A stretch of 64,000 bases of DNA from a virus (Duplodnaviria; Heunggongvirae; Uroviricota; Caudoviricetes), in IMG/VR virus record IMGVR_UViG_3300042322_000140, positions 64,228 to 128,227 of that record. One strand, written 5' to 3'. The position numbers were made by a program, and so were the translations under genes. This document shows, one piece after another, positions 1-64,000 of this stretch; positions within the stretch are counted from its first letter, which is position 1; each line of letters begins with the position of its first letter. The notes under the pieces were generated by a model. The model worked only from the letters and a program-made list of their open reading frames with translations, did no database searches and was not told the origin of the DNA.

Positions 1-72
1 CAAATAAGATTGTTTGTGGTGCGTGACTTGCCATTTTTAATTTTAATTTTAGTTATTATTTATTTATTGTTA

Positions 73-738
73 TTATACTTTTTGTAGTGCTCTTTGCATA
101 TCTATTTGATATTTTGCATCTCCACTATTCCCTTCAAATAAGCTCGCTGCCATTGATATAATTCTATCTAAGAATTTGTTATCAAACTCTGGTGCAAACT
201 GTTCATTAAACGGGCTTTCGGGATCATCTTCAACTATTGTTTTTATTTGTACTGGGTATCTGTAGTAAGTTAAGTATAACTCATCATTTGAAAAACAGTC
301 TTTATAAACATATAAGTTGTTTGAAGATATTGAGAATGGTGCTTCTCTAGCTATAAAAGAGGGCTTATTAAATTCATCTTGTAGTATCTCTATCTTATTG
401 TCATCTTTTATTTCGTAAAGGTTAATTTTTTGTCCTTTACATGTGCTATTAGATGCTTTTGTATAAGCAGAGGAAAGATCGAAATAATTTTTTGGTAGTT
501 CAAAAGTGTCTGCATATTCAACAGAGTCTTTCTTTTGTATTTTAAAATTAGTTACTAGTACTTGTTGTATATATCTAATTTCATCATTTTTTTTGTTGTC
601 TAAGATGTATTCTATCATCTTATTTTGAGCTTCATTGAATACAACTACAAATCTACCTCTATCTCCTGCAACATTTGAATTTTCAAAGTTGTCGTTTACT
701 TTTAGTAAAAATTTTATATAAGCTTGTTCTGTAGTCAT
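73..738 (-). CDS. hypothetical protein, distal gene of the head/packaging operon
   Basis: 221-aa ORF with no opposite-strand competitor; lies in the minus-strand structural operon downstream of the capsid gene. Confidence 0.5.
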   Translation of the reverse strand: MTTEQAYIKFLLKVNDNFENSNVAGDRGRFVVVFNEAQNKMIEYILDNKKNDEIRYIQQVLVTNFKIQKKDSVEYADTFELPKNYFDLSSAYTKASNSTCKGQKINLYEIKDDNKIEILQDEFNKPSFIAREAPFSISSNNLYVYKDCFSNDELYLTYYRYPVQIKTIVEDDPESPFNEQFAPEFDNKFLDRIISMAASLFEGNSGDAKYQIDMQRALQKV

Positions 739-783
739 TTTTGTTTTAAAAAAAGGGGATAATTAAATACCCCCGTATTTATG

Positions 784-1755
784 TTACTCAAGAAGTCCTG
801 TGAAAATCTGTTTTAATTCCTTGTCGTCTTTTACTTTTCTAGCAGCATTTTTCCAGCCACTTTCTACAAAGACATCATCTATCCAGATTTCTCCTTTTTT
901 ATTTTTTACTTTACCTTTAATATAAAGTTCTTTTAATTTTGAATGGATATAAATTTCTTCTCCTCCATCTTCTGTTTGATATTTCTCTACTGTTTCAATA
1001 AAGACTTTATCATTTTGAAACTTGTCTTCTTTAGATTTTATGAAGTTTCCAAATACTGTATACAGTACTCCGTCTTCTGTTGCTTTATTAGCACTTATTC
1101 CTAAGTAATCTAATACTCTAATTAATCCTTCTCTATCTGAACCTAATAAGTTATAGAATAAGGCAGATGCTTTAGCTTGTCTCATTTCTTTTTCGGCCTC
1201 AACAGATATAGAACTGTCTTTGTCAACAATACAATACATTGAAATAGGTTGTTTAAACTCTGGATGAGATTCCATATGCTTAGGTGTAACTCTTCTGTGT
1301 ATTAGTAATAAATATAATCTAAGTAAATCTTCAGCTTTAGATGTGTCAAATACTTTTCCTCTTTGTAAATCAATTCTAAAAGAATCCCAAAAAAGATTAT
1401 TTTTTGAATTTTGGTCAAGGACATCTACTCCTTTTTCTGCTTCAATAGGTTTTATGATATTCTCCCTTATTGATTTTAATGCTTCTACTCTAAAGTCTGA
1501 ATGAATAGCTCTCATAAAAGAGCTTGAAGTAGGGTATAACCCAGTGTCCCAGATACCTCTTTCTCTGTCAAATACTGCTCCAGGGAATGTATCTACTATA
1601 GTGTCACTTAATACTTTTGTTGTATTAAATTCTTTAAATCCATCTGGTGCAGATGTATCTAACTTTTCTTTTATTTCATACAGTGTATCTTTTTTAATCT
1701 CGAAGTCGTAGATTTTAAGAATTACATTACCTGTATCCTTGCTTTTTACTGCCAT
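784..1755 (-). CDS. hypothetical structural-module protein
   Basis: 323-aa ORF, tightly packed downstream of the putative capsid gene; no recognisable motif. Confidence 0.5.
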   Translation of the reverse strand: MAVKSKDTGNVILKIYDFEIKKDTLYEIKEKLDTSAPDGFKEFNTTKVLSDTIVDTFPGAVFDRERGIWDTGLYPTSSSFMRAIHSDFRVEALKSIRENIIKPIEAEKGVDVLDQNSKNNLFWDSFRIDLQRGKVFDTSKAEDLLRLYLLLIHRRVTPKHMESHPEFKQPISMYCIVDKDSSISVEAEKEMRQAKASALFYNLLGSDREGLIRVLDYLGISANKATEDGVLYTVFGNFIKSKEDKFQNDKVFIETVEKYQTEDGGEEIYIHSKLKELYIKGKVKNKKGEIWIDDVFVESGWKNAARKVKDDKELKQIFTGLLE

Positions 1756-1914
1756 GTTTTTTATTTTTGGTTACTTAACTTTTTTCTGTGTTGGGTTGTA
1801 TTCTTTGGTTGGTTTGGTTATGCAAAATTACAAATTTTATTTGGTTCTTGCAAATTCGTTAAATATCTTACCCCACCAATTTAGATAGGGTAAGATTTAT
1901 TTAACTATTTAATA

Positions 1915-3609
1915 TTAGTTGAAACCTTTTCTTCCAGCTTCGTCTAATTCAATCATTACGAAACGGGTTAAATCTCTAACGTGAATATCTGCGATATTAA
2001 ATGCCCAGAACTCTTGTCCGATTTGTTTCATAGAAGACATTACATCTCCAGCTTTTCTGTAATCATAACGACCATTAGTAGTTCCCCAATAGCACATTTC
2101 GCCTTGTGGTTTTACTAAGTAGATGTTAGCTCCAGAATTACCACCGTCTACTAAAGTAGCACCTTTTGGTAAAGCTTTGTTATTAGAATACATTTGATCT
2201 TCTACATCCCAAATAACCATTGAGTAAGCTGTTGGTGATAAGTTTTCTGGGTGGAATCCACCTGCTAAACGGTCAACACCTTCCATCATGTTCAATGATG
2301 TATCTTCTTCAATTTCTACACTTCCAATTCCTGGAATGAATACTTTTGTAAAACGGATTGGCACATACTCTAAGTTAAATGGATCATTTCCACGAACTGG
2401 GTTAGGTATAGTTCTTTCTGTTCCTAAGAATGTGTTCAATGATGCATTTTGAGAGTTTACTTCATCAGAGAAGATCTCTAAAATGTTTTGGTATGCATAT
2501 TTACCACATTTGAATTTCAAACGTCTTTCAACGTCTTGTTTGAATGGGTTGATACGGAATACATATTCTGCAGCTTCTTTCAAGTGATCACGAGTGATTC
2601 CACCTGGACGACCATACTTAACAAGTTTTCCACGTCTCAATTGGTGCCATAAACCTTCGTTTAATCTAGCAACTCCATTTGAATCACGAACTGTAGCGGC
2701 ACGTTGGAATAAAAGTTTTTGAGCAGTTAAACGCTCTAATTCTCTCATTGTCAAGAACTCCATTGTAGCTCCGATTTTTGCATTTTTCATATCTGGAACT
2801 TTCTTACCACCTTTAGTGATTAAGTTAGTCAATACTGCATAATCGTTACCACCAAATTCAGATTGTAATTTGTCTAAGTAAGATTTAGATTGTGCGTCTG
2901 CTCCAGAGAATGATTTAGAATCAGCCATACCTGTAATGTAAGCTTCAACTCCTGATGCAGATCCTAAACGGAACTCACATCTCATTGTACCTACTGTATC
3001 TGGCATATCAAAGTGCGAGAAGTTAGTACCTCTTTCTCCTAAGATAGCATGTCCTACTTTAAAGTATTGAATACCTTTAGATAAGTTAGAAGCTAAGAAC
3101 CAAGTGCTCTTATCATTGTCTGCTAATTTTACTGTGTGTTCGAATCCTTCACCTACAGCTACTACAGGCTCTTCACCAGAAACGATGATTTGTTGACCGT
3201 AGTATTTATCATTTGATAATACATCTCCTGTTGTAAAAGATCTGTTTAATACAATTTTAAAAGTACTTCCATCAACACCTGGGTAAGCTTGGCTAGATGT
3301 ATCACGAGTTGTATAGCAACCTTTGTACTCTTCTACAGCGATGTCGTATGTGAAACCTCCGTCCCATCCATTAACTTCAAGGATAGCTTTGTTTTGTAAT
3401 AATTCTCTAAGAATACCGTAGCTTCTTACTGCTTGTTTTCCCCACAAGTTCATCAAACCTAAGTGATGCTTGTTTGGGTCTTCTTTGTACCATGAGTAAA
3501 GTGAAGGTAAGTCTTGTGCACCACCGATTGAAGAAACTGTTTTCTTGTCTGTGAACATTATTACTTGGTCTCCATTTACAACGAAGGGAATGTTTTGTTG
3601 TGTTACCAT
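1915..3609 (-). CDS. putative major capsid protein
   Basis: 564-aa ORF directly downstream (minus strand) of terminase, portal and acidic scaffold. This is the canonical TerL-portal-scaffold-MCP order. The call rests on synteny only. Confidence 0.45.
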   Translation of the reverse strand: MVTQQNIPFVVNGDQVIMFTDKKTVSSIGGAQDLPSLYSWYKEDPNKHHLGLMNLWGKQAVRSYGILRELLQNKAILEVNGWDGGFTYDIAVEEYKGCYTTRDTSSQAYPGVDGSTFKIVLNRSFTTGDVLSNDKYYGQQIIVSGEEPVVAVGEGFEHTVKLADNDKSTWFLASNLSKGIQYFKVGHAILGERGTNFSHFDMPDTVGTMRCEFRLGSASGVEAYITGMADSKSFSGADAQSKSYLDKLQSEFGGNDYAVLTNLITKGGKKVPDMKNAKIGATMEFLTMRELERLTAQKLLFQRAATVRDSNGVARLNEGLWHQLRRGKLVKYGRPGGITRDHLKEAAEYVFRINPFKQDVERRLKFKCGKYAYQNILEIFSDEVNSQNASLNTFLGTERTIPNPVRGNDPFNLEYVPIRFTKVFIPGIGSVEIEEDTSLNMMEGVDRLAGGFHPENLSPTAYSMVIWDVEDQMYSNNKALPKGATLVDGGNSGANIYLVKPQGEMCYWGTTNGRYDYRKAGDVMSSMKQIGQEFWAFNIADIHVRDLTRFVMIELDEAGRKGFN

Positions 3610-3651
3610 TTTTAATTTAATTTAATTTAATTTATTGTTTATTATTGTTTA

Positions 3652-4791
3652 TTAATCGAAATTCAATGATTCAAGAGGAGATATTGGTGATGTCTCTTCT
3701 TGTTTTGTTCTTGATACTCTTGTAGTATCTTGTACAATTTTTATCTTTTTTAAGTTTTCTAACTGTACGTTCTTTTTAGTTTCTGAAGTTACCCTCTTAA
3801 TGTATGTCTCTTTATCTAACATAAATTGAATAAGCTCTTTTGCTTTTTTAGGATCGTTCATCCATTCTTCATATATGTTATCTATTTCAAAAGATCCATT
3901 TTCATCTTTCTTAGTAGCTACATCAACAAACTTTCTAGTTAGGTTTTCTGATACACCTTCTTGTTTAAATTCTGATGCTAAACCTTTTCTATACTCTTTT
4001 ATTCTTTCTACTTCTTCTTTTTGCTCAGCTATAAGTTCTTGCTCTTTATTCTCAAGACCTTTGTAAAATTGTTGTCTTTGATAGTCAACTATTTTTTGAG
4101 CTTTTACATCAATTGTTAAGTCTTTTTTGGAAGATTCTACTAAAGCTCTTGTTTCAGAAGGGCTGTGTCCAATTATATTTTGGTAGTACCATGCTAATAC
4201 TTCTGCATTATGCCCATCATTATCTTCATCATATCCTTGAAAAGGCTCTTTTAAAGATTCTGGGTTTTGAAATAAAGCTTTTGCTAAATCGAGGTCTCCA
4301 CTCTTAACTATATTGATAAGACGTTTTTTAACCTCATCTAACCCCTCAATATCAACATACTTAGATTTTAACTCTTCGTCTTTTTGATCTTTTATGGCTT
4401 TTTCAAGGTTTTTAAAAGTGTCCTTATCTATATTGTCTAATTCAGAAAGAAGTTTTTCTGTACCGTCTTCTGTTTCAATTAGTACGTCTTCCCATTCTCC
4501 TGAGTCTAATCTATCTTTTACAATATCAAAATATATTGCATCTGAATTATTAAAGACTATTTCTTCTTTGTTCTCTTTTTTAGAAGGTTCATTCTTTTCT
4601 ACAACTACTTCTTCTTTTTCTTCTTTGTCGTCATTTTTTTCAGAATCGTCTGAGCTATCTTCCTTTTCGTCTGATAAGTCAATACTAACTTCTTCATCTT
4701 TTTTTGGATTAGCTCCCTCTTCTAATGAAAAATCGTTAAATTCTAGTAATTGTTCAAATGACAGTTCTTCTTGGTTTTGTTCTGTTCTCAT
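3652..4791 (-). CDS. acidic scaffolding-like protein
   Basis: 379 aa, extremely D/E/K-rich and low-complexity (EKEDSSDDSEKNDDKEEKEEVVVEK...). Sits between the portal and capsid genes. Confidence 0.45.
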   Translation of the reverse strand: MRTEQNQEELSFEQLLEFNDFSLEEGANPKKDEEVSIDLSDEKEDSSDDSEKNDDKEEKEEVVVEKNEPSKKENKEEIVFNNSDAIYFDIVKDRLDSGEWEDVLIETEDGTEKLLSELDNIDKDTFKNLEKAIKDQKDEELKSKYVDIEGLDEVKKRLINIVKSGDLDLAKALFQNPESLKEPFQGYDEDNDGHNAEVLAWYYQNIIGHSPSETRALVESSKKDLTIDVKAQKIVDYQRQQFYKGLENKEQELIAEQKEEVERIKEYRKGLASEFKQEGVSENLTRKFVDVATKKDENGSFEIDNIYEEWMNDPKKAKELIQFMLDKETYIKRVTSETKKNVQLENLKKIKIVQDTTRVSRTKQEETSPISPLESLNFD

Positions 4792-4895
4792 TTCTTGTGC
4801 AAAATTAGTGGTTTTTTTTGTAACTGCAAAATTAGTTAAAATTTGCCTTTCTTAAATTCCTGTTGTTAAATTATTTTTAATTAGTTAAATATTAT

Positions 4896-7673
4896 TTAAT
4901 TTTTGTTAATCTCTGCTATGTATCTATCATTCATCATAGATCTATCTTTTTGCTCTAGTTGTTTAATTTTAACCTCTAGATCTTTACTCATAGCGTCTGC
5001 CTTATCTGTTATTTGTTGTTCTTGTAGTCCTAGTCTTCTATCATTAATATCCATGTCGCTACTTGCCTTCATTTCTTTCAGTGCCATATCTGCTTGTAGG
5101 CTAATATTCTTGAAAGATTTTGCATCTGCGTCTTTGTCTGCGGCTCTACCTTGTGCTTGTATCTCCTCTTGCATAATTCTAGCTTCTCTATCTCTTTGAT
5201 TTTGGTCAGCCAGCCAAGCCCTATCTGCATTTTTCTCAGTAGCTGCACCTTGTATTTGTTTATCAGCAAGTTCTTGCTCGTGAGCTCTTTGTGCTTCAGT
5301 TTCTTTTTGTTTTTCGCCTCTTCCTTTTTTACCTATGGCTACAAGCTCTACTATTGTATCTGCTGAGAATAACTCTGCATAGTCAAGTAAATCGCTTCCT
5401 AAAGTGTTCATATTTAATAGGGCTTGTTTCATTGTTTCAAGCTCTCTACGTTTTTTAGGATCATTTACTGGGAATACTCCAATTCTTCTTAGTGGAAAAT
5501 CTGGATCTGATAAGTGCATAAATATTTTATCCCCATCAGAGTTTGAGAATACAAAATCAACATCTAGGTATTCTTTTTGACAATACTGTGCTATTGATAA
5601 ATGTAGCTCCATAGCTTTTCTTCTAGCAACTGCCATTGTATTAAATATATCAGCTGTTTGCATATAAGAAGCTTCTGTACCTTGTTTTACACCTGTGGCT
5701 GTCTCATACACGCTTGGTTGCCCTAATCTCTGTGGTGTTATACCAATTTGCTCTAAGGCTTTTCTTTGGTAGTATTCAGATAATTGTATTCTGCTATTTA
5801 TTTGTTTGTCAAAAGATATGTCTTGGGTCATGAACGTGTTCATTTGTCCATTTGCCCCTGCCATGTTCTGCTTGGTGGTATCTAAAGGTACTAATCCAAC
5901 ATCTTTTGCTAAATCTCTAAGCTTGCTTAATGACTCTTCAATTGTACCATGGTCTTTGTACTCCGATGGTAAGAAGTTTATATCAAATAAGAAAAACATA
6001 CCAATTTCTTTTTCGAGTAAGTTAAATATCTGGTTTAAACAAATATTATACCCAATTTGGTATGGTCTAAGCTTTTGTGCTATTGAAGATGCTATAATAC
6101 CACCAACTGGTATCTTTACATCAAATATATTAGATTCTCCTCTTATTTGGTAAGGTAGTGGCTCTACTCCTAAGTAAAGATTCTCTGTTAAGAAAGAGTT
6201 ACCAGCATTTATTTTTGTACCTTGCCAAATTTCAGGTACCCAAAACTCATACATACAGTTTGTTTCTAGATCTTTCTGTATATCTTTTAAAGCTTTTGTT
6301 GTAACCTTTTTTATATTATTTTCTTTTACAAATTCAGGTAGTATGTCATCTGTTACAATTGCTGTGTCTTCATATCCTGCTTCTGTTGTATAGTTTATAA
6401 ACCACATTCTTTTCCAGCTTCTCCAGTATGATTCGGTAACTTGTAATAAATCTTTTCTTACATTTATATCGTCTCTTTGTATTCTGCTGTAGTTATATGA
6501 GAGGTTATTATTGTTTTGGAATGGGCTTAGCCAGTTTGGTATTCTTTGTTGTCCGTCTGGTGTGTCTACTAGTACTTCTCCCATTGGTATATCCAATGCG
6601 TCCTGTATTTGTAAACCCATGTCGTAATTATAGTAGTTATGAAAAGGTAAAGTCTGAACTTGTCCAAACATCCCATTATTCATAGCATTTTTCCATGATT
6701 GTACTTGGGAACTAGCATTACCACCATCGGTTTCTGCATAGTTTATATTCAATTTTTTTATCTCATTAGAACTAAGTAAGTGTGAGTACCTTTTTATAAT
6801 GTCTGATGGAGATATATAAAAAACTCTACCAACATACTCACAGTCTTGTGGGTTTTCGGCAGTTACATCTTGTGAAAAGAATGTTTCTAAAGGTGACCAT
6901 CTTTCTGGTTTATAATAGTCATACCCTATATAATAGTTTCTAAAAAATCTTCCGGTAACTAAGTAATCTTCCATCTCTTGTTTGTCCAGCTTGTCCATAT
7001 AGAATCTTTGCTGATCTTTCTCAATAACATGTTCTGCCCACTCTGCGGCTTTTGTTTTCCAGTCTTTCATTTCCTTCTCAATCTGAGATGGGGATACGAT
7101 TTTTGCTTTCTCTTGCTCAAGCATTTGCATATACTGCTGTTGCTCTTCTTCACTTTTGAAATCTTGCTTATTAGGGTTTATCCCCATTTTATTAAGCTCA
7201 ATATCTAACTCTTTTTTGAATGTTTCTAGTGCATACTCTCTAACTCTATTTGTTCTTTCTCTTAGATATTCATTTTGAGAAATATCATCAATAGTGTCTA
7301 CTTTAAAGTCATCTTTTTGTTCAAGCCACTCTCCTACTAACTGTCTAGTAATAATACCTATAAAATCATAATGTTTTACAAATGTAGGTATTCCTACGCT
7401 GTCTCCTAAGTCTCTAACTCTATTTAAAACTTGGTTATCAGTCTCATAGTCTGAATATGCAAGTCTACCTTCTAGCATCTTATAAAGATCTCTGAATTTA
7501 ACATTCTCGCCTAGTTGAGATATTCCTATGGACTCAAGTGCGTCCATATTTTTCTTCTTCCATGCTAGCTTTTCTTTTTGGCTATCAGGAACTGTTTGTG
7601 TTGGAAGAGAGTGGGTAGAAGAAACTGATGTTCCAACCCCATTATAAAAAGAGTGTAAGTTATGACTGTCCAT
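4896..7673 (-). CDS. putative portal protein with long C-terminal coiled-coil/charged extension
   Basis: 925 aa, second gene after TerL. The C-terminal roughly 150 aa are charged with heptad-like repeats. The call rests on position and size. Confidence 0.5.
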   Translation of the reverse strand: MDSHNLHSFYNGVGTSVSSTHSLPTQTVPDSQKEKLAWKKKNMDALESIGISQLGENVKFRDLYKMLEGRLAYSDYETDNQVLNRVRDLGDSVGIPTFVKHYDFIGIITRQLVGEWLEQKDDFKVDTIDDISQNEYLRERTNRVREYALETFKKELDIELNKMGINPNKQDFKSEEEQQQYMQMLEQEKAKIVSPSQIEKEMKDWKTKAAEWAEHVIEKDQQRFYMDKLDKQEMEDYLVTGRFFRNYYIGYDYYKPERWSPLETFFSQDVTAENPQDCEYVGRVFYISPSDIIKRYSHLLSSNEIKKLNINYAETDGGNASSQVQSWKNAMNNGMFGQVQTLPFHNYYNYDMGLQIQDALDIPMGEVLVDTPDGQQRIPNWLSPFQNNNNLSYNYSRIQRDDINVRKDLLQVTESYWRSWKRMWFINYTTEAGYEDTAIVTDDILPEFVKENNIKKVTTKALKDIQKDLETNCMYEFWVPEIWQGTKINAGNSFLTENLYLGVEPLPYQIRGESNIFDVKIPVGGIIASSIAQKLRPYQIGYNICLNQIFNLLEKEIGMFFLFDINFLPSEYKDHGTIEESLSKLRDLAKDVGLVPLDTTKQNMAGANGQMNTFMTQDISFDKQINSRIQLSEYYQRKALEQIGITPQRLGQPSVYETATGVKQGTEASYMQTADIFNTMAVARRKAMELHLSIAQYCQKEYLDVDFVFSNSDGDKIFMHLSDPDFPLRRIGVFPVNDPKKRRELETMKQALLNMNTLGSDLLDYAELFSADTIVELVAIGKKGRGEKQKETEAQRAHEQELADKQIQGAATEKNADRAWLADQNQRDREARIMQEEIQAQGRAADKDADAKSFKNISLQADMALKEMKASSDMDINDRRLGLQEQQITDKADAMSKDLEVKIKQLEQKDRSMMNDRYIAEINKN

Positions 7674-7733
7674 TATATATTTTTAAACCGCAAAATTAGT
7701 TAAAATTTTTGACAACACAAAATTAGTTAAAAA

Positions 7734-10499
7734 TTAGAAATACTTTTTTGGTCTACTTGAAGATCCATATAGTCTTTCTGCTAAACTTCTTTCTGGTTGT
7801 TTTTTTACATTTTCTTCTTTATTTGTCTTCCTACTATTTAGTACTGGAAGCATATAGTTATTGAATAAATAAAACTCATATCCTAAACATGACATAAATG
7901 ATGTAATTCTATCTACGTTATTTTCTTTTTTATAGGTTATTATCTCATCTAATAATCCAATATCATTTATCATTTGTACACCTAATACGGTCTTTTCTTC
8001 ACCGTTTTCATCTTGTATTATAAACTCCTGTCTCATATAGTTTTTTACTAGGCCTAATAAGAATCTCTTATTTTCTGGGCTTGGGTTCCAACCATATCTT
8101 CTTCTACCATTAGACTGTTGTGTCATATCTGATTTAAAATCCATAGATTCAACAAGCCATAAATCTGTTGCTCTTTTTCTATCTAGGTATTCCTTAAACC
8201 CCATATCGGCATTCTCCATAAATGCTTTTGCGTTAAATGCCTGCATTAGTAAAAAAATCTGTCTATATAGTTTGTTATGTGGGTCCGGCCTTGATGCAAC
8301 TGAGGCTACAATTCTACCACACCACTTATCCATACCTATATTTACTTTGTATATGTGGAATGAACCAACAGAGTCTGTTCCAGACTCTTCCTGCTTGTAA
8401 TCATCAAATCCCCCTACATACAAATATGATACCGGTTTTGTTGTTGGTAGCTCTTCATACAATACAACTGGTGCATCTACAAATCCTCCATTATGTGGGT
8501 ATTCTGCAAGCTCTTTGTTGTTCATCTCATAGAATATCTTTCCTGTACCATCTTGCATGATAGTTACTTTTTTACCACAGTTCCCAGACTCTAGTAGGTA
8601 TTCTTTATGTCTCTTGGCCTCTAATGCTGGGAATGGGTTTTCTTCAGAAGACATAAAACAATCTTCTGGGTCTAGTGGGTATTGAACTCTTTTCTGTTGT
8701 TCTAATAACTGTCCTTTTGATCCACCTACCGCTCTTGATTCTTCTAATACTGTCTTAAGTAGCTTTGTATTGTTTTCCCAATTTGTAGTGTGTATCATTA
8801 TTTTATCTAGCTCATCTGAGTCGTCTATATCAAGAAATCTAGAAAAAGCTTGTTGTTTCTTAATAAAACCTTCCTCATATGCCATCTGCCCTGGGAAAAA
8901 AGTTGCAAACTTTCTTCTTTTCCAAGTTATATGTTCTGGGTCTATTTTATTTTCTAATAGGTCCCAATCCATAGGTAGTAAGTCATAGGCCTCTGGGTTT
9001 GAGAGTACATCAACTGCATCTCTTGATAGATCTGCTTCTCCACCTGTACCTGCTAATACTGTAACACACTTAAATCCATAAGGGGTCTTAAAAGATGGTA
9101 ATGCAGCAAGATAAGGTTTTAAAAATGCGTACTTTCCTATCTCATCATATATAGATACTGATGGTGCTAGACCTGCTGTCTTTTGTGTTTTTGATTTTGC
9201 TCCAGATTCAAGATTCTGTACAATTAGTGTAGAAAACACTATTGGATTTGATGCATCTTCTTTTATACCAAAGGTGGTCTCTCCATTATCCCACTCTTGC
9301 TTTAAAATATCTATTTGTAATGGCTTATCAATATAAGTCATTGAGGTTTTAATCTTACTTGTCAATGCATTTATATCTGATGAGCTACCGCCAATAACGG
9401 AGCCAAAAGAATTAAACTTTGTTATTGTTCTCCAGTGTGCTAATGATGCTAATATTACAGACTTACCAAAACGCCTAGTGCCATACATTAGTAATGCTTT
9501 GGAGTAGTAATTTTCATTTTCTGGATTGATTGCTTTTTTTAAATTTTCTGCAAAAAACCACTCATTATCTCTAAGGTCAGGTTGTATGTTTGGCTCTGAT
9601 CCGTTTGGTTGAGGTATTGGTGTTCTAAAGAAATTAAGGTGAAAGTATAACCATGGGTGTACAAAGTATCCAGATATTGTTACGCCATATGTTATTTTGT
9701 TTATCTCCTCTGACCAGAATTGTAAGACAACAGGGTCTTGATCAAAAAAGTGTTTTTTACTATTCCATTTTGGAATATCTCTTGGATTCATATTTATAAA
9801 CATCTCTTTTGATGTTCTCAAATGCCAATCTACTGGGACTTTTTCTATTGCCTCTCTTGCGTCCTCCCTTAAAAGCATCAATGGTTCTCTCATAAGAAGA
9901 GATGCTTTTTCATCTTTAAAGAATTTTATTACTGTATTGTCTGTGTCGTTTGATATATTAAGTTTTGAAAGCTTTTCCTGTATTTTTATTTTTTCATTAA
10001 ATACTGTATCTTGGAAAACAATTTCGTATGTCTTATAATCAATATCATTCTCTGTTTCAGCCTCTTGAGTAAGTACATCCATGTTATACTTTAAGTAGTC
10101 ATCACACTTGCTAATATGCAAAGTGATTATATCTACTGTTTCATCTATAAAATCCTGCGTTTTTTTTAGGCTCCTATCACCACTTGCTTCAGATATAAAC
10201 ACAGAAAGCCTACCAAGTATAGACGTGGTAAGCTCATTTTCCTGCTTAAATAAAGCCTCTTTAGTTTTTTTAGTGTAGTCAGATAAATCTTTTATCCTTT
10301 TCTCTACCTCTTTTAATTTTTTGCTTGTGCCTGAAGAATCACTATCCTGTGTTTGTAGGCTCAAAATCTCTTGCGAAAATTCTGTCATCCTTTCTTCATA
10401 CTTTGAATTGTTGTTCCAAGTATTTGACTCAATAACTTTTTTATTTCTCCTAAAGTATTCCTTATGGTTTTTTATAAAGTTGTCAATGTATTCAGACAT
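7734..10499 (-). CDS. terL: terminase large subunit with unusually long N-terminal extension
   Basis: 921 aa. Walker A-like LLMYGTRRFGKSVILASLAHW at about residue 335. Acidic GGFDDY near the C-terminal RNaseH-like region. It is the first large gene of the packaging operon. Confidence 0.65.
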   Translation of the reverse strand: MSEYIDNFIKNHKEYFRRNKKVIESNTWNNNSKYEERMTEFSQEILSLQTQDSDSSGTSKKLKEVEKRIKDLSDYTKKTKEALFKQENELTTSILGRLSVFISEASGDRSLKKTQDFIDETVDIITLHISKCDDYLKYNMDVLTQEAETENDIDYKTYEIVFQDTVFNEKIKIQEKLSKLNISNDTDNTVIKFFKDEKASLLMREPLMLLREDAREAIEKVPVDWHLRTSKEMFINMNPRDIPKWNSKKHFFDQDPVVLQFWSEEINKITYGVTISGYFVHPWLYFHLNFFRTPIPQPNGSEPNIQPDLRDNEWFFAENLKKAINPENENYYSKALLMYGTRRFGKSVILASLAHWRTITKFNSFGSVIGGSSSDINALTSKIKTSMTYIDKPLQIDILKQEWDNGETTFGIKEDASNPIVFSTLIVQNLESGAKSKTQKTAGLAPSVSIYDEIGKYAFLKPYLAALPSFKTPYGFKCVTVLAGTGGEADLSRDAVDVLSNPEAYDLLPMDWDLLENKIDPEHITWKRRKFATFFPGQMAYEEGFIKKQQAFSRFLDIDDSDELDKIMIHTTNWENNTKLLKTVLEESRAVGGSKGQLLEQQKRVQYPLDPEDCFMSSEENPFPALEAKRHKEYLLESGNCGKKVTIMQDGTGKIFYEMNNKELAEYPHNGGFVDAPVVLYEELPTTKPVSYLYVGGFDDYKQEESGTDSVGSFHIYKVNIGMDKWCGRIVASVASRPDPHNKLYRQIFLLMQAFNAKAFMENADMGFKEYLDRKRATDLWLVESMDFKSDMTQQSNGRRRYGWNPSPENKRFLLGLVKNYMRQEFIIQDENGEEKTVLGVQMINDIGLLDEIITYKKENNVDRITSFMSCLGYEFYLFNNYMLPVLNSRKTNKEENVKKQPERSLAERLYGSSSRPKKYF

Positions 10500-10939
10500 T
10501 ATGTCGCTTGTGTTTTCTTTAATAAATCCTTGAAGAAATCGCTATCTAAGAATTTTGCTCTTTCTTCTTCTAGTAAGCCGGTTTCTGTCTCCACTAAATC
10601 ATTTTTTTCAACTACAAATACTCTTTTTGGGGCCCAGTTTTTCATCTCTGTATAAAATACAGTAACTTCTTCTGGCAACTCTTCTGTAAAGAACTCTTTG
10701 TATAGCTCTATTGCATTTATAAGCTTTAAGAACATAAGTTGCAGATCTTTATTATACAATATTGTGTCTACATATACGTGCACAAGTATTTGTTGTAACT
10801 CTTCTACATTTTTTCCTGAAACTACATCTTTAAGATTGCCTTTATCTTTTGCTAACTTCTCATTTTTTAGCTTTACGATGCTTTCAAACTCTTTATACTC
10901 TACATATAAAGCAACTACTTTTTCTTTTACTAATTCCAT
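10499..10939 (-). CDS. hypothetical protein (candidate small terminase, by position only)
   Basis: 146-aa ORF immediately upstream of terL on the same strand. Confidence 0.3.
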   Translation of the reverse strand: MELVKEKVVALYVEYKEFESIVKLKNEKLAKDKGNLKDVVSGKNVEELQQILVHVYVDTILYNKDLQLMFLKLINAIELYKEFFTEELPEEVTVFYTEMKNWAPKRVFVVEKNDLVETETGLLEEERAKFLDSDFFKDLLKKTQAT

Positions 10940-10940
10940 A

Positions 10941-11135
10941 CTATACTTCTTTTTCTTCTTGTCTTGTTTTTTCTATAGCAGAAAATATATCTTCATCTGA
11001 AACTTTCATTATGTCAGATATTTTACTTGCCCCTGTAAGTCTCAATGCACTATACAATAATTCTCCTAGAGTATACTCTGGAAACTCTTTTGAAAAATCT
11101 TGTAACTCTCTTATTGCGTTATTTTTAAAATTCAT
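10941..11135 (-). CDS. hypothetical small protein
   Basis: 64-aa ORF packed in the minus-strand operon. Confidence 0.35.
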   Translation of the reverse strand: MNFKNNAIRELQDFSKEFPEYTLGELLYSALRLTGASKISDIMKVSDEDIFSAIEKTRQEEKEV

Positions 11136-11136
11136 A

Positions 11137-11454
11137 TTATTCTATTATATTTCCTTTTAGATTAAATATTACTACTTTTTGTGTCCCTGTAGAATCTGTA
11201 CATCTTTCTGTAACTTTTTGGTTAATTGTTCCAAGCTTCTTATTGTCATAAGATACTGAAATCATAACACTATTTGGTTGTATTTCTACAGTTGGTGTTG
11301 TACACCCACATGTTTTAGACACAGATACATGCTCTACCTCTTCTAGCTTTATGTTTACTAGTGTGTTACCACCGTACTTTATCGTGCCGTATTCTATATT
11401 GTACTCTTGGTTTTTTACAACTTCTTTTAGTTGTGGACTTCCTGTGATTTTCAT
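11137..11454 (-). CDS. hypothetical protein
   Basis: 105-aa ORF in the operon. Confidence 0.4.
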   Translation of the reverse strand: MKITGSPQLKEVVKNQEYNIEYGTIKYGGNTLVNIKLEEVEHVSVSKTCGCTTPTVEIQPNSVMISVSYDNKKLGTINQKVTERCTDSTGTQKVVIFNLKGNIIE

Positions 11455-11468
11455 TTTTTTATTTTTGG

Positions 11469-11786
11469 TTATATATTATTCCATTTACCTTTAGGGCACA
11501 TGTTTTCTGGGTCCTCTTGAGAGCTTTTAAATATTAAGTTGCAAGTACAAACTGTACATATAGCATCTTCTGTTACTTTTACTCCCATTATGAAGTTTAG
11601 TATTTTATTTGCTCTAAACATAAATGTCTCTACAAGACTTAAGTCTAACTTATTATCAGAGTTGTAGGAGCAAGGTTTGCAAATACTTAATCTATTTTTT
11701 TGAGTTTCTGTGAGTACTTCGTTGTATTCTCTTCTACTCTTAATTGCTAACTTAGCTTTTTTTAAAATATTTAGCATGTTCTTCAT
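11469..11786 (-). CDS. Cys-rich (zinc-binding?) hypothetical protein
   Basis: 105 aa with CKPC...CTVCTC cysteine clusters. Confidence 0.4.
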   Translation of the reverse strand: MKNMLNILKKAKLAIKSRREYNEVLTETQKNRLSICKPCSYNSDNKLDLSLVETFMFRANKILNFIMGVKVTEDAICTVCTCNLIFKSSQEDPENMCPKGKWNNI

Positions 11787-12222
11787 TGTGTATAGTTTCT
11801 AAAATTTTCCAGTACTTATAAAAAGAGGGTACTATGTTTCTTTCAACATCCTCTTCTTTTTTTCTTATTGATATGTACAGTAAGGGTTTATTAAAGTTTT
11901 TTATATCATTACCTTCTGGCTTCTTTAAAATAGCTTTTAGATAATTTATCTTATTTGTTATATACTTGTAATGTAACAAATTACTCTTTGTTGTCAATGT
12001 GCATAATCCAAGATAATAGTTAAACCTCATTTTACCAAGGTTTGGGAAGTTTACTAAAACTAACTCATCATTTGTAGTTATTGACTTTTTTAAATAATTA
12101 ATATTATTCTTTATAATGTCAGCCAAAAGTACTTTATCTTTTCCGGTTCTTAATGAAAGCTCCTCTAATATATCTTCAATAAAACAAATTGGTTTATCAG
12201 CTTTTTTTGAAGGCAAGGACAT
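11752..12222 (-). CDS. hypothetical protein
   Basis: 156-aa ORF. Confidence 0.4.
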   Translation of the reverse strand: MSLPSKKADKPICFIEDILEELSLRTGKDKVLLADIIKNNINYLKKSITTNDELVLVNFPNLGKMRFNYYLGLCTLTTKSNLLHYKYITNKINYLKAILKKPEGNDIKNFNKPLLYISIRKKEEDVERNIVPSFYKYWKILETIHNEEHAKYFKKS

Positions 12223-12553
12223 ATATTTGCTTTTTGTTTTTTATAAAACTTTCTCTTACACTCTCCATATCTGGAGATAGTTTACTCATTCTCAAATTTT
12301 TCTCACTTGACATTAAATAGCCTTTCTCTCTTAAGTGTACATCTGCCACTCTAATATCACCATCTTTTTTTCCTGTATCTTCTTTTATAAACTCTTTGGT
12401 ATCCTTACTATAACCACTTCTTATATAGTAAACAAGTATAAGCCTCTCAAAATTTCTTAGAGAGACTTCTTGTGATATTGAGTAAACACGTAAGATCTTA
12501 TCTATAAGATCAATTTCGTTTTTGTATCTTGTTTTTAATGTTGGAAAACTCAC
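12197..12553 (-). CDS. hypothetical protein
   Basis: 118-aa ORF. Confidence 0.4.
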   Translation of the reverse strand: MSFPTLKTRYKNEIDLIDKILRVYSISQEVSLRNFERLILVYYIRSGYSKDTKEFIKEDTGKKDGDIRVADVHLREKGYLMSSEKNLRMSKLSPDMESVRESFIKNKKQIYVLAFKKS

Positions 12554-12616
12554 TGCTTATATATTTTATGCAAAGATACAAACTATTTTTGAATAATACA
12601 ACTTTTTAACAAAAAA

Positions 12617-12940
12617 TTAACTATATTTATCAACAATTTCTTTTATGTTTCTTGTCATGGGCTGTAACCTAAAGATGTTAAATAGAAAAGCTTCTGCGAT
12701 TCTAGATAGAACTCTTATTGTTAAGGCCGGGTGCATTTGATACAATCTATATAAATCAAATGTTAGGTTGCTGATAAAATCTTCATTTTCATCAAGGTAC
12801 GCTGTTGAAACTATCTTTTCAGATACATCTTCCCAGAGTACATCGTAAAATTCCTCGTATGTTAACTCTTGGAACTCGCTATAGGTAAAATCTTTTACTG
12901 ACATATTATATGGTTTTAGTTGCAAAATTACAAAAACCAT
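12617..12940 (-). CDS. hypothetical protein, first gene of minus-strand operon
   Basis: 107-aa ORF that starts next to the divergent control region. Confidence 0.4.
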   Translation of the reverse strand: MVFVILQLKPYNMSVKDFTYSEFQELTYEEFYDVLWEDVSEKIVSTAYLDENEDFISNLTFDLYRLYQMHPALTIRVLSRIAEAFLFNIFRLQPMTRNIKEIVDKYS

Positions 12941-12989
12941 TTGTAAAAAACAAATAAGTTAAAAAAATAGTTAATCAATTTGGAAATAA

Positions 12990-13080
12990 ATATAATAATT
13001 TTTATCTTTGCAAAAAGTTTTTTGATATTTGTTTTTTTTATTCAAATATTATTATTACCTTTGCAAAAAATATTTTTATG
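12990..13080 (+). promoter_or_regulatory. two tandem Bacteroidetes-type -7 boxes (TAtcTTTGcaaaaa, TAccTTTGcaaaaaa) reading rightwards into an ORF-free segment
   Basis: The sequence 'tatctttgcaaaaag' and 'tacctttgcaaaaaatat' match the TAnnTTTG -7 consensus. No ORF lies downstream for about 440 nt. Confidence 0.4.
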
Positions 13081-13081
13081 A

Positions 13082-13365
13082 CGTGTGGCTATCTTAAAAG
13101 ATTCACGTTGCGGTTTAACCACCTAAGCTAAATGGAAGAGGGCATTGCTATTGTAATGAAGACCGCCAGAGCATGGCTAGTTAAGGTTCTAGCCAATTTC
13201 ACAAATGTAGACAGATAAATAAAATACTCTGTCGAATAATCAATAAGGATTTCAGTGATAAATCAAAAAAACTTACAGCAGGCCTTTGGATTCGGTGTTT
13301 TTCCGCTGCTGGTCCTACTTACTTCCTCTTTCTTTATTAAAAGAGGGGGTAAGGGGGTGTTTTTA
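13082..13365 (+). ncRNA. candidate small RNA, or leader/origin-like structured segment
   Basis: ORF-free. Inverted repeats include ACGTGTGG...TTCACGT, CAGCAGG...CCGCTGCTG, and TCCTCTTTC...AAAGAGGGGG followed by GTAAGGGGGTGTTTTT, which is terminator-like. It lies downstream of the two promoters above. Confidence 0.3.
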
Positions 13366-13486
13366 CACATTGTAAAAAACATTTGTTGCGTTTTTACAGT
13401 TTGAACCACGTACATACAAAAACTGTAATTACCGCAACAGTAAATATTTATTAAAATAATAGTAATTATATTTTGTAGTTTAATAT

Positions 13487-13516
13487 TTTATTTGTATCTT
13501 TGCAAAAAATATAAGT
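13487..13516 (+). promoter_or_regulatory. promoter (TAtcTTTGcaaaaaa) for the helicase/recA operon
   Basis: 'ttgtatctttgcaaaaaatataagtATG' sits immediately before the 13517 start. Confidence 0.5.
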
Positions 13517-14896
13517 ATGTATAAATTAAGGGATTACCAAAGTAAAGCTATTACAGAAGGATTAAATATACTAAACAATACTAAAGCATCTAGAGAGTTA
13601 ATTGTACTTCCTACAGGTGCCGGTAAATCTATTGTTATAGCAGAGATTGTAAAGCAGTTAGGTGAGCCTATCGTGATATTACAGCCCTCAAAAGAGTTGC
13701 TTGAACAGAACTATCAGAAATTTATTAATGTTGGCGGTAACGCTTCAATTTACTCAGCTTCCGCTGGGTGTAAAGAATTAAGTAATGTTACTTTTGCAAC
13801 AATAGGCTCGATAAAAAAGGCAGTCAATGAATTAAAAAAGCTTAAAGTGACCAAAATAATTATTGATGAGTCACACATTGGAGTTAAGGGAGGTTCTCAA
13901 CTAAGATTATTTTTAAATAGCCTTGGTATAACTAATGTTTTAGGACTAACAGCAACACCCTTTATACTAGCTAGTACAATGAATGGTGCCGAACTAAAGA
14001 TGCTTACAAAGATAAAGAGTAAACTTTTTACTAATATATCTTACGTTGAGCAAATACATAGTATGTTAGATAATAGGTATTGGACACCTTTAGAGTATAG
14101 AGTTGTAGAACAAGACGACACTTTTTTAAAAATAAACTCTTCTGGATCAGATTACACAGAGGATAGCATGCAGAGTTTTTACGAGAATAATGATTTACAA
14201 TCACAAATAGTAGATAATGTTGAGCATTGTATTAGTGAGGGTTCAAAATCAATACTTGTATTTGTACCAACAATAGAAGAGGCTGATAGACTAGCTTCTA
14301 GAATAACTAATTCTAAGTCTGTAAGCTCTTTGACAAATAAAAAAGAAAGAGACGATATTATCAATGGTTTCAAGAATGGGCAAATAAATGTTGTGATAAA
14401 CGTAGGTATTTTAACTACAGGCTTTGATTACCCGGAATTAGAAACTATTATATTAGGTAGATCAACAATGTCTTTTGCTTTATACTATCAAATGATAGGT
14501 AGAGGTGTAAGAATACACGATAATAAGAATAAAACTGTTGTTATTGACCTTAGTGAGAACTATAATAGATTTGGGAAGGTTGAAGATTTTACTGTTGATT
14601 TTGTAGAGGGTTATGGATGGGGGTTATTCAAAGGAGAGAGCTTAATAAGCAATTATCCAATAGAAGCTAAACACAGACCAACAAAAGCGAATCTAGTAAA
14701 AAAGAAAAATATAGCAGTGCCTGTACTACAAGTAGGAAGCAATAAAATGCCTTTTGGTAAATATAAAGACTTTATGCTGCTTGATATTTTAAAGAAAGAC
14801 AAAGGTTATTTAGTTTGGATGTACGAAAAGTTTACTTTTTACCCTAATCAAAAATGGCTTAAGCTAGAAATAGCCACTTTGTTAAATTTATCATAA
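13517..14896 (+). CDS. SF2 DEAD/DEAH-box DNA helicase with C-terminal MPFGKYKD (DUF3820-like) tail
   Basis: Walker A LPTGAGKS; motif II IIDESH; helicase C-domain motifs (TTGFDYPE, YQMIGRGVR); C-terminal MPFGKYKDFMLLDIL...YLVWM. Confidence 0.75.
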   Translation: MYKLRDYQSKAITEGLNILNNTKASRELIVLPTGAGKSIVIAEIVKQLGEPIVILQPSKELLEQNYQKFINVGGNASIYSASAGCKELSNVTFATIGSIKKAVNELKKLKVTKIIIDESHIGVKGGSQLRLFLNSLGITNVLGLTATPFILASTMNGAELKMLTKIKSKLFTNISYVEQIHSMLDNRYWTPLEYRVVEQDDTFLKINSSGSDYTEDSMQSFYENNDLQSQIVDNVEHCISEGSKSILVFVPTIEEADRLASRITNSKSVSSLTNKKERDDIINGFKNGQINVVINVGILTTGFDYPELETIILGRSTMSFALYYQMIGRGVRIHDNKNKTVVIDLSENYNRFGKVEDFTVDFVEGYGWGLFKGESLISNYPIEAKHRPTKANLVKKKNIAVPVLQVGSNKMPFGKYKDFMLLDILKKDKGYLVWMYEKFTFYPNQKWLKLEIATLLNLS

Positions 14897-14957
14897 AAAT
14901 TTGCATAATATAAAAGTTTTTTGTATCTTTGCATATAATTTAAAAAGTAAGTAAGAA

Positions 14958-15941
14958 ATGGCAGAAGAAAAAGACCCTTTATTAGATGTTTTAGCTAGTA
15001 TGGATAAAAGATTCGGAAAAGGTGCGGTTATTGTAGGAGACACTGTTATACAGACAGAAAGACAAAGTACTGGATCATTAGGTGTAGATATAATCACCGG
15101 AGGTGGTTGGGGAAAAGGGAGAATGGTTGAGATTTACGGCCCTGAAAGCTCAGGTAAAACTACACTATGTATCCATACAATGATACAAGCTCAGATAGAT
15201 AGCCCAGATAAAAAAGTAGCTTTTATTGATGCCGAACATGCTTTTGATAGAAATTATGCAGAGCACCTTGGATTAGATATGTCACAGGTAATTATATCAC
15301 AACCAGATAGCGGAGAACAAGCTCTTGAAATAGCAGAGGCTTTGATTGCATCAGGTAAAATATCAGTTTGTGTTATTGACTCTGTTGCCGCATTGACACC
15401 AAGAGCAGAAATTGAAGGAGAAATGGGGGATTCTAAAATGGGGTTACATGCTAGACTAATGTCACAAGCTTGTAGAAAATTGACTGGAGTAGTAAGTAAA
15501 ACAAACACAGTGCTTCTTTGGACAAACCAAATTAGGATGAAAATAGGTGTAATGTTTGGTAGCCCAGAAACAGTTCCTGGTGGAGAAGCTTTGAAATTTT
15601 ATGCATCTACCCGAATTGACATTCGTAAAAGCAAAGGGGATGAAGATAAAGACGGAAATATTATCAACAGCCACGTAAAAGTAAAAACCATTAAGAATAA
15701 ATTAGCACCCCCTTTCCAAGTAACTAAGTTTGATATTGTTTTTGGAGAAGGTATTGACAGATCTAGTGAGATTTTAGCTATTGGCGAAGATATTGGAATA
15801 ATAGAGAAAAAAGGATCTTGGTTTAATTACGGAGAAACTAAGTTAGGCCAAGGAGGAAACAATGTAAAACAGTTACTTTCTGATAACCCTGAGTTATCTG
15901 AGGAAATTGAAAATAAGATTAGAAAATATTTTAATATCTAG
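14958..15941 (+). CDS. recA: RecA recombinase (bacterial-type)
   Basis: Near-canonical RecA N-terminal and P-loop: KRFGKGAV...TGSLGVDI..GGWGKGRMVEIYGPESSGKTTL; length 327 aa. Confidence 0.9.
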   Translation: MAEEKDPLLDVLASMDKRFGKGAVIVGDTVIQTERQSTGSLGVDIITGGGWGKGRMVEIYGPESSGKTTLCIHTMIQAQIDSPDKKVAFIDAEHAFDRNYAEHLGLDMSQVIISQPDSGEQALEIAEALIASGKISVCVIDSVAALTPRAEIEGEMGDSKMGLHARLMSQACRKLTGVVSKTNTVLLWTNQIRMKIGVMFGSPETVPGGEALKFYASTRIDIRKSKGDEDKDGNIINSHVKVKTIKNKLAPPFQVTKFDIVFGEGIDRSSEILAIGEDIGIIEKKGSWFNYGETKLGQGGNNVKQLLSDNPELSEEIENKIRKYFNI

Positions 15942-15943
15942 AT

Positions 15944-16405
15944 ATGTCGGTACACAACTGGATCCATAACGGGTATGACATTAATAGTATAGCAGATATG
16001 CAAAGGCATTGCCCCAAAGTGTGGGGCTTTGTCTATAAGCTTACCCTATACAAGAAAGGTACAAAGTCTGTAGAGTTTGAGTACATAGGTAAAAAGAATG
16101 TATACTCTAAAAGAAAAAGAGTCTTTGGAAAAAAAGAAACAGAAGCATTAGGTGACAAACGTAAGAAAAATTATGAACACGTTATTAAAGAAGCCGATTG
16201 GAAACTATACGTATCGAGTAATAAGTTCATAAAACTAAACAGTTCAAAATTTGATATTTCTAGAGAGATTTTATGTTTTTCTACAAACGATAATGATTTG
16301 ACTTACCAAGAAGCAAAAGAAATAATCTGCTCAGGGGCACTAGAAGACTGTAGATTTCTAAATGATGGGGTATCAATTCGTAGATTTGGTAAAAAAACTT
16401 TATAA
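15944..16405 (+). CDS. GIY-YIG endonuclease-like protein (possible homing endonuclease)
   Basis: WGFVYKLT...YIGKK motif pair typical of GIY-YIG. 153 aa. Abuts the recA stop. Confidence 0.45.
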   Translation: MSVHNWIHNGYDINSIADMQRHCPKVWGFVYKLTLYKKGTKSVEFEYIGKKNVYSKRKRVFGKKETEALGDKRKKNYEHVIKEADWKLYVSSNKFIKLNSSKFDISREILCFSTNDNDLTYQEAKEIICSGALEDCRFLNDGVSIRRFGKKTL

Positions 16406-16460
16406 AAATTTGGTAGTTTAAAATATTTTTTGTACCTTTGCAAAGAATTAAAAAATAGAT

Positions 16461-16643
16461 ATGAGCGAAGAAGTAAAATTCACTTATTACTTAGACAGTA
16501 AAGAGGTAGAAAGACATTCTATAAACTGGGAGTCAAATATAACGGTTAAAGTAGTACTAGACAAAGTTTATATTACCCCACTAGCAGAGGGGCATTTATC
16601 TACTAGACACAAAGCAAGAAAAGAATATTTAATTAAAAAGTAA
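16461..16643 (+). CDS. hypothetical small protein
   Basis: 60-aa ORF after the promoter 'tacctttgcaaagaa'. Confidence 0.4.
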   Translation: MSEEVKFTYYLDSKEVERHSINWESNITVKVVLDKVYITPLAEGHLSTRHKARKEYLIKK

Positions 16644-16646
16644 AGT

Positions 16647-17051
16647 ATGAGTGAATTTATAGACCTTACTGTTATTACAATGAGGCTAAAAAAAGAAGTA
16701 AAAGATAATATTACAAAATCTTTTATGAAAGGTATTGGTGGAGGAAGTCAATCTAAAGACTCCTATGGCAGAGATGCCGATTTTTATAGGGATCTTGGTA
16801 TAGATCCACCAGAAGAATTTGAAGATGGGCCAGAAGCTTCTCAATTTAAAGTTGATGAAGATGATATGGAGAAGTTAGAAAGCCCTGCTAGATTTAGGCT
16901 AGATAGCTTAATATTCTTTGTGGCAGGAGAAAAAGAAGGCTCTACAATTTATTTAGATATAGACTACAGAGCATCTGTAAAAGAAACAGTAAAAGAGATT
17001 GAAGCAAAAATTAATAAGTTAAGTAAAAAAAGTAAAGATGGCGTTAAGTAA
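16647..17051 (+). CDS. hypothetical acidic protein
   Basis: 134-aa ORF. Confidence 0.45.
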   Translation: MSEFIDLTVITMRLKKEVKDNITKSFMKGIGGGSQSKDSYGRDADFYRDLGIDPPEEFEDGPEASQFKVDEDDMEKLESPARFRLDSLIFFVAGEKEGSTIYLDIDYRASVKETVKEIEAKINKLSKKSKDGVK

Positions 17052-17787
17052 AAATTATTTACAGTTAGAGTTTGGATCAGGTCATTTTTTTGACTATTCA
17101 AAAGAAGAAAAAGATGGATATGTAAAGCACGTATCAACAAAAGGTAACACAAGTTACAGAAAGTATTACAAAGACGGAGTAGAAGGAGTATTAGACTCTA
17201 TCTCTATTTATGATGGGAAGTTTGGACAACAGATTTCTATTAGTCTAAAAAAAGAAGACGAGATCTTCTATTTACCAGTTGCTATTTATGACCAAAAGGG
17301 CCAAGTAGACAACACGTATGCTGAGAGTTTAATTAAACTTTTGCCTAAATTGGAAAAAGGACAAAACTTGACAGTTCAAGGCTACAACTTTAAACCAGAA
17401 GACAGCCCTTACTCTAAAATTGGATTTAGCATAAAAGCTAGTGGTGAAAAATTAAAATCAGACATCACTAATAGCTATTACAAAGATGGAGAACTAGTTC
17501 CTGGAGACGTTCCTGCTATTGTGTGGGTAGAAAAACTTGGAAAAAAGAAACCATCAGCTGCCTCTATCGAAGCTAAAGATGCTTATCTTTTAGAGTTGTT
17601 AGAAACAGAAGAAAAAAGACTAACTTGGAAAAAGGATGAAGCTGCCGATACAAATAGTACTGCACAAGCACCTAAACCAGAGCCAGTTAAAGCTGAACCA
17701 AAATCGGTACCGACAGCTACTGCAGAACAAGCATTTGAACCAGTTCCTACATCATTAGAAGAGGACGATGACGATTTACCATTTTAA
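17038..17787 (+). CDS. SSB-like protein with bacterial-SSB-type C-terminal tail (…EEDDDDLPF)
   Basis: 249 aa. Flexible Pro/Ala/Glu-rich linker followed by DDDDLPF at the extreme C-terminus (compare bacterial SSB DDDIPF and T7 gp2.5 acidic-Phe). It lies between recA and the chaperonin genes. The N-terminal fold could not be assigned. Confidence 0.5.
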   Translation: MALSKNYLQLEFGSGHFFDYSKEEKDGYVKHVSTKGNTSYRKYYKDGVEGVLDSISIYDGKFGQQISISLKKEDEIFYLPVAIYDQKGQVDNTYAESLIKLLPKLEKGQNLTVQGYNFKPEDSPYSKIGFSIKASGEKLKSDITNSYYKDGELVPGDVPAIVWVEKLGKKKPSAASIEAKDAYLLELLETEEKRLTWKKDEAADTNSTAQAPKPEPVKAEPKSVPTATAEQAFEPVPTSLEEDDDDLPF

Positions 17788-17817
17788 TAATTATAAATAA
17801 ACCAAAATTTTAAGACA

Positions 17818-18084
17818 ATGTCAAAAGAAAACAAAATTTCAGAAGAGCATTTAGTAACAGTAAAGGAATTTACTAACTTTTTTGCAAACGCAAAATTAGC
17901 ATTAGGTGATGCTACGCTTAGATACGAGACAGATAAAACTAGTATCTTATCTCAAACAAAAGCTAAAGACGAAGAGTTCGTAAGCTTCCAAAAAACTTTA
18001 GAAGAATCTTACGGAAGAGTAAACATTAATATCGAAACTGGTGAATACACTCCAGTAGAAGAGAAAGTTACAAAAGGAGAATAA
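17818..18084 (+). CDS. hypothetical protein
   Basis: 88-aa ORF. Confidence 0.45.
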   Translation: MSKENKISEEHLVTVKEFTNFFANAKLALGDATLRYETDKTSILSQTKAKDEEFVSFQKTLEESYGRVNINIETGEYTPVEEKVTKGE

Positions 18085-18087
18085 TAC

Positions 18088-18495
18088 ATGGAAGCAGAAG
18101 TAAAAAACCCAATGAATTACGGTTACTTAGGTGACGAACAGATTACAATCTCAGCAAGAGAGTTTATGATGATGAAAGCGGCTGTTGAGCATGGTATCAA
18201 CGCTACATCTGAGAGCTACATGCCAGAAATCTTGAAGTATGTAAATACTGAGGACTCTTCATTTGTTGAAAACCCTAGTGATGAAGACTTAGCATCAGGT
18301 AAAGTAGTACCGGTTACAGATAGAGAGGCTACCTTCAATCCTAGAAATGTTAAGTTTAAGTATTCTACTAAACTTACACCGGATATGGTAGAGGCCCAAC
18401 AACTTATTCTAGAAATTCACACTAGAAATGTTGAAATGGGGAATGCTAAGTCTAAAGAGGAATTAGAAGAAGCTAGCAAAGCGAAAGCAAATTAA
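18088..18495 (+). CDS. hypothetical protein
   Basis: 135-aa ORF. Confidence 0.45.
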   Translation: MEAEVKNPMNYGYLGDEQITISAREFMMMKAAVEHGINATSESYMPEILKYVNTEDSSFVENPSDEDLASGKVVPVTDREATFNPRNVKFKYSTKLTPDMVEAQQLILEIHTRNVEMGNAKSKEELEEASKAKAN

Positions 18496-18500
18496 AAGTT

Positions 18501-18809
18501 ATGAATAGCGAGCAATTACTTTCGGCATACCTAAAGCGAAGCTTAGCTGCAGTTAAACAACAATTAGGAGAGGCATGTACTTACCTCTCCTTTTCTAAAG
18601 AAAAGGCAGTTAATCAAAAAACTGGTATTTTGGAAGAGTATGACGCTTTTACTGCACAGATTAAAAACGAGTTTGGAGGAAAAGACAAGATAGTATACCG
18701 TATAGACAAACCTTTATTTTTATTAGAGGCAACTGATTTTAAAACGCTATTGTATAACTTAAATGAAAAAACATATGAGCGAGGAGATTCAGATACAGAA
18801 ACAATATAA
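18501..18809 (+). CDS. hypothetical protein
   Basis: 102-aa ORF. Confidence 0.45.
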   Translation: MNSEQLLSAYLKRSLAAVKQQLGEACTYLSFSKEKAVNQKTGILEEYDAFTAQIKNEFGGKDKIVYRIDKPLFLLEATDFKTLLYNLNEKTYERGDSDTETI

Positions 18810-18964
18810 CTCTTTCAAGGAGTCAGGAGATTTAAAAATGTTATTTCCTGGACTTTCAGGGAATTGGGAAAAAGATAAAGCAAGATTTATAAGAATTTGG
18901 GGAGAGCACCAAAGATTACTAAAAGAAGCAAGTGCATTTAACTCAGATAAAAACTAAAAAATAA

Positions 18965-20503
18965 ATGTTAAAAATAGGAAAAGAAGCTAAGGAGTCCCTG
19001 ATTAGGGGTATAAATACAGTTTCAGATGCAGTCAAGACCACAATGGGTGCAGAAGGTAAAACTGTTATTATAGAAAATAAGATGGGCTTTAAACCTCATA
19101 TTACTAAGGACGGAGTAACAGTTGCGGAGAGTATTCACTTAGAAGACGCATATGAAGAGCTTGGAGCCAAGCTTATCAAAGAGGCAGCAAGAAGAACTGT
19201 AGACTTAGTAGGAGATGGTACAACAACAGCCACTGTTATCACACAAGAGTTGATAAACAAGGGTATTGAAAAATTAGATTCTGGAATATCTCACGTAGAA
19301 TTAAGAGAAGGCATGGCCATAGCTCTTGAGGATGTTAAGCTAGCTTTGAAATCTTTAAAAAAAGACGTAGGAGAAAAAGAAGTAAAACAAATAGCTACTA
19401 TATCTGCAAACAATGACGTAATTGTAGGGGGGATTATTGCAGATGTATACAAAAAAATTGGAGTAGACGGAACGGTTGATGTACAAGAGGGGGTAGCAAA
19501 AGATACTACAGTTAACTATATTGAAGGTATGTCTTTAGACAGAGGTTGGGCCTTACCACATTTTATATCAGATTCAAGTACAGCAACAGCTGAAATTAAT
19601 GATACATATATCTTGATTTATGACGGTAAGATCAACGCAGTTAATGATATTGCAGAGCATGTAAGAAAAGCTCAATCAGAAGGTAAAGGTTTACATATAT
19701 TTGCAGAAGATTTAGATGAAGGTGTAATGACAATGCTTGTAAAGAGCAAAATGCAAGGAACATTTAGAGTTACTGTAACGATGAACCCAGACTTTGGTGC
19801 AAATAGAACGAGTATCCTTGAGGATCTCGCTATTTTCACAGGGGCTCAAGTCTTCACCCCCAAATTTTCGACAAAGGTTGTTCTGGGGTATGCAGTAAAA
19901 ACCATCTCTGATAAAAGCAGAACAGTTATTATTACAGATACGGGCAGCCAAGAACTTTTAGATAGAATTGAAGAGTTAAAGACACAGGTAGAAAACACTG
20001 AAGATGTTGTAGATAAAGGCAAGCTAGTAAAAAGATTATCAAATCTTAGAAATGCCGTAGCAATTGTAACAGTTGGTGGTGTAACAGACCTGGAAGTAAA
20101 AGAAAAGAAAGATCGGATTGACGATGCAGTAAGTGCAGTTAAATCTGCGTTAGAGGGAGGTTATGTAGCAGGAGGAGGATCAACATTATTGTTTATTTCC
20201 AAGTATAGAATGAAGAAAAAGTTGAAAGGCGGCAAAAAGGATGGTTACGAGTTGGTAAAAGCAGCTATACAAAAACCATTCGAACAAATTTTAGCAAATG
20301 CAGGCTTAGAAAAAGACAAATACGAGCCAAGACTAAGAGTATATGGAAAAGGCATTAACGTTAAGTCAAGAAAGGTAGAAAATTTACTAGAAAAAGGAGT
20401 TATAGACTCTGCAAAAGTAGTAGAAGTCTCCCTAGAAAATGCAACTTCAGTGGCATCTCTAGTTTTACAAACAGATTGTATAATAACAAGCACAGGACTA
20501 TAA
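18965..20503 (+). CDS. groEL: GroEL-family chaperonin (Cpn60) homologue
   Basis: N-terminus aligns by eye to GroEL: GINTVSDAVKTTMGAEGKTVII...PHITKDGVTVAESIHLEDAYEELGAKLIKEAARRTVDLVGDGTTTATV, plus EGMSLDRGW. 512 aa, with no GGM tail. Confidence 0.85.
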   Translation: MLKIGKEAKESLIRGINTVSDAVKTTMGAEGKTVIIENKMGFKPHITKDGVTVAESIHLEDAYEELGAKLIKEAARRTVDLVGDGTTTATVITQELINKGIEKLDSGISHVELREGMAIALEDVKLALKSLKKDVGEKEVKQIATISANNDVIVGGIIADVYKKIGVDGTVDVQEGVAKDTTVNYIEGMSLDRGWALPHFISDSSTATAEINDTYILIYDGKINAVNDIAEHVRKAQSEGKGLHIFAEDLDEGVMTMLVKSKMQGTFRVTVTMNPDFGANRTSILEDLAIFTGAQVFTPKFSTKVVLGYAVKTISDKSRTVIITDTGSQELLDRIEELKTQVENTEDVVDKGKLVKRLSNLRNAVAIVTVGGVTDLEVKEKKDRIDDAVSAVKSALEGGYVAGGGSTLLFISKYRMKKKLKGGKKDGYELVKAAIQKPFEQILANAGLEKDKYEPRLRVYGKGINVKSRKVENLLEKGVIDSAKVVEVSLENATSVASLVLQTDCIITSTGL

Positions 20504-20504
20504 T

Positions 20505-20750
20505 ATGAAACCATTATTTCAAAGAGTTCTACTAAAAGTAGAAGTATTAAAACAACAAGAGCTGTTCGGAGAAGACCAGACCAAGCCAAAAGTACATCTA
20601 GTAGATATAGCAGATGATTGTCATGGCTCTATTCAAGGGTTAATAGGATCAGAAATCTTGTTCAATGGAGTTATAGCAGAAGTTGTAGAAGAAACAGAGG
20701 AATACAAATTAGTATTGACACACGAAACAAACTTATTAATGAAGTACTAA
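20505..20750 (+). CDS. groES: GroES-like co-chaperonin (Cpn10)
   Basis: 81 aa. N-terminal MKPLFQRVLLKVEV resembles GroES IRPLHDRVIVKR. C-terminal EEYKLVLTHETNLLMKY resembles EEVLIMSESDILAIVEA. Start overlaps the groEL stop. Confidence 0.55.
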   Translation: MKPLFQRVLLKVEVLKQQELFGEDQTKPKVHLVDIADDCHGSIQGLIGSEILFNGVIAEVVEETEEYKLVLTHETNLLMKY

Positions 20751-20873
20751 CCCCCCTATAAGGCACAAGTTAAGCCCTGTCGCTGTTGGGGTGTCCCCGG
20801 CAGTTCTGAATCCAGCCAAAAGGCGTAGGTGGTGTTAAGGTACAGGTACAATTAGGGTATTAAATAAAAAAAT

Positions 20874-21236
20874 ATGAATAGTAGTTTAACAACAAATAAC
20901 AGTAGCTTGATAGGTATAAGTGGTTCCGTACTTGGAGGTTATTCTGGTACAAGCACAGCAACAATCGCAACCCCTTATGGACTTGGGATTGGTATAGAAC
21001 CGTCAACGGGGTATATAACAATTAAAAATAATCAAATGAGACAAGTAAAAGTAGCACTCTTCAATGTAGTAAGAGACCCAGAAACTAACAATATCACAGA
21101 CTCTACTTTTGCAGAAGAGTTTTGGGTAAAACAAAAAGCAGACGTATCTCTAGAGTTAGCCACTATGACTCACTTAAAGAGATTAATTGACCCAGATAAA
21201 GAGGTCATAAGAGAAATTTATTCTATATACTTATAA
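20874..21236 (+). CDS. hypothetical protein
   Basis: 120-aa ORF. Confidence 0.45.
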   Translation: MNSSLTTNNSSLIGISGSVLGGYSGTSTATIATPYGLGIGIEPSTGYITIKNNQMRQVKVALFNVVRDPETNNITDSTFAEEFWVKQKADVSLELATMTHLKRLIDPDKEVIREIYSIYL

Positions 21237-21238
21237 GC

Positions 21239-22264
21239 ATGAAAAACACAAAAGACAGATTCCCACTTGATCCAAAAGTGAACTGGTGGAGGCTTCCGGA
21301 GGAAGTAGCGGTATTAGCAAAAAAAGTAAATGATATTGAAGTAGGTGGAGGAGTAACAGGCTCACCACAAGACTTACAAGATGTTACAGATGAAGGTGAG
21401 TCAACTACAAACAACATTCAGTTTCTTGATAACGCCAAGATACTTTTTGACAATGGCTCAAGATTACAAAAAGGTACTACTAATAGTCAGACTGGCGGTA
21501 ATGGAGGAGTTGCTCAGGTATGTTCTATAGACTACGAATTGAAATGGGAAGCAGGAAGACAGTATGTTATGCAACAAGACGGATTTACTATTCGTGAGGT
21601 AAGGCATAATTTTACACTTACTCCAGGAGTTAATGATGATTCTACTAGAGGGTTTGTTCCTGACAGCAGATGGATATTAGATAATGGAGATACCTACGTA
21701 TGTACAGACAATACAGCAGAAAACGCTATTTGGGTATTAATATTTACTGCACAAAATCCAGGTTTATTTGCTCAAACAGCATTAGGAACACTTATAACAA
21801 ACACTACAGTTGAAACTTCACTTATTGGTACAGGAGTTGGTTCATTAACTGTTCCAGCTAATGCTTTTCAAGTAGGTGATTCATTTACAGCTAAGATGTG
21901 TGGGTATTTATCTTGTGCAAATAATGAAACAATACATATTAGAGTGAAATCTGATGGTATCACTATAGCAGATGCTGGTATTTTCCAAATGAAAATAGCA
22001 ACAAATAAGTATTTTGAATTAACACTAGATTTTACTATCACAAAAATAGGAGCAGCTGGAGTAGCTGAACTATTTACAAATGGTCAATATAGTTATAACC
22101 ATAACGCAGCAGGAGAGCTATCTGGTAATAATTTTGCTTTAGTATCTAATACTGTATTTGACACAACAGTAGTCAACGCCTTATCAATTACAGCAGAATG
22201 GGGATTAGCCAATACAGCTAATAAAATACAATCCCAAAACTGCGTACTTACTAAAGTATATTAA
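21239..22264 (+). CDS. hypothetical protein (Gly/Thr/Asn-rich; possible structural or receptor-binding)
   Basis: 341-aa ORF. Composition resembles beta-rich fibre or lectin proteins. No motif assigned. Confidence 0.45.
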   Translation: MKNTKDRFPLDPKVNWWRLPEEVAVLAKKVNDIEVGGGVTGSPQDLQDVTDEGESTTNNIQFLDNAKILFDNGSRLQKGTTNSQTGGNGGVAQVCSIDYELKWEAGRQYVMQQDGFTIREVRHNFTLTPGVNDDSTRGFVPDSRWILDNGDTYVCTDNTAENAIWVLIFTAQNPGLFAQTALGTLITNTTVETSLIGTGVGSLTVPANAFQVGDSFTAKMCGYLSCANNETIHIRVKSDGITIADAGIFQMKIATNKYFELTLDFTITKIGAAGVAELFTNGQYSYNHNAAGELSGNNFALVSNTVFDTTVVNALSITAEWGLANTANKIQSQNCVLTKVY

Positions 22265-22577
22265 AAAAAAATTAGCCCTCTTCCGGTGCACTGGTAAGGA
22301 TCGAAGATGGAGATTACTGATACGATTGAAATAAAAACCTCTTCGGAGTTATCGTATAGGCGAGGATGCTCACCGGAACGTATGCCGGCACAGTTGTAGC
22401 TCTGGGGATAATTCAAAAGCTATAAAATATTGGGGGCAGGGCAAAACCTAGACAGCTTCTAAGCAGGGTTAAATCTGGACAGCCCCCATAATATTGCGTT
22501 AAAGTGTAAAGGTTGCATTCTGGTCTCATAAGTCAGAGGGGTGGTTCGATTCCACGTTACGCTACTAAATATAAAGT
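22265..22577 (+). ncRNA. unclassified structured RNA-like intergenic element
   Basis: ORF-free and GC-richer than the flanks. Long-range helices include CTTCCGGTGC/GCTCACCGGAAC, TGGGGGC/GCCCCCA, GATACGAT/ATCGTATA, and a CUC-UUCG-GAG tetraloop hairpin. A GGTTCGATTCC T-loop-like motif lies at 22543-22553. No cloverleaf could be closed. Confidence 0.35.
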
Positions 22578-22847
22578 ATGAGAGATAAGTATATTAAAAT
22601 GAGAAACTCCGGGAAGCTAGACATAAACTGGTTTTATCAGTATTACCGGAAAGAAGAAGGTAAAGCAGATCCACAGACCTTTTTTGACATATTTGAATAT
22701 GAGGTACAAAAAGTGCAAGTCCCAGGAGGCTTTATTGAAAACAGAGTTCCTAGAAATAAGCAGACAATACTAGATCACCTAGATAAAAAGTTTGAACTAA
22801 CAATCCTTTACAGCAAAGAAGGACAATTCCTAAAAATAGTAGAGTAA
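22578..22847 (+). CDS. hypothetical protein
   Basis: 89-aa ORF. Confidence 0.45.
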   Translation: MRDKYIKMRNSGKLDINWFYQYYRKEEGKADPQTFFDIFEYEVQKVQVPGGFIENRVPRNKQTILDHLDKKFELTILYSKEGQFLKIVE

Positions 22848-22848
22848 G

Positions 22849-23103
22849 ATGGCAGAAGTAGAGGCAATAAAATTTTCAGCAACATGGTGCGGTCCATGTA
22901 GAGTAGTATCAAAACAATTAGAAGGCCTAGACTTCACAAACATAGATATTGACGAAGACCAAGAGGGGCTAGCAAAAAAATCAAATGTAAGAAGCGTTCC
23001 CACAATTATCTTTATGAAAGATGGAGAAGAAGTAGGAAGACATTCAGGATTAATAACAAGAGAAGAATACATAACCAAACTAGAAACATTTAAAAATCAA
23101 TAA
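22849..23103 (+). CDS. trx: thioredoxin-like protein
   Basis: Canonical WCGPC active site (FSATWCGPCRVV) in an 84-aa protein. Confidence 0.8.
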   Translation: MAEVEAIKFSATWCGPCRVVSKQLEGLDFTNIDIDEDQEGLAKKSNVRSVPTIIFMKDGEEVGRHSGLITREEYITKLETFKNQ

Positions 23104-23106
23104 GAC

Positions 23107-23343
23107 ATGTTAAACCTTTTATGCCCAACAACAGCTGCCTCATTAGGTAGAAAAAAGTCACAAATACTGGGGATATTTACAAAAACTCATGCAGAGTTAG
23201 TAGCCCTATCAATAGAACATGATAACTACCATAGTAAATTATCAGACCAGATGTCTAAGATAGCAGAAGAGATGTCAGCTGTCGAAGGAGAAGTAGCAAG
23301 TACCAACAAGCTGCTATCTCAGATCAAGAAGTTTATCGACTAG
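23107..23343 (+). CDS. hypothetical protein
   Basis: 78-aa ORF. Confidence 0.4.
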   Translation: MLNLLCPTTAASLGRKKSQILGIFTKTHAELVALSIEHDNYHSKLSDQMSKIAEEMSAVEGEVASTNKLLSQIKKFID

Positions 23344-23347
23344 TACG

Positions 23348-23635
23348 ATGGTAAGAACTTACAGAAAAAAACCAGTCGATATACAGGCAGTCCAATTTAC
23401 TAGAGATAATTGGGAAGAGATTAAAGATTTTACAGATGGTACCGCCAAAGACCTTACAATAGAAAGAAGAATAGACGGTGTAGCCACATGTATTATCCCA
23501 ACATTAGAGGGGCAGCATATTGCAACAGAATGGGATTATATTATCCGAGGAGTAGAGGGGGAATTTTACCCTTGCAAACCAGGGATATTTGAGAAGACTT
23601 ACGAGATAAGTTCTAAAACATCTGAATTGCAATGA
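23348..23635 (+). CDS. hypothetical protein
   Basis: 95-aa ORF. Confidence 0.45.
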   Translation: MVRTYRKKPVDIQAVQFTRDNWEEIKDFTDGTAKDLTIERRIDGVATCIIPTLEGQHIATEWDYIIRGVEGEFYPCKPGIFEKTYEISSKTSELQ

Positions 23636-24171
23636 GAGATGAAACAACAGTCCAACTAAAGCTAAAAGCTTGGGACGAAAGCAACAAAGAAATGCACTCT
23701 CAGTTTCAGTTTATAGCTTCCGGAGAAGAAGGCAACGATTGGATAGTATTTACTTCCGATAAACAAAAGTTAACAGACGAACCTCACCCATTACAGAACC
23801 CTTACTTTAGACAACAGTTCAAAATAAGACAGTTCACCGGATCAAGCACTAAAGATGAAGACATCTATACTGGAGACTTTGTTAAAATAGAGTTCATGGA
23901 CTCAGATGAAAAAATAATTGCCACTGAAATATGCATAGCTTTATGGGAAGAAGGTATAGGAGCATTTACATTTGCACCTTCAACCAAACACAGAGGGCTA
24001 GATATAGAGGGATTCTTCAAGAGATACCGTAAAAAAGAAATACAGTTCATAAGATGGGTCGAGATTATAGGCAACATCTTTGAGAATCCAGAATTAGACC
24101 TTATATGGGAAAAAGAAAGAGAGCGAGAATTTAGTACAAACCCAGCAGTAGAAGATAACCAATTAAAATAA
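23632..24171 (+). CDS. hypothetical protein
   Basis: 179-aa ORF, start overlaps the previous stop. Confidence 0.45.
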   Translation: MRDETTVQLKLKAWDESNKEMHSQFQFIASGEEGNDWIVFTSDKQKLTDEPHPLQNPYFRQQFKIRQFTGSSTKDEDIYTGDFVKIEFMDSDEKIIATEICIALWEEGIGAFTFAPSTKHRGLDIEGFFKRYRKKEIQFIRWVEIIGNIFENPELDLIWEKEREREFSTNPAVEDNQLK

Positions 24172-24176
24172 ACCAA

Positions 24177-24395
24177 ATGTCAGAACAAAGACCACCCACA
24201 TTAGGGGAAAGAAGAGTACAAAGAAACTTTAATCCATCAGCAAACCCTCAAGTAGAGTCGTTGAAGATTAAGTACGCAGATTTGATAGATACCCTAGAGG
24301 ATCTAAGAACAGCATCAAATGCAAGAGAAGTATCAATAGCTCAAACAGAAGCAGAGACATCTTGTATGTATGCAGTAAAAGCAATCTTCGTATAA
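24177..24395 (+). CDS. hypothetical protein
   Basis: 72-aa ORF, last gene before the tandem terminators. Confidence 0.4.
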   Translation: MSEQRPPTLGERRVQRNFNPSANPQVESLKIKYADLIDTLEDLRTASNAREVSIAQTEAETSCMYAVKAIFV

Positions 24396-24430
24396 ACCCC
24401 AACAGGTAAGTGTACCACAAACCAAACTAG

Positions 24431-24455
24431 CCCCGGAGAGATCTGGGGTTTTTTT
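24431..24455 (+). terminator. rho-independent terminator 1
   Basis: CCCCGGAGAGATCTGGGG followed by T7. Confidence 0.7.
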
Positions 24456-24458
24456 GTA

Positions 24459-24490
24459 CCCCCCCTTAGAACAAGGTGAGGGGTTTTTTG
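24459..24490 (+). terminator. rho-independent terminator 2
   Basis: CCCCCCCTTAGAACAAGGTGAGGGG followed by T6. Confidence 0.6.
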
Positions 24491-24506
24491 TTTTGTAATT
24501 TTTAGG

Positions 24507-24561
24507 ATCAATTTTATGAAAATCAATTTTTTTAAGATCAATTTTTTTTGAAATCAATTTT
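24507..24561. repeat. 4 × ATCAATTTT direct repeats with 15-16 nt period
   Basis: Copies at 24507, 24522, 24537 and 24553. They lie in a 1.1-kb ORF-free region. Confidence 0.7.
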
Positions 24562-25487
24562 ATGTGGGGGACACCCTAACCACCATAGTAAAAACCCCCA
24601 CAGATTTTGGGAGATTTTACCCCACCCCCCCTATGATACCACACAAAGACCTTTGTGCCTTAAATCGAAGCCTAGGAGTTTTGGATTTTCCAAGTTATTT
24701 TTATACTATTTATCTATAGTATACCTAGATGTTATAAGGTTACTCTATACCTATAAAGTAGGTATGTAGTCAAGCAGTCTAGTTTTAGCCTAGCTTATTT
24801 AGACTAGTTATGTATAATATAATTGTTGATAACTTTATATGATTTTGTATTGCTATATCATTTCAATTACAGGGTTACCTATTCATTGGTATTTTCTTTC
24901 TACGGCAAAAAAACTATACAAGTGGCACTAAGATACCTAATTGATATTATCGTGTCTCAAATCGTCCCTAATTGATTTTGTGGCTGTATTGATACCATGC
25001 ACTATATAGTATTATAATACCTTATTTAGAATGAATATAAACTATATCTTTTTTTTACTTTATATTAGTTTATATGGAATTTAGTTGTATCTTTGTAGTG
25101 TTGAAATTAACAACCTATAAAATTGGGTTCATGTGTCCCTATTCACATGTAGCGAGACCACAGCAATAAAGTGGCGGTAGTGATAAAACACTATAAAATA
25201 GGCTAAGGCTAGTCTACCCTAAGAAGTGAAGCCCTAGATACTAACTAAATAAGATAGTACTAGTAAGTGTATGTAGGTAGAGACCTACACTGATGATTCG
25301 CAGTACGATGAAACACTTAATACCTTTGATATGAAAAATTTATCAGATTACATTGTACATTGTTCAATAGAGAGTATCCAATGGGACGAATACAATCGAC
25401 CATTTGAACAAACGCCAAACGGCAAAATCTATCTATCTAAAAAGTCTTACGACTATAGTATAGAAAACTAGTTTTTACAAGGTGATA

Positions 25488-25518
25488 CAGCCTACCTATA
25501 TAAGTGGCTGTTTTTTTT
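25488..25518 (+). terminator. hairpin plus T8 (CAGCC...GGCTGTTTTTTTT)
   Basis: Seen directly in the sequence. It sits just upstream of the ATG at 25531. Confidence 0.5.
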
Positions 25519-25530
25519 ATACATACTACT

Positions 25531-25725
25531 ATGAAAAAGTTTAACGAGTTCGAGTGTTCACTGATTGTTCAAGGTTTAGCATTGGTTTGCGAGGGTTGGA
25601 AAGCCGAGATTGACCAAGTAGAAGCCGAGGGTAAACGAAGTTTATTTACCCAAGCCTATGTTGACATGGTTGTCAAGGAATTGACCGAGAAAGTTCAACT
25701 AGGCACATTGAAGCCTAAGAAGTAA
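25531..25725 (+). CDS. hypothetical small protein
   Basis: ATG MKKFNEFE. The track ORF at 25504 starts with GTG inside the terminator hairpin, so it is trimmed here. Confidence 0.4.
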   Translation: MKKFNEFECSLIVQGLALVCEGWKAEIDQVEAEGKRSLFTQAYVDMVVKELTEKVQLGTLKPKK

Positions 25726-25897
25726 CAACCTAAAGCCCCTTGAAATATAGGGGCTATTTTAAATTAACTAATACATATTATCATGAAGTACTTAAAATAT
25801 TTTTTACAGCACCAAAGACCTCAAATTATTGCTTGTATTATTGCAGCACTTTATTTTCTAACTAGATTTTTATACTAACTAATTAAAACTTACAAAC

Positions 25898-26788
25898 ATG
25901 GAAATTTTAAAAGACTTACAAAGCGGACAAAAAAACATCGAGACTATCAAAACTCAATTATTTGATGTAATCAAAACACCTTATAAAACAGGTATTAAAA
26001 AATATCCTAACCCTAATAATGCATTCGGAGTTTATAGAAAAAAGGGTGGTAAAGACGCTTGGCTAGGTAATGTAGGTAAAGACTTCATACCAACACAACC
26101 TAAGCTGTTGTTTGAAGACTTTGAGAGTTGTCTGTATGACACTGATGCTAAGATGCAAGATGTTAAGTACATGGAACTGAAAGGCGGTAGCAAAATTGTA
26201 TTTGAAGCACCTATCAAGACTATCGGCTTCAAGAACTTGAAAGGCGAACAAGATGAAATGATAGTTAAGATTAACTTAGCTACGGGGTTTGACGGCTTAA
26301 CTAAGACTAGCTTATTTATTAGCTGTTACAGAATGGTTTGTGCTAACGGAATGAAAGCATGGCGTACTGAGTTCGCTACTTCTTTCAAGAATACTAAAAA
26401 TAATATCGGAAAGGCTTCATCACTTTGTTATGATGTTGCTAAGGCTACAGACCAAATCAACGACTTTGAGGCTTATCTTAGAAAGCTAGACAAAGTTCAA
26501 GTTAACCAATCTAAAGTTGACGAGTTTTTGATGAAGACAATCGGTTATAACGAGGCTATTCGTAGCGAACTAGGAACGGCTAAGCAAAACATTTTGAATA
26601 GTGTTCAAGAGAGTATTGCACTAGAGTTTAGTAGAACCGGCTCTACACTATGGGGCTTAGTAAATGGTATTACCCATTACACCAACCACGTTGCTAGAGC
26701 CGATGATAGAAATGATTATCTATTAGTAGGTGGCGGTCTTAAACTAAATGATACGGCACAAAAAGTAGCCTTAGAAATGGCTTACTAA
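25898..26788 (+). CDS. hypothetical protein, possibly DUF932-like phage/plasmid-associated family
   Basis: 296 aa. The YRMVCANGM motif resembles the conserved Cys-x-N-G of the DUF932 family. Assignment is tentative. Confidence 0.4.
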   Translation: MEILKDLQSGQKNIETIKTQLFDVIKTPYKTGIKKYPNPNNAFGVYRKKGGKDAWLGNVGKDFIPTQPKLLFEDFESCLYDTDAKMQDVKYMELKGGSKIVFEAPIKTIGFKNLKGEQDEMIVKINLATGFDGLTKTSLFISCYRMVCANGMKAWRTEFATSFKNTKNNIGKASSLCYDVAKATDQINDFEAYLRKLDKVQVNQSKVDEFLMKTIGYNEAIRSELGTAKQNILNSVQESIALEFSRTGSTLWGLVNGITHYTNHVARADDRNDYLLVGGGLKLNDTAQKVALEMAY

Positions 26789-27484
26789 TTATTAACCAAG
26801 CCCCTCGAAAGAGGGGTTTATATTACCTAGTACGTAGTGTAGACTATTCAGCAAAGCGAAATTGCCGTATCTATCCATGTGTAGCATGTTAAAGATTTTA
26901 GTTTGTGTGTTTCTATTTTATTGCTTGAGAATATTGTACCTAGGAAATTCAGTATTCAGTGCTAATGAAGATAAAAAATGAAACGCTCTAAAGTAATTGG
27001 GTTAGTAACAATCCTACCTTGTGAATACTTGTAAAGGTAAATTTGTTTATGTAGTTTTTTATTATTATCTTTGTAACTTAATCAATTAATTATATGGGCG
27101 TATATGTTGCAGTTACTATTATAGCAATAGTAGTTTTAAAATCTTTAAAAAAATAATAACTATGGTAAAAGTAGAACTATTAGACTTCGGTTTCAAAGCC
27201 GTTATCATCAAGGACAAAAAAGTTATAGGGGAAATGCTAGGAGTTACTTTAGCTAATCTATACACTAGCTTATATAAAGTTTATGGTATAGATCTCTATG
27301 GAAAAGTGTGTTTAAATTAATTAATATAAATCAATCATTATGACAAATCGAAAAAGTTATGCAGTTTTTATTATCTATCTTATTTTAATGACCTCTATGT
27401 TAGTCTCTAGTTGTGCTAGTAGATGCAAACAACAAAGAAGATATTGGAGTACCCATAGAGCAGTCTAATCTTAAATTAACTAAT

Positions 27485-27661
27485 ATGAAAAAATCAAATC
27501 TTATTATTTCGTCTATTGCACTTGTAGGGCAAGTTATGGGGTTCATCGGTATCTTTGTAGCTGACGGACATAATCAATTAATGTTAAGCCTTTACACATT
27601 TTTATTATTCGGTTGTATTGGGGGACTATCCTTGATATTAGATAGTAGAAGAGTAGTTTAA
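27485..27661 (+). CDS. small 2-TM membrane protein
   Basis: Start re-set to the ATG inside the TTAAATTAACTAATATG motif. Two hydrophobic helices (IISSIALVGQVMGFIGIFVA, LYTFLLFGCIGGLSLIL). Confidence 0.45.
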   Translation: MKKSNLIISSIALVGQVMGFIGIFVADGHNQLMLSLYTFLLFGCIGGLSLILDSRRVV

Positions 27662-27682
27662 ATTAACTAACACAAACAACAA

Positions 27683-27709
27683 GGGGGGACGAAAGTTTCC
27701 CCTTTTTTT
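27683..27709 (+). terminator. rho-independent terminator
   Basis: GGGGGGACGAAAGTTTCCCC followed by T7. Confidence 0.6.
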
Positions 27710-27787
27710 ATGCCCAAAAGTTTGGTAGATTAAAAACTTATTTGTATATTTGTATTGGCAATGATGCTAAACTAATACCTAACTATT

Positions 27788-28006
27788 ATGGCACAAGAAT
27801 TTATCTTAAGAGAAAATGTACTAACGGATAACACGTTATTACTAGCCGATGAAGGCAAAGTATTCAAAGGGGGATACATAGCGATAGTCAAAGAGTATAC
27901 CTATCAAAATTCGTGGTCGGATAAGTTAGGGGTAAAGAGGTTTAAAAAAGAGGATAGACTGAATAACTATCTTGAAAAGAATTACCCACAATTTGAAATG
28001 TATTAA
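27788..28006 (+). CDS. hypothetical protein
   Basis: 72 aa, downstream of the AAAAGTTTGGTAG...TAtaTTTG promoter. Confidence 0.45.
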   Translation: MAQEFILRENVLTDNTLLLADEGKVFKGGYIAIVKEYTYQNSWSDKLGVKRFKKEDRLNNYLEKNYPQFEMY

Positions 28007-28016
28007 ACTAACTAAT

Positions 28017-28196
28017 ATGAAAACTAGAAAATTAGACAAGGACGAGAGACAAGACATTGGTATAACTATTACCAATAAGTTAATTGAATTGGGTTATGTA
28101 CCCGATTGTACGGATACAGACGACCAAAGCGAGTTCGAGGTACAAGACTTAATTGCTAGTGTACTCAAGGAATTAAAATTAAGAAAAAAAGTTTAA
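28017..28196 (+). CDS. hypothetical small protein
   Basis: Start at the motif ATG (tattAAACTAACTAATATG). The track ORF at 27972 is over-extended. Confidence 0.4.
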   Translation: MKTRKLDKDERQDIGITITNKLIELGYVPDCTDTDDQSEFEVQDLIASVLKELKLRKKV

Positions 28197-28535
28197 AAAT
28201 AATAGCACTATCGTTTGGTAGTGTTATTTTTTTGTCGTATATTTGTATAACAATAAGAGGGAACGATATGGATAGATAGAATACATAGGGATAAGGATTT
28301 GACAAAGGGCGATGTGTAATACCAACACAGGAAGAGTAGACTCCGTCCTACCTTATAGTGAGAGAGTTGCGAGGGAAACGTTTGGGTAAAGATACGAAAA
28401 AAATCAAAGCAAAACAAATAAACTTATTAACAGAATTTTGTTGATAACTTAATAAAAAAATTGTTGCATAATCAAAACTATTGCCGTATATTTGTCTTGT
28501 GGTTGTAACAAAGCAATTACTTTATATTATATAGT

Positions 28536-28862
28536 ATGAAAAAAGTAGTAGTTAATATAGGTTTAAAAGTTAAAGATAGTGAGGGTAAAACGCAACTATC
28601 AAGAACGCTAACTTACTTATTAGAAAATGTTGTATTAACTAATGTAAGAGTAGAAGAAGAGGGTATATATAAAGGTAATAGTGAACGTACACTAGTAGCT
28701 TACTTTGAAGTAGATAGTTTAGGACTTTTGCTAAATACTTTGGCTTGGCAATTAAGTCAAGACGCTATTGCTTATAAGATAGACGGAATTGGGGGAGTAG
28801 CTTTTAATCCTTGGTATAAGGGGGAGAAGTTTTTGTTTGACCAACAATTTTTTATAGATTAA
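28536..28862 (+). CDS. hypothetical protein
   Basis: 108 aa. Confidence 0.45.
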   Translation: MKKVVVNIGLKVKDSEGKTQLSRTLTYLLENVVLTNVRVEEEGIYKGNSERTLVAYFEVDSLGLLLNTLAWQLSQDAIAYKIDGIGGVAFNPWYKGEKFLFDQQFFID

Positions 28863-28939
28863 TAAAAATAATTGCAAAAAAGTTTTGCAGTATCAAAAAT
28901 AAGTATTATATTTGTATAACAATTTAAAACAACAACATT

Positions 28940-29101
28940 ATGATTTACGTTTATTTTGAAAGTGGAACACATGCAGAACTAGTAGCAATCTTTAGCAGTG
29001 AAGATTTGTATATGGCTTGTTTGCCAATGCTAGAACAGAAAGCAAAAGAAAGTAATATGTACGTTACAGAAAGCGTACAAGAAACAAGTATTAATCAATA
29101 A
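28940..29101 (+). CDS. hypothetical small protein (53 aa, below ORF-track cutoff)
   Basis: ATG follows the AAAAAGTTTTGCAG...TAtaTTTG promoter. It ends at a TAA inside the next start motif. Confidence 0.3.
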   Translation: MIYVYFESGTHAELVAIFSSEDLYMACLPMLEQKAKESNMYVTESVQETSINQ

Positions 29102-29111
29102 ATTAACTAAT

Positions 29112-29699
29112 ATGAACACATTAAAAATAATACACGATAGTTGTGCAGAAAGTCCTAGAGAGTGGGATAATTTCGGAAATATGATTTGTTTCCATGGTCG
29201 TTATGATTTGGGGGATAAACACAATTACAATGCAGATGATTATTCGGGGTGGGAAGAAATGGAGAAAGCAATCCTAACAGATGAAGGCAAGGGTGCAATC
29301 ATTCTACCTTTGTACCTATACGACCATTCAGCAGTAAGTATAAGCACTAGTCCATTCGGTTGCCGTTGGGATAGTGGGCAGATAGGGTTTATAGTAGTTA
29401 ATAAGAAAACTATTTTAGACAATTTTGGGGGGAAGATTATTACCCAAAAGACAAGGGAGAAAGCAATCAAGTTGCTAGATGCAGAAGTAGAAACGTATAA
29501 CTATTATGTAGAGGGAGAAGTGTATGGTTTTAGGATAGTAGATGAAAACGATGATGAAGTGGATAGTTGTTGGGGTTTTTATGGTACAGACTTTTTAACC
29601 AATGGTATGCTAGAGTATATATCTTCGGAAAATTTAGGGGATATTACACAAGAACAATTAGAGGAGTTAGTAGAGAATACAGAAGTAGAGTATAGTTGA
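29112..29699 (+). CDS. hypothetical protein
   Basis: 195 aa, with a motif start. Confidence 0.5.
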   Translation: MNTLKIIHDSCAESPREWDNFGNMICFHGRYDLGDKHNYNADDYSGWEEMEKAILTDEGKGAIILPLYLYDHSAVSISTSPFGCRWDSGQIGFIVVNKKTILDNFGGKIITQKTREKAIKLLDAEVETYNYYVEGEVYGFRIVDENDDEVDSCWGFYGTDFLTNGMLEYISSENLGDITQEQLEELVENTEVEYS

Positions 29700-29840
29700 T
29701 AGAGGGTTTATTCTCCCCCCTTTGTTGTAGTATGCGAGGGGGGAAATAAAAAAGAAAAAAAGATTAAAAAAAATTAGGATAATAAAAAATTAATTAGTAC
29801 ATTTGTATAGGCAAATAAGCCAAACTTTAAATTAAACAAT

Positions 29841-30137
29841 ATGAAAATTGTAACACAAAAAGCAGTAGCATGTTTCCGTAATGGTGGGAACGCAACATTC
29901 AGTAACACTAGAGTAGTAACTGAAAATGAAGTATCAAAAATGTATTTGTTCGGTAACTTAATTGCTACCCTAGAACACAAGGTTGGGGGAGTAATGAAAG
30001 TATCTAATGCAGGTTGGGATAGCAACACTACAAAGGAAAGATTAAACGGCTTACCTAATGTTCGTATCAACCAAAAGAACTTTGAGTGGTATCTAAATGG
30101 GGAGAAGTGGAACGGAAGTTGGAAACAAATTAACTAA
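29841..30137 (+). CDS. hypothetical protein
   Basis: 98 aa. Confidence 0.45.
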   Translation: MKIVTQKAVACFRNGGNATFSNTRVVTENEVSKMYLFGNLIATLEHKVGGVMKVSNAGWDSNTTKERLNGLPNVRINQKNFEWYLNGEKWNGSWKQIN

Positions 30138-30211
30138 TATAAACAAGGCAAGTAGTGGGGGAGAGTTTTTTGAATTTGTCTTTCCCCTACAAAAGCCACA
30201 AACTAAAAGAT

Positions 30212-30427
30212 ATGAATACAGATAGTATAGTATATTACAAGGACGATGTAAACAAGCACCCATTTTTAGTACATGCAGTACTTAATGATAATAGTGTAGT
30301 ACTAGGGTTGGCAGAGTACCCCGATGTAGAGCAAGACTTTGGAACACCAATAGATATTTTGAGTGAGTTCGAGGGGGAAGAAAAAACAGCCAAAGCTAGA
30401 CAAATTTATTATCTAATAGAGCAGTAA
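30212..30427 (+). CDS. hypothetical small protein
   Basis: The track ORF at 30155 begins with GTG. The first ATG (MNTDSIVYY) is at 30212. Confidence 0.4.
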   Translation: MNTDSIVYYKDDVNKHPFLVHAVLNDNSVVLGLAEYPDVEQDFGTPIDILSEFEGEEKTAKARQIYYLIEQ

Positions 30428-30428
30428 G

Positions 30429-30644
30429 ATGAAACATACAATAGTAGTAGGAACAATAGAGTTTCTAAATAGAAAAGCAATCATACACGATATAGAAGAA
30501 GTATATCATGCTGGAAGTAAAGAAGAACAAGAAGTACTAGAAGATACATTCAATCAAGAGGGGTTAGACTACCTAACCATAGAGAAGTATCAAGGGAACA
30601 TAGAAGTAACAAAACAATTATTAATCAAACTACTAACAAACTAA
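30429..30644 (+). CDS. hypothetical protein
   Basis: 71 aa. Confidence 0.4.
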   Translation: MKHTIVVGTIEFLNRKAIIHDIEEVYHAGSKEEQEVLEDTFNQEGLDYLTIEKYQGNIEVTKQLLIKLLTN

Positions 30645-30650
30645 TACAAC

Positions 30651-30851
30651 ATGCGTTCAATCCACATACCACAACAACTAAAAGAACAATACATAGGGGC
30701 AGTACTAGGGGGGCAGACTAGAGTAACGATACAAGGAATAGAAATATCGTGGAAAGCACTACCTAGCAAAAGAGAGTTGGGGGAAAAAGAGAGGGAGAAG
30801 ATAGCACTTCAAATGGCAGAAAGAGATTTGAGTGCAGTTTTGGGGGGGTAA
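30651..30851 (+). CDS. hypothetical protein
   Basis: 66 aa. Confidence 0.4.
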   Translation: MRSIHIPQQLKEQYIGAVLGGQTRVTIQGIEISWKALPSKRELGEKEREKIALQMAERDLSAVLGG

Positions 30852-31048
30852 TTACATTATTCGCATCTCGGCTCGGGAGGTAGATAAATAATTCGCAACG
30901 AAGTTAGCAGTTTATTGAGAATAATTCAAAGATTGTGTACGTTTCTAAAGGGGTGGATAGCCCCCTCCCATGATTTGAGGTAGTTTCGCAGTAGTTTAAA
31001 TTAGGTAATACGATTAGCTATTACTATATAGTAAAAAAGATAAAAAGT

Positions 31049-31339
31049 ATGAAAAAGCAACATATCCAACAAGACATTGGAAGTATTATATCAAGGTATG
31101 GTATCTTTGATATTGGAGAAGTACAAGGAGAGACTTCCCCTAGTATAGAAACAAGAGGTAATCTAGTTAGTCTCCTAGAGGAGTTTAGACAAGACCATGC
31201 AATAGTGGTTGTATATGATAGTAACTATTCTATTGTGGATACTTATAGACTATCTTATATAGATATGCCATTAGATACTTTGAAAGAAGTAAGAGCATTA
31301 TGTTTGCAGTATGAAGAAGTACAAGCAGATTTAGATTAA
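31049..31339 (+). CDS. hypothetical protein
   Basis: 96 aa. Confidence 0.45.
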   Translation: MKKQHIQQDIGSIISRYGIFDIGEVQGETSPSIETRGNLVSLLEEFRQDHAIVVVYDSNYSIVDTYRLSYIDMPLDTLKEVRALCLQYEEVQADLD

Positions 31340-31447
31340 CTAGTTTACTTTTTTTTGATGCCGAAAATATTTTAAAAATAATTGTAAAAAAGTTTGGTAG
31401 TTACATTTTAATTGCTTACCTTTGATTAACAAATTAAAACAAACATT

Positions 31448-31849
31448 ATGAACACAGAGACTAAAAAATCAGTACTAGCGTTATGTAAAAATAACCCACA
31501 ACTAACAGAGTTTGTTAAGCAGACTTTTTTAAGATACACCGATAAAGAAATTATTTTCCTAGACGATGTTTCAAATTGGAATTGGGATTTTGAATTTGAT
31601 TATGGTAATAGTGCATTCGCTTTAAGAAACGAAGATATGCTAGAACTTGATAAAGATTTACCAATAGAAGATAGAGGTTGGCAACCGGAGACTATGGAAG
31701 AATTTTTTGAAGAGTATGGTTGTGATTTTGATTGGGATAAACTAACTTTAGACAACGGCAAAGTTTTATTCTTACTAGACCAAGAAGAATACCTAGAGTT
31801 TCTAGTTTTAGACCAAGACAAAATAGAAGAGGGTTACGCAATTTTATAA
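31448..31849 (+). CDS. small acidic protein (W/D/E-rich)
   Basis: 133 aa, DWDWDFEFDYGN...; very acidic. Confidence 0.5.
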   Translation: MNTETKKSVLALCKNNPQLTEFVKQTFLRYTDKEIIFLDDVSNWNWDFEFDYGNSAFALRNEDMLELDKDLPIEDRGWQPETMEEFFEEYGCDFDWDKLTLDNGKVLFLLDQEEYLEFLVLDQDKIEEGYAIL

Positions 31850-31868
31850 ATTAGTTAATACAAACATT

Positions 31869-32105
31869 ATGAAAGAAATTAAGATTTTTAGAATTAGATA
31901 CTACGATGATAACACAGATTATTTTTTCAAAGGTATCGAAGAGTTAAGAGACTTTGCCAAAGAAAGAATAAATGGTGGTTGGGAAACAGAAACAACTGAA
32001 GAAGATTTAGACGATGATGCTAAACTATTTGATTTTCTTATAGAAGATTATGGCGAAGAACTTACAGAACTATTCAGCATTAAGCTAGAAGATTTTAATC
32101 AATAA
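31869..32105 (+). CDS. small acidic protein
   Basis: 78 aa, E/D-rich. Confidence 0.45.
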   Translation: MKEIKIFRIRYYDDNTDYFFKGIEELRDFAKERINGGWETETTEEDLDDDAKLFDFLIEDYGEELTELFSIKLEDFNQ

Positions 32106-32115
32106 ACTAACTAGT

Positions 32116-32313
32116 ATGAAGTTAAATGAAAATCACCGAAGAGTGCTACTAGATGAACTAGAAATAGCAACGGCTCAATATAATGAGCATATACTTTTAA
32201 AAGAAGATGCCCCTAGTTTATCCGAAGGATATTGTGAAATTCGTATCTTCCTAGAAACAGAGAGGATAGAGTTAATCAAAAAAAGTTTAATCACTAACGA
32301 GATAGACTACTAG
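32116..32313 (+). CDS. hypothetical small protein
   Basis: 65 aa, with a motif start. Confidence 0.4.
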   Translation: MKLNENHRRVLLDELEIATAQYNEHILLKEDAPSLSEGYCEIRIFLETERIELIKKSLITNEIDY

Positions 32314-32400
32314 TAAAAAAAATTTAAAAATAATTGTAAAAAAGTTTGGTAGTGTAGAATTAATTACTTATCTTTGACTAACTTAAAAAACAGAAACATT

Positions 32401-32727
32401 ATGAACACAAGAATTTTAAACAACGATTTAGACAACCTAGAAGTTGAAGTATCAAGATATTTCTCCGAGTTGCTAGAAGAACAACAAGAGTTTATTATCT
32501 TTGCAGAAGAAGATTTAGAACACGATGCCCCCGATGATTACCTAGAGGTAAGAAACGACATGACCGGAAACGTATTTGATGTACACCCATTGAAAGTTAC
32601 CAAAGAGGGTATCCTAGTTGTTGAAAGTGATGGAAGTTTTGTAAGACACTTAATTAGAATACACGACCTATCTAGCGTACAAGACCGAATTAACTTATGT
32701 GAACTAATGGAGAACCTTTTAGACTAA
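32401..32727 (+). CDS. small acidic protein
   Basis: Start set to the ATG at 32401, downstream of the promoter whose -7 box is at 32369-32376. Confidence 0.45.
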   Translation: MNTRILNNDLDNLEVEVSRYFSELLEEQQEFIIFAEEDLEHDAPDDYLEVRNDMTGNVFDVHPLKVTKEGILVVESDGSFVRHLIRIHDLSSVQDRINLCELMENLLD

Positions 32728-32732
32728 CTAAT

Positions 32733-33050
32733 ATGGACAGACAAGAAGATTGCAGATTAATAGCAGAGTTTTTAGGTTGGAATAAGTCTTTAGGTATAAC
32801 CTACCACAAAGATACAAAAGTAACTACGGCAAAGCATTTTGATTTTGTTGCCAACGGAGATTGGAACGGCTTAATGAAAGTAGTAGAAAAAATAGAGAGT
32901 TTAGGAGTATGTGTAGAGATAAGAGAAAATGTATGTTACATATCCCCATTTCCAAACAACTATATTTCCGAACTAGAACAGACTAAACTACAAGCAACAT
33001 TCAAGGCAGTAGTAGAATTTATAAAATGGTATAACAATCAAACTAACTAA
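32733..33050 (+). CDS. hypothetical protein
   Basis: 105 aa, with a motif start. Confidence 0.45.
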   Translation: MDRQEDCRLIAEFLGWNKSLGITYHKDTKVTTAKHFDFVANGDWNGLMKVVEKIESLGVCVEIRENVCYISPFPNNYISELEQTKLQATFKAVVEFIKWYNNQTN

Positions 33051-33051
33051 T

Positions 33052-33228
33052 ATGAAAATTACAATTTTAGATTTTAGTACCGGAGAAGTTTTTATCTTCC
33101 CCTTTGATGAAAATGTGTACGAAGATGCACAAGATTTTTTTGATAGCGAATATTGTACAGACAGAGGTATAAACCTATCAAATTGTGAGTACATGGTATC
33201 GGATACCTTAACCCTACAAATATTTTAA
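33052..33228 (+). CDS. hypothetical small acidic protein (58 aa, below track cutoff)
   Basis: Exact start motif CAAACTAACTAATATG. It ends at a TAA inside the next motif. Confidence 0.35.
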   Translation: MKITILDFSTGEVFIFPFDENVYEDAQDFFDSEYCTDRGINLSNCEYMVSDTLTLQIF

Positions 33229-33238
33229 ATTAACTAGT

Positions 33239-33514
33239 ATGAAAATTTTTAACAGATTGAACAATAAGTTCGAGGATTTTGATAACCAAGAGTTTTATCT
33301 AACCATAATGGTTGATGAATTAAGAGACGACAAAGCAGAAGTAGTAACATTGATTGATACTAAAACTTCTTTAGTATTGCCCCTAAATAGTGAAGATGAT
33401 TTTGACACTATTCAAGCAGTAGAGTTATTCAAAAAAGAAGATAAAAGATTTGCTATCTATGTAGATTTTTTTAGAAACGACAACCCAAGTAGTCTTAAAG
33501 AAATTTTAAACTAA
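33239..33514 (+). CDS. small acidic protein
   Basis: 91 aa. Confidence 0.45.
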   Translation: MKIFNRLNNKFEDFDNQEFYLTIMVDELRDDKAEVVTLIDTKTSLVLPLNSEDDFDTIQAVELFKKEDKRFAIYVDFFRNDNPSSLKEILN

Positions 33515-33519
33515 CTAAT

Positions 33520-33723
33520 ATGAACTCAATAAGTAAAATCGAAGAAGTACTATTTGACAAATTTAATACATCATTCAGTATAAGTAGAGACAAGTATGGT
33601 TATATGGTAACACCAAACGATACTTTAGCACTAGCAGAATATTTAGAAACAGATGCAAATAGCGATGATTTTGTCAGCGATTTAGACAAGATTGAAGTAG
33701 CAGTCAATATTCTGTTTCTTTAG
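33520..33723 (+). CDS. hypothetical small protein
   Basis: 67 aa. Confidence 0.4.
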   Translation: MNSISKIEEVLFDKFNTSFSISRDKYGYMVTPNDTLALAEYLETDANSDDFVSDLDKIEVAVNILFL

Positions 33724-33856
33724 TTTTTTACAAGGCGAAAAAAAAAATAAAAATAATTGCAAAAAAGTTTGGTGGTTTAAAATAATTGCCGTATATTTGT
33801 ATAACAAAACAGAGGGATAGCCGAAACCCTAACCTAGTAGGCACAAATCAAATATT

Positions 33857-34162
33857 ATGAAAAGAACAATAGAACAAAGCATTCTAGCAGTAGAGCAAAA
33901 TTTAAGCAGTGTATTCACTAAAGAGGACGTACTAGAACTATTACAAAACATTGAACAAGAAACAAACCTCACAGACGAACAGAGAGAAAGTATTGTTTCG
34001 GACATCATGCAGAACATAGAGTATGAAGAAGATAACATTGTTGATAAAGATAGTGTAAGACTAGATATTGATAGTAGTAACTATGTAACTATTGATAGTG
34101 TAGCAATAGACTTTGATATTATTAGAAAAGCAGTAAAAGACGTTGTAATTAACCTAGACTAA
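33857..34162 (+). CDS. small acidic protein
   Basis: 101 aa. Confidence 0.45.
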   Translation: MKRTIEQSILAVEQNLSSVFTKEDVLELLQNIEQETNLTDEQRESIVSDIMQNIEYEEDNIVDKDSVRLDIDSSNYVTIDSVAIDFDIIRKAVKDVVINLD

Positions 34163-34309
34163 CATGGTAACTATTTGTGTGATGCCAAACTTAAAAGGCA
34201 CAAGAGCAGAACATTGTAAAGCACTATTGGTATGCTTGGCAATAGATATGACTTACATTATACCAATACTAACAACAATTTAAACAAACTAATTTAAAAA
34301 TCAATTATT

Positions 34310-34897
34310 ATGACAAACAATTTATTTAACGGCTTACAAGTCGTAACCGGAGAAGTTAAAGCAAACTTATTAGACGAGAACACTGACATCAGTATTTCAT
34401 TAAGAGGAGTAGTATCCTTAACCAAAGGAAACTTTGAGCAAACCTACAATTATTGGGTTAATAATTGTGAGAACACAAGATACGGATATGTTGATTGTGA
34501 TGATTGGGATTGGGACGAGCAATCAACCAAACTAGGTGGGTTACCTATTGATAGTTTAAGCCAACTAAGACAAACACTACAAAATAGTGGATTGAGTACT
34601 CTAGCAAATAGCCTTGATTTTGAAGAGGAAGAAAGAAGAAAAGCAATATTTCTAACAATTCAAAATAGCATCGGTTTCCAAAAGCAGTTTGGTAAGAAAG
34701 CAAAGTTTTGGAGATTTTTAAGCCCCGATGAACAAACACTTGTTAGGTTAAGTTTTGCTATCGACAATTTTGATACTTGCCACGAACACGACAAAAGAAA
34801 TTTTGGTATCAAAAGTTATGATGAAGAGGGAGAAGAGATTAAGCACTATGTACCAACCCTAGAAGAGTTAAAAGAACTTAAAGAAAGTTTAACATAA
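34310..34897 (+). CDS. hypothetical protein
   Basis: 195 aa. Confidence 0.5.
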   Translation: MTNNLFNGLQVVTGEVKANLLDENTDISISLRGVVSLTKGNFEQTYNYWVNNCENTRYGYVDCDDWDWDEQSTKLGGLPIDSLSQLRQTLQNSGLSTLANSLDFEEEERRKAIFLTIQNSIGFQKQFGKKAKFWRFLSPDEQTLVRLSFAIDNFDTCHEHDKRNFGIKSYDEEGEEIKHYVPTLEELKELKESLT

Positions 34898-34904
34898 TCT
34901 TAAC

Positions 34905-35177
34905 ATGAAAGATTGGGCAGATACAAACATTTGCCCTATCTTTACAAAGAATTTAAAATCAATCATTATGCAAAACTTATTAAGATTAACTAGTACAAAG
35001 GGAGAGACTATCCTTATCGGAGTAGAGAGTATCATTTCAGTAGAGACACAAAAAACTACTGACACACAAGGTAGAGTATCGGAGTGTACCAAAATTTTTA
35101 GCCGTTCAGCTATGGCATCAAGTTATTGGGTTACCGAAAGTGTAGAGCAGATTTATAACCAATACAGAAACAAATAG
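34905..35177 (+). CDS. hypothetical protein
   Basis: 90 aa. Confidence 0.45.
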   Translation: MKDWADTNICPIFTKNLKSIIMQNLLRLTSTKGETILIGVESIISVETQKTTDTQGRVSECTKIFSRSAMASSYWVTESVEQIYNQYRNK

Positions 35178-35181
35178 AGTT

Positions 35182-35700
35182 ATGGAAGTAGATAAAAAAT
35201 GGTTTTATCATCGTAACAAACTAGTTACTTTAAACATAGAATTAAAAAATAAGTCAATAGATTTTGCTATTGAATTGATAGACAAGTTAATAGATAGTTT
35301 AATATACGACTTCAACGATTGGATACTATACATGCAAAGTATGTCCGACTATTCAATAGAGGAACTAGAAAGTTTTGAAGAACACTATCAAAATCTACTA
35401 ACCTTTGAAGAAAATTTAGATAACTTTGTAACCAAACGAGTAAAAAATATGGAAGATTTACTAGAGTTATACAAGAAAGACACATTCAGCGATGAAGATA
35501 ATAGATTAATTAATCTAGCAATCGACAACTATGAACTCTATACAGACGACATCAAAGAAGATTTCATGGGGTATATGTATTCAAACATACCTTTGAAATA
35601 TACACAAGAGGAGATTTGGGGATATACAGATGAGAACTATTCAAACGGACTAACACACAAAGAAAATTTTAACAATTTATTAAATTATTTAAACAAATAG
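35182..35700 (+). CDS. acidic hypothetical protein
   Basis: 172 aa. Confidence 0.5.
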   Translation: MEVDKKWFYHRNKLVTLNIELKNKSIDFAIELIDKLIDSLIYDFNDWILYMQSMSDYSIEELESFEEHYQNLLTFEENLDNFVTKRVKNMEDLLELYKKDTFSDEDNRLINLAIDNYELYTDDIKEDFMGYMYSNIPLKYTQEEIWGYTDENYSNGLTHKENFNNLLNYLNK

Positions 35701-35705
35701 AAATT

Positions 35706-36065
35706 ATGGGAAGATATTATACCGGAGACATTGAGGGAAAATTTTGGTTTGGTTTACAACCAAGCGATGCACCTAGCAGATTTGGAGGTACAGAGCAAGA
35801 ACCGGCTTACATCACATACGATTTTCAAGAGGATAACCTTGAAGAGATAGAAGAAGAAATCAAAAACATTCAAGAAAATCTAGGAGAAAAAATCGGTATC
35901 ATTGATAAATTTTTTGAGGACAACACCGGCTACAACGATGCTATGTTACAAGAAGTAGGTATCACTAACGATGAGTTAAGAGAGTATGCAGACTTACAAC
36001 TAGGTATTCAAATACGAGATTGTGTCAAAGAGCAAGGGTATTGTACAATGGATTGTGAAATTTAA
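35706..36065 (+). CDS. acidic hypothetical protein
   Basis: 119 aa. Confidence 0.5.
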   Translation: MGRYYTGDIEGKFWFGLQPSDAPSRFGGTEQEPAYITYDFQEDNLEEIEEEIKNIQENLGEKIGIIDKFFEDNTGYNDAMLQEVGITNDELREYADLQLGIQIRDCVKEQGYCTMDCEI

Positions 36066-36085
36066 ACTAACTAATATAAAGTAAG

Positions 36086-36310
36086 ATGAGAGTAGTTAGG
36101 ATAAACACAACGGCATACGAGGAAGAGGACTTCTTCTTAATGACAGATTTGACAGACGAACAGATTGAGGAAGTAATTACCCCAATAGTAGAACTAGAAC
36201 GCAACGATGAAAGTTACTATACAAACGAGGAACTAACAGAAACCTTGATGTACAAGTACCCTAATAATGTGATTGTGATGTACACAGATTTTGAAAAAAT
36301 AATTATCTAA
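36086..36310 (+). CDS. small acidic protein
   Basis: 74 aa. Confidence 0.4.
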   Translation: MRVVRINTTAYEEEDFFLMTDLTDEQIEEVITPIVELERNDESYYTNEELTETLMYKYPNNVIVMYTDFEKIII

Positions 36311-36370
36311 AAAAGTTTTGTAGATTAAAATAAAAGTATTATCTTTACCAAGAATTTAAAATCAACTATT

Positions 36371-36697
36371 ATGAAAAGAGACTACACCCCTAGACAGACA
36401 GAAATTATGGGTTTCTTAGAAAATCTAGTAAACCAAAGATTTAGTGAAGAGACACTAAACAAAACCTTATCGGAGTTTTTTAATGAGCCTATTGTTGTAG
36501 AGAACAACACACAAGATAGGATAGACAATAACGATTTTGATACGGAAGAAGATTTACCAACAGACTACAACTTGATGTTCAATGTTGATAATGAGCAAGA
36601 CTATGGGTATTATGATATTTATATGTTACCTATGCGTAGAGCAGGTTTTGATTATAGTACGATGTACATAACAGAGGTGGCTTATGAGTTCGATTAA
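36371..36697 (+). CDS. acidic hypothetical protein
   Basis: 108 aa. Confidence 0.45.
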   Translation: MKRDYTPRQTEIMGFLENLVNQRFSEETLNKTLSEFFNEPIVVENNTQDRIDNNDFDTEEDLPTDYNLMFNVDNEQDYGYYDIYMLPMRRAGFDYSTMYITEVAYEFD

Positions 36698-36908
36698 ACT
36701 ACACGATACGGACTATGTGCTTTGGGATAAAGCAAATGACCAATTAGTACGTTGGAGTAGCGATAGCGAGATTGTTATCTACGGAGACAAAGAAGAGGCA
36801 GAGGAAGATTGTTATGGTAACGAATACGTTACTAGATGCACAGACCTACCGGAACATCATCAAGAAGAATTAAGAAAACAAATTTCAAAGTATTATGAAA
36901 ACAATTAG
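36684..36908 (+). CDS. hypothetical protein
   Basis: 74 aa. Confidence 0.4.
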   Translation: MSSIKLHDTDYVLWDKANDQLVRWSSDSEIVIYGDKEEAEEDCYGNEYVTRCTDLPEHHQEELRKQISKYYENN

Positions 36909-37344
36909 AGAAAAAGTCCTAGAGCAAATTGGACTAGCAGAAGAAATACAAGAGATAGCCGGAATTAACATAGTAAATTGTGGTAATTGTGGAGAGGTAC
37001 TTCTTCATAGAATTACCGAAGATGAGTATATTGAATGCCCTTATTGTGATTGTAAGAGTGAGCCTTGTGATTTCCCCGATTTTTTATATCGTGGTATGGA
37101 GACCTCCGAAGCCTTTGATGAAGAGCCAGTAGTTACTGAAAATCTATTAGACGATGCAGTCAGTAAAATTACTGTGGCTTTGGTAAAAGGTTTGCAGTAC
37201 GGAGAGGAGTTAGAACTAAATGAAGAGTACACTTTGTACCACTATACCGAAGATGATGTTATTGTGTTGAACAGAACAGAAGATTGGGAAGAACTTTATC
37301 AAATATTGTACGAAGATGACAAGATAATTTTTGAGGTACTTTAA
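36895..37344 (+). CDS. Cys-cluster (zinc-ribbon-like) acidic protein
   Basis: 149 aa, CGNCGE...CPYCDC. Confidence 0.45.
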   Translation: MKTIREKVLEQIGLAEEIQEIAGINIVNCGNCGEVLLHRITEDEYIECPYCDCKSEPCDFPDFLYRGMETSEAFDEEPVVTENLLDDAVSKITVALVKGLQYGEELELNEEYTLYHYTEDDVIVLNRTEDWEELYQILYEDDKIIFEVL

Positions 37345-37354
37345 ATAAGATAGT

Positions 37355-37576
37355 ATGAGTAAGTATTTTAGCATTAACGGATATTGGAAAGATGACAAGT
37401 CCGAGTTTGAGGGGTTTATCGTCAAAGAGTATGACGATGCAGAAGAAGATGAGTTTAGAGATGAACAAATCTTACATTATGGTTTGAGTGAAAATGACCT
37501 CAAACATTCAGTTGATACCGGTGGTAATGATAATTTGGATTTTGTAGTAACTTCCTTTGGGGAAATAGATTTTTAA
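37355..37576 (+). CDS. small acidic protein
   Basis: 73 aa. Confidence 0.4.
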   Translation: MSKYFSINGYWKDDKSEFEGFIVKEYDDAEEDEFRDEQILHYGLSENDLKHSVDTGGNDNLDFVVTSFGEIDF

Positions 37577-37580
37577 TAGT

Positions 37581-37787
37581 ATGGAAGAATTAGCAGTTGT
37601 TACCGGATACATTATGTACTATGATTTGCTAGAGTTTAAAATCAATGGGAGTTTCTTCTCCAAGATTGATAAAGCTATGGAATTGGCAGATAAGTTTATA
37701 CAAAAGTATGACAAGGAGTACAGAGAGAATTGGACAGAATTAGATTGGGAAGAAACCCTAGATGAATTTATAACTAAAAACGATTAA
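37581..37787 (+). CDS. small acidic protein
   Basis: 68 aa. Confidence 0.4.
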   Translation: MEELAVVTGYIMYYDLLEFKINGSFFSKIDKAMELADKFIQKYDKEYRENWTELDWEETLDEFITKND

Positions 37788-37791
37788 TATT

Positions 37792-38001
37792 ATGAAATCA
37801 GTACACGAATTAAGTCAAGACGAACTGCAAGAATTAAGAAGTCGTTGGTATAGCCAACACGAAGACGATGGCTCGTTAGAAGAGGTTTTAGAAACAGAAG
37901 TTGATGATGAAACCGAAGTGCCTATGGACGTTGTAATAGCATATTACGAGGGAACGTATTTTGTAGAAGAGGATTTTTGGTGTAATCTTTCAAATGCCTA
38001 A
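37792..38001 (+). CDS. small acidic protein
   Basis: 69 aa, E/D-rich. Confidence 0.4.
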   Translation: MKSVHELSQDELQELRSRWYSQHEDDGSLEEVLETEVDDETEVPMDVVIAYYEGTYFVEEDFWCNLSNA

Positions 38002-38003
38002 GT

Positions 38004-38423
38004 ATGACTAGAATATCAGTTGGGGTAAGAGCAATAGAGCTTTGCGATGCCCACTTAATCAAAGAAAGAATTGAACTATTAAGAATACCGAATGCAATAA
38101 AGTCCGGTAAAGCAGTTGTTAAAGACATACCTAAAAGTTTTACTTTAGGTGTAGGGCATGTTAAATTCTTTTATGACAAATTGGGTTACCTACAAGAAAG
38201 GTACGAAGAACTTACGGCAGAGTGTTTAGAAAGAGATTTTAAGATAACAGACTTCTCGGATAGCTTTGCAAACTTACCCACAAACCTTTGTAATAATTAC
38301 CAAGAAAGAGATATTGATAGAGTAATTGTCGTAGAGAGAGTTAATGAGAGATTGCTAGGCATGAAAAACTTGAAGTACAACAGAGAGCAAATTGATGTAG
38401 AACATTTATTAATTAAAAAATAA
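38004..38423 (+). CDS. hypothetical protein
   Basis: 139 aa. Confidence 0.45.
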   Translation: MTRISVGVRAIELCDAHLIKERIELLRIPNAIKSGKAVVKDIPKSFTLGVGHVKFFYDKLGYLQERYEELTAECLERDFKITDFSDSFANLPTNLCNNYQERDIDRVIVVERVNERLLGMKNLKYNREQIDVEHLLIKK

Positions 38424-38487
38424 TCAAAAAAGTTTTGGTAATCACAAAAAAAGAATTACCTTTGTAAAAAATTTAAAATCAACAACT

Positions 38488-38865
38488 ATGAAAAATTTAA
38501 CGGCAGAGCAAAGATTAGTCTTTGTAAGACAAGATGTAGCAAGATTGCTAGAACAATTACCGGAAAAGGTTTTAATAACGCCTATCGAGGGGTTTGAGGA
38601 CTTAGAAACCATATTAAGCAATATCGCAGTCGCTTGTGATGAAGAAGACCAAGAGCCAAAACATTGGCTTGTAACATGGTACGAAGTATTTAGGCATGAT
38701 GACGAGGAAGGTACAGAAACTATTGCTAATTTCGATACAGAGAAACAAGCAAAAGACTTTATGTATGATTACTCAATGAGGTATCCGGAAGTAGAGTTAT
38801 ATTATGACGAGTGGCAGAGTAATGCAGACGGAAGTGGAGTAGCAAAAAGAAACCCTATAAACTAA
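38488..38865 (+). CDS. acidic hypothetical protein
   Basis: 125 aa. Confidence 0.45.
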   Translation: MKNLTAEQRLVFVRQDVARLLEQLPEKVLITPIEGFEDLETILSNIAVACDEEDQEPKHWLVTWYEVFRHDDEEGTETIANFDTEKQAKDFMYDYSMRYPEVELYYDEWQSNADGSGVAKRNPIN

Positions 38866-38870
38866 CTAAT

Positions 38871-39071
38871 ATGAACGCAAAAAAAATACTAGGGGAATTG
38901 TTGGACTTACAAAGTAATGGACACGACTTGGAAAATATAGAAGTTTATTACAGAAACAATCCCGATAGTGATGTTGAAAGCATATCATTTGTTTCGGAAG
39001 ATTTGTATGACGAACAGACAAATAGCATATTGAGAAGTATAGTATTAATGGAAGAAATTGAAGAAGTATGA
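38871..39071 (+). CDS. small acidic protein
   Basis: 66 aa, with a motif start. Confidence 0.4.
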   Translation: MNAKKILGELLDLQSNGHDLENIEVYYRNNPDSDVESISFVSEDLYDEQTNSILRSIVLMEEIEEV

Positions 39072-39295
39072 GAATTATAGTAGAGTATTTTCCGGAGATA
39101 GACGAAGTTACACAAGTCTATATAAGACACTCAATCACACCAAGTATGGTATCTAGTGATGAAACCAGTAGTCATTATAATATTGACTTCTGTATAGAGC
39201 AGTTAGAAGAGGGTAACAAAAAAGGAGTATTTACTGAAGACATCAAACTTTTACATGAGTTAATGCAAGAGGGTGTTGAATATATAGAAATTTAA
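39068..39295 (+). CDS. hypothetical protein
   Basis: 75 aa. Confidence 0.4.
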   Translation: MRIIVEYFPEIDEVTQVYIRHSITPSMVSSDETSSHYNIDFCIEQLEEGNKKGVFTEDIKLLHELMQEGVEYIEI

Positions 39296-39297
39296 TT

Positions 39298-39519
39298 ATG
39301 AATACAATAGAACAAGCAAAACAAGTATTAAGAGACAACGGATATTACGTTGATAATCTTTGGAGTGTAGAAGACGTAGTAAGTAACTATAATTGTACAG
39401 ACGAGGAGGCACAAGAGGTGCTAGATGGGGCATTACAAAATAATGCTACAATGGAACAAATTTGGTATGCTATTAATTACCATGCAGAAGAAATAGGGTT
39501 AACTAAAATAGAGCAGTAA
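39298..39519 (+). CDS. hypothetical protein
   Basis: 73 aa. Confidence 0.4.
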   Translation: MNTIEQAKQVLRDNGYYVDNLWSVEDVVSNYNCTDEEAQEVLDGALQNNATMEQIWYAINYHAEEIGLTKIEQ

Positions 39520-39704
39520 TGATGTTAGCAATAGCAATTATACTAGGTATCGCTATGATACTTAATATTGTAGAGACAAATGGTAACTATAATGTATTAA
39601 TGGCATCAGCATTAGTAATATCTTTGTGGGGGTTAAGTCTTACACTTGCAATAATAGTGTTAGTAGTTTTGATTTTGATCGGTATAAGCTGTTTAATGAA
39701 ATAG
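39519..39704 (+). CDS. small 2-TM membrane protein
   Basis: 61 aa, almost entirely hydrophobic (two helices). Confidence 0.45.
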   Translation: MMLAIAIILGIAMILNIVETNGNYNVLMASALVISLWGLSLTLAIIVLVVLILIGISCLMK

Positions 39705-39706
39705 TA

Positions 39707-39871
39707 ATGACTTATATTGTATTCGAGTATAACTTGAAGTCAAACACCTTTGGCAAAGTAGTAAAGAAAGGTTTAACAAAAGAGAAAGCCAAGTCCCTAG
39801 TTACAGAGCTAGGGGTTGGTTATTCTTATGGGGAAACAAATAGAATGTTAGAAGATTTTAAACTAAAATAA
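39707..39871 (+). CDS. hypothetical small protein
   Basis: Start trimmed to the ATG after the membrane-protein stop. The track ORF at 39626 overlaps the previous gene. Confidence 0.35.
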   Translation: MTYIVFEYNLKSNTFGKVVKKGLTKEKAKSLVTELGVGYSYGETNRMLEDFKLK

Positions 39872-39875
39872 TATT

Positions 39876-40100
39876 ATGGACATTAGAATAAATATAGTAG
39901 AAGTAGCTACAATACTTGCAGATAGAGACCTAATAACTTCATTTGGAGATGAGGGAGGTAAGCATAGATTTCCAAATGGTATCATACTAGACCTAGATGA
40001 TGAGACTTCTCACACAGAAGAGGCACAAGACTATGTTAATGCAAGATACGATTATTGGTATGACTTTTTGTGGGACTTAAAAAGAGCAGAGTATGAATAA
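39876..40100 (+). CDS. hypothetical protein
   Basis: 74 aa. Confidence 0.4.
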   Translation: MDIRINIVEVATILADRDLITSFGDEGGKHRFPNGIILDLDDETSHTEEAQDYVNARYDYWYDFLWDLKRAEYE

Positions 40101-40317
40101 GGATAACTTACTTCTCAACATAACAGATGTTAATGATTTTCTGTTAGACGACACAAGATGCTCTAAAGAGCAGAAAGAAGAGATTATTAGTACTCTATGG
40201 GGTATCAATCAAGTAAGGGGCAGAAAGTGGGTTTTTAGCCACGATTGGAAAGAGTACATCATTGATGAGTACAACGAGCATAACGACTTCATAAAAACCT
40301 ATACATTTAAAGTATGA
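40093..40317 (+). CDS. hypothetical protein
   Basis: 74 aa. Confidence 0.4.
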   Translation: MNKDNLLLNITDVNDFLLDDTRCSKEQKEEIISTLWGINQVRGRKWVFSHDWKEYIIDEYNEHNDFIKTYTFKV

Positions 40318-40517
40318 ATACAAGAAAAACAAAATTAGTAGAGATAGATATTACCCTAAATACTGGGTTTAATATGTTTTTGAACCCAAATGTAGTAACT
40401 CTAAGATTTGACAAAAAAGTTTTAGACAGTACTCCAAGTAGAGAGGTTAAGTTAGGGCTAGAGACCACGCATAAAACTAGCATGGCAAAGTCAGCAAAAA
40501 ACAAAAATAAAAAGTAA
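40314..40517 (+). CDS. hypothetical basic protein
   Basis: 67 aa, lysine-rich C-terminus. Confidence 0.4.
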   Translation: MNTRKTKLVEIDITLNTGFNMFLNPNVVTLRFDKKVLDSTPSREVKLGLETTHKTSMAKSAKNKNKK

Positions 40518-40520
40518 GAT

Positions 40521-40751
40521 ATGGCAGATACATTTTTAATAAATAATATAGCAGCAAGTATTGTAAGTGAAACGGCTACAATCACAGGGAAAGCTTCTCT
40601 AAGCCCCAATAAGATGAAAATTCAAATGGACGGAACTCAACTTGAGGACTTTACAAAGGGTATTGCAAATCAAGAGATACAATCACAAGCAAACATTGAC
40701 TTTATAAAAGGGTTAGTGTTAGAGGTGTTGGCAGAACAAAATTTGATATAG
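40521..40751 (+). CDS. hypothetical protein
   Basis: 76 aa. Confidence 0.4.
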   Translation: MADTFLINNIAASIVSETATITGKASLSPNKMKIQMDGTQLEDFTKGIANQEIQSQANIDFIKGLVLEVLAEQNLI

Positions 40752-40887
40752 TATGATAGCATGGTTAATTTTGTTAATATTGGCAATGTATTGGTTAAAT
40801 AGTTTAAAAAGATTTTAGTATGCCCTTAATAGTAGTAGTAATAATAGTGTTTATTTATATATATTCAAACACATCAAGATAAATGAT

Positions 40888-41121
40888 ATGAAAACAATAA
40901 TCCACGTAAATCAACATGTAATTCGATCAAATAGTAAGAATGGAGAAGAAAAGCCGGTGCTTACTTGTAAGACTTACAAAGAAAACAAATATGCCAAGGA
41001 AGTAGAAATACTAGATGTTGAGGGGAGAGTTGTAGCAAAAGTTATTTATAGCCCAAACAAGCCCCTATCATGTGGGGCTAAAGTTTGGATAGAGACAGAA
41101 AACAAAGTAAATATAATATAA
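40888..41121 (+). CDS. hypothetical protein
   Basis: 77 aa. Confidence 0.4.
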   Translation: MKTIIHVNQHVIRSNSKNGEEKPVLTCKTYKENKYAKEVEILDVEGRVVAKVIYSPNKPLSCGAKVWIETENKVNII

Positions 41122-41278
41122 TCTCCAAATTCAGTTGAAATCCTTACAAACCTTGTAATGTTGGTCGTTGTTATGTTCGTGTCGCTGTACTTTGAATTTA
41201 GGAGAGAAAATCATAATGGTACAAATAACAATATAGGTGACAATCTGGAAAGACAGATTTAATTTTAAATTAACTAAT

Positions 41279-41860
41279 ATGAAACTAATAAGAGATTTTA
41301 AATATTTTATACGAGAGTTTGATTTTTTAAGAGCTTATAACTCTCCGTTCAAAGCACCAAAATTAAGGTGGTATTGCGGAAAGATAGCTTTAGGCACACC
41401 TTACTTCTACCCTAGAAAGTGGGTAAAATTCACTCCACAAGATGCTGTTGATAAAGCTACAGAGTATGTTAATGATGATAAGCATATTAAAAAGTCTTTT
41501 GAAGAGTGGTACGCTAGTTTTTTAAATTACAGAAAAGCGGTTCCTAGAAAGATAGGCTTTGACTTTGTGCCTCTAGGTTGGAAGACAAAGTACGATAGTT
41601 ATAGATTTGAGTGGTCTCCAAGAATAAGTTTTGTATTTATTAAATGGCAGATAGCAGTCACATTTGTAGCAGAACACTCAGACCAATATTGGGAGAGTTG
41701 GCTATACTACACAAGAGAAACTGACAAGACTAAGCCTACAAAAGATAGGATTGCACAATGCAGAAAAGAGGCACGACAAACTTGGACTACTCATCACTCA
41801 GATGGGACAAAAGAAACAACAAACTACTACAATAAAATATTAAAACGTAAGTGGTTGTAG
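41279..41860 (+). CDS. hypothetical protein
   Basis: Start re-set to the motif ATG (ttttAAATTAACTAATATG). Trp/Tyr-rich, 193 aa. Confidence 0.45.
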   Translation: MKLIRDFKYFIREFDFLRAYNSPFKAPKLRWYCGKIALGTPYFYPRKWVKFTPQDAVDKATEYVNDDKHIKKSFEEWYASFLNYRKAVPRKIGFDFVPLGWKTKYDSYRFEWSPRISFVFIKWQIAVTFVAEHSDQYWESWLYYTRETDKTKPTKDRIAQCRKEARQTWTTHHSDGTKETTNYYNKILKRKWL

Positions 41861-41934
41861 ATAAAAAATAATTTAAAAAAATGTTGTATGATTAAAAAAT
41901 TAATCTTACCTTTGCAAAAAATATTAGTAAAACT

Positions 41935-42297
41935 ATGAAACTATTTAAAAAAGAATTAGTACTAACTCAACAAGAAGAGGGTATAGTAAATGTAATTAAG
42001 AGCATGACTTTTAGGAAAGATTGCCTTATTGAAATAAACCCCGAAACTATGGACTATTTACTATCCATAGAGGACTTGCAGTATTTTATATTGATAGATT
42101 CAGAGGGTGTACAAATATCAAACCATAGCTTTTTTATAACACGAAGATTAAGGTCTAATGTTGTAGATAGTATAAAGAGTATAGTAAAAGCTGAAACCTC
42201 TGCTAGAAGACAATTAAAAGCAGATAGTATTTTTAACAACGAACTAGAATTATTAACAAAAATAAATAAAGCAATAAATAATGGCAGAAGTAAATAG
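41935..42297 (+). CDS. hypothetical protein
   Basis: 120 aa, after the promoter TAccTTTGcaaaaaa. Confidence 0.45.
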   Translation: MKLFKKELVLTQQEEGIVNVIKSMTFRKDCLIEINPETMDYLLSIEDLQYFILIDSEGVQISNHSFFITRRLRSNVVDSIKSIVKAETSARRQLKADSIFNNELELLTKINKAINNGRSK

Positions 42298-42775
42298 TGT
42301 GCTTAAAGTATCTGACTTAGTAAAGTTCAGCGAGAAAGATTACCTAGAGACAAAGAAAACTCTAGCTGTAATGGACGAAATGGTTCGAGAGTATGTAAAA
42401 GGCACAGAGAGCCTAGATGCACTAGAAGACCTAAAGAGAAGATTTAATGGTTACTTAGTTTACCTAGCCGGTTATTATAGTAAGGTTAGATGCTTTCGTG
42501 AGAACTTCGAGTTCTTGGAGGCACAGAGAAAGCGTATAAAGAGTGAGGCGATAGAGGACTTAATAAGACATAGTGAAGAGAAAATCTCTCAATCTGCTGC
42601 TGAAAAAGTAGTATATTCACACCCTTATTACATTGAGCGTATTACCTTGTTAGAGCAGTTGAAACGTTTCTTCTACCTAGTGGACTTATCTTATCAAAAC
42701 TATCAAGATGTACAAAGAAGTATCTATCAATCAATCTCTGTCTTAGCAAAAGAAAGGCACTCAACAATATCGTAG
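42281..42775 (+). CDS. hypothetical protein
   Basis: 164 aa. Confidence 0.5.
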   Translation: MAEVNSVLKVSDLVKFSEKDYLETKKTLAVMDEMVREYVKGTESLDALEDLKRRFNGYLVYLAGYYSKVRCFRENFEFLEAQRKRIKSEAIEDLIRHSEEKISQSAAEKVVYSHPYYIERITLLEQLKRFFYLVDLSYQNYQDVQRSIYQSISVLAKERHSTIS

Positions 42776-42776
42776 T

Positions 42777-43205
42777 ATGGGAAGTGTAATAGATTTTATA
42801 GAATGTCCACGATGTAAAAGCGAAGATTGTTTCGATGATTACTACTACAAAACCGGAGAAGAGTATATAAGCTGTCCGGATTGTGGCTATAATAGGTCTT
42901 CTTTTATCAAAAGAGATGATGAGGGTAATATGTTTAAAATAGATGAAGATAAAGACTTTGCTATTGATAATGTAGTAAGAGAAGAAACTTTGTTAGAAGA
43001 GCCTTATTGTGCCTTTATGATAAGGTACGAGGATGGTGTAGGTTCGGGGGGAGCGATCCCAACAAAAGAGGAGTATGATATTTTTGTATCAGATATTGTG
43101 TCAATTACAAATCAGCCAGACCACAAAATGGAAGAGGTAACAATCAGTAGGTTTGTTGATGGGGAGATTAAGAAAGAAACAATTTGGGGACAGACAAAAA
43201 AATAA
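42777..43205 (+). CDS. zinc-ribbon protein
   Basis: CPRCKSEDC...CPDCGYN pairs of CxxC. Confidence 0.5.
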   Translation: MGSVIDFIECPRCKSEDCFDDYYYKTGEEYISCPDCGYNRSSFIKRDDEGNMFKIDEDKDFAIDNVVREETLLEEPYCAFMIRYEDGVGSGGAIPTKEEYDIFVSDIVSITNQPDHKMEEVTISRFVDGEIKKETIWGQTKK

Positions 43206-43208
43206 GCT

Positions 43209-43571
43209 ATGACTTTAGAAAGACAATATAATAATTTCTTACACGAAAACCCAAACTCAAAGTTTTCGTTTAATGAATGGAAAGAGTGGCATGGTAATCA
43301 AATCAAGCAACAATTAGTTAGTATGATGAGAGCAGATGAAGAGTTAGGTCTATATGAGGAAGTACATGAAGATAACACTGAGAAGTGGAGAAATAACCCA
43401 TTACTTATTGATGAAATGGGGCAATATAATTTTCCAAGACGTAGAATGTATAGTGAAGAAGAGTTTAAAGAGTTAGTATATCACATGGTTGGTGCATTAG
43501 CTAACGCTAATAATATGACATTTAACGGAGCTATACTTGATGAATTTTTTAACAAATTTAAAAAGAAATAA
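43209..43571 (+). CDS. hypothetical protein
   Basis: 120 aa. Confidence 0.45.
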   Translation: MTLERQYNNFLHENPNSKFSFNEWKEWHGNQIKQQLVSMMRADEELGLYEEVHEDNTEKWRNNPLLIDEMGQYNFPRRRMYSEEEFKELVYHMVGALANANNMTFNGAILDEFFNKFKKK

Positions 43572-43717
43572 GATTATGAAAGTAGTTTATATGGAACAGA
43601 CACTAAAGATGATTGCTAAATTAGAAGGTGTTGCAGAGGCAAAAAAGTTAGAGGCAGAAGGAGAGATAAAGTATGTAGGAGATACTCCTTATTTATTAAT
43701 TATAAAAGAATAGTAGT

Positions 43718-43984
43718 ATGATACTAGTAGATGGAAGACATGAGTACGATTACTCTTTAGAAGATGATAACGTACATATATTAAGATATTCTGATAACGG
43801 CTCTTGGACATACCCTAAAGAGGTAGCTATGCAAGTTACAGACGATGGTAATGGACTAATAATAAAGCTCAGTGAAAAAGGAAGGATTGATTACTCAGAG
43901 GCAGAGATGTTACTGATACTTTTAAAATTAATTAATACAGAAAAAACTACTTACGAGGTAGTAACACAAAAAGAAAAACTATGA
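43718..43984 (+). CDS. hypothetical protein
   Basis: 88 aa. Confidence 0.4.
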   Translation: MILVDGRHEYDYSLEDDNVHILRYSDNGSWTYPKEVAMQVTDDGNGLIIKLSEKGRIDYSEAEMLLILLKLINTEKTTYEVVTQKEKL

Positions 43985-44364
43985 AAAAGATTTTAATAGC
44001 ATTATTATTAGTACTTGCAGTATCAACCGGATACTCACAGACACAATTTAGAGAAATTTATTCTCAAACAGCCTTGGTGGACAAAGATAATAAATTAACA
44101 AGAAAGGTTGGAGAAAATATCTTTATATTTAATTATGGAAGTGAGCCAGTAATCAAACTTTACATGTATGATGGAAGTGTCAGAATGTTCGATCAAATAA
44201 CAGACAGACAGTATGGTAAGACAGTGGGGGGGATGACATTCCACTACGCTAGATATGAAGAGAGGTCACAACATTTTACTGTAACCGTACAACTATTTGA
44301 TGATAAACAATATGGAGTTAGGCTAGTATTTACAGATGGTCAAACAATTCAGTTTATACATTAG
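43981..44364 (+). CDS. secreted protein (signal peptide)
   Basis: N-terminal MKKILIALLLVLAVSTGYSQ signal peptide. Confidence 0.5.
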   Translation: MKKILIALLLVLAVSTGYSQTQFREIYSQTALVDKDNKLTRKVGENIFIFNYGSEPVIKLYMYDGSVRMFDQITDRQYGKTVGGMTFHYARYEERSQHFTVTVQLFDDKQYGVRLVFTDGQTIQFIH

Positions 44365-44440
44365 TAAAAAATATTAAAAAAATATTGCAAGATTAAAAAA
44401 TAAGTTATATCTTTGCAGAGAATTTAAAAACAAATAAAAT

Positions 44441-44620
44441 ATGACAATAGAAAAAAAGATTTTAGAAGAAAAAAAAGAGTTTGCTATGGATTTTGGAGAT
44501 TGGTTACAATCTATGTGTAAGGATGTAGGAAATGGTAATTGGGAATACAGGATGGATAAAGAATTATATTCTACTTATGAAATAATAGATATTTTTTTAG
44601 AGGGAAGAGAGAACATTTAA
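44441..44620 (+). CDS. hypothetical small protein (59 aa)
   Basis: Follows the promoter TAtcTTTGcagag and the leader TTTAAAAACAAATAAAATATG. The same leader is duplicated before the next gene. Confidence 0.3.
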   Translation: MTIEKKILEEKKEFAMDFGDWLQSMCKDVGNGNWEYRMDKELYSTYEIIDIFLEGRENI

Positions 44621-44633
44621 AAACAAATAAAAT

Positions 44634-45725
44634 ATGAAATTATTAAGAGACATCCCTACTAAACATTTTGTAGGCATTGACATTGAAACAGTCCGTATTG
44701 TAGAAAAGTATGAAGACTTATCTCCGGAGTGGCAATCAGCATGGGAGTACAAGAACAAGCAATCGGGAGAGGTACCTTTCTTCGAGGAGTTAGCAGACTC
44801 TTGGGAAAAGACATCATCTTTGTATGCGGAGTTCAGTAAAGTTTGTGCTGTGAGTATTGTATTTATGATCGGGGAAGACAAAGCTAAGTACAAAGAGTTC
44901 TATGGAGAAGACGAGGCAGTATTACTTACAGACCTTAGAAATTTCTTACAAAGAATGTCAGATGGTGCCGATGGTAAAAACTACAGATTGTTAGGGCATG
45001 CCGCTAAGTATTTTGATTACCCTTTCTTATGCAAAAGATTTGTAATCAACAGCATTCAAATACCGGTATTGTTAGATACAGCACACCAAAAACCTTGGGA
45101 GAGCAGAAACATGTGTACTAACCAAGACATTTGGAAGATGGGTGGCTCTGGTGCCGGTAGTTCATTACAAGCGTTGTGTACTGCACTTAACATACCTATC
45201 AGTAAGGTAGACTTAGTAGGGGATGAAGTAGGTAGTGCTTATTACAGAGGAGAGGTAGAAAGAATTGCTCAGTATTGTACATTAGATACGATAGCTACTT
45301 TCAATGTAGTTCGTAGAATCAAGGGAGAAAAAGTATTTCAGTTTGATGAAGTTACTCCGGTAAAAGAAAGCACTCAGAAAGAAGAGTTAAAGTTAGTACC
45401 TAAGAAATCGACTATTGCTAAAGCAGTAAACAAAGTAGAAGTACCTAAGAAAGTTGAGGCTGTTGATACAAGAGAGCCGGAAGATGTACTTTTTGAGAAA
45501 CTGCCAATATTACATAAGTTAGTAAACGCAACAGAAATTCTACCGGAGACTAGACAAGAACTTACAGAGTTGTTAAAGAAGAAAAAGATGACTAAGAAAG
45601 ACAGAGTTATTGTAGAAGACATCTTAGTTAATTTGTATATCAATACAGAGATGTTCAAGTCAGATACATTAATACTACAAGAAGTAAAAAAAGCAGAAAT
45701 TCAAGAACTATTAAATAAGATATAA
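44634..45725 (+). CDS. DEDD-family (DnaQ-like) 3'-5' exonuclease
   Basis: Exo I VGIDIETV; Exo II LLGHAAKYFDYPFL; Exo III-like YCTLDT. Confidence 0.6.
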   Translation: MKLLRDIPTKHFVGIDIETVRIVEKYEDLSPEWQSAWEYKNKQSGEVPFFEELADSWEKTSSLYAEFSKVCAVSIVFMIGEDKAKYKEFYGEDEAVLLTDLRNFLQRMSDGADGKNYRLLGHAAKYFDYPFLCKRFVINSIQIPVLLDTAHQKPWESRNMCTNQDIWKMGGSGAGSSLQALCTALNIPISKVDLVGDEVGSAYYRGEVERIAQYCTLDTIATFNVVRRIKGEKVFQFDEVTPVKESTQKEELKLVPKKSTIAKAVNKVEVPKKVEAVDTREPEDVLFEKLPILHKLVNATEILPETRQELTELLKKKKMTKKDRVIVEDILVNLYINTEMFKSDTLILQEVKKAEIQELLNKI

Positions 45726-46405
45726 TGTTAGACTTACCAAAAGTATATGAGAATGAAGGGGGTAAATACCCCCAACATGTTGGGAAACCAAAACTTAGTT
45801 ATTCTGCTTACAACTCCTTTAATGAGGAAGCATACAAAGGGGAGTTTTTTGCTAACTACTTCTTAGGAATCCGAGGAGAGGGTAACATCTTTACAGACTT
45901 TGGTGGAAAGTGTGGGGTATTGTTTGAAACAGACTCTGAGACCTCCGATCTTTCTGATTCTGATGTAGAGGTTATCAAAGGTGTAGAGAGACCTGCAAAT
46001 GCTTTGTATGAGGTTGAGATAGTAGTAGACAGAGGTACATATGTTATCCAAGGGTTTATAGATAGAGAATACCTAGATGTTGAGGGTAATCTTGTTATTG
46101 ATGATTTAAAGACCGGTGCTATAAAAAGCAAGAAGGCTTTCTACGGAGGCGATGAGTACCAACAGACAACTTTGTATGCTTATCAGAGAGAATTAGAGGG
46201 GGAGCATATTGCTTATTCGGGAGTTATTTTGTTAGATAGAAAAGGTAATGGTCAAGAAAAGCATCCACTAAGATTAACCGGAGAAATTGAGCGTATACCT
46301 ACACCTTATTCTAAGAAAAGAGCAGAGGCTTTCCTGAAGTCTTTTGACAAGACTGCAAAAAAGATTGAGGAGTACCATAAAGTTTATAAAAAATATTTTG
46401 CGTAA
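45725..46405 (+). CDS. PD-(D/E)xK nuclease (RecB/Cas4-like exonuclease domain)
   Basis: IDDLKTG (D...D-x-K) and QQTTLYAY (QxxxY) motifs. Confidence 0.55.
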   Translation: MLDLPKVYENEGGKYPQHVGKPKLSYSAYNSFNEEAYKGEFFANYFLGIRGEGNIFTDFGGKCGVLFETDSETSDLSDSDVEVIKGVERPANALYEVEIVVDRGTYVIQGFIDREYLDVEGNLVIDDLKTGAIKSKKAFYGGDEYQQTTLYAYQRELEGEHIAYSGVILLDRKGNGQEKHPLRLTGEIERIPTPYSKKRAEAFLKSFDKTAKKIEEYHKVYKKYFA

Positions 46406-46642
46406 TACTTGCGAGATTAAAATATAGGTTGTATCTTTGCAGAAGAAATAATAACACATAGAAAGACAAACAAGTAATTAGATGTAGAGGTATGAGTACA
46501 CAGAGACTCTCTAGTTACAACACTACAAGAAGTGTTATGTTTGTTGAGTATGATAAGGATAGAAATAATCCCAATAGTAGATGTCTCTTTGAAGAATCCG
46601 TTTGGTGTAAATACTAAACTATCTTTATCCCAATCTTGATGG

Positions 46643-46825
46643 ATGTGTTATTTTAATAAATTAAAAAGTATGGTAAATAAAGTAGCAGGAGTAATTCTCC
46701 TAGTTTTCGGATGGTTATTCGGAACATTTTGGATTTTTAATCACATCAATGCTTGGGCTGGAATTGCAGTTGGTGTGTTAGGTTTAATAATTTCAGCAAA
46801 TCAAATTAGTAAAAAATTAAAGTAA
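46643..46825 (+). CDS. 2-TM small membrane protein (holin-like candidate)
   Basis: 60 aa, two hydrophobic helices, charged C-terminal SKKLK. Confidence 0.4.
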   Translation: MCYFNKLKSMVNKVAGVILLVFGWLFGTFWIFNHINAWAGIAVGVLGLIISANQISKKLK

Positions 46826-46830
46826 GAAAA

Positions 46831-47643
46831 ATGAAAAAAGTTTTAGCAGTATTTTTAGTGTTAGTAGTAGCAGTGGGTTTTACCTCTTGCGAAAGAGTTG
46901 CTCCAAACTATTATGGAGTGTTGATGGAAAATTATGGTAAGGATGGCAAGGATGACTATTCTAAACAACAAGGTAGAGTATCTACAATTTCTCCGGGGAC
47001 AGAGTTATTTCAAGTACCGGCATGGGAACAACGTGGTAAGTTTACTAATGATGAGGGACAAGACAGAACTTTACAAGTAAAAGCAGCAGATAACACAGCC
47101 TTTACATCTAAGCCGTTATATTCATATAAAGTAATTCAAACTAAAGTTGTAGATGTAGTATTCCAAAATTCTAGGTTAGGTTCTGGAGATGATTTTATGA
47201 ATGCCTTACAAGACAATGTATTGGAGCCAAGAATCTATGATATTATAAAAGAAGCATCAAGAAGTTATACAACAGAGCAATTAATGGCTAATGGTGGTTC
47301 ATTAAGATTTGAGCAATACGTTCAAGATATAGTTACAAAAGAGTTTGAGAAAGCCGGTTTAGAATTAATTAGTTTCAGTTTAAACTTAGACTTCTCTAAT
47401 AAAGTAAAAGCTAAGATTGACTCAAGAAACGAGGTAAATACAAATATCTCTGTTTTGGATCAGCAAATTGCAGAACAAAGAAAACGTAATGAATTGGAAG
47501 TTTTAAGAACTGAGCAAAATAAAATTAGAAGTGCCGGTATTACTCCACAAATATTACAAGAACAAGCAATTCGTAAGTGGAATGGTCATTTACCAACTAC
47601 TTATGCAGGAGGTGGCTTACCATTTGTTAAGGCAGTAAACTAA
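46831..47643 (+). CDS. lipoprotein, possibly SPFH/band-7-like
   Basis: Signal peptide with lipobox VGFTSC. The C-terminal region resembles SPFH domains, tentatively. Confidence 0.45.
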   Translation: MKKVLAVFLVLVVAVGFTSCERVAPNYYGVLMENYGKDGKDDYSKQQGRVSTISPGTELFQVPAWEQRGKFTNDEGQDRTLQVKAADNTAFTSKPLYSYKVIQTKVVDVVFQNSRLGSGDDFMNALQDNVLEPRIYDIIKEASRSYTTEQLMANGGSLRFEQYVQDIVTKEFEKAGLELISFSLNLDFSNKVKAKIDSRNEVNTNISVLDQQIAEQRKRNELEVLRTEQNKIRSAGITPQILQEQAIRKWNGHLPTTYAGGGLPFVKAVN

Positions 47644-48181
47644 TAAAAAATAACCTGTACCCCCGAAAAACTCGTATTTAAAGATAAGCAGGTTAGCTCT
47701 TATATAAAGGGGTATTAGAATAAGAGCAAAGGTGGTGTACCCAACCCGAAATGGGTGCTATTGGTCTCTGAAGAAAAGGGAACGCTTGTGAGTGGCAGTA
47801 CATAACTCTCAAAAATAGCTAAGCTGTGTAAAGCACCAGATCTGATAAACTGTGTGAAGCTATGGGTTAAACATTGAATACCTTTGTAAGAGAACCGTTA
47901 TCTGCACCTTTTAGGTAGTAGAGAGCATACGTCATACTTCCATAAAGATACTATCAGTAATGGTAGATGTGTTGTTCCCTTGAGAAAGGAATGGTTAATA
48001 AAGAGATTAGACTTAATTGTTTGCTATCTACAACACAAATGAGTTCTCAGCAAGTAGTTATGAGATTCGAGCCTGCAAAGTTCTTTGAAGTAACTATGTG
48101 ACCCTACTCTTGGTCCGGCTACGTAAGCTGATGCCGCTTACATGAAAGAGGGTGCTAAATTTTAATTAAAATAAATATAAA

Positions 48182-48355
48182 ATGAAAAAGATTTTCTTTT
48201 TAATGGCTATTATTTTAGCCTTTAGCGTAACAAGTTGTAAACAAGCTAGTGAAGTAAATTCAGATGCAACAACAGATTCAACAGCAGTTCAAGTTGATTC
48301 AAATGGTGTAGACACAACAAGTGTTGATACTACTGCTTTAGATACAGTTAAATAG
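48182..48355 (+). CDS. small Thr/Ser/Asp-rich lipoprotein (57 aa) embedded in the RNA island
   Basis: MKKIFFLMAIILAFSVTSC lipoprotein signal. Below the ORF-track cutoff. Confidence 0.35.
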   Translation: MKKIFFLMAIILAFSVTSCKQASEVNSDATTDSTAVQVDSNGVDTTSVDTTALDTVK

Positions 48356-48529
48356 TATTTAAGGATCGAGGCTTCTTCCTTTGAATGAAGCTACGCTACC
48401 GAAATGATAAGTGCCCTCACACGAGGGATTTTTAAAGAATGTTTTGGGTATGTTGGAAGGGGAAACAAGCACTGTGATCAGTGTGGCATAGAGTTGAGAG
48501 TCCGGATGTCAAAACTCTTTTAAGTCCTT

Positions 48530-48554
48530 GAGGGTTCGAGTCCCTCTACCTAAT
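48530..48554 (+). other. orphan tRNA-like T-arm plus 3' acceptor module
   Basis: GAGGG-TTCGAGT-CCCTC followed by TACCTAA. No 5' partner was found at tRNA spacing. Confidence 0.3.
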
Positions 48555-48590
48555 CGAAATAGTTTGTTGATGTATTATTGAATTTTGTTT

Positions 48591-48856
48591 GGACGGGAGT
48601 TCGATTCTCCCCACCTCCACAAGAGTTTCCTTGAACTATAAACAAGGTGGTGGAGTCGCTGAGAAATCAGAGACCTAACAGTTTGAGGGAGCGTTCTGTT
48701 TAAAAACGTAACAATAGGGGGTGACTGGTTTTGACAGCAATCTAGTAGGTAGTAAGTAGAACTAATTTCAAATTTAAACGACAACGTTTACCAACTTGGT
48801 GGGGTGCAAAGAATTGCAGCTTAACCACGCCTAGGGAGAGCGACATCTCCCTAACT
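48591..48856 (+). ncRNA. candidate circularly permuted (two-piece) tmRNA-like gene
   Basis: Acceptor piece: 48591 GGAC, GGGAG-TTCGATT-CTCCC (T-arm), CACCTCC-A (3' acceptor strand, 48612-48619). Coding piece: 48717 GGGGGTG-A-CTGGTTTTGAC-AGC, which matches the tmRNA 5' consensus GGGGnUGAnnnnGGnUUCGAC. GGGGGTG pairs with CACCTCC (6 Watson-Crick pairs plus one G·U). Tag-like frame ...AAC GAC AAC GTT TAC ... ATT GCA GCT TAA (N-D-N-V-Y...I-A-A-stop, ending at 48824). Then hairpin TAGGGAGA-gcgaca-TCTCCCTA (48832-48853). The tRNA-Met 5' end at 48857 would define the 3' end. Confidence 0.4.
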
Positions 48857-48930
48857 GGTCCTATAGCTCATTCGGTTAGAGCAACTGACTCATAATCAGT
48901 AGGTGCTTGGTTCGATTCCAAGTGGGACCA
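48857..48930 (+). tRNA. tRNA-Met: tRNA-Met(CAU) (elongator or Ile-lysidine type)
   Basis: The full cloverleaf was folded by hand. Acceptor GGTCCTA/TGGGACC (one G·U). U8 A9. D-stem GCTC/GAGC. Anticodon stem ACTGA/TCAGT with loop CT-CAT-AA. Variable loop AGGTG. T-arm CTTGG-TTCGATT-CCAAG. Discriminator A. CCA is not encoded. Confidence 0.9.
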
Positions 48931-49193
48931 CTTAGCAAGGCATAAACGATAAGGAATACTCGTCACAGGTTTATGTTGAGTTGCAGACGGGCCGAAATGC
49001 TTACGGTTAACAAGGCTTAACTCATAAAGTCTAGAGAGCAAAATCTAACGAGTGACTGATGGAAAGACATCAACATGGGAAAGTAGCAGATAAGGTCGCC
49101 CCTGAACTGTGAGTGGGACTAATGTGACGGTCAATCGTAAAGGCTCAAGGTACGTAACAAGTAGTAGTTGGTTGGAGTAAGTGACTTAGCATC

Positions 49194-49217
49194 GGGGGTT
49201 CGATTCCCCCCTTTTTT
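49194..49217 (+). terminator. tRNA-T-arm-like hairpin GGGGG-TTCGATT-CCCCC(C) plus T6
   Basis: Ends the ORF-free RNA island. The hairpin is directly followed by TTTTTT. Confidence 0.5.
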
Positions 49218-49238
49218 ACAAACTAAAAATTATATAAA

Positions 49239-49436
49239 ATGTCAGTATTTAAAGTGTCTTTTATGGGAACTCGAATAGGAGAACATAATGGTAAGCCTAG
49301 TAAAATAAGATTTAAAGTGCAGGATGAAGAAGGTGAAGATTATTACAGTTCAGGGGGAGAACAAAAAATAGAATTTGATATAGACTTAGAGTACAAGGAT
49401 GTAACCAATTTAAAAATAACAGAAGTTTATGAATAA
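49239..49436 (+). CDS. hypothetical protein
   Basis: 65 aa. Confidence 0.4.
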   Translation: MSVFKVSFMGTRIGEHNGKPSKIRFKVQDEEGEDYYSSGGEQKIEFDIDLEYKDVTNLKITEVYE

Positions 49437-49459
49437 AGTAAAAACAAAATTAATATAAG

Positions 49460-49765
49460 ATGAACGAACTATTTAAAAAAACAAAAACAGACAGATTTCA
49501 GTTAGATGAAAACTACTTCCTAGAGTCAGATGGCTACCATGGGCTAACACTATTGTTTGAACAAGCTAGGATGAAGAAGAAAAAAGATGGTAGTGGGGAA
49601 GAAGAATACCTTTATGTAGACAAATGGTACTACCCTAAAGTATCAATGGTTCTCCATAAGTACTTAGAACTTGTAACAAAAGATACAAAATCTATAGAAG
49701 AATTAAGAGAAGTTGTGTTAAGGGTAGAAACAAAAATTGACTCCATTCGAGAGTCATGGAAATAG
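49460..49765 (+). CDS. hypothetical protein
   Basis: 101 aa. Confidence 0.45.
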   Translation: MNELFKKTKTDRFQLDENYFLESDGYHGLTLLFEQARMKKKKDGSGEEEYLYVDKWYYPKVSMVLHKYLELVTKDTKSIEELREVVLRVETKIDSIRESWK

Positions 49766-49774
49766 TTTAACTAA

Positions 49775-49806
49775 TTTGCAAAAATAATTCTATTTTTGTA
49801 TCTTTG
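49775..49806 (+). promoter_or_regulatory. Bacteroidetes-type promoter (TTTG-N20-TAtcTTTG) upstream of nrdB
   Basis: TTTG at 49775-49778 and TAtcTTTG at 49799-49806. Confidence 0.5.
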
Positions 49807-49818
49807 TACCTTAATATC

Positions 49819-49852
49819 GGAGTACCTCTTTTAATTAGGAGGTACTTTTTTT
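49819..49852 (+). promoter_or_regulatory. leader hairpin plus T-run between promoter and nrdB (attenuator-like)
   Basis: GGAGTACCTC...GAGGTACTTTTTTT. Confidence 0.4.
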
Positions 49853-49880
49853 ACCTTAATTTTTAAAATAATAAAAACCA

Positions 49881-50858
49881 ATGAGCATCTTCACAGAAAG
49901 AAAAAACTACAAGCCGTTTGAGTACAGCGGTATTACAGACCCCTTAATTAATGCAATGTGGGCCGGACACTGGACTCATAATGAGTTCAATTTTTTGAAT
50001 GACATTCAAGATTACAAAACAAAATTAACAGTAGAAGAACAAGGAGTAGTCAAAAGAGCTATACTACTAACTTCACAAGTAGAAGTTGCTGTAAAATCTT
50101 ATTGGTCTAACATTGGGAAGTTACTCCCTAAGCCTGAGATAGCTGACATGGGGGCAGTATTCGGAGGGGTAGAAGTTGTCCACTCAAAAGCATATGCAGA
50201 GATACTATCAAAACTTGGATTGGAAGATCAATTTGAAGATTTGTTCTCAGAGCCGGTTGTTGTTGGGAGAGTGAATTATTTAACAAAGTATATCAACAAG
50301 ATATACAAAAATGACCATAAGAATATTTGCTATTCTTTAGTTTTATTTACATTATTCACAGAATATACTGCTTTATTTTCACAATTCTATACTATTCTAG
50401 GATTTAATAGGTTCAGAGGAGTGCTTAAAGATGTAGCAAATGTAGTGCAATATACTTCGAAAGAGGAAAACTTACATGCAGAAGGTGGTATTGCCTTACT
50501 TAACCAAATTAGAGCAGAGCACCCAGAATTATTTGATGCAGAGTTTGTTGAGAAGATTAGACAAGAAGTACTAGAGGCTTACAAAGCTGAGGCAGATTTG
50601 ATTGACTGGATTCTAGAGGGTTATGAAAATGAGTTTTTATCCCCTAAGATTTTAAAAGGTTATGTACAAATTAGATTAAACGATGCCCTAGAGAAAATTG
50701 GTATGGGAACTTCTTTTGAGATTGATCCTCAGATTAGGGAAGAAACTCTTTGGATGGAAGAAGAAGTTTATGCAAGTGCTTTGACAGACTTCTTTCACAA
50801 AAAACCTATTGATTATAGTAAAAAAATGAAAACGTATAACGAAGAAGATTTATTTTAA
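49881..50858 (+). CDS. nrdB: ribonucleotide reductase small (beta/R2) subunit
   Basis: Ferritin-like diiron ligand motifs EVVHSKAY and EENLHAEGG. Size and context with the alpha subunit. Confidence 0.75.
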   Translation: MSIFTERKNYKPFEYSGITDPLINAMWAGHWTHNEFNFLNDIQDYKTKLTVEEQGVVKRAILLTSQVEVAVKSYWSNIGKLLPKPEIADMGAVFGGVEVVHSKAYAEILSKLGLEDQFEDLFSEPVVVGRVNYLTKYINKIYKNDHKNICYSLVLFTLFTEYTALFSQFYTILGFNRFRGVLKDVANVVQYTSKEENLHAEGGIALLNQIRAEHPELFDAEFVEKIRQEVLEAYKAEADLIDWILEGYENEFLSPKILKGYVQIRLNDALEKIGMGTSFEIDPQIREETLWMEEEVYASALTDFFHKKPIDYSKKMKTYNEEDLF

Positions 50859-50859
50859 G

Positions 50860-52506
50860 ATGGAAGATTTTAATTGGTTAAACAAAGACTCAAGAGCATT
50901 TCTTGAAAAAGACTACTTATTAGAGGGGGTTACCCCTGAAGAACGTATCAGACAAATAGCAGATACAGCAGAAAGTGTACTAGGTATTGAAGGATTTTCA
51001 GATAAATTCTACGGCTACATGGCTAAAGGATTTTATTCATTAGCTACACCGGTTTGGATGAATTTTGGCCTTGATAGAGGGTTACCTATATCTTGTTATG
51101 GAATTGACATTCAAGATGACACAATGGATATTCTGAGAGCAACAGCTGAGATTGGTGCCTTAACTAAAATGGGAGGTGGTACTGCCGGTTACTTCGGTAA
51201 GTTAAGAGGTAGAGGTGCACCTATTCGTAACAATGGAGTTTCAAACGGAGCTGTTAGTTTCTTACTACCTTTCCAAACAACAACAGATGTTATTACACAA
51301 GGTCAAGCAAGAAGAGGTTATTTTGCTGCTTACTTACCTGTTGATCACCCAGATATTGAGGAGTTTTTACAATGTAGGAATGAAGGTAATGTTATTCAAA
51401 ATATTGCTCTAGGAGTTTGTATCTCAGATGAATGGATGGAGTCAGCAGAGGCCGGGGATAAAGATAAAAGAAAAATCTTAGCCAAGATACACCAAAAAAG
51501 AGCAGAGTCTGGGTTTCCTTACATCTTCTTTACCGGTAATGTAAACAAGAATAAGCCTAAAGTGTACAAAGATAAAGAGATGGATATTAACCACTCTCAG
51601 ATGTGTACAGAAATCTTAGAATATACAGATGAGCATAAATCATTTGTTTGTTGTTTATCTTCCTTGAACCTTTTACATTGGGATGAGATGGTTCAAACAG
51701 ATGCAGTTGAAACTTTGGCTTACTTCTTAGATGCAGTTTATTCTGAGTTTATACAAAAGGCAGATGGTATTCCATTTATGGAGAAAGCTTTGTTGTTCGC
51801 AAAAGAACACAGAAGTATCGGTATTGGAGTTCTTGGATGGCACAGTTTCTTACAATCTAAACTTATTCCTTTTGAGGGCTTAGAATCTAAGATGTTGAAT
51901 GCCGAGATTTTTAGAACTATCAACGATAAAAGTTTAATTGCAAGTATGCAGTTAGCAACTATGTTTGGGGAGCCGGAAATGCTGAAAGGTTACGGACAAA
52001 GATTTACAACTAGACTAGCAATTGCCCCTACAACAAGTTCGTCTTTTATCCTTGGACAAGTTAGTCCAAGTATTGAGCCATTACAGTCTAATTACTTTAT
52101 TAAAGATCTAGCTAAAGGTAAGTTTGTTTATAGAAACCCTTACTTAAAGAAGTTATTGAAAGATAAAGAGCAGGATACTCCGGAAGTATGGAACAGCATC
52201 TTATTAAAAGGTGGTTCAGTACAACATTTAGATATTCTTGACGAAAAAGAAAAATTAGTATTCAAAACATTTGGTGAGATAAGCCAATTAGAAATAGTAC
52301 AACAAGCTGCCCAAAGACAGAGATTTATTGACCAAGGGCAGTCTTTAAACCTAATGATACACCCTGATACTTCCTTGAAAGAAGTCAATGCGTTGTTCTT
52401 TGAGTCTTGGAAGTTAGGTATAAAAACACTTTATTATCAAAGAAGTGTGAATATGGCCCAAGAGGTTAGCCGTAATCTTATGGATTGCTCTAGTTGTGAG
52501 GGGTAA
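50860..52506 (+). CDS. nrdA: ribonucleotide reductase large (alpha/R1) subunit, class I, no ATP-cone
   Basis: Active-site NHSQMCTEI (compare SNLCTEI). CCLSSLNL cysteine. C-terminal redox pair CSSCEG. Confidence 0.75.
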   Translation: MEDFNWLNKDSRAFLEKDYLLEGVTPEERIRQIADTAESVLGIEGFSDKFYGYMAKGFYSLATPVWMNFGLDRGLPISCYGIDIQDDTMDILRATAEIGALTKMGGGTAGYFGKLRGRGAPIRNNGVSNGAVSFLLPFQTTTDVITQGQARRGYFAAYLPVDHPDIEEFLQCRNEGNVIQNIALGVCISDEWMESAEAGDKDKRKILAKIHQKRAESGFPYIFFTGNVNKNKPKVYKDKEMDINHSQMCTEILEYTDEHKSFVCCLSSLNLLHWDEMVQTDAVETLAYFLDAVYSEFIQKADGIPFMEKALLFAKEHRSIGIGVLGWHSFLQSKLIPFEGLESKMLNAEIFRTINDKSLIASMQLATMFGEPEMLKGYGQRFTTRLAIAPTTSSSFILGQVSPSIEPLQSNYFIKDLAKGKFVYRNPYLKKLLKDKEQDTPEVWNSILLKGGSVQHLDILDEKEKLVFKTFGEISQLEIVQQAAQRQRFIDQGQSLNLMIHPDTSLKEVNALFFESWKLGIKTLYYQRSVNMAQEVSRNLMDCSSCEG

Positions 52507-52532
52507 TTAATTTTATTATTTTTTGTTTTTAG

Positions 52533-52556
52533 CCCTCCAGAAATGGGGGGTTTTTT
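52533..52556 (+). terminator. rho-independent terminator after nrdA
   Basis: CCCTCCAGAAATGGGGGG followed by T6. Confidence 0.6.
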
Positions 52557-52642
52557 ATTTTATTAAAAAAAGTTTAACTTTTTCTTGCACATGTTAAATA
52601 TTCTCCATATCTTTGCAAAGTGAAATTAAAACATTAAAAATT

Positions 52643-52849
52643 ATGAAAAAATTATTATTACTTTTAATAGGGGTTGCTACATTATCTTGCTCCTCAGTAG
52701 AACAAAGAATAAAAGAGTATTCTTACACAAACGAGTGGTACTATATGGGTACTGAAAGATACCAAGTTTACAAAACAGAAAATGGTAGAAGGTATATTGT
52801 TGTGTTGAACAACAAACAAACTAATTTTAAACGTAAATATATTAAATAA
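52643..52849 (+). CDS. small lipoprotein (o-spanin-like candidate)
   Basis: Start set to MKKLLLLLIGVATLSCSS (lipobox LSC). Lies immediately upstream of the glucosaminidase. Confidence 0.4.
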   Translation: MKKLLLLLIGVATLSCSSVEQRIKEYSYTNEWYYMGTERYQVYKTENGRRYIVVLNNKQTNFKRKYIK

Positions 52850-52855
52850 TAAGAT

Positions 52856-53392
52856 ATGTATAAATTTAACAAAGACAGCTTAATTTACGAGAGAGTAAAC
52901 ATTTGGAAGTATGTTGGTATGATTGCCTTTTCTTTATTGATAGTATTCACATTAAGCTCTTTTGTTTTGAAAGAGGTTGTAATAGTCAACGCAGAAAAAG
53001 AAGTTATTTTAAAAACCAATGAGGACTTCTCTAAAGATAAGTTATTATTAGAAGTAGAAAAATACTCCTTTAAGTACCCCGATATTGTGATGGCCCAGGC
53101 TATTCTAGAAAGTGGGCATTTTAAATCTCCGGTATTCAAACAAAACCACAATATGTTTGGTATGAGACAGGCATTACGTAGAATAAGCACTGCACAGGGC
53201 TCAAATCTTAATCATGCGTATTATACTAGTTGGAAGGATTGCGTAGCTGACAGAGCCTTATATGAAGCCCAGTACCTATCTAAGCTGACAAGAGAACAAT
53301 ACTTTTCTTACTTAGACCAAGTTTATGCTGAGGGTGGAGGTTATAGCAAACTATTAAAGCAGGTAATACAAAAAATGAGCCATGATAAATAA
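52856..53392 (+). CDS. N-terminally membrane-anchored GH73 glucosaminidase (endolysin candidate)
   Basis: Glucosaminidase/FlgJ-like motif AQAILESGHFKS...NHNMFGMRQ. N-terminal TM segment IWKYVGMIAFSLLIVFTLSSFVL. Confidence 0.65.
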   Translation: MYKFNKDSLIYERVNIWKYVGMIAFSLLIVFTLSSFVLKEVVIVNAEKEVILKTNEDFSKDKLLLEVEKYSFKYPDIVMAQAILESGHFKSPVFKQNHNMFGMRQALRRISTAQGSNLNHAYYTSWKDCVADRALYEAQYLSKLTREQYFSYLDQVYAEGGGYSKLLKQVIQKMSHDK

Positions 53393-53984
53393 TCTAAATT
53401 CAATAAGGCCGTTGCTTAATTACGAAAGTAAAGGAGACTTCTACATGTTGTATATCTTTAAGCGTAAAAAAGACCAACCGGAAGGAGAAAGAGATAATCA
53501 TCAATCTGTAAGGACAATCAAGACATACTGTATTGAAAGTATTGAGCACCTAGAAAGACGATATGATGAGATAATTCAATTATGTGAGATGTTCAAAGCA
53601 AGGGCTTATATTCATGTTCAAAAACAAAACCATTTTGATGTATCATTAAGTATGATGTCTGCTTTGGCACAAAAGATTCAGAATGGAAACCATAATCAGA
53701 AGGGGCTGTTTGATTCAGTTGTAGGGCAAATAAAAACGCAAGAGAAAAGGTGGATTGTTGACGTTGATACTAAAGATCTTCAAGATTTAGTTGAGGTTGC
53801 GGAATTTATCTACAATCTTAGACCTATCGGACATAAGATTATAACCACACTCCCAACTAAAAACGGATTTCATTTAATAACAGAGAGGTTTGATGTTAAA
53901 TCATTTGGTGATAGATACCCAGAAATTGATATACAAAAGAAAAATCCAACACTGCTTTACTATCCAAAAAGCTTAGAAAATTAA
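53382..53984 (+). CDS. hypothetical protein
   Basis: 200 aa; no motif assigned. Confidence 0.45.
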   Translation: MINNLNSIRPLLNYESKGDFYMLYIFKRKKDQPEGERDNHQSVRTIKTYCIESIEHLERRYDEIIQLCEMFKARAYIHVQKQNHFDVSLSMMSALAQKIQNGNHNQKGLFDSVVGQIKTQEKRWIVDVDTKDLQDLVEVAEFIYNLRPIGHKIITTLPTKNGFHLITERFDVKSFGDRYPEIDIQKKNPTLLYYPKSLEN

Positions 53985-53989
53985 AAATT

Positions 53990-54466
53990 ATGAGTACATT
54001 TTTTATATCCGACCTACATTTAGGTCATGAAAATATGGCTATCAAAAGAGGGTTCTCTTGTGCAGATGAGATGAACGAGCACATCATTAAGTGTTGGAAC
54101 TCTGTGATAAGTAAAAGAGACTTAGTTTACATACTTGGTGATGTTACAATGGAGAAAGTCAGAGATTATCCTATACTTCTACAGCTTAAAGGGGAGAAGA
54201 CAGTTGTTCTTGGTAACCACGATGAACCTCAGCACGCTAGAGAGCTGCTTAAGTATGTGAACAAAGTTGCAGGAATGATTGACTATAAAGGTAATTCTAT
54301 ACTTACACATTGCCCTATACACCCTAGTCAATTAGACTATAGATACAGCTATAATATTCATGGGCATGTCCATGAGAACAGCTTAGACGATCCTAGGTAC
54401 ATAAATGTATCATGTGAGGTAGTTGATTACACACCAGTAGAATATTTAAAATTAATAAATAAATAG
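53990..54466 (+). CDS. calcineurin-like metallophosphoesterase
   Basis: Motifs DLHLGH, GDV, GNHD, HGHVH. Confidence 0.7.
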   Translation: MSTFFISDLHLGHENMAIKRGFSCADEMNEHIIKCWNSVISKRDLVYILGDVTMEKVRDYPILLQLKGEKTVVLGNHDEPQHARELLKYVNKVAGMIDYKGNSILTHCPIHPSQLDYRYSYNIHGHVHENSLDDPRYINVSCEVVDYTPVEYLKLINK

Positions 54467-54467
54467 T

Positions 54468-54752
54468 ATGAAAATAGCAACTAAAGAATTTGATATTGTA
54501 GCACATGATGAGTCTTTCGGTTATTTAATAACAGAGACATATTACATTATGGGGGTATCTATATGGTTACGTTACCATTATGCCTCAGAACAATTACAAA
54601 CACCCTTCGCAAAGATAGAAGAGGCAATCTACGCAATAACTGTGTTAGAAGATGAGTATGAATTAACTAATGTAAATTTTAAAGAAAACTTAGTGCTGTA
54701 TGTACTATTAGTAATTTTTGTTCTTCTTATAATAAACAACACTTTTAAATAA
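54468..54752 (+). CDS. hypothetical protein with C-terminal TM segment
   Basis: 94 aa; hydrophobic C-terminus LVLYVLLVIFVLLIIN. Confidence 0.4.
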   Translation: MKIATKEFDIVAHDESFGYLITETYYIMGVSIWLRYHYASEQLQTPFAKIEEAIYAITVLEDEYELTNVNFKENLVLYVLLVIFVLLIINNTFK

Positions 54753-54792
54753 TAAAAGCAGAAGAGCCAACTGTAAACCGGCAAAATTAATT

Positions 54793-54999
54793 ATGGAAAT
54801 ATTTGTATGGGCAATGGTAATATTGTCATTTGCAGCATTAATTTACTTTACTGTTAAACCTTATTTTAAAGGTCTTGACTACAGTAAATTTAAGCAACCT
54901 GATTTTTCTATCGAGGAAGAGGTATTGGAAAAACCGGCTCCTAAGAAAAAGAGATACTACAAAAAAAGAAAGCCTAAAAATGATAAAGGCGAAAAATAA
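54793..54999 (+). CDS. small membrane protein with basic tail
   Basis: N-terminal TM segment plus KKKRYYKKRKPK. Confidence 0.4.
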   Translation: MEIFVWAMVILSFAALIYFTVKPYFKGLDYSKFKQPDFSIEEEVLEKPAPKKKRYYKKRKPKNDKGEK

Positions 55000-55516
55000 A
55001 GTGTGTATCGAATGTGGTAGAGATGATCAACCTTGGTTCTCAAAAAAGAGATGCCGAGGTTGTTCTATCATCCAGAATGCAAAGTCATCAATGACAGTAG
55101 TCAGAAAAGCTATAAAAAAACAAACAGATAAAAACAAGGAATATCGTAAATCGCAATCAGCAATACGTGACCCCTATTTTGAATATCACATAGCTAATTG
55201 TACAAGCTCTGAGCATAGTGGTGTGAATATATTTTTCCCTACTAGAGCAAATTGCTGTCATCTTTTTGACAAGGCTAGGCATCAAAGTGTTCAAGGGAAT
55301 TTAATAAATTGTGTTTATCTTACCTTAGATGAACATACTAGGTTTGATCAGTTATTGTATAGCCATCAGTTTGATAAACTATCTAAAGAGTTCCCAAATG
55401 CTTGGGCACATGCTGTAAATAGAATGAAATTGTTATTACCAGAAGTAAAAGAAGAAACAAAATTTAAACATAGATTCGAAGAATGGATACAATCAAAACA
55501 GTCAGAGATAGACTAA
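54980..55516 (+). CDS. zinc-finger protein, possibly HNH-like endonuclease
   Basis: Start trimmed to MIKAKNK. CIECG...CRGC zinc ribbon. CCHLFDKARH...GNLIN...LDEH could be an H-N-H motif. Confidence 0.35.
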   Translation: MIKAKNKVCIECGRDDQPWFSKKRCRGCSIIQNAKSSMTVVRKAIKKQTDKNKEYRKSQSAIRDPYFEYHIANCTSSEHSGVNIFFPTRANCCHLFDKARHQSVQGNLINCVYLTLDEHTRFDQLLYSHQFDKLSKEFPNAWAHAVNRMKLLLPEVKEETKFKHRFEEWIQSKQSEID

Positions 55517-55692
55517 ATCATGTAAAGTCAGATTTGGCTACATTAAAACAGCCAAAGATGGGTAAGAGTCATTTTGATAGTCTTAGGATATGGGAGTTGG
55601 AACAAGAGAAAAAAGTTTTAGAAGAAAAGCTTGCAGAATTAAAAAACAATTCATAACTTTGCAAAAAATTTATTAACAATAAAAAAATTAAT

Positions 55693-55962
55693 ATGTATTA
55701 CAATACTACAAATGAATCAGCAGAACAATTAAAAACGTTCAAAGGTAAAGCAACAAAGCAAGAAAATGAAATTTTGCAGTTGTTCAAAAGAGATAGTTTT
55801 TTGTCACCCTCAGATGTACAAAAAGAATTTCAAAACTACCCCCTAACTTCAGTTAGACGTGCAATTACTAACCTAACAATAGCAGGGCTTTTAGAAAAAA
55901 CTGCTGACAAAAGACCGGGTATCTATGGAAGAAACGAGTGTGTTTGGAAATATAAGTGCTAA
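55693..55962 (+). CDS. winged-helix DNA-binding protein
   Basis: SVRRAITNLTIAGLLEK helix-turn-helix-like segment in an 89-aa protein. Follows the promoter TAacTTTGcaaaaaa. Confidence 0.45.
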   Translation: MYYNTTNESAEQLKTFKGKATKQENEILQLFKRDSFLSPSDVQKEFQNYPLTSVRRAITNLTIAGLLEKTADKRPGIYGRNECVWKYKC

Positions 55963-56183
55963 CAATGAGTAAAGCATACGAAGAAAGAAAACAATGGTTC
56001 TTAGATAGAGTAGGCAAAAGAGTATTTAGAGAATCAAATGGTTGTACCTGTGGGGTATGTGAACATAATCAAAAGAATGGGATAGTTATTACAAGTGATA
56101 TGCATGCCTTATATATGCTAGATATGGAGGGTATGAGTAATATACCGGAAGAATCAGACCACCCATTTAAATACAGAGATTAA
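55956..56183 (+). CDS. hypothetical Cys-containing protein
   Basis: 75 aa. Confidence 0.4.
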   Translation: MLTMSKAYEERKQWFLDRVGKRVFRESNGCTCGVCEHNQKNGIVITSDMHALYMLDMEGMSNIPEESDHPFKYRD

Positions 56184-56184
56184 T

Positions 56185-56478
56185 ATGAAAATAGGAATTG
56201 GAGAACACTGTTTTGGTTCATACGTTAGTGTAGATGATACTAACTTATGTAATGATGAGTATGTAGACTTAGAACTACAAAGAGAAGGTAGGATAATAAT
56301 TTTATCTGAATTAACAAAAAACATAGATAACATACCTGCATACTATTGGAAAGAATTAGCAGAAATGGCTATGTCAAATAACGAGAGTTTTGAAGTAGAC
56401 CAAGAAGAGTCTTTTCATGATACTTGTGAACAATGTGGTAATTGGAATAACCATACAACGTATAACAAAAAACAATAA
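56185..56478 (+). CDS. hypothetical protein
   Basis: 97 aa. Confidence 0.4.
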   Translation: MKIGIGEHCFGSYVSVDDTNLCNDEYVDLELQREGRIIILSELTKNIDNIPAYYWKELAEMAMSNNESFEVDQEESFHDTCEQCGNWNNHTTYNKKQ

Positions 56479-56483
56479 AAGTA

Positions 56484-56729
56484 ATGAGAGGTACAATCAG
56501 AAAAGACCAAGACGGTTGGTCAGTAGTATACTTCGTAACAGCTGAGGATTGTGATGCAGTAGCTAGAGTAGAGATGAAGCTACATAAGGAAGATCATGAG
56601 CATGTAAAACATGGAGATTTAGTAGACTTTGAAGCAGTAAAAGTTGGTAAAAAACTTGTAGCTAAGCTAGAAAGAGTGACTACTCACAAAAGAGAAATAA
56701 ACGATCATTTAAAACAAGTAGTACTATGA
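56484..56729 (+). CDS. hypothetical protein
   Basis: 81 aa. Confidence 0.4.
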   Translation: MRGTIRKDQDGWSVVYFVTAEDCDAVARVEMKLHKEDHEHVKHGDLVDFEAVKVGKKLVAKLERVTTHKREINDHLKQVVL

Positions 56730-57424
56730 TTATAGGTTTGTCAGGCCGTATGGGCAGCGGTAAAGATACCGTTGGTAAAATTATACAATATCTTTTATGT
56801 AAGAATGTGGGGGATATTAGTCTAGAAGATGTGGTTTCGTGTAATGACCATGATTGGTGGTTAGATGAACAATCTAAATTTGAAATCAAGAAGTTTGCTG
56901 GTAAATTAAAAGCTGTTGGTAGCTTACTTACAGGGATACCTACAGAAAAGTTTGAAGACCAAGAGTTTAAAAAGACAGACTTGCCAAATGAGTGGGTTTA
57001 TATAGAAAATGGGTATGCTGCTAGAAATATGACAGTTCGTGATTTCTTACAGAAACTTGGTACAGAGGCAATGCGTAACGGCTTACATACAAATGTGTGG
57101 GTCAACGCTTTGTTTGCAGATTATAAAGAAGAGCTCGACCCCTATCATTTTAAATCTCATATAAACGAGTCTACATTAAAATATCCAAATTGGATTTTGA
57201 CAGACATGAGGTTTCCAAACGAACTAGAATCTGTTGTAGAAAGAAATGGTATTACTATTAGAGTAACAAGACCGGTTGAAAAAAGCAAAACAACTGCTAG
57301 ATTACACCCCTCGGAAACATCTCTTGATAAAGCTGAGTTTGATTATGAGATTGTAAACGATGGCACTATCAAAGAGTTAGCAGAAAAGGTGCAAATAATT
57401 TTAATAAAAGAAGGCATACTATGA
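56726..57424 (+). CDS. deoxynucleoside monophosphate kinase (T4 gp1-like P-loop kinase)
   Basis: N-terminal MIIGLSGRMGSGKDT resembles T4 dNMP kinase MKLIFLSGVKRSGKDT. Confidence 0.6.
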   Translation: MIIGLSGRMGSGKDTVGKIIQYLLCKNVGDISLEDVVSCNDHDWWLDEQSKFEIKKFAGKLKAVGSLLTGIPTEKFEDQEFKKTDLPNEWVYIENGYAARNMTVRDFLQKLGTEAMRNGLHTNVWVNALFADYKEELDPYHFKSHINESTLKYPNWILTDMRFPNELESVVERNGITIRVTRPVEKSKTTARLHPSETSLDKAEFDYEIVNDGTIKELAEKVQIILIKEGIL

Positions 57425-57795
57425 ACCCAAGATTTGAACCAAAACACATATTAGCTATAGATTTCGATCTAACTATATGTATGAGTGATTACCCAAAACT
57501 TGGCCCAATGAGAAGAGGTGCCAAAGAAGCAATAACAAAGCTTTATAATGATGGGTTTGGTATTGTGATTAACACATGTAGAGATGGTCACCCTTTGTCT
57601 GATGCAATGCATTGGTTAAAAGATAACGACATTCCTTACCATTATGTTAATTGTAATTTTCCACACTTAATCGAGCACTACAAAGCTGATTGTCGTAAGA
57701 TTTCAGCAGATATGTACATAGATGATAAGGGGGTAGAGGACCTACCGTCTTGGACTAAAATTTATAAAATAATAACAAACAAATTTAAAATATGA
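57421..57795 (+). CDS. HAD-superfamily small hydrolase (nucleotidase-like)
   Basis: DxDxT motif ILAIDFDLTI. Confidence 0.5.
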   Translation: MNPRFEPKHILAIDFDLTICMSDYPKLGPMRRGAKEAITKLYNDGFGIVINTCRDGHPLSDAMHWLKDNDIPYHYVNCNFPHLIEHYKADCRKISADMYIDDKGVEDLPSWTKIYKIITNKFKI

Positions 57796-58094
57796 AAAGT
57801 TACGGTGAATTAGAGGCTCTTGTTATAGCATGGGCGGCACAAAAAGGCATTTTAGAAAAAGCTACGCCAATGGCTCAAGCACTAAAAACATTAGAAGAAT
57901 GTACAGAATTATGTACAGCAATCAACAATAATGACCGTCCTGAGATCATTGATGCTTTGGGTGACATTCTAGTAACAATCATTATCCAAGCAGAGATGCA
58001 AGGCATGAGTCTTAGAAACTGTTTAGAGAGTGCATACAATGTAATTTCTCAGCGTACCGGTAGAATGGAGAATGGCCAATTTGTAAAAGATTAA
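57792..58094 (+). CDS. MazG-like nucleotide pyrophosphohydrolase
   Basis: EECTEL...ALGDILV all-alpha NTP-PPase signature. Confidence 0.6.
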   Translation: MKSYGELEALVIAWAAQKGILEKATPMAQALKTLEECTELCTAINNNDRPEIIDALGDILVTIIIQAEMQGMSLRNCLESAYNVISQRTGRMENGQFVKD

Positions 58095-58264
58095 AATTAA
58101 ATAAGATTTAATTAGGTTTATTAAGAAATACTTTGTACCTTTGCACAATGATAAAAACTGTAAGAAGATTGGTGTATATTATGATGTTAATTACCCCTTA
58201 TTTATTGATAATAGCCGCTGAGCTTTATCTATTGTTGTTAGTAATAAGTAAACTATTTTAGTAA

Positions 58265-58852
58265 ATGTATATAAACTTTGAAATCGCAAAGAAGAGAGGA
58301 TTGTCTCCCACAGATGTTGTAAATCTACAGCTTATCTCACAAAACAAATTAGAGAGTTTGTGGGAGATTATTACAGAAACTATAACTCTAGGTACTTTAG
58401 ATAGATACCAAACTTTAGAGTACATTACCTTAGTAAAAGCAAAGAACAAAAGTGATACTATTCAGAATCGTGTTAGGCTTACACCTAAAGGCAATGAGTT
58501 ACTAGAAGAGCTGCAAGTCCCTATGATAGATGAAGACGACTTAAAGTTATATGACTGGTTAGAGTCTGTATATAAGGCAGAGAATAAAGAAATAGGTAAT
58601 AGAAAAAAGACAAAGTTGTTTATAGCTCTATTTAGAGTTAACTCTGGTATTGATAGAAATAAACTAGCTTACTTATGTAAAGTGTTTATGAATGATGCTA
58701 GTCAGTTTGAGTGGTCTAAAGTTTTAGAATACCTTTTCTTTAAGCCGGCCAATCTTTATAGTACCAAGTTCGATATTGAGCAATCAAGATTGTATAGATA
58801 CTACTTGAAGTATCAAGATATGTTTGATAATAAATTTAAAACCTTAGAATAA
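58265..58852 (+). CDS. hypothetical protein (helicase-associated by position)
   Basis: 195 aa, immediately upstream of the DnaB-like gene. Confidence 0.45.
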   Translation: MYINFEIAKKRGLSPTDVVNLQLISQNKLESLWEIITETITLGTLDRYQTLEYITLVKAKNKSDTIQNRVRLTPKGNELLEELQVPMIDEDDLKLYDWLESVYKAENKEIGNRKKTKLFIALFRVNSGIDRNKLAYLCKVFMNDASQFEWSKVLEYLFFKPANLYSTKFDIEQSRLYRYYLKYQDMFDNKFKTLE

Positions 58853-58853
58853 A

Positions 58854-59999
58854 ATGCAAATACAAAAATTTAGAGACCTTACTAAAAAAGCTTTCCAAGA
58901 GATTAAGCAGTACCAAATTGGTAACAAAGGTATTATAAAAACAGGACTTCCTTATTTTGATGATGTCTTTCCTGTAGTTAATGGCTCAGTAATTGTATTT
59001 TCAGCAGGTTCCGGTATTGGTAAAAGTTACACATTGGCCAAAATGGTTGATAATATCTTAAGTAAAGAGTTAAACCCTACAGCTGATAACTTTGTAGTAC
59101 TTAATATATCTTTAGAGATGAGAGTTCTTAGTTTAGTCCTTCGTGGTATGGCTAAGAATATAAAGTCTAAATCTAAAAAAGAAATCTTATTACAAGAGTT
59201 TACAGAAGAAGAGAAGTTACAAGCTAAATCTTACTTTGAATCTTTACAAGATGATAGAGTTAGTATCTCACAAGTTCCGACTACACCAAATAAGTTTTAT
59301 GAAGGTTGTAAAGAGTTCTTAGAGATGAACAAAGATAAAGATTCAGTTATTATTACTGTCGATCACTTAGCATTGATTTCTGGAGATTCTGGAGAAGGTA
59401 GAAATACTATTATTGAAAAGTTTATAGAAAGGGTTAATGATTTAAAGATGGAGTACGAAAATGTTATTTTTATACTGTTGTCTCAAACAAACTCAGAGAT
59501 GATTAAAAGAGCTAAAGATAAAGATATTATGGCTCAACCTCAACCCTCAGATTTGTACTACTCTCAGTTTACTTTCCAAGTTGCAGACTTTGTAGCCGTA
59601 ATGACTAACCCAACCAGGCTTGGTATCAAAGAATACAGCAAGATTGATCCGGATAGGTATCCAAATTTAGAGAAGTTCTTCTTGGAAGAGGATCTAAAAG
59701 GTAGAGTTTCTTTAGAGCCATTTGGTGTAAATTATGTGCACTTACTAAAATGTAGAGAGGCCGATGGTTTATACTTAGATATTTATGCTGAAGAATTACC
59801 TATTCCTGATGTGGAGAATATCAGAAAGAGTAGAAAGAAAGAATCTATTTCAGTAAGTAATCTTAGTGCACCGGTCTTTGGTAAAACAGAAACTATAGCT
59901 GTTGATGCACCCCCACCACCTCCACCATTAGGTAAAATAGAGGATGCATTTGACCCTATAGTTTTAGCAGATGAAGAAGACGATGATGCACCATTTTAA
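58854..59999 (+). CDS. DnaB-family replicative helicase ATPase domain protein with SSB-type C-terminal tail (…EEDDDAPF)
   Basis: H1 SAGSGIGKSYT. H1a NISLEM. H2 VIITVDHLALIS. H3 ILLSQTNSEM. Pro-rich linker, then DEEDDDAPF at the C-terminus. Confidence 0.7.
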   Translation: MQIQKFRDLTKKAFQEIKQYQIGNKGIIKTGLPYFDDVFPVVNGSVIVFSAGSGIGKSYTLAKMVDNILSKELNPTADNFVVLNISLEMRVLSLVLRGMAKNIKSKSKKEILLQEFTEEEKLQAKSYFESLQDDRVSISQVPTTPNKFYEGCKEFLEMNKDKDSVIITVDHLALISGDSGEGRNTIIEKFIERVNDLKMEYENVIFILLSQTNSEMIKRAKDKDIMAQPQPSDLYYSQFTFQVADFVAVMTNPTRLGIKEYSKIDPDRYPNLEKFFLEEDLKGRVSLEPFGVNYVHLLKCREADGLYLDIYAEELPIPDVENIRKSRKKESISVSNLSAPVFGKTETIAVDAPPPPPPLGKIEDAFDPIVLADEEDDDAPF

Positions 60000-60119
60000 T
60001 TAGAACAATCCTGACTATTTATTTAGTTGGGATTTTTTTTTGAAAATAATTTGCAAAAAGCTTGCAGGAATAAAATCTTGTTCGTATCTTTGCATAGAAT
60101 TTAAAAACAAATAGAAATT

Positions 60120-60701
60120 ATGATTAAAAAAATGTTATTAGGATTGACTATTTTAGTTAGTGTAGGGATGTCAAAATCACCACAAAATATGACTATAGTT
60201 ATACAACCTTTCGAAGGTATGCCTAAAGAAGAAGTAGAGTATGTAACAAGGGAAGTTAAAAAGATATACCCCTATGTAACAGTTATGAAAGAAACCCCCT
60301 TACAGAAAAAGTTTATGAACTCTACCAAAACTAGGTATAGAGCAGACCTTTTGATAAAGGATCTTAACTTAAAGGCTAAAGAGGGTACTTGTGTTATAGG
60401 GTTAACAAACAAAGATATAAGCACCACTAAAGGTAAATACGCAGATTGGGGTGTTATGGGACTAGGTTATTGCCCAGGAAATGCTTGTGTAATATCGAAT
60501 TACCGAGTCAAGGGCACAGATAGACTAGATAAACTGTATAAACTATCAATACACGAATTAGGGCATACACAAGGACTACCGCACTGCCCATCAAAAGGTT
60601 GCATAATGCAAGATGCTAAGGGTAAAGATAATTTTAGTAAAGAATACGGATTTTGTAAAAAGTGCACTAAACATTTAAGAAATAGAAATTGGAAAATATG
60701 A
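60120..60701 (+). CDS. secreted archaemetzincin-like zinc metalloprotease
   Basis: Signal peptide MIKKMLLGLTILVSVGMS. HELGHTQGLPHC-PSKG-C-I-M fits the archaemetzincin HExxHxxGxxHCx4CxM signature. A second CKKC pair follows. Confidence 0.6.
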   Translation: MIKKMLLGLTILVSVGMSKSPQNMTIVIQPFEGMPKEEVEYVTREVKKIYPYVTVMKETPLQKKFMNSTKTRYRADLLIKDLNLKAKEGTCVIGLTNKDISTTKGKYADWGVMGLGYCPGNACVISNYRVKGTDRLDKLYKLSIHELGHTQGLPHCPSKGCIMQDAKGKDNFSKEYGFCKKCTKHLRNRNWKI

Positions 60702-60970
60702 GACATGAATGCAGAGTTATCCCAAAAGAAGAAATAATGGCAAACAGATGTAGTGCTTATGAGTTTATAGATTTTGATAATCTTGGACCAGAGACAGAGG
60801 TAAAAAGCGTATTCAACTATTTTAGAAAAGACTTTACAGAAATGTACCCTACAGAGGGTGCCGAAAAAACATTAGTTAGACCTACAGATGTGTATTGTAG
60901 ACTAACTCTAGCTTTAAATAAAAAGCTTGGTATACACAAAATTAATAAATCCTGGAAAAATAAAAAGTGA
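60689..60970 (+). CDS. hypothetical protein
   Basis: 93 aa. Confidence 0.4.
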   Translation: MENMRHECRVIPKEEIMANRCSAYEFIDFDNLGPETEVKSVFNYFRKDFTEMYPTEGAEKTLVRPTDVYCRLTLALNKKLGIHKINKSWKNKK

Positions 60971-61338
60971 TGCAGTACAAAGATATAAACGAAGAAGTAG
61001 AGAACTGGAAAAACTCTTGGCAACAAAACCACTACATGGCTAAACTGACAGAAAAGCAAAGGGAAAAAGATTTCAGAGAAGGTTACATGAGAGGTTTTGA
61101 AATAGCTACAAAAATATCGGAAAAGAAAAACCTAGATATGATATTGAAAAGCATAGACACAGGTTTGCTAAATGAAATGGTTGCCTACGCAGAGAAAGAT
61201 AAAGCAGAAGTAACACGAGTAGAGGTTATACAACACTCAGAGCCACACAATGGAAGAGCTTATACTAACTATAATGCTAAAGATGTTGAGGTACAATACC
61301 AAGATGGTGGTAAAACATTAAAAATATTTTGTAAGTAA
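60967..61338 (+). CDS. hypothetical protein
   Basis: 123 aa. Confidence 0.45.
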   Translation: MMQYKDINEEVENWKNSWQQNHYMAKLTEKQREKDFREGYMRGFEIATKISEKKNLDMILKSIDTGLLNEMVAYAEKDKAEVTRVEVIQHSEPHNGRAYTNYNAKDVEVQYQDGGKTLKIFCK

Positions 61339-63281
61339 TGAATTTAGATAAGATATACGTAATAGATGCAGAGTCAGATGGACTTGTAGATCAGTCTACA
61401 AAGATCTGGTGTATGGGTATAAGTTGGATGGACAAGTCTGGAAAGTGGAAAGTAAAATCTACTATTGACTATGATGATATGCGTAACATCTTGACTAACC
61501 CTGACAATACATTAGTTTGTCATAACATAGTTAGATTTGACGTACCTTTATATGAAAAAATACTTGGGATAAAGGTTACAGCAAGTGTTATTGACTCTCT
61601 AGGTTTATCTTGGTACTTATACCCGGAAAGGGGCCAAAGAGACCATGGACTAGCTTCTTGGGGGGAAGAGTTTGGAGTACCAAAACCAAAGATTGATAAC
61701 TGGGAAAATCTTTCTATAGAAGAGTACAGAAATAGGGTAGAAGAGGATGTTAAGATTAACACAAACCTATGGGTAAAACAATACAAGTATTTAAAAAAGA
61801 TATATGATGACCCTAGAGATATAGTAAGAATCATAAGCTACTTGAACTTTAAACTAACTTGTCTAAAGATTCAAGAAGAAGATAAAATTCTGATTGATGT
61901 AGAACAATGTCAAAAAAACTTAGATTACTTACAAGGTATCGAGAATGAAAAGAAAGTATTACTAGAGGCTGCTATGCCAAAGTTACCAATAATAAAAACT
62001 TTGACTAAGCCAAAAGTTATGTATAAAAAAGACGGTAGTTTGAGTGTAGCTGGTAATAGATGGTTAGAGTTACTAGAGCATAATGGAGTAAGAGAAGACT
62101 TTGAAGGAGAATTAAACGTTACTACTGGTTACGATGAGCCAAATGCCGGAAGTCCTACCCAAGTAAAAGACTGGTTGATGAAACTTGGTTGGAAGCCTTT
62201 ACTGTTTGAAGAAGGTCGTAATGGTAAGGTGCCGCAAGTTCGTGATAAAGAAAAGATGTTGTGTAAGAGTGTACTGGCTCTTAGAGATAAGGAGCCGGCT
62301 ATCGAACACTTAGATGGTTTATCTGTAGTTACTCACAGAGCAGGTTATTTGAAAGGTTTCTTAGAACGTGCTGATGAGAATGGTTATGCTGTGGCTTATG
62401 CACATGGGTTTACAAAAACTTTAAGATTAAAACATGCAAAGCCATTTGTGAACTTACCTAAACCGACAGCCCCATATGGAGAGTACATCAGAAGTGTTAT
62501 AATAGCACCTAAAGGCAGTATCTTGATTGGTTCCGATGTTAGTAGTTTGGAGGATAAAATGAAACAAATCTCTATCTACCCTTATGATCCTGGGTATGTT
62601 GAAGATATGAACAGACCGGGTTGGGATGCTCACCTAGATCTAGGTGTTAGAAGTGGTATTATATCACAAGAAGAGTCTGACTTTTTTAGATGGTATAAAA
62701 CTAAAGATAAAAAGAGAGAAGATTTACCTGAAATATTTAAAGTCTATAAAGACGAAGAATTATCTGAGCAATTTGAAAAGGTGAGTAAGAAAAGAGCAAC
62801 TTCTAAAACTGGTAACTATGCTTTGACATATGGTTGTGGTGTACCTAAATTAAAAGAGTCAACAGGTCTTACAACAAAAGATGCTAAGACTTTGTTTGAT
62901 GGATATTGGGGCCGTAATTGGTCTGTTAAGAAGTATGCTGAGGATAGAGCAGTTAGGTTAGTAGATGGTAAGTCTTGGATTTGGAACCCTATAACCAACT
63001 TTTACTACTTTTTGGCATCTGAGAAAGATAGATTTTCTGCTTGTAATCAGTCTGCCGGTGTTAGGGTGTTTGATGGTTATGTTTATGAGATGATTAAACG
63101 TGGTGTTAGACCTATTTTTCAGGCTCATGATGAGGTTTTATTAAGAGTTAAAAATGAAGATGTGGATTCTACAATAGCGGCTCTTAAATCTTCTATAAAT
63201 AAGGTAAATAAACAATACAATTTCCCAGTTGAAATTGAGATTGATATTCAAACAGGAGAGTCTTATGCAGCAGTGCATTAA
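61338..63281 (+). CDS. polA: family A DNA polymerase (T7-like; 3'-5' exo plus polymerase, no 5'-3' exo)
   Basis: Exo I IDAESDGL. Motif A DVSSLEDK. Motif B RATSKTGNYALTYGCG. Motif C QAHDEVLL. Confidence 0.8.
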   Translation: MNLDKIYVIDAESDGLVDQSTKIWCMGISWMDKSGKWKVKSTIDYDDMRNILTNPDNTLVCHNIVRFDVPLYEKILGIKVTASVIDSLGLSWYLYPERGQRDHGLASWGEEFGVPKPKIDNWENLSIEEYRNRVEEDVKINTNLWVKQYKYLKKIYDDPRDIVRIISYLNFKLTCLKIQEEDKILIDVEQCQKNLDYLQGIENEKKVLLEAAMPKLPIIKTLTKPKVMYKKDGSLSVAGNRWLELLEHNGVREDFEGELNVTTGYDEPNAGSPTQVKDWLMKLGWKPLLFEEGRNGKVPQVRDKEKMLCKSVLALRDKEPAIEHLDGLSVVTHRAGYLKGFLERADENGYAVAYAHGFTKTLRLKHAKPFVNLPKPTAPYGEYIRSVIIAPKGSILIGSDVSSLEDKMKQISIYPYDPGYVEDMNRPGWDAHLDLGVRSGIISQEESDFFRWYKTKDKKREDLPEIFKVYKDEELSEQFEKVSKKRATSKTGNYALTYGCGVPKLKESTGLTTKDAKTLFDGYWGRNWSVKKYAEDRAVRLVDGKSWIWNPITNFYYFLASEKDRFSACNQSAGVRVFDGYVYEMIKRGVRPIFQAHDEVLLRVKNEDVDSTIAALKSSINKVNKQYNFPVEIEIDIQTGESYAAVH

Positions 63282-63316
63282 AAATAAATCAGAAAAAGCT
63301 TGCGGCATTAAAATTA

Positions 63317-63580
63317 ATGTTATATCTTTGCAAAATAAAATTAGAAAACATGAGAACAGAAGAAATTAATTATTTTGGTGTAGAGATGACAGTAGAGGGT
63401 AATTACCATGCTGGAGAGTCTCAAGTAATGTATGACTCAGATATGGGTGGTCACCCTGGTAGTGGTCCTGAATTTGAATTGTATGATGTATTTGTTGGAG
63501 GTATTTCAATACTAAACTTATTATCGTATGAGCAATTAGCAGAAATTGAGTCTGAAGTAATAGAAAAAATAGAGGGATAA
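63317..63580 (+). CDS. hypothetical protein
   Basis: 87 aa after the promoter TAtcTTTGcaaaataaa. Confidence 0.4.
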   Translation: MLYLCKIKLENMRTEEINYFGVEMTVEGNYHAGESQVMYDSDMGGHPGSGPEFELYDVFVGGISILNLLSYEQLAEIESEVIEKIEG

Positions 63581-63882
63581 TGGTAGCTATAACAAAAGAA
63601 CAACAGATAATTTGGGATATTTATAGAGACCTATATAAAGCATCTACCCCAAAAGCTAACTTTGATACGTTAGTAGAAGAGGCTCCTACAAATAGCAGAG
63701 GTCAAAAAGATATTGGTTTTATGAACTATGAGATACCTGAGTCTTTGTTTAATGAGATATTAGACAAACATCTGAAGGGCCGTAGAATAACTAAAATAAA
63801 ACAGCGTATGTTTCGTACTACAATATTGATGGGTTGCAGCCCTAAATTTAGTAAGAATGAGCCACAAATAGAAAAAAAATGA
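63580..63882 (+). CDS. hypothetical protein
   Basis: 100 aa. Confidence 0.4.
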   Translation: MVAITKEQQIIWDIYRDLYKASTPKANFDTLVEEAPTNSRGQKDIGFMNYEIPESLFNEILDKHLKGRRITKIKQRMFRTTILMGCSPKFSKNEPQIEKK

Positions 63883-64000
63883 GCTACAAATTAGTAATAA
63901 AATCAGACGGATTGGTTAAAGAGTCTAGAGATGTTATATGGATTGAGTTCCATATAAATGGTACATTTAAAGAATCATTTGATGGACCAGTAGTTGGTAG

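Follow-up and report, generated by a model that had tools for sequence, protein, structure and literature searches.

A phage GroEL gene directly followed by a probable diverged and shortened GroES-family co-chaperonin gene

The locus described here raises the question of whether an 81-aa open reading frame (ORF) directly downstream of a phage GroEL gene, listed as a 'hypothetical protein' in public sources, encodes the GroES-type lid of that chaperonin. It was analysed within a 64-kb window (the whole stretch of viral DNA that was studied), and the following features were assigned:

18965..20503, + strand: phage group I chaperonin (GroEL/Cpn60), 512 aa, intact, no GGM C-terminal tail
19547..19744, + strand: apical-domain co-chaperonin/substrate groove (equivalents of E. 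coli 199-264), from the alignment to E. coli GroEL
20501..20507, + strand: gene junction TAA-T-ATG, a 1-nt spacer from the GroEL stop to the co-chaperonin start, read from the sequence
20505..20750, + strand: probable diverged, shortened Cpn10/GroES-family co-chaperonin, 81 aa
20544..20591, + strand: mobile-loop equivalent, residues 14-29 VLKQQELFGEDQTKPK, from the profile and family alignments
20613..20642, + strand: roof-hairpin equivalent, residues 37-46 DDCHGSIQGL, from the alignments and the structure model

Judged from its sequence, the upstream ORF is unambiguously an intact group I chaperonin. The 512-aa protein matched Pfam Cpn60_TCP1 (PF00118; 8.8e-55, 186.7 bits against a cut-off of 34.3), PHROG 5725 'chaperonin groEL' (1.8e-126) and the NCBIfam models PRK12849 (E 4.7e-138; 460.8 against a cut-off of 352) and PRK00013 (443.8 against 397). 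It missed the strict NCBIfam equivalog TIGR02348 (437 against 582), a shortfall that would be expected of a diverged viral copy. In the PDB sequence search, E. coli GroEL structures were matched at about 2e-90, and the top match was an ancestral Fibrobacteres-Chlorobi-Bacteroidetes chaperonin (6e-114). The GDGTTTATV motif was kept and, in the alignment to E. coli GroEL, so were all of the ATP-binding/hydrolysis residues D52, D87, T89-91, D398 and D495; the inter-ring contact positions differed. A preliminary description of this DNA had called the ORF GroEL-like on the basis of DGTTTATV, with which the family models, ATPase residues and PDB matches agree. It had also reported the absence of a GGM tail, and the protein indeed ends in ...ITSTGL with no GGM repeats. 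Such a tail is not universal among GroELs; it was present in none of the 17 GroELs that have an 81-aa partner, versus 30 of 45 viral copies in GroES>GroEL order.

The 81-aa ORF is a genuine conserved gene under purifying selection. It has 23 homologues at 43-89% identity and eight more distant representatives, and dN/dS within the family was 0.06-0.14 (pairs with one member, L014, were left out, in which an indel offset makes the values invalid). Nothing but the lack of family matches for the small ORF suggests that this reading frame might have arisen by chance or that the GroEL is a decaying pseudogene. Besides the low dN/dS, a chance frame is contradicted by the homologues, of which there are more than 30 distinct ones, uniform in length and with residues that never vary. 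As for a truncated pseudogene, which the preliminary description had allowed for, the GroEL is full length with every catalytic residue kept, and identical copies, named 'chaperonin GroEL' in public sources, occur on contigs up to 128 kb. The conservation data refute this reading, to which we assign a negligible probability.

Searched directly against Pfam, NCBIfam, PHROGs and PDB sequences, the 81-aa protein gave no Cpn10 match; Pfam Cpn10 (PF00166) and PHROG 3188 both left the window protein unmatched. Of 24 relatives, two reached E about 0.08 with Pfam Cpn10, which also left all 17 sequences of the broad family alignment unmatched. Two other matches of the protein were rejected as noise, one to PHROG 26116/phiKZ gp281 (E 5.7e-4 in PHROGs, about 1 by tblastn) and the other to a 'mitogen' in the PDB (E 0.2-0.3). 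Profile-profile comparison, on the other hand, did detect a relationship: hhalign of the family against five diverse Cpn10s gave a probability of 90% and an E-value of 1.6e-6, with residues 1-81 placed on GroES 3-95. In the end-to-end profile alignment to Cpn10, MKPLFQRVLLKV pairs with IRPLHDRVIVKR and KLVLTHETNLLMKY with EVLIMSESDILAIV; both ends are aligned, which bears out the GroES-like termini noted in the preliminary description.

The closest recognisable Cpn10 was the 'GroES-like protein' of Vibrio phage 1.244.A (AUR97726.1; L003 hereafter), which alone was matched end to end at E 1.9e-7. It is a bona fide Cpn10 (Pfam Cpn10 3.3e-9 over the full length, PHROG GroES 6e-11) that shares with the 81-aa family an N-terminal KPLF and a G/A-D-D-C ... 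L-I-G roof stub. At 93 aa, it differs from the 81-aa protein in being recognised by Pfam Cpn10, in its complete mobile loop (S-G-L-V-L-T) and in the absence of an adjoining GroEL gene. When this bridging sequence was removed, the hhalign signal fell to E 0.0025, and against 39 canonical viral Cpn10s the family reached only E 0.012 to 0.13. Because the E-value hinges on one bridging sequence, we do not claim that the profile-profile homology to canonical Cpn10 is strong alone; it holds through the transitive link via L003. The specificity of the signal was examined with small ORFs that lie beside viral GroELs. For 18 other families of such ORFs, no match to either the 81-aa family or the five-sequence Cpn10 set exceeded 23 columns (best E 0.008 and 0.05, respectively), and the HMMs of the 81-aa family and Cpn10 were each other's best out-of-family match (17/20 and 11/20). 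No further cryptic Cpn10 family was found among 20 small-ORF families in such positions.

In the predicted structure (model 2, pLDDT 85), the 81-aa protein has the GroES beta-barrel fold. The best 21 matches in a Foldseek search of the PDB were all GroES, Hsp10, Cpn10 or Cpn20 chains (TM about 0.5-0.6), and nearly all named top matches in BFVD were viral co-chaperonins, mostly 'Co-chaperonin GroES'. The Cpn10 fold, on which the preliminary description had made the assignment of this ORF depend, is supported by structure prediction and profile-profile comparison and receives no support from the Pfam, NCBIfam, PHROG and PDB sequence searches; sequence-family searches alone would, in part, mislead on the nature of this protein.

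The arrangement of the two genes is conserved. The order GroEL then GroES had been described correctly (18965..20503 followed by 20505..20750, both on the + strand); the reported overlap of the two ORFs was mistaken, as the junction TAA-T-ATG leaves a 1-nt spacer. A spacing of 0-2 nt was likewise found at other loci (L004, L005-L007, L013, L017, L092 and L094), and so close a junction suggests that translation of the 81-aa ORF may be coupled to that of GroEL. A member of the 81-aa family lies directly downstream in all 18 viral loci whose GroEL is at least 45% identical, and also directly after GroEL in the distant members P0023, P0029, P0030 and P0031. GroEL was upstream in every relative examined, to about 30% identity, with a single intervening ORF in the one exception; no family member apart from a GroEL gene was found among the contexts examined. 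Nowhere else in the 64-kb window was a second, canonical Cpn10 found. A scan for sigma-70 promoters and intrinsic terminators, whose relevance to a Bacteroidota-type host is doubtful, gave sites no commoner than in shuffled sequence, and megablast of the region against known phages gave no match.

The regions through which a GroES would contact its GroEL are unusual on both sides. In the profile alignment, the mobile loop of the 81-aa protein is 5-6 residues shorter than that of E. coli GroES. The motif of Gly and three hydrophobic residues (Gly-Ile-Val-Leu type) is absent, and the loop reads E-L-F-G-E-D instead. F21 is its only residue invariant across the family; the preceding residue is hydrophobic in most members and Pro in a few, and acidic flanks are common. 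In both structure models the loop is the segment of lowest pLDDT (about 70). The roof hairpin has lost about 6 residues, and a short helix is predicted in its place; C39 of this segment is invariant and D38 nearly so. The D-x-C motif also occurs in recognisable Cpn10s of viral origin (GDDC in L003 and GDKC in L081, from an IMG/VR viral contig). Loss of the roof does not exclude the 81-aa protein from the Cpn10/GroES family, because T4 gp31 and the GroES on viral GroEL>GroES contigs also lack the roof hairpin (PMC5649160).

On the side of the chaperonin, the groove carries the changes Y199W, Y203H, L234A, L237V, E238R, L259M and V264K, and F204 and V263 are retained; the canonical groove (helices H/I with Y199, Y203 and F204) is altered, not absent. 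All 17 GroELs that accompany a member of the 81-aa family show the altered pattern (A or S at 234, K or R at 264); they come from a single clade, so that this co-variation counts as one evolutionary event and not as 17. Among 47 GroELs accompanied by a canonical Cpn10, only that of Calle_1 has a groove markedly unlike that of E. coli. It should be noted that a shorter loop without the canonical GroEL-binding motif puts in doubt the reach of the presumed lid and its capping of the ring, which are to be regarded as unproven.

We consider it quite probable that the two genes make up an operon for a phage group I chaperonin, with GroEL first and a diverged GroES-type lid second. The 512-aa protein would be an ATP-hydrolysing GroEL, and the 81-aa protein, probably translated by coupling to GroEL termination, would assemble via its conserved N- and C-terminal strands into what is probably a ring-shaped, presumably heptameric, lid. 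Its shortened mobile loop would dock on the apical domains of the phage GroEL, apparently anchored by a hydrophobic-Phe dipeptide with acidic flanks that replaces the canonical Gly and three aliphatic residues. The groove of the partner GroEL is reshaped to correspond, by Trp at 199, Met at 259, Lys or Arg at 264 and a small side chain at 234, and the pair would therefore probably form a private interface, distinct from that of the host GroEL/GroES. Such a machine would likely help phage proteins to fold while a marine Bacteroidota host is infected, and the capsid protein or the portal, proposed in the preliminary description, may be among its substrates. Only tentatively do we suggest that the clade evolved an orthogonal lid-ring interface; its chaperonin would then operate privately, with no recourse to host GroES and without being titrated by host GroEL.

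Two other readings accept the 81-aa protein as GroES-like and assign it another role. T4 gp31 (PDB 1G31), a protein of 111 aa whose mobile loop is longer than that of GroES, works with the host GroEL, and T4 has no GroEL of its own. The 81-aa lid might similarly serve the host GroEL while the phage GroEL acts lidless, like the chaperonins of giant phages (Pseudomonas phage EL gp146; OBP and AR9), which are also phage-encoded members of the Cpn60 family, lack a co-chaperonin and reportedly function without encapsulation (PMC7185714). The 81-aa loop, however, is shorter than that of gp31 and lacks the motif for a canonical groove, whereas the phage has its own GroEL, with an altered groove, encoded directly upstream or one small ORF away in every context examined. 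Moreover, the phage GroEL resembles cellular GroEL (E. coli GroEL at about 1e-90) much more than it does EL gp146 (6tmt; 1.8e-29). A role of this kind is very improbable. Somewhat less remote, and still unlikely, is that the protein is a GroES-like beta-barrel that acts not as a lid but as an adaptor, a regulator or inhibitor of GroEL, or an unrelated morphogenesis factor that is merely co-transcribed. The top matches in all three structure libraries were co-chaperonins specifically, and the alignment to Cpn10 runs end to end and includes the terminal strands of the ring interface. The D-x-C roof stub shared with recognisable phage Cpn10s and the canonical Cpn10 found in the same downstream position in the neighbouring clade also argue for a lid.

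This neighbouring clade (L024 and L025), the closest outside that of the window GroEL (41% identity), resembles the pair in part. Its 89-aa Cpn10, directly after a tail-less GroEL, has a roof hairpin cut by a similar amount. Unlike the 81-aa protein, it is readily recognised (Pfam Cpn10 7.7e-25) and has a full-length mobile loop with G-I-I-I, and its GroEL has the canonical groove Y199/L234/L237/E238/L259/V263/I264.

The preliminary description had regarded a phage GroEL-GroES pair as unusual, a view that cannot be upheld: GroEL matches were found in 257 records of the phage collection, cultured phages with both genes exist, and Marine et al. (2017; ISME J, PMC5649160) reported that both genes were present on 133 of their 337 virome contigs, with GroEL ahead of GroES in 70. 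The structural genes of the latter contigs resemble those of Cellulophaga podophages (PMC5649160), and the 564-aa structural (capsid) protein of the window is 47% identical to its counterpart in Cellulophaga phage phi4:1; Cellulophaga phage phi17:2 also has a homologue of it. Shared with these contigs are the gene order, the lack of a full roof hairpin, the marine viral source, the podophage-like structural genes, a conserved downstream ORF and a GroEL diverged from bacterial GroEL. GroES was detected in that study by BLAST and conserved-domain thresholds, and the Gly and hydrophobic tripeptide were usually conserved (PMC5649160); in contrast to GroES of that description, the 81-aa family stays below such thresholds and has no tripeptide motif. 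GroEL>GroES operons of marine phages have thus been known since 2017, and only the unusual lid variant is new here.

The present analysis corrects an annotation gap, in that a marine phage clade with genomes up to about 128 kb, for which public sources name GroEL only, has a complete chaperonin pair. The general picture, in which many marine phages have their own GroEL/GroES in either gene order, is unchanged. If the more tentative reading of an orthogonal interface is true, some viral chaperonins catalogued as 'GroEL only' would have cryptic co-chaperonins that escape sequence searches. The loop-groove interface, if confirmed, would represent a natural minimal co-chaperonin with a non-canonical docking motif, and would help to define the requirements for GroES binding and to design orthogonal chaperonin pairs.

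The hosts of the clade are likely Bacteroidota. Cultured phages of marine Bacteroidota, namely Flavobacterium phage immuto and Cellulophaga phage Calle_1/phi38:1, have annotated GroEL and GroES/Cpn10 genes, and their GroELs are 38% identical to that of the window. They differ from the window pair in their GroES-then-GroEL order (with an ORF between the two in Calle_1) and their recognisable Cpn10s, and the GroEL of immuto, unlike that of the window, keeps every groove residue of E. coli.

Both ORFs lay where the preliminary description had placed them, but they do not overlap as it had reported; the junction, read directly, is ...GGA CTA TAA T ATG AAA..., with a 1-nt spacer. The features discussed here are as follows:

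1915-3609, minus strand: 564-aa structural protein (by sequence similarity to phage structural proteins)
18965..20503, plus strand: GroEL ORF, 512 aa (read from sequence)
20505..20750, plus strand: 81-aa ORF adjoining the GroEL ORF (read from sequence)
20874-21236, plus strand: 120-aa ORF after the operon

The surrounding 64 kb (G+C ∼33%) is clearly phage, encoding a large terminase, a 925-aa portal, the 564-aa structural protein, a helicase, a UvsX-like recombinase, ribonucleotide reductase and family A DNA polymerase. No near-identical match to the region was found among deposited phage genomes; the exact proteins are, however, encoded on metagenomic contigs, the longest of 128 kb.

Judged by its sequence, the 512-aa ORF is an intact group I chaperonin. 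It matched Pfam Cpn60_TCP1 (8.8e-55) and the PHROG family 'chaperonin groEL' (1.8e-126), and scored over the cut-offs of NCBIfam GroEL subfamily models. Among PDB sequences, the top match was a reconstructed ancestral Fibrobacteres-Chlorobi-Bacteroidetes chaperonin (6e-114), and E. coli GroEL and mitochondrial Hsp60 also matched (E ∼1e-90), whereas the co-chaperonin-independent chaperonin of giant phage EL (gp146) was much more remote (1.8e-29). The nucleotide-binding and catalytic residues (D52, D87, T89-91, D398 and D495 in the alignment to E. coli GroEL) are all conserved in an unbroken ORF, which rules out a truncated pseudogene. The protein ends in ...ITSTGL and, as had been noted, lacks Gly-Gly-Met repeats.

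Its conservation indicates that the 81-aa ORF is also a real gene. We found 23 homologues (43-89% identity), all unnamed or annotated as 'hypothetical protein', and pairwise dN/dS was 0.06-0.14 with synonymous sites nearly saturated. The family is small: of 1.84 billion representatives searched exhaustively by profile, only 10 belonged to it, eight of them new members (∼29-55% identical).

Direct sequence tests say that the 81-aa protein is not GroES, whereas fold, profile-profile comparison, synteny and reciprocal matches say that it is. On the negative side, no co-chaperonin match was found for it in Pfam, NCBIfam or PHROG; Pfam Cpn10 was touched by just 2 of its 24 relatives (E ∼0.08) and by none of the 17 sequences in a broader family alignment, and profile searches with the family had no match among PDB sequences. 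On the positive side, structure prediction recovered the Cpn10 fold proposed earlier: two AlphaFold2 models, each built from a different alignment (pLDDT 82.0 and 85.2), were both small beta-barrels in which a single loop had low confidence, and all of the top 21 Foldseek matches in the PDB were GroES, Hsp10, Cpn10 or Cpn20 chains. Against predicted viral structures, the named top matches were nearly all viral co-chaperonins (identity ≤23%), most commonly named 'Co-chaperonin GroES'.

Profile-profile comparison with a diverse set of five Cpn10 sequences gave an end-to-end alignment (probability 90%, E 1.6e-6). Most of this signal is carried by the 'GroES-like protein' of Vibrio phage 1.244.A, which reached E 1.9e-7 by itself and without which the match fell to E 0.0025. 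Since this bridging protein is, by its full-length Pfam Cpn10 (3.3e-9) and PHROG GroES (6e-11) matches, a bona fide Cpn10, the link is transitive but sound; it also shares a KPLF N-terminus and a G/A-D-D-C...L-I-G motif with the 81-aa family. Comparison with 39 rather uniform canonical viral Cpn10s, run among 20 small-ORF families under two option sets, gave only E 0.012 to 0.13. Cpn10 was the best out-of-family match under one option set and two short local matches were slightly better under the other, but the Cpn10 alignment alone was near-full-length under both. Weak matches were also reciprocal, the best out-of-family matches of each HMM belonging to the other family in 17 of 20 and 11 of 20 cases, with p-values inflated by near-duplicate loci.

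Synteny was examined in 80 viral contigs encoding relatives of the GroEL. All 18 loci whose GroEL is at least 45% identical have an 81-aa family gene directly downstream, and next to the closest GroELs outside the family (L024 and L025) that position is taken by an 89-aa protein recognisable as Cpn10. A canonical Cpn10 lies upstream of GroEL in 46 more distant loci, and 19 loci have neither. The most divergent family members likewise follow a tail-less GroEL, with a gap of 0-2 nt or, in one case, a single small intervening ORF. At an intermediate locus (L023:3001-4796), the GroEL shares 45% identity with that of the window, its nucleotide-binding motif is deviant (GDGSTATT) and its groove is altered in part (W199, T234, N264); the 81-aa ORF that follows it matches the family at just E 1.5e-7 and lacks the invariant loop Phe.

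The N-terminal strand and C-terminal strands, which form the ring interface of GroES, match GroES in the profile alignment. The equivalent of the mobile loop (residues 14-29) has lost 5-6 residues relative to E. coli GroES and reads E-L-F-G-E-D, without a Gly-Ile-Val-Leu-type motif; F21 is invariant throughout the family. Confidence was lowest here in both models, as a flexible loop would give. The roof hairpin lacks ∼6 residues and is replaced by a predicted short helix. All family members have C39, and nearly all have D38; recognisable roofless viral Cpn10s also have Cys at the position of C39.

GroEL positions 199, 234, 238, 259 and 264 (E. coli numbering) are known to lie along the groove in which the GroES loop docks (Xu et al., 1997; Fenton et al., 1994). 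All 17 GroELs with an 81-aa family partner have Trp199, Ala/Ser234, Met259 and Lys/Arg264, and mostly Arg238, whereas those with a canonical Cpn10 keep Tyr199, Leu/Ile/Val/Met234, Glu238, Leu259 and Val/Ile264. The pattern is broken chiefly by Cellulophaga phage Calle_1, which has a diverged Cpn10 too; a few others deviate at position 199 only, and the groove is largely canonical at loci without a partner as well. These changes are suggestive, not proof, of a co-evolved and possibly private lid-ring interface, and they count as one evolutionary event because they fall in a single clade.

The earlier reading of a GroEL with a GroES-like partner held, but phage pairs in EL-then-ES order can no longer be regarded as unusual, as it had done. 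GroEL matches were present in 257 phage records, and annotated GroEL/GroES pairs occur in cultured phages of Flavobacterium and Cellulophaga. In viromes, a co-chaperonin was present on 133 of 337 GroEL-bearing contigs, 70 of them in GroEL>GroES order, with two GroEL clades; the GroES of GroEL>GroES contigs lacks the roof hairpin, the downstream ORF is conserved and the structural genes resemble those of Cellulophaga podophages (Marine et al., 2017; PMC5649160). The window fits this description: its structural protein is Cellulophaga-like (47% identical to those of phages phi4:1 and phi17:2), and its next ORF, which appears to be conserved in relatives, resembles a Flavobacterium phage protein. 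The 81-aa family, which may be among the GroES clusters of that study or may have been counted there as 'GroEL only', lacks the loop motif described for them and would miss the stated BLAST and conserved-domain thresholds. The pair is an unannotated, unusually reduced example of a known phage chaperonin operon type.

The most likely mechanism would be a phage-private GroEL/GroES-type folding machine, with the pair expressed under translational coupling while the phage infects its host. That host would be a marine member of the Bacteroidota, as suggested by the affinities of the GroEL, capsid protein and neighbouring ORF and by the low G+C. Capsid or portal is a reasonable putative substrate on the T4 gp23/gp31 model. 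The longer loop of T4 gp31 enlarges the cage, whereas the 81-aa protein has a shorter loop, so this rationale is not simply transferable. The 564-aa protein, probably the phage's major capsid protein, shares 38% identity with a protein annotated as such in the human-gut phage csAssE-Sib, which links the marine group with gut Bacteroidota phages.

The 81-aa gene is followed by a 123-nt spacer (20751-20873, plus strand) with 47% G+C against ∼33% for the genome. It is single-copy in the window and 86-98% identical in close relatives (L010-L013 and L022), even though the adjacent gene is nearly saturated at synonymous sites, and is absent from more distant relatives. A multi-stem consensus fold includes a 9-10-bp hairpin and three compensatory pairs, from about four distinct sequences only; Rfam gave no match and the single-sequence z-score was -0.23. 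The spacer could be a conserved structured RNA or regulatory element. Rfam also gave a tRNA match at 22495-22564 (plus strand; 32.2 bits, slightly over the gathering score of 29; E 6e-4), where ARAGORN made no tRNA call. A doubtful ARAGORN 'tmRNA*' call at 48530-49101 (plus strand), with a 20-residue tag peptide, encloses a tRNA-Met (48857-48931).

The 120-aa ORF belongs to no PHROG family. It shares 38% identity with a Flavobacterium phage immuto protein annotated as hypothetical, and may be the conserved ORF downstream of GroEL>GroES (Marine et al., 2017; PMC5649160). Relatives L004-L007 have a 112-119-aa ORF there, a putative counterpart by its size and position. Five relatives (L005-L007, L094 and L095) encode a thioredoxin (Pfam PF00085) two or three genes past the GroEL and its partner, and an 84-aa ORF similarly placed in the window (22849-23103, plus strand) carries a WCGPC motif and is a candidate thioredoxin, which suggests a conserved neighbourhood of protein-folding and redox genes around the pair.

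What the first reader, a model, noticed from the sequence alone, without database searches (positions are those of the whole stretch)
27465..41281. Conserved 17-nt start-context motif TTAAAyTAACTAATATG at at least 13 early-gene starts
Near-identical copies of (T)TAAA(T/C)TAACTA(A/G)TATG end in the initiation codon of many small early genes. Positions include 27485, 28017, 29112, 29841, 32116, 32733, 33052, 33239, 33520, 36086 (variant), 38871 and 41279. Degenerate copies lie at 25755, 27655 and 30125.

The stop codon of the preceding gene usually lies inside the motif. In three cases the motif is translated as ...KLTNM by an over-extended upstream ORF, which shows that automated callers will mis-start these genes.

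The motif is too long and too conserved for a simple A-rich Bacteroidetes ribosome-binding context. Possibilities are a phage-specific promoter giving leaderless mRNAs, a translational coupling or re-initiation signal, an RNA-processing site, or the footprint of a mobile gene cassette (moron) with a fixed junction.
Basis: seen in the sequence. Interest (0 to 1): 0.6.

Follow-up and report, generated by a model that had tools for sequence, protein, structure and literature searches.

The report
Stop-start linker motif between phage genes
A small clade of Bacteroidota phages joins many of its small accessory genes with one near-identical 17-base linker that stops the upstream gene and starts the next; it is a real but fairly ordinary kind of phage regulatory repeat, unusual in serving a host whose ribosomes do not use classical ribosome-binding sites.

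Summary
TAAAYTAACTARTATG occurs 18 times with at most 2 mismatches, against 0.94 expected, and 16 copies lie on the + strand between 25.7 and 46.7 kb.

The motif reads as TAR-AY-TAR-N-TAR-T-ATG. That is three TAA/TAG stops in the two frames other than the ATG frame, set in an A-rich, unstructured initiation region without a Shine-Dalgarno sequence.

- Upstream ORFs end at -13, -8 or -4.
- The -13 stop is lost exactly when the upstream ORF reads through to -4.
- The triple stop is intact at 29 of 38 gene junctions but only 3 of 28 leader contexts.
- Adenines fall at -12, -6 and -3, which are determinants known for Flavobacterium ribosomes.

The region has its own canonical Bacteroidetes promoters (TTTG / TAnnTTTG) and terminators. 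Motif genes are second or later genes in those operons, so a leaderless promoter is unlikely.

The motif is conserved in at least five related metagenomic phages and absent from more distant relatives. Gene insertions and deletions between relatives break exactly at these start regions.

Best reading: a clade-specific stop/restart translation linker that also makes gene cassettes interchangeable. A RegA-like operator role is not excluded. I rate it a new variant of a known kind, of moderate-low interest.

The parts
27471..27487 (+). Motif copy TTAAATTAACTAATATG; ATG of a 58-aa gene
   Evidence: The upstream 42-aa ORF ends 16 nt before the ATG.
28003..28019 (+). Motif copy; ATG of a 59-aa gene
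   Evidence: The upstream 72-aa ORF stops at the -13 TAA. This is the second gene after promoter 27721-27752.
28522..28538 (+). Leader variant TTATATTATATAGTATG; ATG of a 108-aa gene
   Evidence: It lies in the 5' leader after promoter 28464-28494, and only one of the three TAR triplets is intact.
29098..29114 (+). Motif copy; ATG of a 195-aa gene
   Evidence: The upstream 53-aa ORF stops at -13. In L120 and L124 the orthologue is promoter-proximal and has no motif.
29827..29843 (+). Leader variant TTAAATTAAACAATATG; ATG of a 98-aa gene
   Evidence: It follows a -7-like box at 29798-29805, and the third TAR is lost. The orthologues in L120 and L124 sit at junctions and keep all three.
32102..32118 (+). 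Motif copy (TAGTATG form); ATG of a 65-aa gene
   Evidence: The upstream 78-aa ORF stops at -13.
32719..32735 (+). Motif copy TTAGACTAACTAATATG; ATG of a 105-aa gene
   Evidence: The upstream 108-aa ORF stops at -8. The same junction leads to different downstream genes in L120 and L124.
33038..33054 (+). Motif copy TCAAACTAACTAATATG; ATG of a 58-aa gene
   Evidence: The upstream ORF reads through -13 (CAA instead of TAA) and stops at -4.
33225..33241 (+). Motif copy; ATG of a 91-aa gene
   Evidence: The upstream ORF stops at -13.
33506..33522 (+). Motif copy; ATG of a 67-aa gene
   Evidence: The upstream ORF stops at -8.
37341..37357 (+). Looser copy TTAAATAAGATAGTATG; ATG of a 73-aa gene
   Evidence: The upstream 149-aa ORF stops at -13.
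38857..38873 (+). Motif copy; ATG of a 66-aa gene
   Evidence: The upstream 125-aa ORF stops at -8. In L124 the same junction leads to a different gene.
41265..41281 (+). Motif copy; ATG of a 193-aa gene
   Evidence: A 34-aa ORF (41158..41262) ends 16 nt upstream. The 193-aa gene is absent from L119, with the crossover in ...TATGAAAyTA.
36063..36078 (+). Displaced copy TAAACTAACTAATATA; the next ATG is at 36086
   Evidence: The first TAA is the stop of 35706..36065.
27313..27328 (+). Displaced copy TAAATTAATTAATATA, followed by a second initiation region (AAATCAATCATTATG); ATG at 27340
   Evidence: repeat family D17. The second TAA is the stop of 27162..27320.
34281..34296 (+). Displaced copy TAAACAAACTAATTTA, followed by AAAAATCAATTATTATG; ATG at 34310
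   Evidence: repeat family D17. The first TAA is the stop of 34164..34283.
27659..27674 (+). Relic copy at a gene end (TAAATTAACTAACACA) with no start; terminator 27681-27704 follows
30126..30141 (+). Relic copy CAAATTAACTAATATA at the end of 29841..30137 (ATA in place of ATG)
31332..31347 (+). Relic copy TAGATTAACTAGTTTA at the end of 31049..31339, followed by a T-run and a promoter
31847..31859 (+). Loose copy TAAATTAGTTAAT containing the stop of 31448..31849; ATG at 31869
25760..25775 (+). Relic copy TAAATTAACTAATACA immediately after terminator 25734-25755
25871..25883 (+). Core copy TATACTAACTAAT, ending 14 nt upstream of the ATG of the DUF932 gene (25898)
27721..27752 (+). Context: host-type promoter (TTTG-N-TATATTTG) heading the operon that contains motif gene 28017
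28884..28914 (+). Context: host-type promoter heading the operon 28940..29101 -> motif -> 29112..29699
31393..31424 (+). Context: host-type promoter cassette. Together with 32345-32376 it bounds a 3-gene indel relative to L119.
32345..32376 (+). Context: host-type promoter heading the operon with four consecutive motif junctions (32733, 33052, 33239, 33520)
33768..33799 (+). Context: host-type promoter cassette. Together with 36317-36347 it bounds a 7-gene indel relative to L119.
36317..36347 (+). Context: promoter cassette (-7 box TATCTTTA) heading the operon with motif gene 37355
38434..38464 (+). Context: host-type promoter heading the operon 38488..38865 -> motif -> 38871
27681..27704 (+). 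Context: intrinsic terminator closing the operon that ends with relic copy 27659
28201..28228 (+). Context: terminator-like hairpin after motif gene 28017..28196, overlapping the next promoter

Best explanation
The motif is a clade-specific intercistronic linker that acts on the mRNA. Counting the A of ATG as 0, it reads T-13 A R | A Y | T-8 A R | N | T-4 A R | T | ATG.

It does two jobs.

1. Termination. Its three TAA/TAG triplets cover both reading frames other than that of the ATG. Whatever ORF arrives from upstream is therefore terminated 1, 5 or 10 nt before the next start.

2. Initiation. Its adenines at -12 to -10, -7/-6 and -3/-2, its T at -1, the A-rich second codon and the lack of secondary structure make a near-optimal initiation region without a Shine-Dalgarno sequence for Bacteroidia ribosomes. 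Ribosomes can then start, or restart after terminating, on the next small gene inside operons transcribed from ordinary host-type promoters.

Shown here: the anatomy, the real use of all three stop positions, the dependence of the stops on context, the operon position and conservation within the clade.

Inferred: that the motif raises or couples translation, and that it persists partly because a frame-independent stop-plus-start module lets small gene cassettes be inserted, lost or swapped without breaking expression.
For: 1. Enrichment and strand bias. There are 18 matches against 0.94 expected, and 16 are on the coding strand.

2. The host-type transcription signals are elsewhere. AAAAAAGTTTGGTAG-N-TAyCTTTG promoters match the published Bacteroidetes -33/-7 consensus TTTG/TAnnTTTG. 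They lie at 27042, 27721, 28214, 28464, 28884, 31393, 32345, 33768, 36317, 38434 and 41884. Terminator-like hairpins are enriched (19 found against 6.4 expected). Motif genes are second or later genes of these operons.

3. Fit to known initiation determinants. Adenines at -3, -6, -12 and -13 raise translation in F. johnsoniae (PMC6847099), and the motif has A at -3, -6 and -12. The 102 other genes of the window show the same weak pattern (A 0.69 at -12, -11 and -3; T 0.57 at -1). TTTAAA is enriched five-fold in the 28 nt before starts (28 found against 5.6 expected, p = 6e-13). Start regions are unstructured: MFE -1.6 and -2.4 kcal/mol, against -5.6 inside genes.

4. The triplets behave as stops.
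- In the window, L119, L120 and L124 the upstream ORF ends at -13, -8 or -4.
- TAA and TAG alternate, and TGA never occurs.
- T-13 is replaced (CAA, AAA, TAC) in every case where the ORF reads through to -4.

5. Context dependence. Sites were chosen only by A at -12, -10, -7 and -3 and T at -1. All three TAR triplets are intact at 29 of 38 junctions but at 3 of 28 leader or other contexts (Fisher p = 8.5e-8). The orthologous start of the 98-aa gene has 2 of 3 triplets where it is promoter-proximal (window, L119) and 3 of 3 where an ORF precedes it (L120, L124).

6. Clade conservation. There are 12-15 copies per 20 kb in L119, L120 and L124, 10 in L184 and 5 in L180. There are 0-1 on the gene strand in the other 47 loci and none in the 10 more distant loci, or in Cellulophaga phage phi17:2.

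7. The same initiation sequence TTTAAAAACAAATAAAATATG occurs once after a promoter (44441) and once at an internal junction (44634). Such sequences are therefore tied to starts, not to promoters.
Against: - Stops not used by the annotated upstream ORF are still intact in 61 of 70 cases. Leader-context initiation regions do without them. So neither simple termination nor initiation alone explains the whole conservation.
- C at -5 and Y at -9 are conserved in the window without an obvious reason, although -5 varies in L120 and L124.
- Close relatives (L121-L123, 63% identity in the 195-aa protein) manage with other junctions or with one promoter per gene. The motif is therefore not required by Bacteroidia ribosomes as such.
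- The host is not identified, and no expression data exist.
- The TTTAAAA box in leaders sits at a fixed 7 nt from the -7 box and a variable 13-20 nt from the ATG. Part of that box may therefore belong to the promoter or the 5' end rather than to the initiation region.
Confidence: 0.6

Rival explanations
1. The motif is the operator of a trans-acting RNA-binding regulator or nuclease, phage- or host-encoded. The regulator would work like T4/RB69 RegA (a translational repressor of many early mRNAs) or RegB (a nuclease that cuts in early initiation regions). It would shut off or process a regulon of small accessory genes together.
For: - RegA sites are unstructured, A+U-rich, and overlap or abut the AUG.
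- RB69 RegA SELEX gave AAUAAUAAUAAnA. The authors suggested that UAA stops of upstream genes inside the next gene's initiation region contribute to recognition (PMC3014915).
- The motif is three UAA triplets abutting AUG.
- It is restricted to one gene class and region (25.7-41.3 kb) and to one clade.
- Unused stop triplets are conserved at 87%, which a specific binder would explain.
- This reading is compatible with the best explanation rather than exclusive of it.
Against: - No RegA-like protein was found. No strong Pfam or PHROG hit of that kind appears among the 128 predicted proteins (only the 25 best families are listed). That is a weak test, and only about half of the genome is in the window.
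- A/G alternation at -11, -6 and -2, and free variation at -5 in relatives, fit stop-codon logic better than base-specific recognition.
- The loss of the triplets in leader contexts argues that they serve termination.
Confidence: 0.15
2. The motif is mainly a recombination module. It would be a short fixed junction kept uniform by exchange between copies, through which small ORF cassettes are inserted, deleted and swapped. This is the promoterless counterpart of the PeSL cassettes of T4-like phages.
For: - The window and L119 (80-100% aa identity) differ by indels whose ends fall exactly at start regions. These are W 41288-41922 (crossover in ...TATGAAAyTA), L119 12320-12637 (two ORFs plus motifs inserted before an ATG) and W 28940-29111 (a 53-aa ORF plus motif inserted before the ATG of the 195-aa gene, relative to L120 and L124).
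- The 108-aa gene is joined through the same motif to three different downstream genes in the window, L120 and L124. Several gene families change neighbours and gain or lose the motif.
- Consensus differs by genome: TAATATG in the window, TAGTATG in L120.
- Two copies share 25 nt (29112 and 32116).
- The phage encodes a RecA/UvsX-like recombinase.
- Relic copies without an ATG exist.
Against: - Indel ends at gene boundaries are expected anyway, because only intact genes survive.
- The largest indels are bounded by the 45-100-nt promoter cassettes, not by the motif.
- The W 41288-41922 event used a motif on one side only.
- Motif-preceded genes are not significantly less conserved than neighbouring genes (Fisher p = 0.18-0.32).
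- 17 nt is short for homologous recombination.
Confidence: 0.12
3. The motif is a promoter for a phage-encoded or phage-modified RNA polymerase. Transcription would start at or just before the ATG and give leaderless mRNAs.
For: - The motif is 17 nt long, strictly oriented and directly in front of genes.
- TAAAYT at -13 to -8 loosely resembles a -10 hexamer placed 7 nt from the ATG.
- Distant relatives L173 and L176 have one promoter cassette per small ORF.
- The terminase places the phage near crAss-like and Cellulophaga phages. Some of those use a virion RNA polymerase whose early promoters have no known motif (bioRxiv 10.1101/2020.03.07.982082).
Against: - The motif does not match TTTG/TAnnTTTG.
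- Strong canonical promoters and terminators already flank each operon.
- Sigma-70-type sites are not enriched (87 found against 85.8 expected).
- The variation of the motif obeys reading-frame logic.
- Copies displaced 10-16 nt from the ATG, and relics followed directly by a terminator, make no sense as promoters.
- 87% of F. johnsoniae transcripts carry leaders longer than 10 nt.
- No RNA polymerase gene was seen in the window.
Confidence: 0.05
4. The motif is a DNA site for a repressor acting on elongation, like the 13-bp stoperators of Cluster A mycobacteriophages.
For: It is an asymmetric short repeat in one orientation, at stop codons in short intergenic spaces, present in many copies. 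The stoperator comparison is taken from PMC3203893.
Against: - The fixed register to the ATG and the frame-dependent variation point to translation.
- The motif is confined to one 16-kb region.
- No repressor or integrase was seen in the window.
- The genome looks like that of a large lytic phage.
Confidence: 0.03

Closest known systems
Shine-Dalgarno-less ('Kozak-like') translation initiation regions of Bacteroidia (F. johnsoniae; Baez et al. 2019, PMC6847099; Arpin et al. 2026, PMC13000457)
   Same: - No Shine-Dalgarno sequence.
- Adenines at -3, -6 and -12.
- An A-run around -14 to -10.
- Low secondary structure.
- No extra AUG near the start.
- The other 102 genes of the window show the same weak pattern.
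   Different: - Host regions carry roughly 3 bits of information upstream of the start, while the motif carries about 17.
- -13 is T, not A.
- T at -13, -8 and -4 are extra and form stop codons.
- The sequence is nearly identical at 12 or more genes and is specific to one phage clade.
Start-Associated Sequences (SAS) of Cluster K mycobacteriophages (Pope et al. 2011, PMC3203893)
   Same: - An asymmetric short repeat (13 bp there) in 11-19 copies.
- One orientation, immediately upstream of start codons and preferring ATG.
- Restricted to the non-structural half of the genome.
- Occupies the position of the ribosome-binding site but is more conserved than ribosome binding explains.
- Found in front of unrelated gene families and specific to a clade.
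- Function still unknown.
   Different: - SAS is GGGATAGGAGCCC, contains a Shine-Dalgarno core, lies 3-7 bp before the start, and mostly follows intergenic gaps longer than 50 bp. About half carry inverted-repeat extensions.
- The present motif abuts the ATG, lies at 1-10-nt junctions, is A/T-only apart from one C, and embeds three stop codons.
PeSL cassettes (promoter-early stem-loops) of T4-like phages (Arbiol et al. 2010, PMC2839356; Comeau et al. 2014, PMC4122927)
   Same: - Repeated regulatory sequences concentrated among small non-essential ORFs of hyperplastic regions.
- They lie at the ends of insertions, deletions and replacements between close relatives.
- They span from the upstream stop to the downstream start.
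   Different: - PeSLs are composite promoter-plus-terminator elements of about 50-100 bp.
- The motif has neither a promoter nor a hairpin.
- The true PeSL analogues here are the AAAAAAGTTTGGTAG...TAyCTTTG promoter cassettes (families D1-D4), which bound the largest indels.
RegA translational operators of T4 and RB69 (review PMC3014915)
   Same: - Unstructured A+U-rich sites at or abutting the AUG of many early mRNAs.
- The RB69 RegA selection yielded UAA repeats.
- Stops of upstream genes inside the next gene's initiation region were proposed to contribute to recognition.
   Different: - RegA sites have no strict consensus in vivo, whereas this motif is nearly invariant.
- No RegA homologue was detected in the window.
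- The host lacks Shine-Dalgarno-based initiation.
Stoperators of Cluster A mycobacteriophages (mentioned in PMC3203893)
   Same: 13-bp asymmetric repeats near stop codons, in one orientation relative to transcription.
   Different: - Stoperators are repressor-binding DNA sites spread over the genome of a temperate phage.
- They have no fixed register to the next ATG.

Membership tests
Bacteroidia SD-less initiation region | No Shine-Dalgarno sequence upstream of the start | tested here: met
   G is at most 0.21 at every position from -22 to -1 in 115 starts, and there is no GGAG-like peak.
Bacteroidia SD-less initiation region | Adenines at -3, -6, -12 and -13 (A of AUG = 0) | tested here: met
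   The motif has A at -3, -6 and -12, with 88-95% occupancy. -13 is T, the first base of a stop. Three of the four determinants are met.
Bacteroidia SD-less initiation region | Low secondary structure around the start | tested here: met
   MFE over -25..+25 is -1.64 kcal/mol for motif starts and -2.40 for other starts, against -5.62 inside genes (p = 6e-6 and 2e-15).
Bacteroidia SD-less initiation region | Actually drives initiation by host ribosomes | not testable with these tools
   This needs reporters, toeprinting or ribosome profiling.
Translational coupling / termination-reinitiation junction | The upstream stop lies within a few nt of the downstream start on one transcript | tested here: met
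   Stops are used at -13, -8 and -4, giving gaps of 10, 5 and 1 nt. There is no terminator or promoter between the genes.
Translational coupling / termination-reinitiation junction | Downstream translation depends on upstream translation | not testable with these tools
   This needs bicistronic reporters with premature stops.
Host sigma-A(Bfr) promoter | -33 TTTG and -7 TAnnTTTG elements | tested here: not met
   The motif contains neither element. Canonical copies lie elsewhere in the region.
Start-Associated Sequences (Cluster K) | Asymmetric short repeat, one orientation, immediately before starts, in the non-structural region, in front of unrelated genes | tested here: met
Start-Associated Sequences (Cluster K) | Sequence GGGATAGGAGCCC with a Shine-Dalgarno core, 3-7 bp from the start, mostly after gaps longer than 50 bp | tested here: not met
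   The sequence is different, it abuts the ATG, and gaps are 1-16 nt. The motif is analogous to SAS, not a member.
PeSL | Early promoter plus stem-loop terminator within the repeat | tested here: not met
   The repeat unit is about 20 nt and has no promoter or hairpin.
PeSL | Lies at the boundaries of indels between close relatives | tested here: inconclusive
   Several indel ends fall at motif or ATG positions. There is no significant excess of variability, and the null expectation that indels end at gene boundaries is not excluded.
RegA-type operator | Unstructured A+U-rich site with UAA triplets at the AUG | tested here: met
RegA-type operator | A cognate RegA-like protein is encoded and binds the site | tested here: inconclusive
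   No homologue was found in the 64-kb window. The rest of the genome was not seen, and binding is not testable.
Stoperator | A repressor-binding DNA site in a temperate phage, spread over the genome | not tested
   No repressor or integrase was noticed. The motif is confined to 25.7-41.3 kb.

The most novel reading that the evidence does not exclude
The motif is a dedicated translational control element. It would be either the operator of a RegA-like repressor or nuclease that coordinately silences a regulon of 12 or more accessory genes, or the first defined termination-reinitiation cassette for ribosomes that cannot use Shine-Dalgarno pairing. In both versions the extra, unused UAA triplets would be recognised as such.
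Probability: 0.15. Interest if true: 0.65.

Novelty: new variant of a known kind. Interest (0 to 1): 0.35.

Why it matters
How Bacteroidia ribosomes choose start codons without Shine-Dalgarno pairing is still unresolved. The roles of A-6, A-12 and A-13, and of protein bS1, are not explained by current structures (PMC13000457).

A natural, nearly invariant 17-nt initiation region used at a dozen unrelated genes is a ready-made strong test sequence for that question. It could also serve as a compact bicistronic linker for expression constructs in Flavobacteria and Bacteroides.

For annotation, the motif gives exact start codons for many small ORFs that automatic callers over-extend (three cases here).

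For phage evolution, it shows a promoterless counterpart to the promoter cassettes that flank shuffled accessory genes in large phages.

Tried and rejected
Relatives had to be found through proteins.
- Megablast of 27-42 kb against cultured phages found nothing. The nearest cultured relatives by terminase are Cellulophaga phages phi17:2 and phi4:1 at 35% identity. phi17:2 has no such motif in its first 50 kb.
- The sigma-70 promoter scan showed no enrichment, as expected for this phylum.
- I tested whether motif-preceded genes are more variable than their neighbours. They are not significantly so (p = 0.18-0.32), and I do not claim it.
- The search for a RegA homologue was negative but weak.
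- Rfam has nothing at the motif.
- I considered base pairing of UAACUAAU with the universally conserved 790 loop of 16S rRNA (7 of 8 pairs). By my own estimate about 0.6 such matches are expected by chance in a 1.5-kb rRNA, so I dropped it.
- I considered that the shared TAACTAAT in two late promoters (TTTTAACTAATTTTGC) links the motif to transcription. The motif lacks the TTTG of the -7 box, so I treat this as coincidence.
- Stop-codon reassignment was considered. TAG serves as a real stop in L120 and L124, so there is no sign of it.

Full report
**What the window is.** The window is part of a large Bacteroidota phage.
- The minus strand from 1 to 13 kb carries portal, large terminase and virion genes.
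- The plus strand from 13 to 64 kb carries a helicase, GroEL, ribonucleotide reductase, a DnaB-like helicase, a RecA/UvsX-like recombinase and a family-A DNA polymerase.
- No cultured phage is close at the DNA level.
- The nearest proteins are at 35-39% identity, in Cellulophaga, Flavobacterium and Bacteroides phages.
- G+C is about 33%.

- TAAAYTAACTARTATG with at most two mismatches occurs 18 times, against 0.94 expected, and no shuffle reaches 18.
- Sixteen copies are on the + strand between 25.7 and 46.7 kb.
- All listed ATG positions, the degenerate copies and the three over-extended '...KLTNM' ORFs are confirmed.
- The repeat is only about 20-22 nt long (TTTAAAyTAACTAATATGAA). Identity drops to 70-75% immediately outside it, and the downstream proteins are unrelated. 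It is therefore not a by-product of gene duplication.

**Where transcription starts.** The same region contains a second and longer repeat family. This family is AAAATAATTGyAAAAAAGTTTGGTAG-N-TAyCTTTG, followed about 7 nt later by AATTTAAAAy (families D1-D4). It matches the published Bacteroidetes promoter, with -33 TTTG, -7 TAnnTTTG and a start 4-5 nt after the -7 box (PMC6847099).
- Copies lie at 27042, 27721, 28214, 28464, 28884, 31393, 32345, 33768, 36317, 38434, 41884, 44385 and further on.
- Terminator-like hairpins are enriched (19 found against 6.4 expected), whereas sigma-70-type sites are not (87 against 85.8).
- Laying genes, promoters and terminators side by side shows that motif genes are second or later genes of these operons. 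One example is P32345 -> 108-aa gene -> motif -> 105 aa -> motif -> 58 aa -> motif -> 91 aa -> motif -> 67 aa -> P33768.
- Only two variants (28536 and 29841) sit in a 5' leader directly after a promoter.
- The copy at 41279, which seemed isolated, follows a 34-aa ORF at 41158..41262.

**Anatomy.** With the A of ATG as 0, the motif is T-13 A R / A Y / T-8 A R / N / T-4 A R / T / ATG. That is three stop codons. Those at -13 and -4 share one frame, the one at -8 is in the other frame, and none is in the frame of the ATG.
- In the window and in the relatives L119, L120 and L124 the upstream ORF really ends at one of these positions. This gives intergenic gaps of 10, 5 or 1 nt.
- TAA and TAG alternate freely. 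L120 prefers ...TAGTATG and TAGTTAGTATG.
- TGA never occurs, so the middle A at -12, -7 and -3 is invariant.
- Where the upstream ORF stops at -4 it must read through -13. In exactly those copies T-13 is replaced (CAA, AAA or TAC), while the rest of the motif is kept and dictates the last codons of the upstream protein.

**Initiation signal.** In F. johnsoniae, adenines at -3, -6, -12 and -13 and an A-run from -14 to -11 raise translation. No Shine-Dalgarno sequence is used, and how these adenines act is unresolved (PMC6847099; PMC13000457).
- The 102 non-motif genes of the window show that same weak pattern: A 0.69 at -12, -11 and -3, and T 0.57 at -1, about 3 bits in total.
- The motif agrees with this consensus at -12, -11, -10, -7, -6, -3 and -1. 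It departs from it only where a T makes a stop.
- TTTAAA is five-fold enriched in the 28 nt before starts (28 found against 5.6 expected, p = 6e-13), mostly beginning at -20 to -15.
- Start regions are unstructured, with MFE -1.6 kcal/mol for motif starts and -2.4 for other starts, against -5.6 inside genes.
- The identical sequence TTTAAAAACAAATAAAATATG occurs once behind a promoter (44441) and once at an internal junction (44634). Such sequences therefore belong to starts rather than to promoters.

**Are the stops functional or just part of the initiation region?** I selected sites in five non-redundant genomes (the window, L120, L124, L184 and L180) only by A at -12, -10, -7 and -3 and T at -1. 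I then asked whether the T and R positions complete stop codons.
- At junctions, where an upstream ORF ends within 16 nt, all three triplets are intact in 29 of 38 sites.
- In leader or other contexts they are intact in 3 of 28 sites (Fisher p = 8.5e-8).
- The orthologous start of the 98-aa gene has 2 of 3 triplets where it is promoter-proximal (window, L119) and 3 of 3 where an ORF precedes it (L120, L124).

The stop triplets are therefore tied to having something to terminate. However, triplets not used by the annotated upstream ORF are still intact in 61 of 70 cases. Four of the nine failures are the forced read-through cases. This excess is the part that neither termination nor initiation fully explains.

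**Relatives.** The 195-aa protein (29112..29699) finds 51 IMG/VR loci.
- The motif is present at 12-15 copies per 20 kb in L119 (95% identity), L120 (65%) and L124 (62%). It is absent from L121-L123 (63%) and, at 0-1 copies on the gene strand, from the other 47 loci.
- Two further contigs found through the DUF932 protein carry it: L184 with 10 copies and L180 with 5.
- Loci at 70-71% identity in the 108-aa protein (L173-L179) have none.
- In L173 and L176 nearly every small ORF instead has its own promoter plus a conserved leader, for example TATATTTGTACTCTAATTAAAACAC...ATG about 20 times.

The motif is therefore a clade-specific solution, not something the host ribosome imposes.

**Gene flux.** Gene order maps show heavy shuffling.
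- The 108-aa gene is joined through the same motif to three different downstream genes in the window, L120 and L124.
- Several families change neighbours and gain or lose the motif accordingly.
- Between the window and L119 (80-100% protein identity), indels break exactly at start regions:
  - W 31440-32315 and W 33866-36358 lie between promoter cassettes.
  - W 41288-41922 has its crossover in ...TATGAAAyTA.
  - Two ORFs with their own motifs are inserted before the ATG of the 108-aa gene in L119.
  - A 53-aa ORF plus motif is inserted before the ATG of the 195-aa gene, relative to L120 and L124.
- Relic copies without an ATG sit at gene ends (27659, 30126, 31332). Two copies are followed by a second, different initiation region (27313 and 34281, family D17).

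This fits a cassette-junction role. Two cautions apply. Indels must end at gene boundaries to survive. Also, motif-preceded genes are not significantly more variable than their neighbours (p = 0.18-0.32).

**Conclusion on mechanism.** The best-supported reading (about 0.6) is a frame-independent stop-plus-restart linker read on the mRNA. It terminates the incoming ORF in either foreign frame. It also presents an optimal initiation region without a Shine-Dalgarno sequence 1-10 nt downstream, inside operons made by host RNA polymerase. Its uniformity probably also reflects that such a module makes accessory-gene cassettes interchangeable.

The rivals are as follows.
- A RegA/RegB-like operator (0.15). 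The parallel with UAA-triplet RegA sites (PMC3014915) is real, but no such protein was found.
- Recombination as the primary role (0.12).
- A leaderless promoter (0.05). This is contradicted. It is not formally excluded, because the phage is related to groups with unusual polymerases.
- A stoperator-like DNA site (0.03).

**Comparison with known systems.** The motif works like the Bacteroidia 'Kozak-like' initiation region but is far more constrained and adds stops. Its closest described analogue is the Start-Associated Sequence of Cluster K mycobacteriophages (PMC3203893), whose function is still open. It is not a member of that family, because the sequence, spacing and context differ. The PeSL cassettes of T4-like phages (PMC2839356) correspond to the promoter cassettes of this phage rather than to the motif.

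**Verdict.** The feature is real and is a new variant of a known kind. Interest is moderate-low (0.35). It has practical value for start-codon annotation and as a natural test sequence for initiation without a Shine-Dalgarno sequence.

Noticed in passing
window 28246-28400 (after promoter 28214-28245); L119 about 9038-9260, L120 about 9230-9440, L124 about 9240-9450: This is a candidate small non-coding RNA.
- It is the best-conserved DNA between the window and L120/L124: 91% identity, against 68-85% for the other matched segments.
- It has no ORF of 35 aa or more.
- It starts right after a canonical promoter.
- RNAalifold predicts 26 pairs, 5 of them with compensatory changes, including a hairpin replaced wholesale in L119.
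- It has no Rfam match, even at E <= 1.
   Followed up: partly
window 48562-48930, 22495-22564 and about 49190-49215: Rfam finds a permuted tmRNA (RF04321, 64 bits) at 48562-48824, next to a tRNA-Met at 48857-48930, and a weak tRNA at 22495-22564 (32 bits). A T-loop-like GGTTCGATTCC also lies just before the ATG at 49239. A phage-borne two-piece tmRNA would be worth a look.
   Followed up: no
window 27042-63330, + strand (for example 28865-28935, 31344-31433, 36298-36368, 38415-38485, 44366-44436): About 18 copies of a 45-100-nt promoter cassette (AAAATAATTGyAAAAAAGTTTGGTAG-N-TAyCTTTG-N7-AATTTAAAAy) are present. This is a strong Bacteroidetes-type promoter family that bounds the largest indels relative to L119. 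It is a PeSL-like system in a Bacteroidota phage.
   Followed up: partly
L173 and L176 (IMG/VR contigs of 233 and 247 kb): In these more distant relatives almost every small ORF has its own promoter plus a near-identical leader, with about 20 copies per 20 kb. An example is cTTATATTTGTACTCTAATTAAAACAC...ATG.
   Followed up: no
L121 6224, 6421 and 7297: The sister lineage without the motif has a different start-associated sequence, (T)TTAACTCTCACAnnATG. It occurs three times, and in two of them a terminator hairpin lies directly upstream.
   Followed up: no
L119 19179-19846 (relative to window 40888): An HNH-type endonuclease gene with its own promoter is inserted in L119 just upstream of the ATG of the 77-aa gene, about 5 nt before it. 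It looks like a free-standing homing endonuclease. The window also has a SegE-like GIY-YIG endonuclease hit.
   Followed up: no
window 7691-7720 and 4800-4829, - strand: The promoters of the portal and neighbouring late genes read TTTTAACTAATTTTGC. They share TAACTAAT with the motif and use a TAATTTTG -7 box, unlike the TAyCTTTG of the + strand operons. The shared sequence is probably coincidence. The two -7 box classes may mark temporal classes.
   Followed up: no
window 27325-27347, 34295-34317 and 34953-34975: A second small family of initiation regions, TAWAAATCAATyATTATGACAAA, is present. Two of its three copies directly follow a decayed motif copy and start proteins beginning MTN (family D17).
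   Followed up: no
window 41158-41262: There is an unannotated 34-aa ORF with a hydrophobic N-terminus (MLVVVMFVSLYFEF...). It ends 16 nt before the motif ATG at 41279.
   Followed up: yes
window, whole (proteins of alignment A3): Pfam hits include an Acb2/Tad1 hairpin domain (anti-CBASS/Thoeris sponge family, E = 4e-10), MazG, thioredoxin, an SPFH/Band 7 domain and a DenV-like pyrimidine-dimer glycosylase at 38004..38423. Apart from the glycosylase, I did not work out which ORF carries each hit.
   Followed up: no

What the first reader, a model, noticed from the sequence alone, without database searches (positions are those of the whole stretch)
47650..49238. 1.6-kb ORF-poor, GC-richer RNA island with tRNA-Met, orphan T-arm modules and a T-arm-shaped terminator
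Apart from a 57-aa lipoprotein ORF, 1.6 kb is non-coding in a phage that otherwise packs genes tightly. The island contains:
- a perfect tRNA-Met(CAU);
- the tmRNA-like halves described above;
- a third T-arm plus acceptor fragment (48530-48554, GAGGG-TTCGAGT-CCCTC-TACCTAA) with no 5' partner;
- a final GGGGG-TTCGATT-CCCCC hairpin fused to a T6 run, a terminator that mimics a T-arm.

The left 530 nt (47650-48180) has many helices and no assignment. They could be further ncRNAs, a degenerate tRNA array, or processing signals.
Basis: seen in the sequence. Interest (0 to 1): 0.55.

Follow-up and report, generated by a model that had tools for sequence, protein, structure and literature searches.

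The report
Phage stable-RNA operon punctuated by tRNA-like modules
This 1.6-kb stretch of a crAss-related flavobacterial phage is a row of conserved structured-RNA genes: a two-piece tmRNA, a tRNA, and at least two RNA families absent from Rfam, separated by tRNA-shaped modules that probably serve as cutting signals.

Summary

**Known parts**
- tRNA(CAU) at 48857-48930 (69.5 bits).
- Permuted two-piece tmRNA, RF04321 at 64 bits. Its tag reading frame is conserved in frame.

**Left 530 nt.** This is not a decayed tRNA array. It holds a ~295-nt multi-helix RNA with a pseudoknot (47864-48158), preceded by three optional conserved modules.
- Its invariant 20-mer occurs in 86 IMG/VR contigs and in more than 120 metagenome contigs. 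It occurs in only 2 of 185,579 species genomes.
- Covariation supports the fold: 95% of cells paired against 40-47% in slid controls, and 17 pairs changed on both sides.
- No Rfam family matches it.
- Its homologue in Cellulophaga phage phi14:2 lies in the interval where published RNA-seq reported abundant, stable non-coding RNAs of unknown function.

**After the tRNA.** A second unlisted family follows, a ~145-nt RNA with two covariation-supported H-type pseudoknots. It always sits between tRNA-type ends.

**The "orphan" T-arms.** Both have acceptor partners. The "T-arm-shaped terminator" closes a 142-nt tRNA-like module whose acceptor stem covaries.

**Most likely mechanism (inferred).** Host RNase P and RNase Z release each RNA. 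The functions of the new RNAs are unknown; the context points to translation or trans-translation.

The parts
47650..47733 (+). Module M1. Two hairpins (AACCUG/CAGGUU and GCUCUUAU/AUAAGAGC) whose loops carry complementary CCCC and GGGG. It is an optional 5' module upstream of the left RNA.
   Evidence: 90% identical block directly upstream of the RNA core in L054. Also present in L013/L089 and, with an insertion, in L090. The structure was read by eye and by MFE. No covariation test was run.
47734..47813 (+). Module M2, a conserved 5' module. The hairpin GUACCCA...UGGGUGC is replaced by UCCUACA...UGUAGGA in relatives.
   Evidence: Blocks homologous to 47760-47813 lie directly upstream of P1 in L080, L026/L070, L071 and L013, and are present in L090. 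Compensatory replacement of the hairpin was seen by eye.
47814..47862 (+). Module M3, a hairpin closed by AUAGCU/AGCUAU. It is absent from the closest relative L013.
   Evidence: Found directly before P1 in L005, L023, L025, L026, L057 and L079.
47864..48158 (+). Core of the 'left RNA', a ~295-nt structured RNA.
- P1: 47864-67 with 47880-83, loop UAAACAUUGAAU.
- P2: 47885-90 with 47937-42.
- P3: 47951-55 with 47962-66.
- P4: 47968-74 with 48031-37.
- P5: 47975-78 with 47988-91.
- Pseudoknot: 47981-86 with 48044-49.
- P6: 48054-60 with 48091-97.
- P7: 48101-04 and 48108-11 with 48146-53.
   Evidence: - nhmmer hit at 47862-48160, E = 5e-40.
- Exact 20-mer in 86 IMG/VR contigs and in more than 120 metagenome contigs.
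- Covariation on 52 distinct sequences: 95.2% paired against 40-47% in slid controls, 17 pairs with changes on both sides, 0 of 500 shuffles reached the observed score.
- P1 variants AGG/CCU, AGC/GCU, GUCG/CGAC and CUCG/UGAG.
- No Rfam match here or in 20 homologous loci.
48182..48355 (+). 57-aa ORF with signal peptide and lipobox (LAFSVTS-C). Probably a real small lipoprotein gene inserted between the left RNA and the leader.
   Evidence: ORF list. The homologous ORF in L013/L089 keeps the frame and the lipobox at 73% nucleotide identity. No Pfam match. Absent in L012, L073 and L080, where the leader follows the left RNA directly.
48352..48428 (+). Conserved 77-nt 'leader' with two hairpins, GCUUC/GAAGC and CCCUC-ACAC-GAGGG. 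In one-piece relatives it bridges the left RNA and the tmRNA 5' end.
   Evidence: 93.5% identical in L012/L102 and 76-82% in L052, L055, L073 and L080. It ends 3-5 nt before GGGGGTGAC of the tmRNA in L012, L052, L073, L080 and L094, and before a tRNA in L055. Both hairpins covary by eye. Listed as terminator-like in WIN only.
48444..48554 (+). tRNA-like module A.
- Acceptor: UUGGGUA (48444-50) with UACCUAA (48547-53), including G3.U70.
- T-arm: 48530-46.
- No normal anticodon arm.
Likely a processing signal that sets the 5' end of the tmRNA acceptor piece.
   Evidence: The MFE fold gives the acceptor stem plus the T-arm. The homologous position in L090 is an 85-nt ARAGORN tRNA-Met. No independent covariation, because WIN and L089 are identical here and a partner is not evident in L091.
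48555..48622 (+). tmRNA acceptor piece: P2 3' strand, T-arm GGGAG-UUCGAUU-CUCCC (48595-48611), acceptor 3' strand CACCUCC (48612-18), discriminator A. CCA is not encoded.
   Evidence: Rfam RF04321 tmRNA_permuted at 48562-48824, 64.1 bits against a gathering score of 47. ARAGORN 3' tRNA domain at 48584-48620.
48623..48716 (+). Intervening segment of the permuted tmRNA gene. Its first half is invariant in relatives and contains GGUGGUGGAG, which can pair with the acceptor 3' strand.
   Evidence: Alignment A2. Unaligned insert in the Rfam alignment.
48717..48856 (+). tmRNA coding piece.
- Acceptor 5' strand GGGGGUG (48717-23; G3.U70 with the acceptor piece).
- P2 5' strand.
- Tag frame 48777/48780-48824: (N)DNVYQLGGVQRIAA*.
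- Hairpin at 48832-48853.
It ends at the tRNA 5' end.
   Evidence: Rfam. ARAGORN 5' tRNA domain at 48717-45. The tag frame is conserved in WIN, L089, L090 and L091, with a 3-nt indel and synonymous changes (GGG/GGT/GGC, GCT/GCC/GCG).
48857..48930 (+). tRNA with anticodon CAU. It is elongator-Met type or tRNA-Ile2 type, not an initiator.
   Evidence: ARAGORN. Rfam 69.5 bits. Relatives carry different tRNA(CAU) sequences at the same position.
48931..49076 (+). 'PK RNA', a ~145-nt RNA.
- First H-type pseudoknot: S1 48940-47 with 48969-76, interleaved with S2 48959-64 with 48986-91.
- Hairpin: 48992-94 with 49004-06.
- Second H-type pseudoknot: S4 49013-17 with 49028-32, interleaved with S5 49020-23 with 49050-53.
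- 3' hairpin at 49057-72 with a GAAAGA loop.
   Evidence: - 20-mer in 22 IMG/VR contigs.
- nhmmer E = 8e-47.
- 99.7% of cells paired against 22-40% in slid controls, and 8 pairs with changes on both sides.
- Always bounded by a tRNA-type 3' end upstream and by a tRNA-like or tmRNA 5' end downstream.
- No Rfam match.
49077..49218 (+). tRNA-like module C.
- Acceptor: GGGAAAG (49077-83) with CUUUUUU (49211-17).
- D-like hairpin: 49086-89 with 49107-10.
- Long internal domain.
- T-arm: 49194-49210.
- Discriminator: A49218.
Its T-stem plus U-run also has the form of an intrinsic terminator.
   Evidence: All 16 tested pairs are paired in WIN, L089, L090 and L091, and 4 pairs show changes on both sides. 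RNAalifold consensus. Terminator-like pattern.

Best explanation
The island is a co-oriented cluster of stable-RNA genes (an "RNA operon") in a crAss-related phage of Flavobacteriia.

**Gene order**
1. A large structured RNA: optional modules M1-M3 plus a ~295-nt core.
2. A small lipoprotein ORF.
3. A 77-nt structured leader.
4. tRNA-like module A.
5. The acceptor piece of a permuted tmRNA.
6. An intervening segment.
7. The tmRNA coding piece.
8. tRNA(CAU).
9. A 145-nt double-pseudoknot RNA.
10. tRNA-like module C.

**Shown**
- Each of these parts is conserved in other phages.
- The left RNA, the PK RNA and module C have folds supported by compensatory changes.
- From the leader to the end of the island, every junction between RNAs coincides with the 5' or 3' edge of an acceptor stem, or lies within about 15 nt of one (leader to module A).

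**Inferred**
- Longer rightward transcripts are cut by the host's RNase P at each acceptor 5' end. They are cut by RNase Z or exonucleases after each discriminator.
- The tRNA-shaped modules therefore act as punctuation that releases the tmRNA pieces, the tRNA and the PK RNA with defined ends.
- Module C both caps the last RNA and stops transcription.
- The tmRNA adds the tag (A)NDNVYQLGGVQRIAA to stalled chains. The tRNA(CAU) supplements decoding.
- The left RNA and the PK RNA are abundant trans-acting RNAs that act on the translation or trans-translation machinery. This last step is the weakest; their functions are unknown.
For: **Known parts**
- tRNA and permuted tmRNA exceed Rfam gathering scores.
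- ARAGORN finds the same tRNA domains.
- The tag frame is conserved with an in-frame indel and synonymous changes.

**Left RNA**
- 86 viral and more than 120 metagenome contigs share an invariant 20-mer. Only 2 of 185,579 species genomes do.
- Covariation test: 95.2% of cells paired, 17 pairs changed on both sides, and 0 of 500 shuffles reached the observed score.

**Expression**
- The phi14:2 homologue (2913-3361) and its tmRNA (4031-4502) fill the g004-g006 interval.
- RNA-seq found the two long intergenic regions of that interval transcribed rightward above most genes, early and persistently (bioRxiv 10.1101/2020.03.07.982082).

**PK RNA**
- 22 contigs carry it.
- 99.7% of cells are paired, and two pseudoknots have compensatory pairs.

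**Punctuation**
- The PK RNA always starts 1-2 nt after a tRNA-type 3' end. It ends at a tRNA-like or tmRNA 5' end.
- The left RNA directly abuts a tRNA 3' end in L042 and L078.
- The leader ends at the tmRNA or tRNA 5' end in six loci.
- All 85 tRNA and tmRNA genes within 1.5 kb of the left RNA are on its strand. tmRNAs occur only immediately next to it, 11 of 106 downstream and 0 in farther windows. By Rfam, 5 of 20 loci have one.
- Module C's acceptor stem covaries.
Against: - No transcript ends, RNase P cleavage or expression data exist for this phage. Processing is inferred from gene geometry.
- The left RNA in the window is not bounded by a tRNA-like module on its 5' side, and a protein ORF follows it. 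At least that part may have its own promoter or ends.
- Module A has no independent covariation, and its partner is unclear in L091.
- Module C rests on four sequences, and its slid controls are high (62-77%) because the stem is A/G against U.
- The MFE of the left region is not better than shuffles.
- No conserved protein partner or target was found for the new RNAs, so the proposed translation-related role is a guess from context.
Confidence: 0.65

Rival explanations
1. Relics of gene rearrangement. The extra T-arms, the pseudo-acceptor in the intervening segment and the region after the tRNA are decaying leftovers of the tandem duplication that created the permuted tmRNA gene. They have no function of their own.
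For: - Four T-arms lie in 680 nt.
- The intervening segment carries a GGUGGUG pseudo-acceptor strand.
- The start of the PK RNA (UAAACGAUAAGGAAUAC) resembles the tag start (UAAACGACAACGUUUAC), and ARAGORN takes it for a resume site.
- Relatives such as L012 and phi14:2 have one-piece tmRNAs.
Against: - The PK RNA occurs in phages with no adjacent tmRNA, between unrelated tRNA-like genes. It is more conserved than the tRNAs beside it and has compensatory changes in both pseudoknots.
- A profile of the PK RNA finds nothing inside one-piece tmRNAs of relatives.
- Module C keeps its acceptor stem through compensatory changes.
Confidence: 0.12
2. The terminal GGGGG-TTCGATT-CCCCC-T6 element is simply an intrinsic terminator for the operon. 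Its T-loop-like loop is incidental or inherited.
For: A 5-bp all-G:C stem with a 7-nt loop is followed by T6, the top hit of the terminator scan. It sits at the end of the RNA cluster, just before the next ORF.
Against: - The loop UUCGAUU is invariant while the stem covaries (GGGGG/CCCCC, GGGGG/CCUCC, GAAGG/CCUUC).
- The U-rich tract pairs with a purine tract 128 nt upstream in all four relatives, with an A-U to G-C change.
- In L090 and L091 the tract is CUCUUUU, a weaker terminator tail.
- The two roles are compatible, so this is a partial rival only.
Confidence: 0.25
3. The left 530 nt is a cis-acting leader, either the 5' UTR or regulator of the lipoprotein ORF or a long 5' leader of the tmRNA precursor. 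It is not an independent RNA.
For: - The ORF starts 24 nt after the RNA core in the window, and similarly in L018 and L026.
- In L012, L073 and L080 the order left RNA, 77-nt leader, tmRNA is contiguous.
Against: - Downstream neighbours differ widely: tRNA, tmRNA or various ORFs. No protein family is constant.
- In L042 and L078 it begins right after a tRNA.
- The phi14:2 intergenic transcripts stay abundant when other early mRNAs decline, as expected of a stable RNA.
Confidence: 0.15
4. The left RNA is a divergent member of a known large phage RNA class (GOLLD or ROOL) or of another catalogued RNA such as RNase P RNA.
For: - Same kind of context: GOLLD and ROOL are phage or prophage RNAs often near tRNA islands, and GOLLD has a conserved 3' part and a variable 5' part (PMC12286853).
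- Short resemblances to E. coli RNase P RNA (AGAGAGCAAA; GAAAG-GGUGC) were noticed.
Against: - No Rfam family, GOLLD, ROOL and RNase P included, matches at E <= 10 in the window or at E <= 1 in 20 homologous loci.
- The RNase P resemblances fall on E. coli-specific or differently paired positions of RF00010.
Confidence: 0.05

Closest known systems
Permuted (two-piece) tmRNA genes, Rfam RF04321 tmRNA_permuted (PMC11915505)
   Same: - The acceptor piece is encoded upstream of the coding piece.
- It has a T-arm, a G3.U70 acceptor stem, and a tag frame ending in AA plus a stop codon.
- It scores above the curated threshold.
- The transcript is expected to be cut by tRNA-processing enzymes (PMC11915505).
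   Different: - It is phage-borne in a Bacteroidota-type phage. The model was merged from alpha-proteobacterial, beta-proteobacterial and cyanobacterial families.
- No PK1 is aligned.
- The coding piece is short and ends at a tRNA gene.
- The acceptor piece begins at a tRNA-like module.
- Part of the intervening segment is conserved.
GOLLD and ROOL large ornate RNAs of phages and prophages
   Same: - Large, multi-helix, pseudoknotted RNAs.
- Encoded by phages, often beside tRNA genes.
- Highly expressed, with no known protein partner and unknown function.
- Conserved core plus a variable part (PMC12286853).
   Different: - No sequence or structure match to their Rfam models.
- Smaller: a ~295-nt core, ~510 nt with modules.
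- Practically absent from bacterial genomes.
- Specifically adjacent to tmRNA genes.
- Multimer formation was not tested.
tRNA punctuation of polycistronic transcripts, as in mitochondrial genomes, and the phage T4 tRNA cluster with its two small stable RNAs of unknown function (from my own knowledge)
   Same: Non-tRNA RNAs lie flush against tRNA-shaped elements, so RNase P and RNase Z can define their ends. Stable RNAs of unknown function are embedded in a phage tRNA region.
   Different: Here two of the punctuation marks are non-decoding tRNA-like modules of 111 and 142 nt with large inserts. The released RNAs are tmRNA pieces and new RNA families. Processing has not been shown.
Pseudoknot strings next to tRNA-like domains: tmRNA PK2-PK4, and the upstream pseudoknot domain plus tRNA-like structure of plant virus 3' ends (from my own knowledge)
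   Same: Consecutive H-type pseudoknots lie directly next to a tRNA-like acceptor/T-arm domain.
   Different: No sequence homology to tmRNA pseudoknot regions of related phages. The PK RNA is probably cut away from the tRNA-like module rather than being part of one molecule.
tmRNA-like RNAs without a tag reading frame, such as the form in mycobacteriophage DS6A (PMC11915505)
   Same: Module C has the tmRNA-like topology: 5' acceptor strand, internal domain, T-arm, 3' acceptor strand. It has no reading frame.
   Different: G3.U70 is not conserved among relatives: A3-U70 in L089, L090 and L091. Alanine charging is therefore unlikely. It is much longer than the ~65-nt forms.

Membership tests
tmRNA, permuted form (RF04321) | Covariance-model score at or above the curated gathering score | tested here: met
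   64.1 bits against 47 at 48562-48824. A similar hit occurs in Maribacter phage Panino, where it is annotated as tmRNA.
tmRNA, permuted form (RF04321) | 3' tRNA-like half (T-arm plus acceptor 3' strand) encoded upstream of the 5' half, with an acceptor stem carrying G3.U70 | tested here: met
   CACCUCC (48612-18) lies upstream of GGGGGUG (48717-23). Pairing gives G-C, G-C, G.U, G-C, G-C, U-A, G-C.
tmRNA, permuted form (RF04321) | Tag reading frame ending in a stop codon and evolving as coding sequence | tested here: met
   NDNVYQLGGVQR(R)(I/F)AA* in four relatives, with a 3-nt indel and synonymous third-position changes. The alternative ARAGORN tag lies in paired PK RNA and has an in-frame TAG in L095, L167 and L177.
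tmRNA, permuted form (RF04321) | Cleavage into two base-paired pieces, alanylation and SmpB-dependent tagging | not testable with these tools
   Needs Northern blots or end mapping, aminoacylation assays and detection of tagged proteins.
tRNA (RF00005) | Cloverleaf with a 7-nt anticodon loop, and a score above threshold | tested here: met
   48857-48930 scores 69.5 bits with anticodon CAU. Modules A and C are not called as tRNA by either tool, so they are tRNA-like and not tRNAs.
Intrinsic (Rho-independent) terminator | G+C-rich hairpin followed directly by a U-run, conserved as such | tested here: inconclusive
   Met in the window (5 G:C pairs plus T6). In L090 and L091 the tail is CUCUUUU, and the tract is also the acceptor 3' strand.
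   The left RNA, the PK RNA and module C keep their pairs through compensatory changes. The left 530 nt contains no T-loop at all.
GOLLD (Rfam) and ROOL (Rfam) | Match to the family covariance model | tested here: not met
   No hit at E <= 10 in 47300-49600 nor at E <= 1 in 20 loci that carry the left RNA.
GOLLD and ROOL | Phage-encoded large RNA near tRNA genes, abundant, no protein partner | tested here: met
   Context. Expression of the phi14:2 homologue. No constant neighbouring protein. This is a resemblance in kind only.
Bacterial RNase P RNA class A (RF00010) | Model match and conserved regions CR-I to CR-V | tested here: not met
   No hit. The short similarities are to E. coli-specific bases or to the P13 stem, not to the consensus.

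The most novel reading that the evidence does not exclude
The left RNA (core 47864-48158) founds a previously undescribed class of large, phage-restricted structured RNA. It is common in aquatic phages from ~100-kb crAss-like genomes to contigs above 300 kb. It is expressed early and stably, and it is physically coupled to phage tmRNA genes through a conserved leader. It would work with tmRNA or the ribosome during takeover of host translation. The tRNA-flanked double-pseudoknot RNA would be a second new class in the same pathway.
Probability: 0.4. Interest if true: 0.8.

Novelty: new variant of a known kind. Interest (0 to 1): 0.68.

Why it matters
Phage tRNA islands are known to hide large RNAs of unknown function, such as GOLLD and ROOL. 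This island adds two structured-RNA families that I found neither in Rfam nor described as families in the searched literature.

- One family is widespread in marine and freshwater viral sequence and almost absent from cellular genomes.
- It corresponds to the abundant "long non-coding RNA of unknown function" region seen by RNA-seq in the culturable crAss-like model phage phi14:2. The family can therefore be tested genetically and biochemically at once.
- Its tight linkage to phage tmRNA genes gives a concrete lead on why phages carry tmRNA at all.
- Non-decoding tRNA-like modules used as punctuation would be a compact way for a virus to borrow host RNase P and RNase Z to mature any RNA.
- For annotation, these regions are currently filled with spurious small ORFs or mis-called tmRNA tags.

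Tried and rejected
- **RNase P RNA.** I noticed AGAGAGCAAA, GAAAG.GGGUGC.UAA and AGCAAGGCAUAAA, which resemble E. coli M1 RNA. I checked my recalled sequence (100% identity) and the RF00010 consensus. The first motif is E. coli-specific (the consensus is ACAGAAAACA), and GGUGCG is the P13 stem there. There is also no model hit. Rejected.
- **GOLLD, ROOL or any Rfam family for the left RNA or PK RNA.** No hits.
- **"Three-piece tmRNA", with the PK RNA as the PK2-PK4 part of the tmRNA cut off by the inserted tRNA.**
  - A PK RNA profile finds nothing in one-piece tmRNAs of relatives.
  - The PK RNA occurs without a tmRNA.
  - A 12-nt complementarity between the acceptor piece and 49064-75 is weakened by a mismatch in L089.
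  - Not supported, though a structural analogy is not excluded.
- **ARAGORN's tag DKEYSSQVYVELQTGRNAYG.** Rejected. It lies beyond the tRNA, inside covarying stems, and has an in-frame stop in three relatives.
- **Thermodynamic support for the left region.** The z-score is -0.73, which is uninformative.
- **A constant protein partner near the left RNA.** None found. The only recurrent neighbour, a ~300-aa ORF in 24 loci, has no Pfam match.
- **Annotated phage genomes.** BLAST found only phi14:2 for the left RNA and nothing for 48931-49240.
- **Literature.** Searches found no description of these RNAs beyond the phi14:2 RNA-seq remark.
Full report
**Observation**

The interval 47650-49238 is as described in most respects.
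- The only credible ORF is the 57-aa lipobox ORF at 48182-48355.
- G+C is 0.40, against 0.335 for the window and 0.34 for both flanks.
- The quoted sequences are at the quoted coordinates.
- ARAGORN and Rfam agree on tRNA(CAU) at 48857-48930, which scores 69.5 bits.
- All four perfect TTCGA-type T-arm hairpins of the 64-kb window lie within 680 nt on the + strand of the island.

The portal protein is 40% identical to those of Cellulophaga phages phi4:1 and phi17:2, and more distantly related to crAss-like phages. The host is therefore probably a member of the Flavobacteriia.

**tmRNA**

Rfam's permuted-tmRNA model (RF04321) scores 64.1 bits against a gathering score of 47 at 48562-48824. This model was built from alpha-proteobacterial, beta-proteobacterial and cyanobacterial two-piece tmRNAs (PMC11915505).
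- The acceptor 3' strand CACCUCC (48612-18) lies upstream of the 5' strand GGGGGUG (48717-23). Together they form a stem with G3.U70.
- ARAGORN's verbose output names the same two tRNA domains.
- The tag frame ends at TAA 48822-24 and reads (N)DNVYQLGGVQRIAA. In three relatives it keeps its frame through a 3-nt indel and synonymous changes.
- ARAGORN's own tag is wrong. It lies beyond the tRNA, inside base-paired RNA, and carries an in-frame TAG in three relatives.

**Left 530 nt**

BLAST against annotated phages found one relative, the crAss-like Cellulophaga phage phi14:2. Conserved blocks there are separated by inserts of variable length.
- *Distribution.* An invariant 20-mer from the middle block occurs in 86 IMG/VR contigs of 5 to 373 kb. 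It occurs in only two of 185,579 species-representative genomes, both MAG contigs.
- *Fold.* All members share a hairpin with the loop UAAACAUUGA (P1), helices P2-P7, and a six-pair pseudoknot between the P5 loop and the invariant junction.
- *Covariation.* On 52 distinct sequences, 95.2% of cells form pairs, against 40-47% when partners are slid. Seventeen pairs change on both sides. None of 500 shuffles reaches the observed covariation score. P1 also shows several compensatory variants.
- *Copy number.* A profile finds exactly one copy in the window, at 47862-48160, E = 5e-40.
- *Upstream sequence.* 47650-47862 is made of three further modules, each of which recurs directly upstream of P1 in different subsets of phages.
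- *Known families.* No Rfam family matches in the window at E <= 10 or in 20 homologous loci at E <= 1.
- *Thermodynamics.* Folding alone is uninformative, with a z-score of -0.73.

**Expression**

The phi14:2 study reports that two long intergenic regions, the g004-g005 and g005-g006 junctions, are transcribed rightward more strongly than most genes. They are present at the first time point and do not decline. The authors call them long non-coding RNAs of unknown function (bioRxiv 10.1101/2020.03.07.982082).

In RefSeq, g004 ends at 2904 and g006 starts at 4602. That interval contains the left-RNA homologue (2913-3361) and a one-piece tmRNA (4031-4502). Assigning the two transcripts to these two RNAs is my inference.

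**Context of the left RNA**
- All 85 tRNA and tmRNA genes within 1.5 kb of the left RNA in 177 distinct contexts are on its strand.
- tmRNA genes occur only immediately next to it: 11 of 106 downstream windows, one upstream, and none farther away.
- Rfam finds a tmRNA just downstream in 5 of 20 loci.
- In L012, L052, L073, L080 and L094 a conserved 77-nt two-hairpin leader fills the gap between the left RNA and the tmRNA 5' end. This leader is 48352-48428 in the window. In L055 it precedes a tRNA.
- In L042 and L078 the left RNA starts right after a tRNA.
- No protein family is a constant neighbour.
- The SPFH-domain gene upstream is syntenic only in the closer relatives.

**Right part**

Relatives found through the SPFH protein (L089, L090, L091, L095) share 48533-49260 at 77-94% identity. 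In all of them a tRNA, a different one in each, is followed at once by TTAGCAAGGCATAAACGATAAGG. This stretch is more conserved than the tRNA itself.
- A 20-mer from it occurs in 22 IMG/VR contigs.
- The element is always bounded upstream by a tRNA-type 3' end. Downstream it is bounded by the 5' end of a tRNA-like gene or of a tmRNA.
- Its fold has two successive H-type pseudoknots, a hairpin and a 3' hairpin with a GAAAGA loop.
- 99.7% of cells are paired, against 22-40% in slid controls. Eight pairs change on both sides, including pairs in all four pseudoknot stems.
- It has no Rfam match and no detectable homology to tmRNA pseudoknot regions of related phages.

**The "orphan" T-arms**
- *Terminal hairpin.* It is the T-arm of a 142-nt tRNA-like module. 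GGGAAAG (49077-83) pairs with CUUUUUU (49211-17). L089, L090 and L091 have GGAAAAG/CUUUUUU, GAAAGAG/CUCUUUU and GGAAGAG/CUCUUUU. The T-stem and a D-like hairpin also covary. All 16 pairs are formed in all four sequences. The hairpin plus T6 still looks like a terminator, so a double role is likely. G3.U70 is not conserved, so alanine charging is unlikely.
- *T-arm at 48530.* It also has a partner: UUGGGUA (48444-50) pairs with UACCUAA (48547-53), and the MFE fold forms both stems. At the same place L090 has an 85-nt ARAGORN tRNA-Met. This module lacks independent covariation.

**Synthesis**

From the leader onward, every boundary between conserved RNAs coincides with the edge of an acceptor stem, or lies within about 15 nt of one (leader to module A). 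The order is:
1. leader
2. module A
3. tmRNA acceptor piece
4. intervening segment
5. coding piece
6. tRNA
7. PK RNA
8. module C

The simplest reading is a rightward stable-RNA operon whose products are released by host RNase P and RNase Z, with tRNA-like modules as punctuation. The geometry and conservation are shown. The processing is inferred.

The functions of the left RNA and the PK RNA are unknown. Their invariant unpaired sequences suggest a conserved host target in translation or trans-translation, as do the lack of a phage protein partner and the linkage to tmRNA and tRNA genes. That is a hypothesis.

**Comparison and novelty**

The tRNA and tmRNA are ordinary members of known families, although a permuted tmRNA in such a phage is unusual.

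The left RNA resembles GOLLD and ROOL in kind: it is phage-borne, large, pseudoknotted, near tRNA genes, abundant and without a known partner (PMC12286853). It fails their model tests.

The arrangement recalls tRNA punctuation and the T4 tRNA cluster with its unexplained stable RNAs (my own knowledge). I rate the island a new variant of a known kind. It contains two RNA families that I could not find described.

Noticed in passing
window 22495-22564 (+): A weak tRNA-like hit (Rfam 32.2 bits, just above the threshold of 29, anticodon-loop CUCAUAA) that ARAGORN does not call. It may be another non-canonical tRNA-like element far from the island.
   Followed up: no
L089 about 5820-6243 (same contig as L013): An ORF with an HNH-type motif (HVDHIDNN...N) is inserted exactly between the tRNA and the PK RNA of the closest relative. 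The window lacks it. This suggests a homing-endonuclease insertion at the tRNA/PK junction.
   Followed up: partly
L091 about 6537-6680; also L159 and L178: A tRNA-like gene (GTCAGGTGGCGGAATTGGTAGACGC...GGTTCGAGACCTGTCCTGACA) is inserted in the 3' hairpin region of the PK RNA. It is flanked by a ~25-nt duplication (TGACTGATAGGAAAGACTATCAAAAT / TGACTGATGGAAAGACATCAAAT).
   Followed up: partly
L160-L177, regions flanking the PK RNA: Arrays of odd tRNA-like genes of 91-96 nt. All share the acceptor stem AGUCAGG/CCUGACU, a class-II-type D-arm (GCGGAAUUGGUAGACGC) and the T-arm ACAGG-UUCGAAU-CCUGU, but differ in the middle. ARAGORN calls them Tyr, Cys, Thr, Pro or undetermined. The same scaffold with different anticodon regions is unexplained.
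   Followed up: no
window 48857-48930; L019 7073-7148: The tRNA(CAU) is 100% identical to a tRNA in an otherwise unrelated contig (L019). It has C4:G69 and C5:G68, which I recall as marks of tRNA-Ile2 (the lysidine-modified AUA decoder) rather than tRNA-Met. Its identity is unresolved.
   Followed up: no
window 48623-48716: The first half of the tmRNA intervening segment is invariant in four relatives. It contains GGUGGUGGAG, which can pair with the acceptor 3' strand and looks like a pseudo 5' acceptor strand with U3.U70. It could be a processing hairpin or a duplication relic.
   Followed up: partly
window 48941-48958 and 48773-48791: The start of the PK RNA (CAUAAACGAUAAGGAAUA) resembles the tmRNA resume region (AUUUAAACGACAACGUUU) closely enough that ARAGORN picks it as the tag start. 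This is either chance or shared ancestry.
   Followed up: partly
L180 and L181 (GTDB genomes): The only two cellular-genome hits for the left-RNA 20-mer are MAG contigs labelled Clostridium sp., one of them 100,089 bp long. These are probably phage contigs binned into bacterial MAGs.
   Followed up: no
window 49239-49436: The 65-aa ORF right after the island is absent from the closest relative. In L089 the sequence jumps from the module C terminator to the homologue of 49439 onward. It is a small indel-type accessory gene.
   Followed up: no
24 of 87 left-RNA loci, about 0.3-1.2 kb downstream (for example L016): A recurrent ~300-aa ORF (MVMKNIHILLTEKSS...) with no Pfam match lies downstream of the left RNA in one group of phages. 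It is not present in the window.
   Followed up: partly
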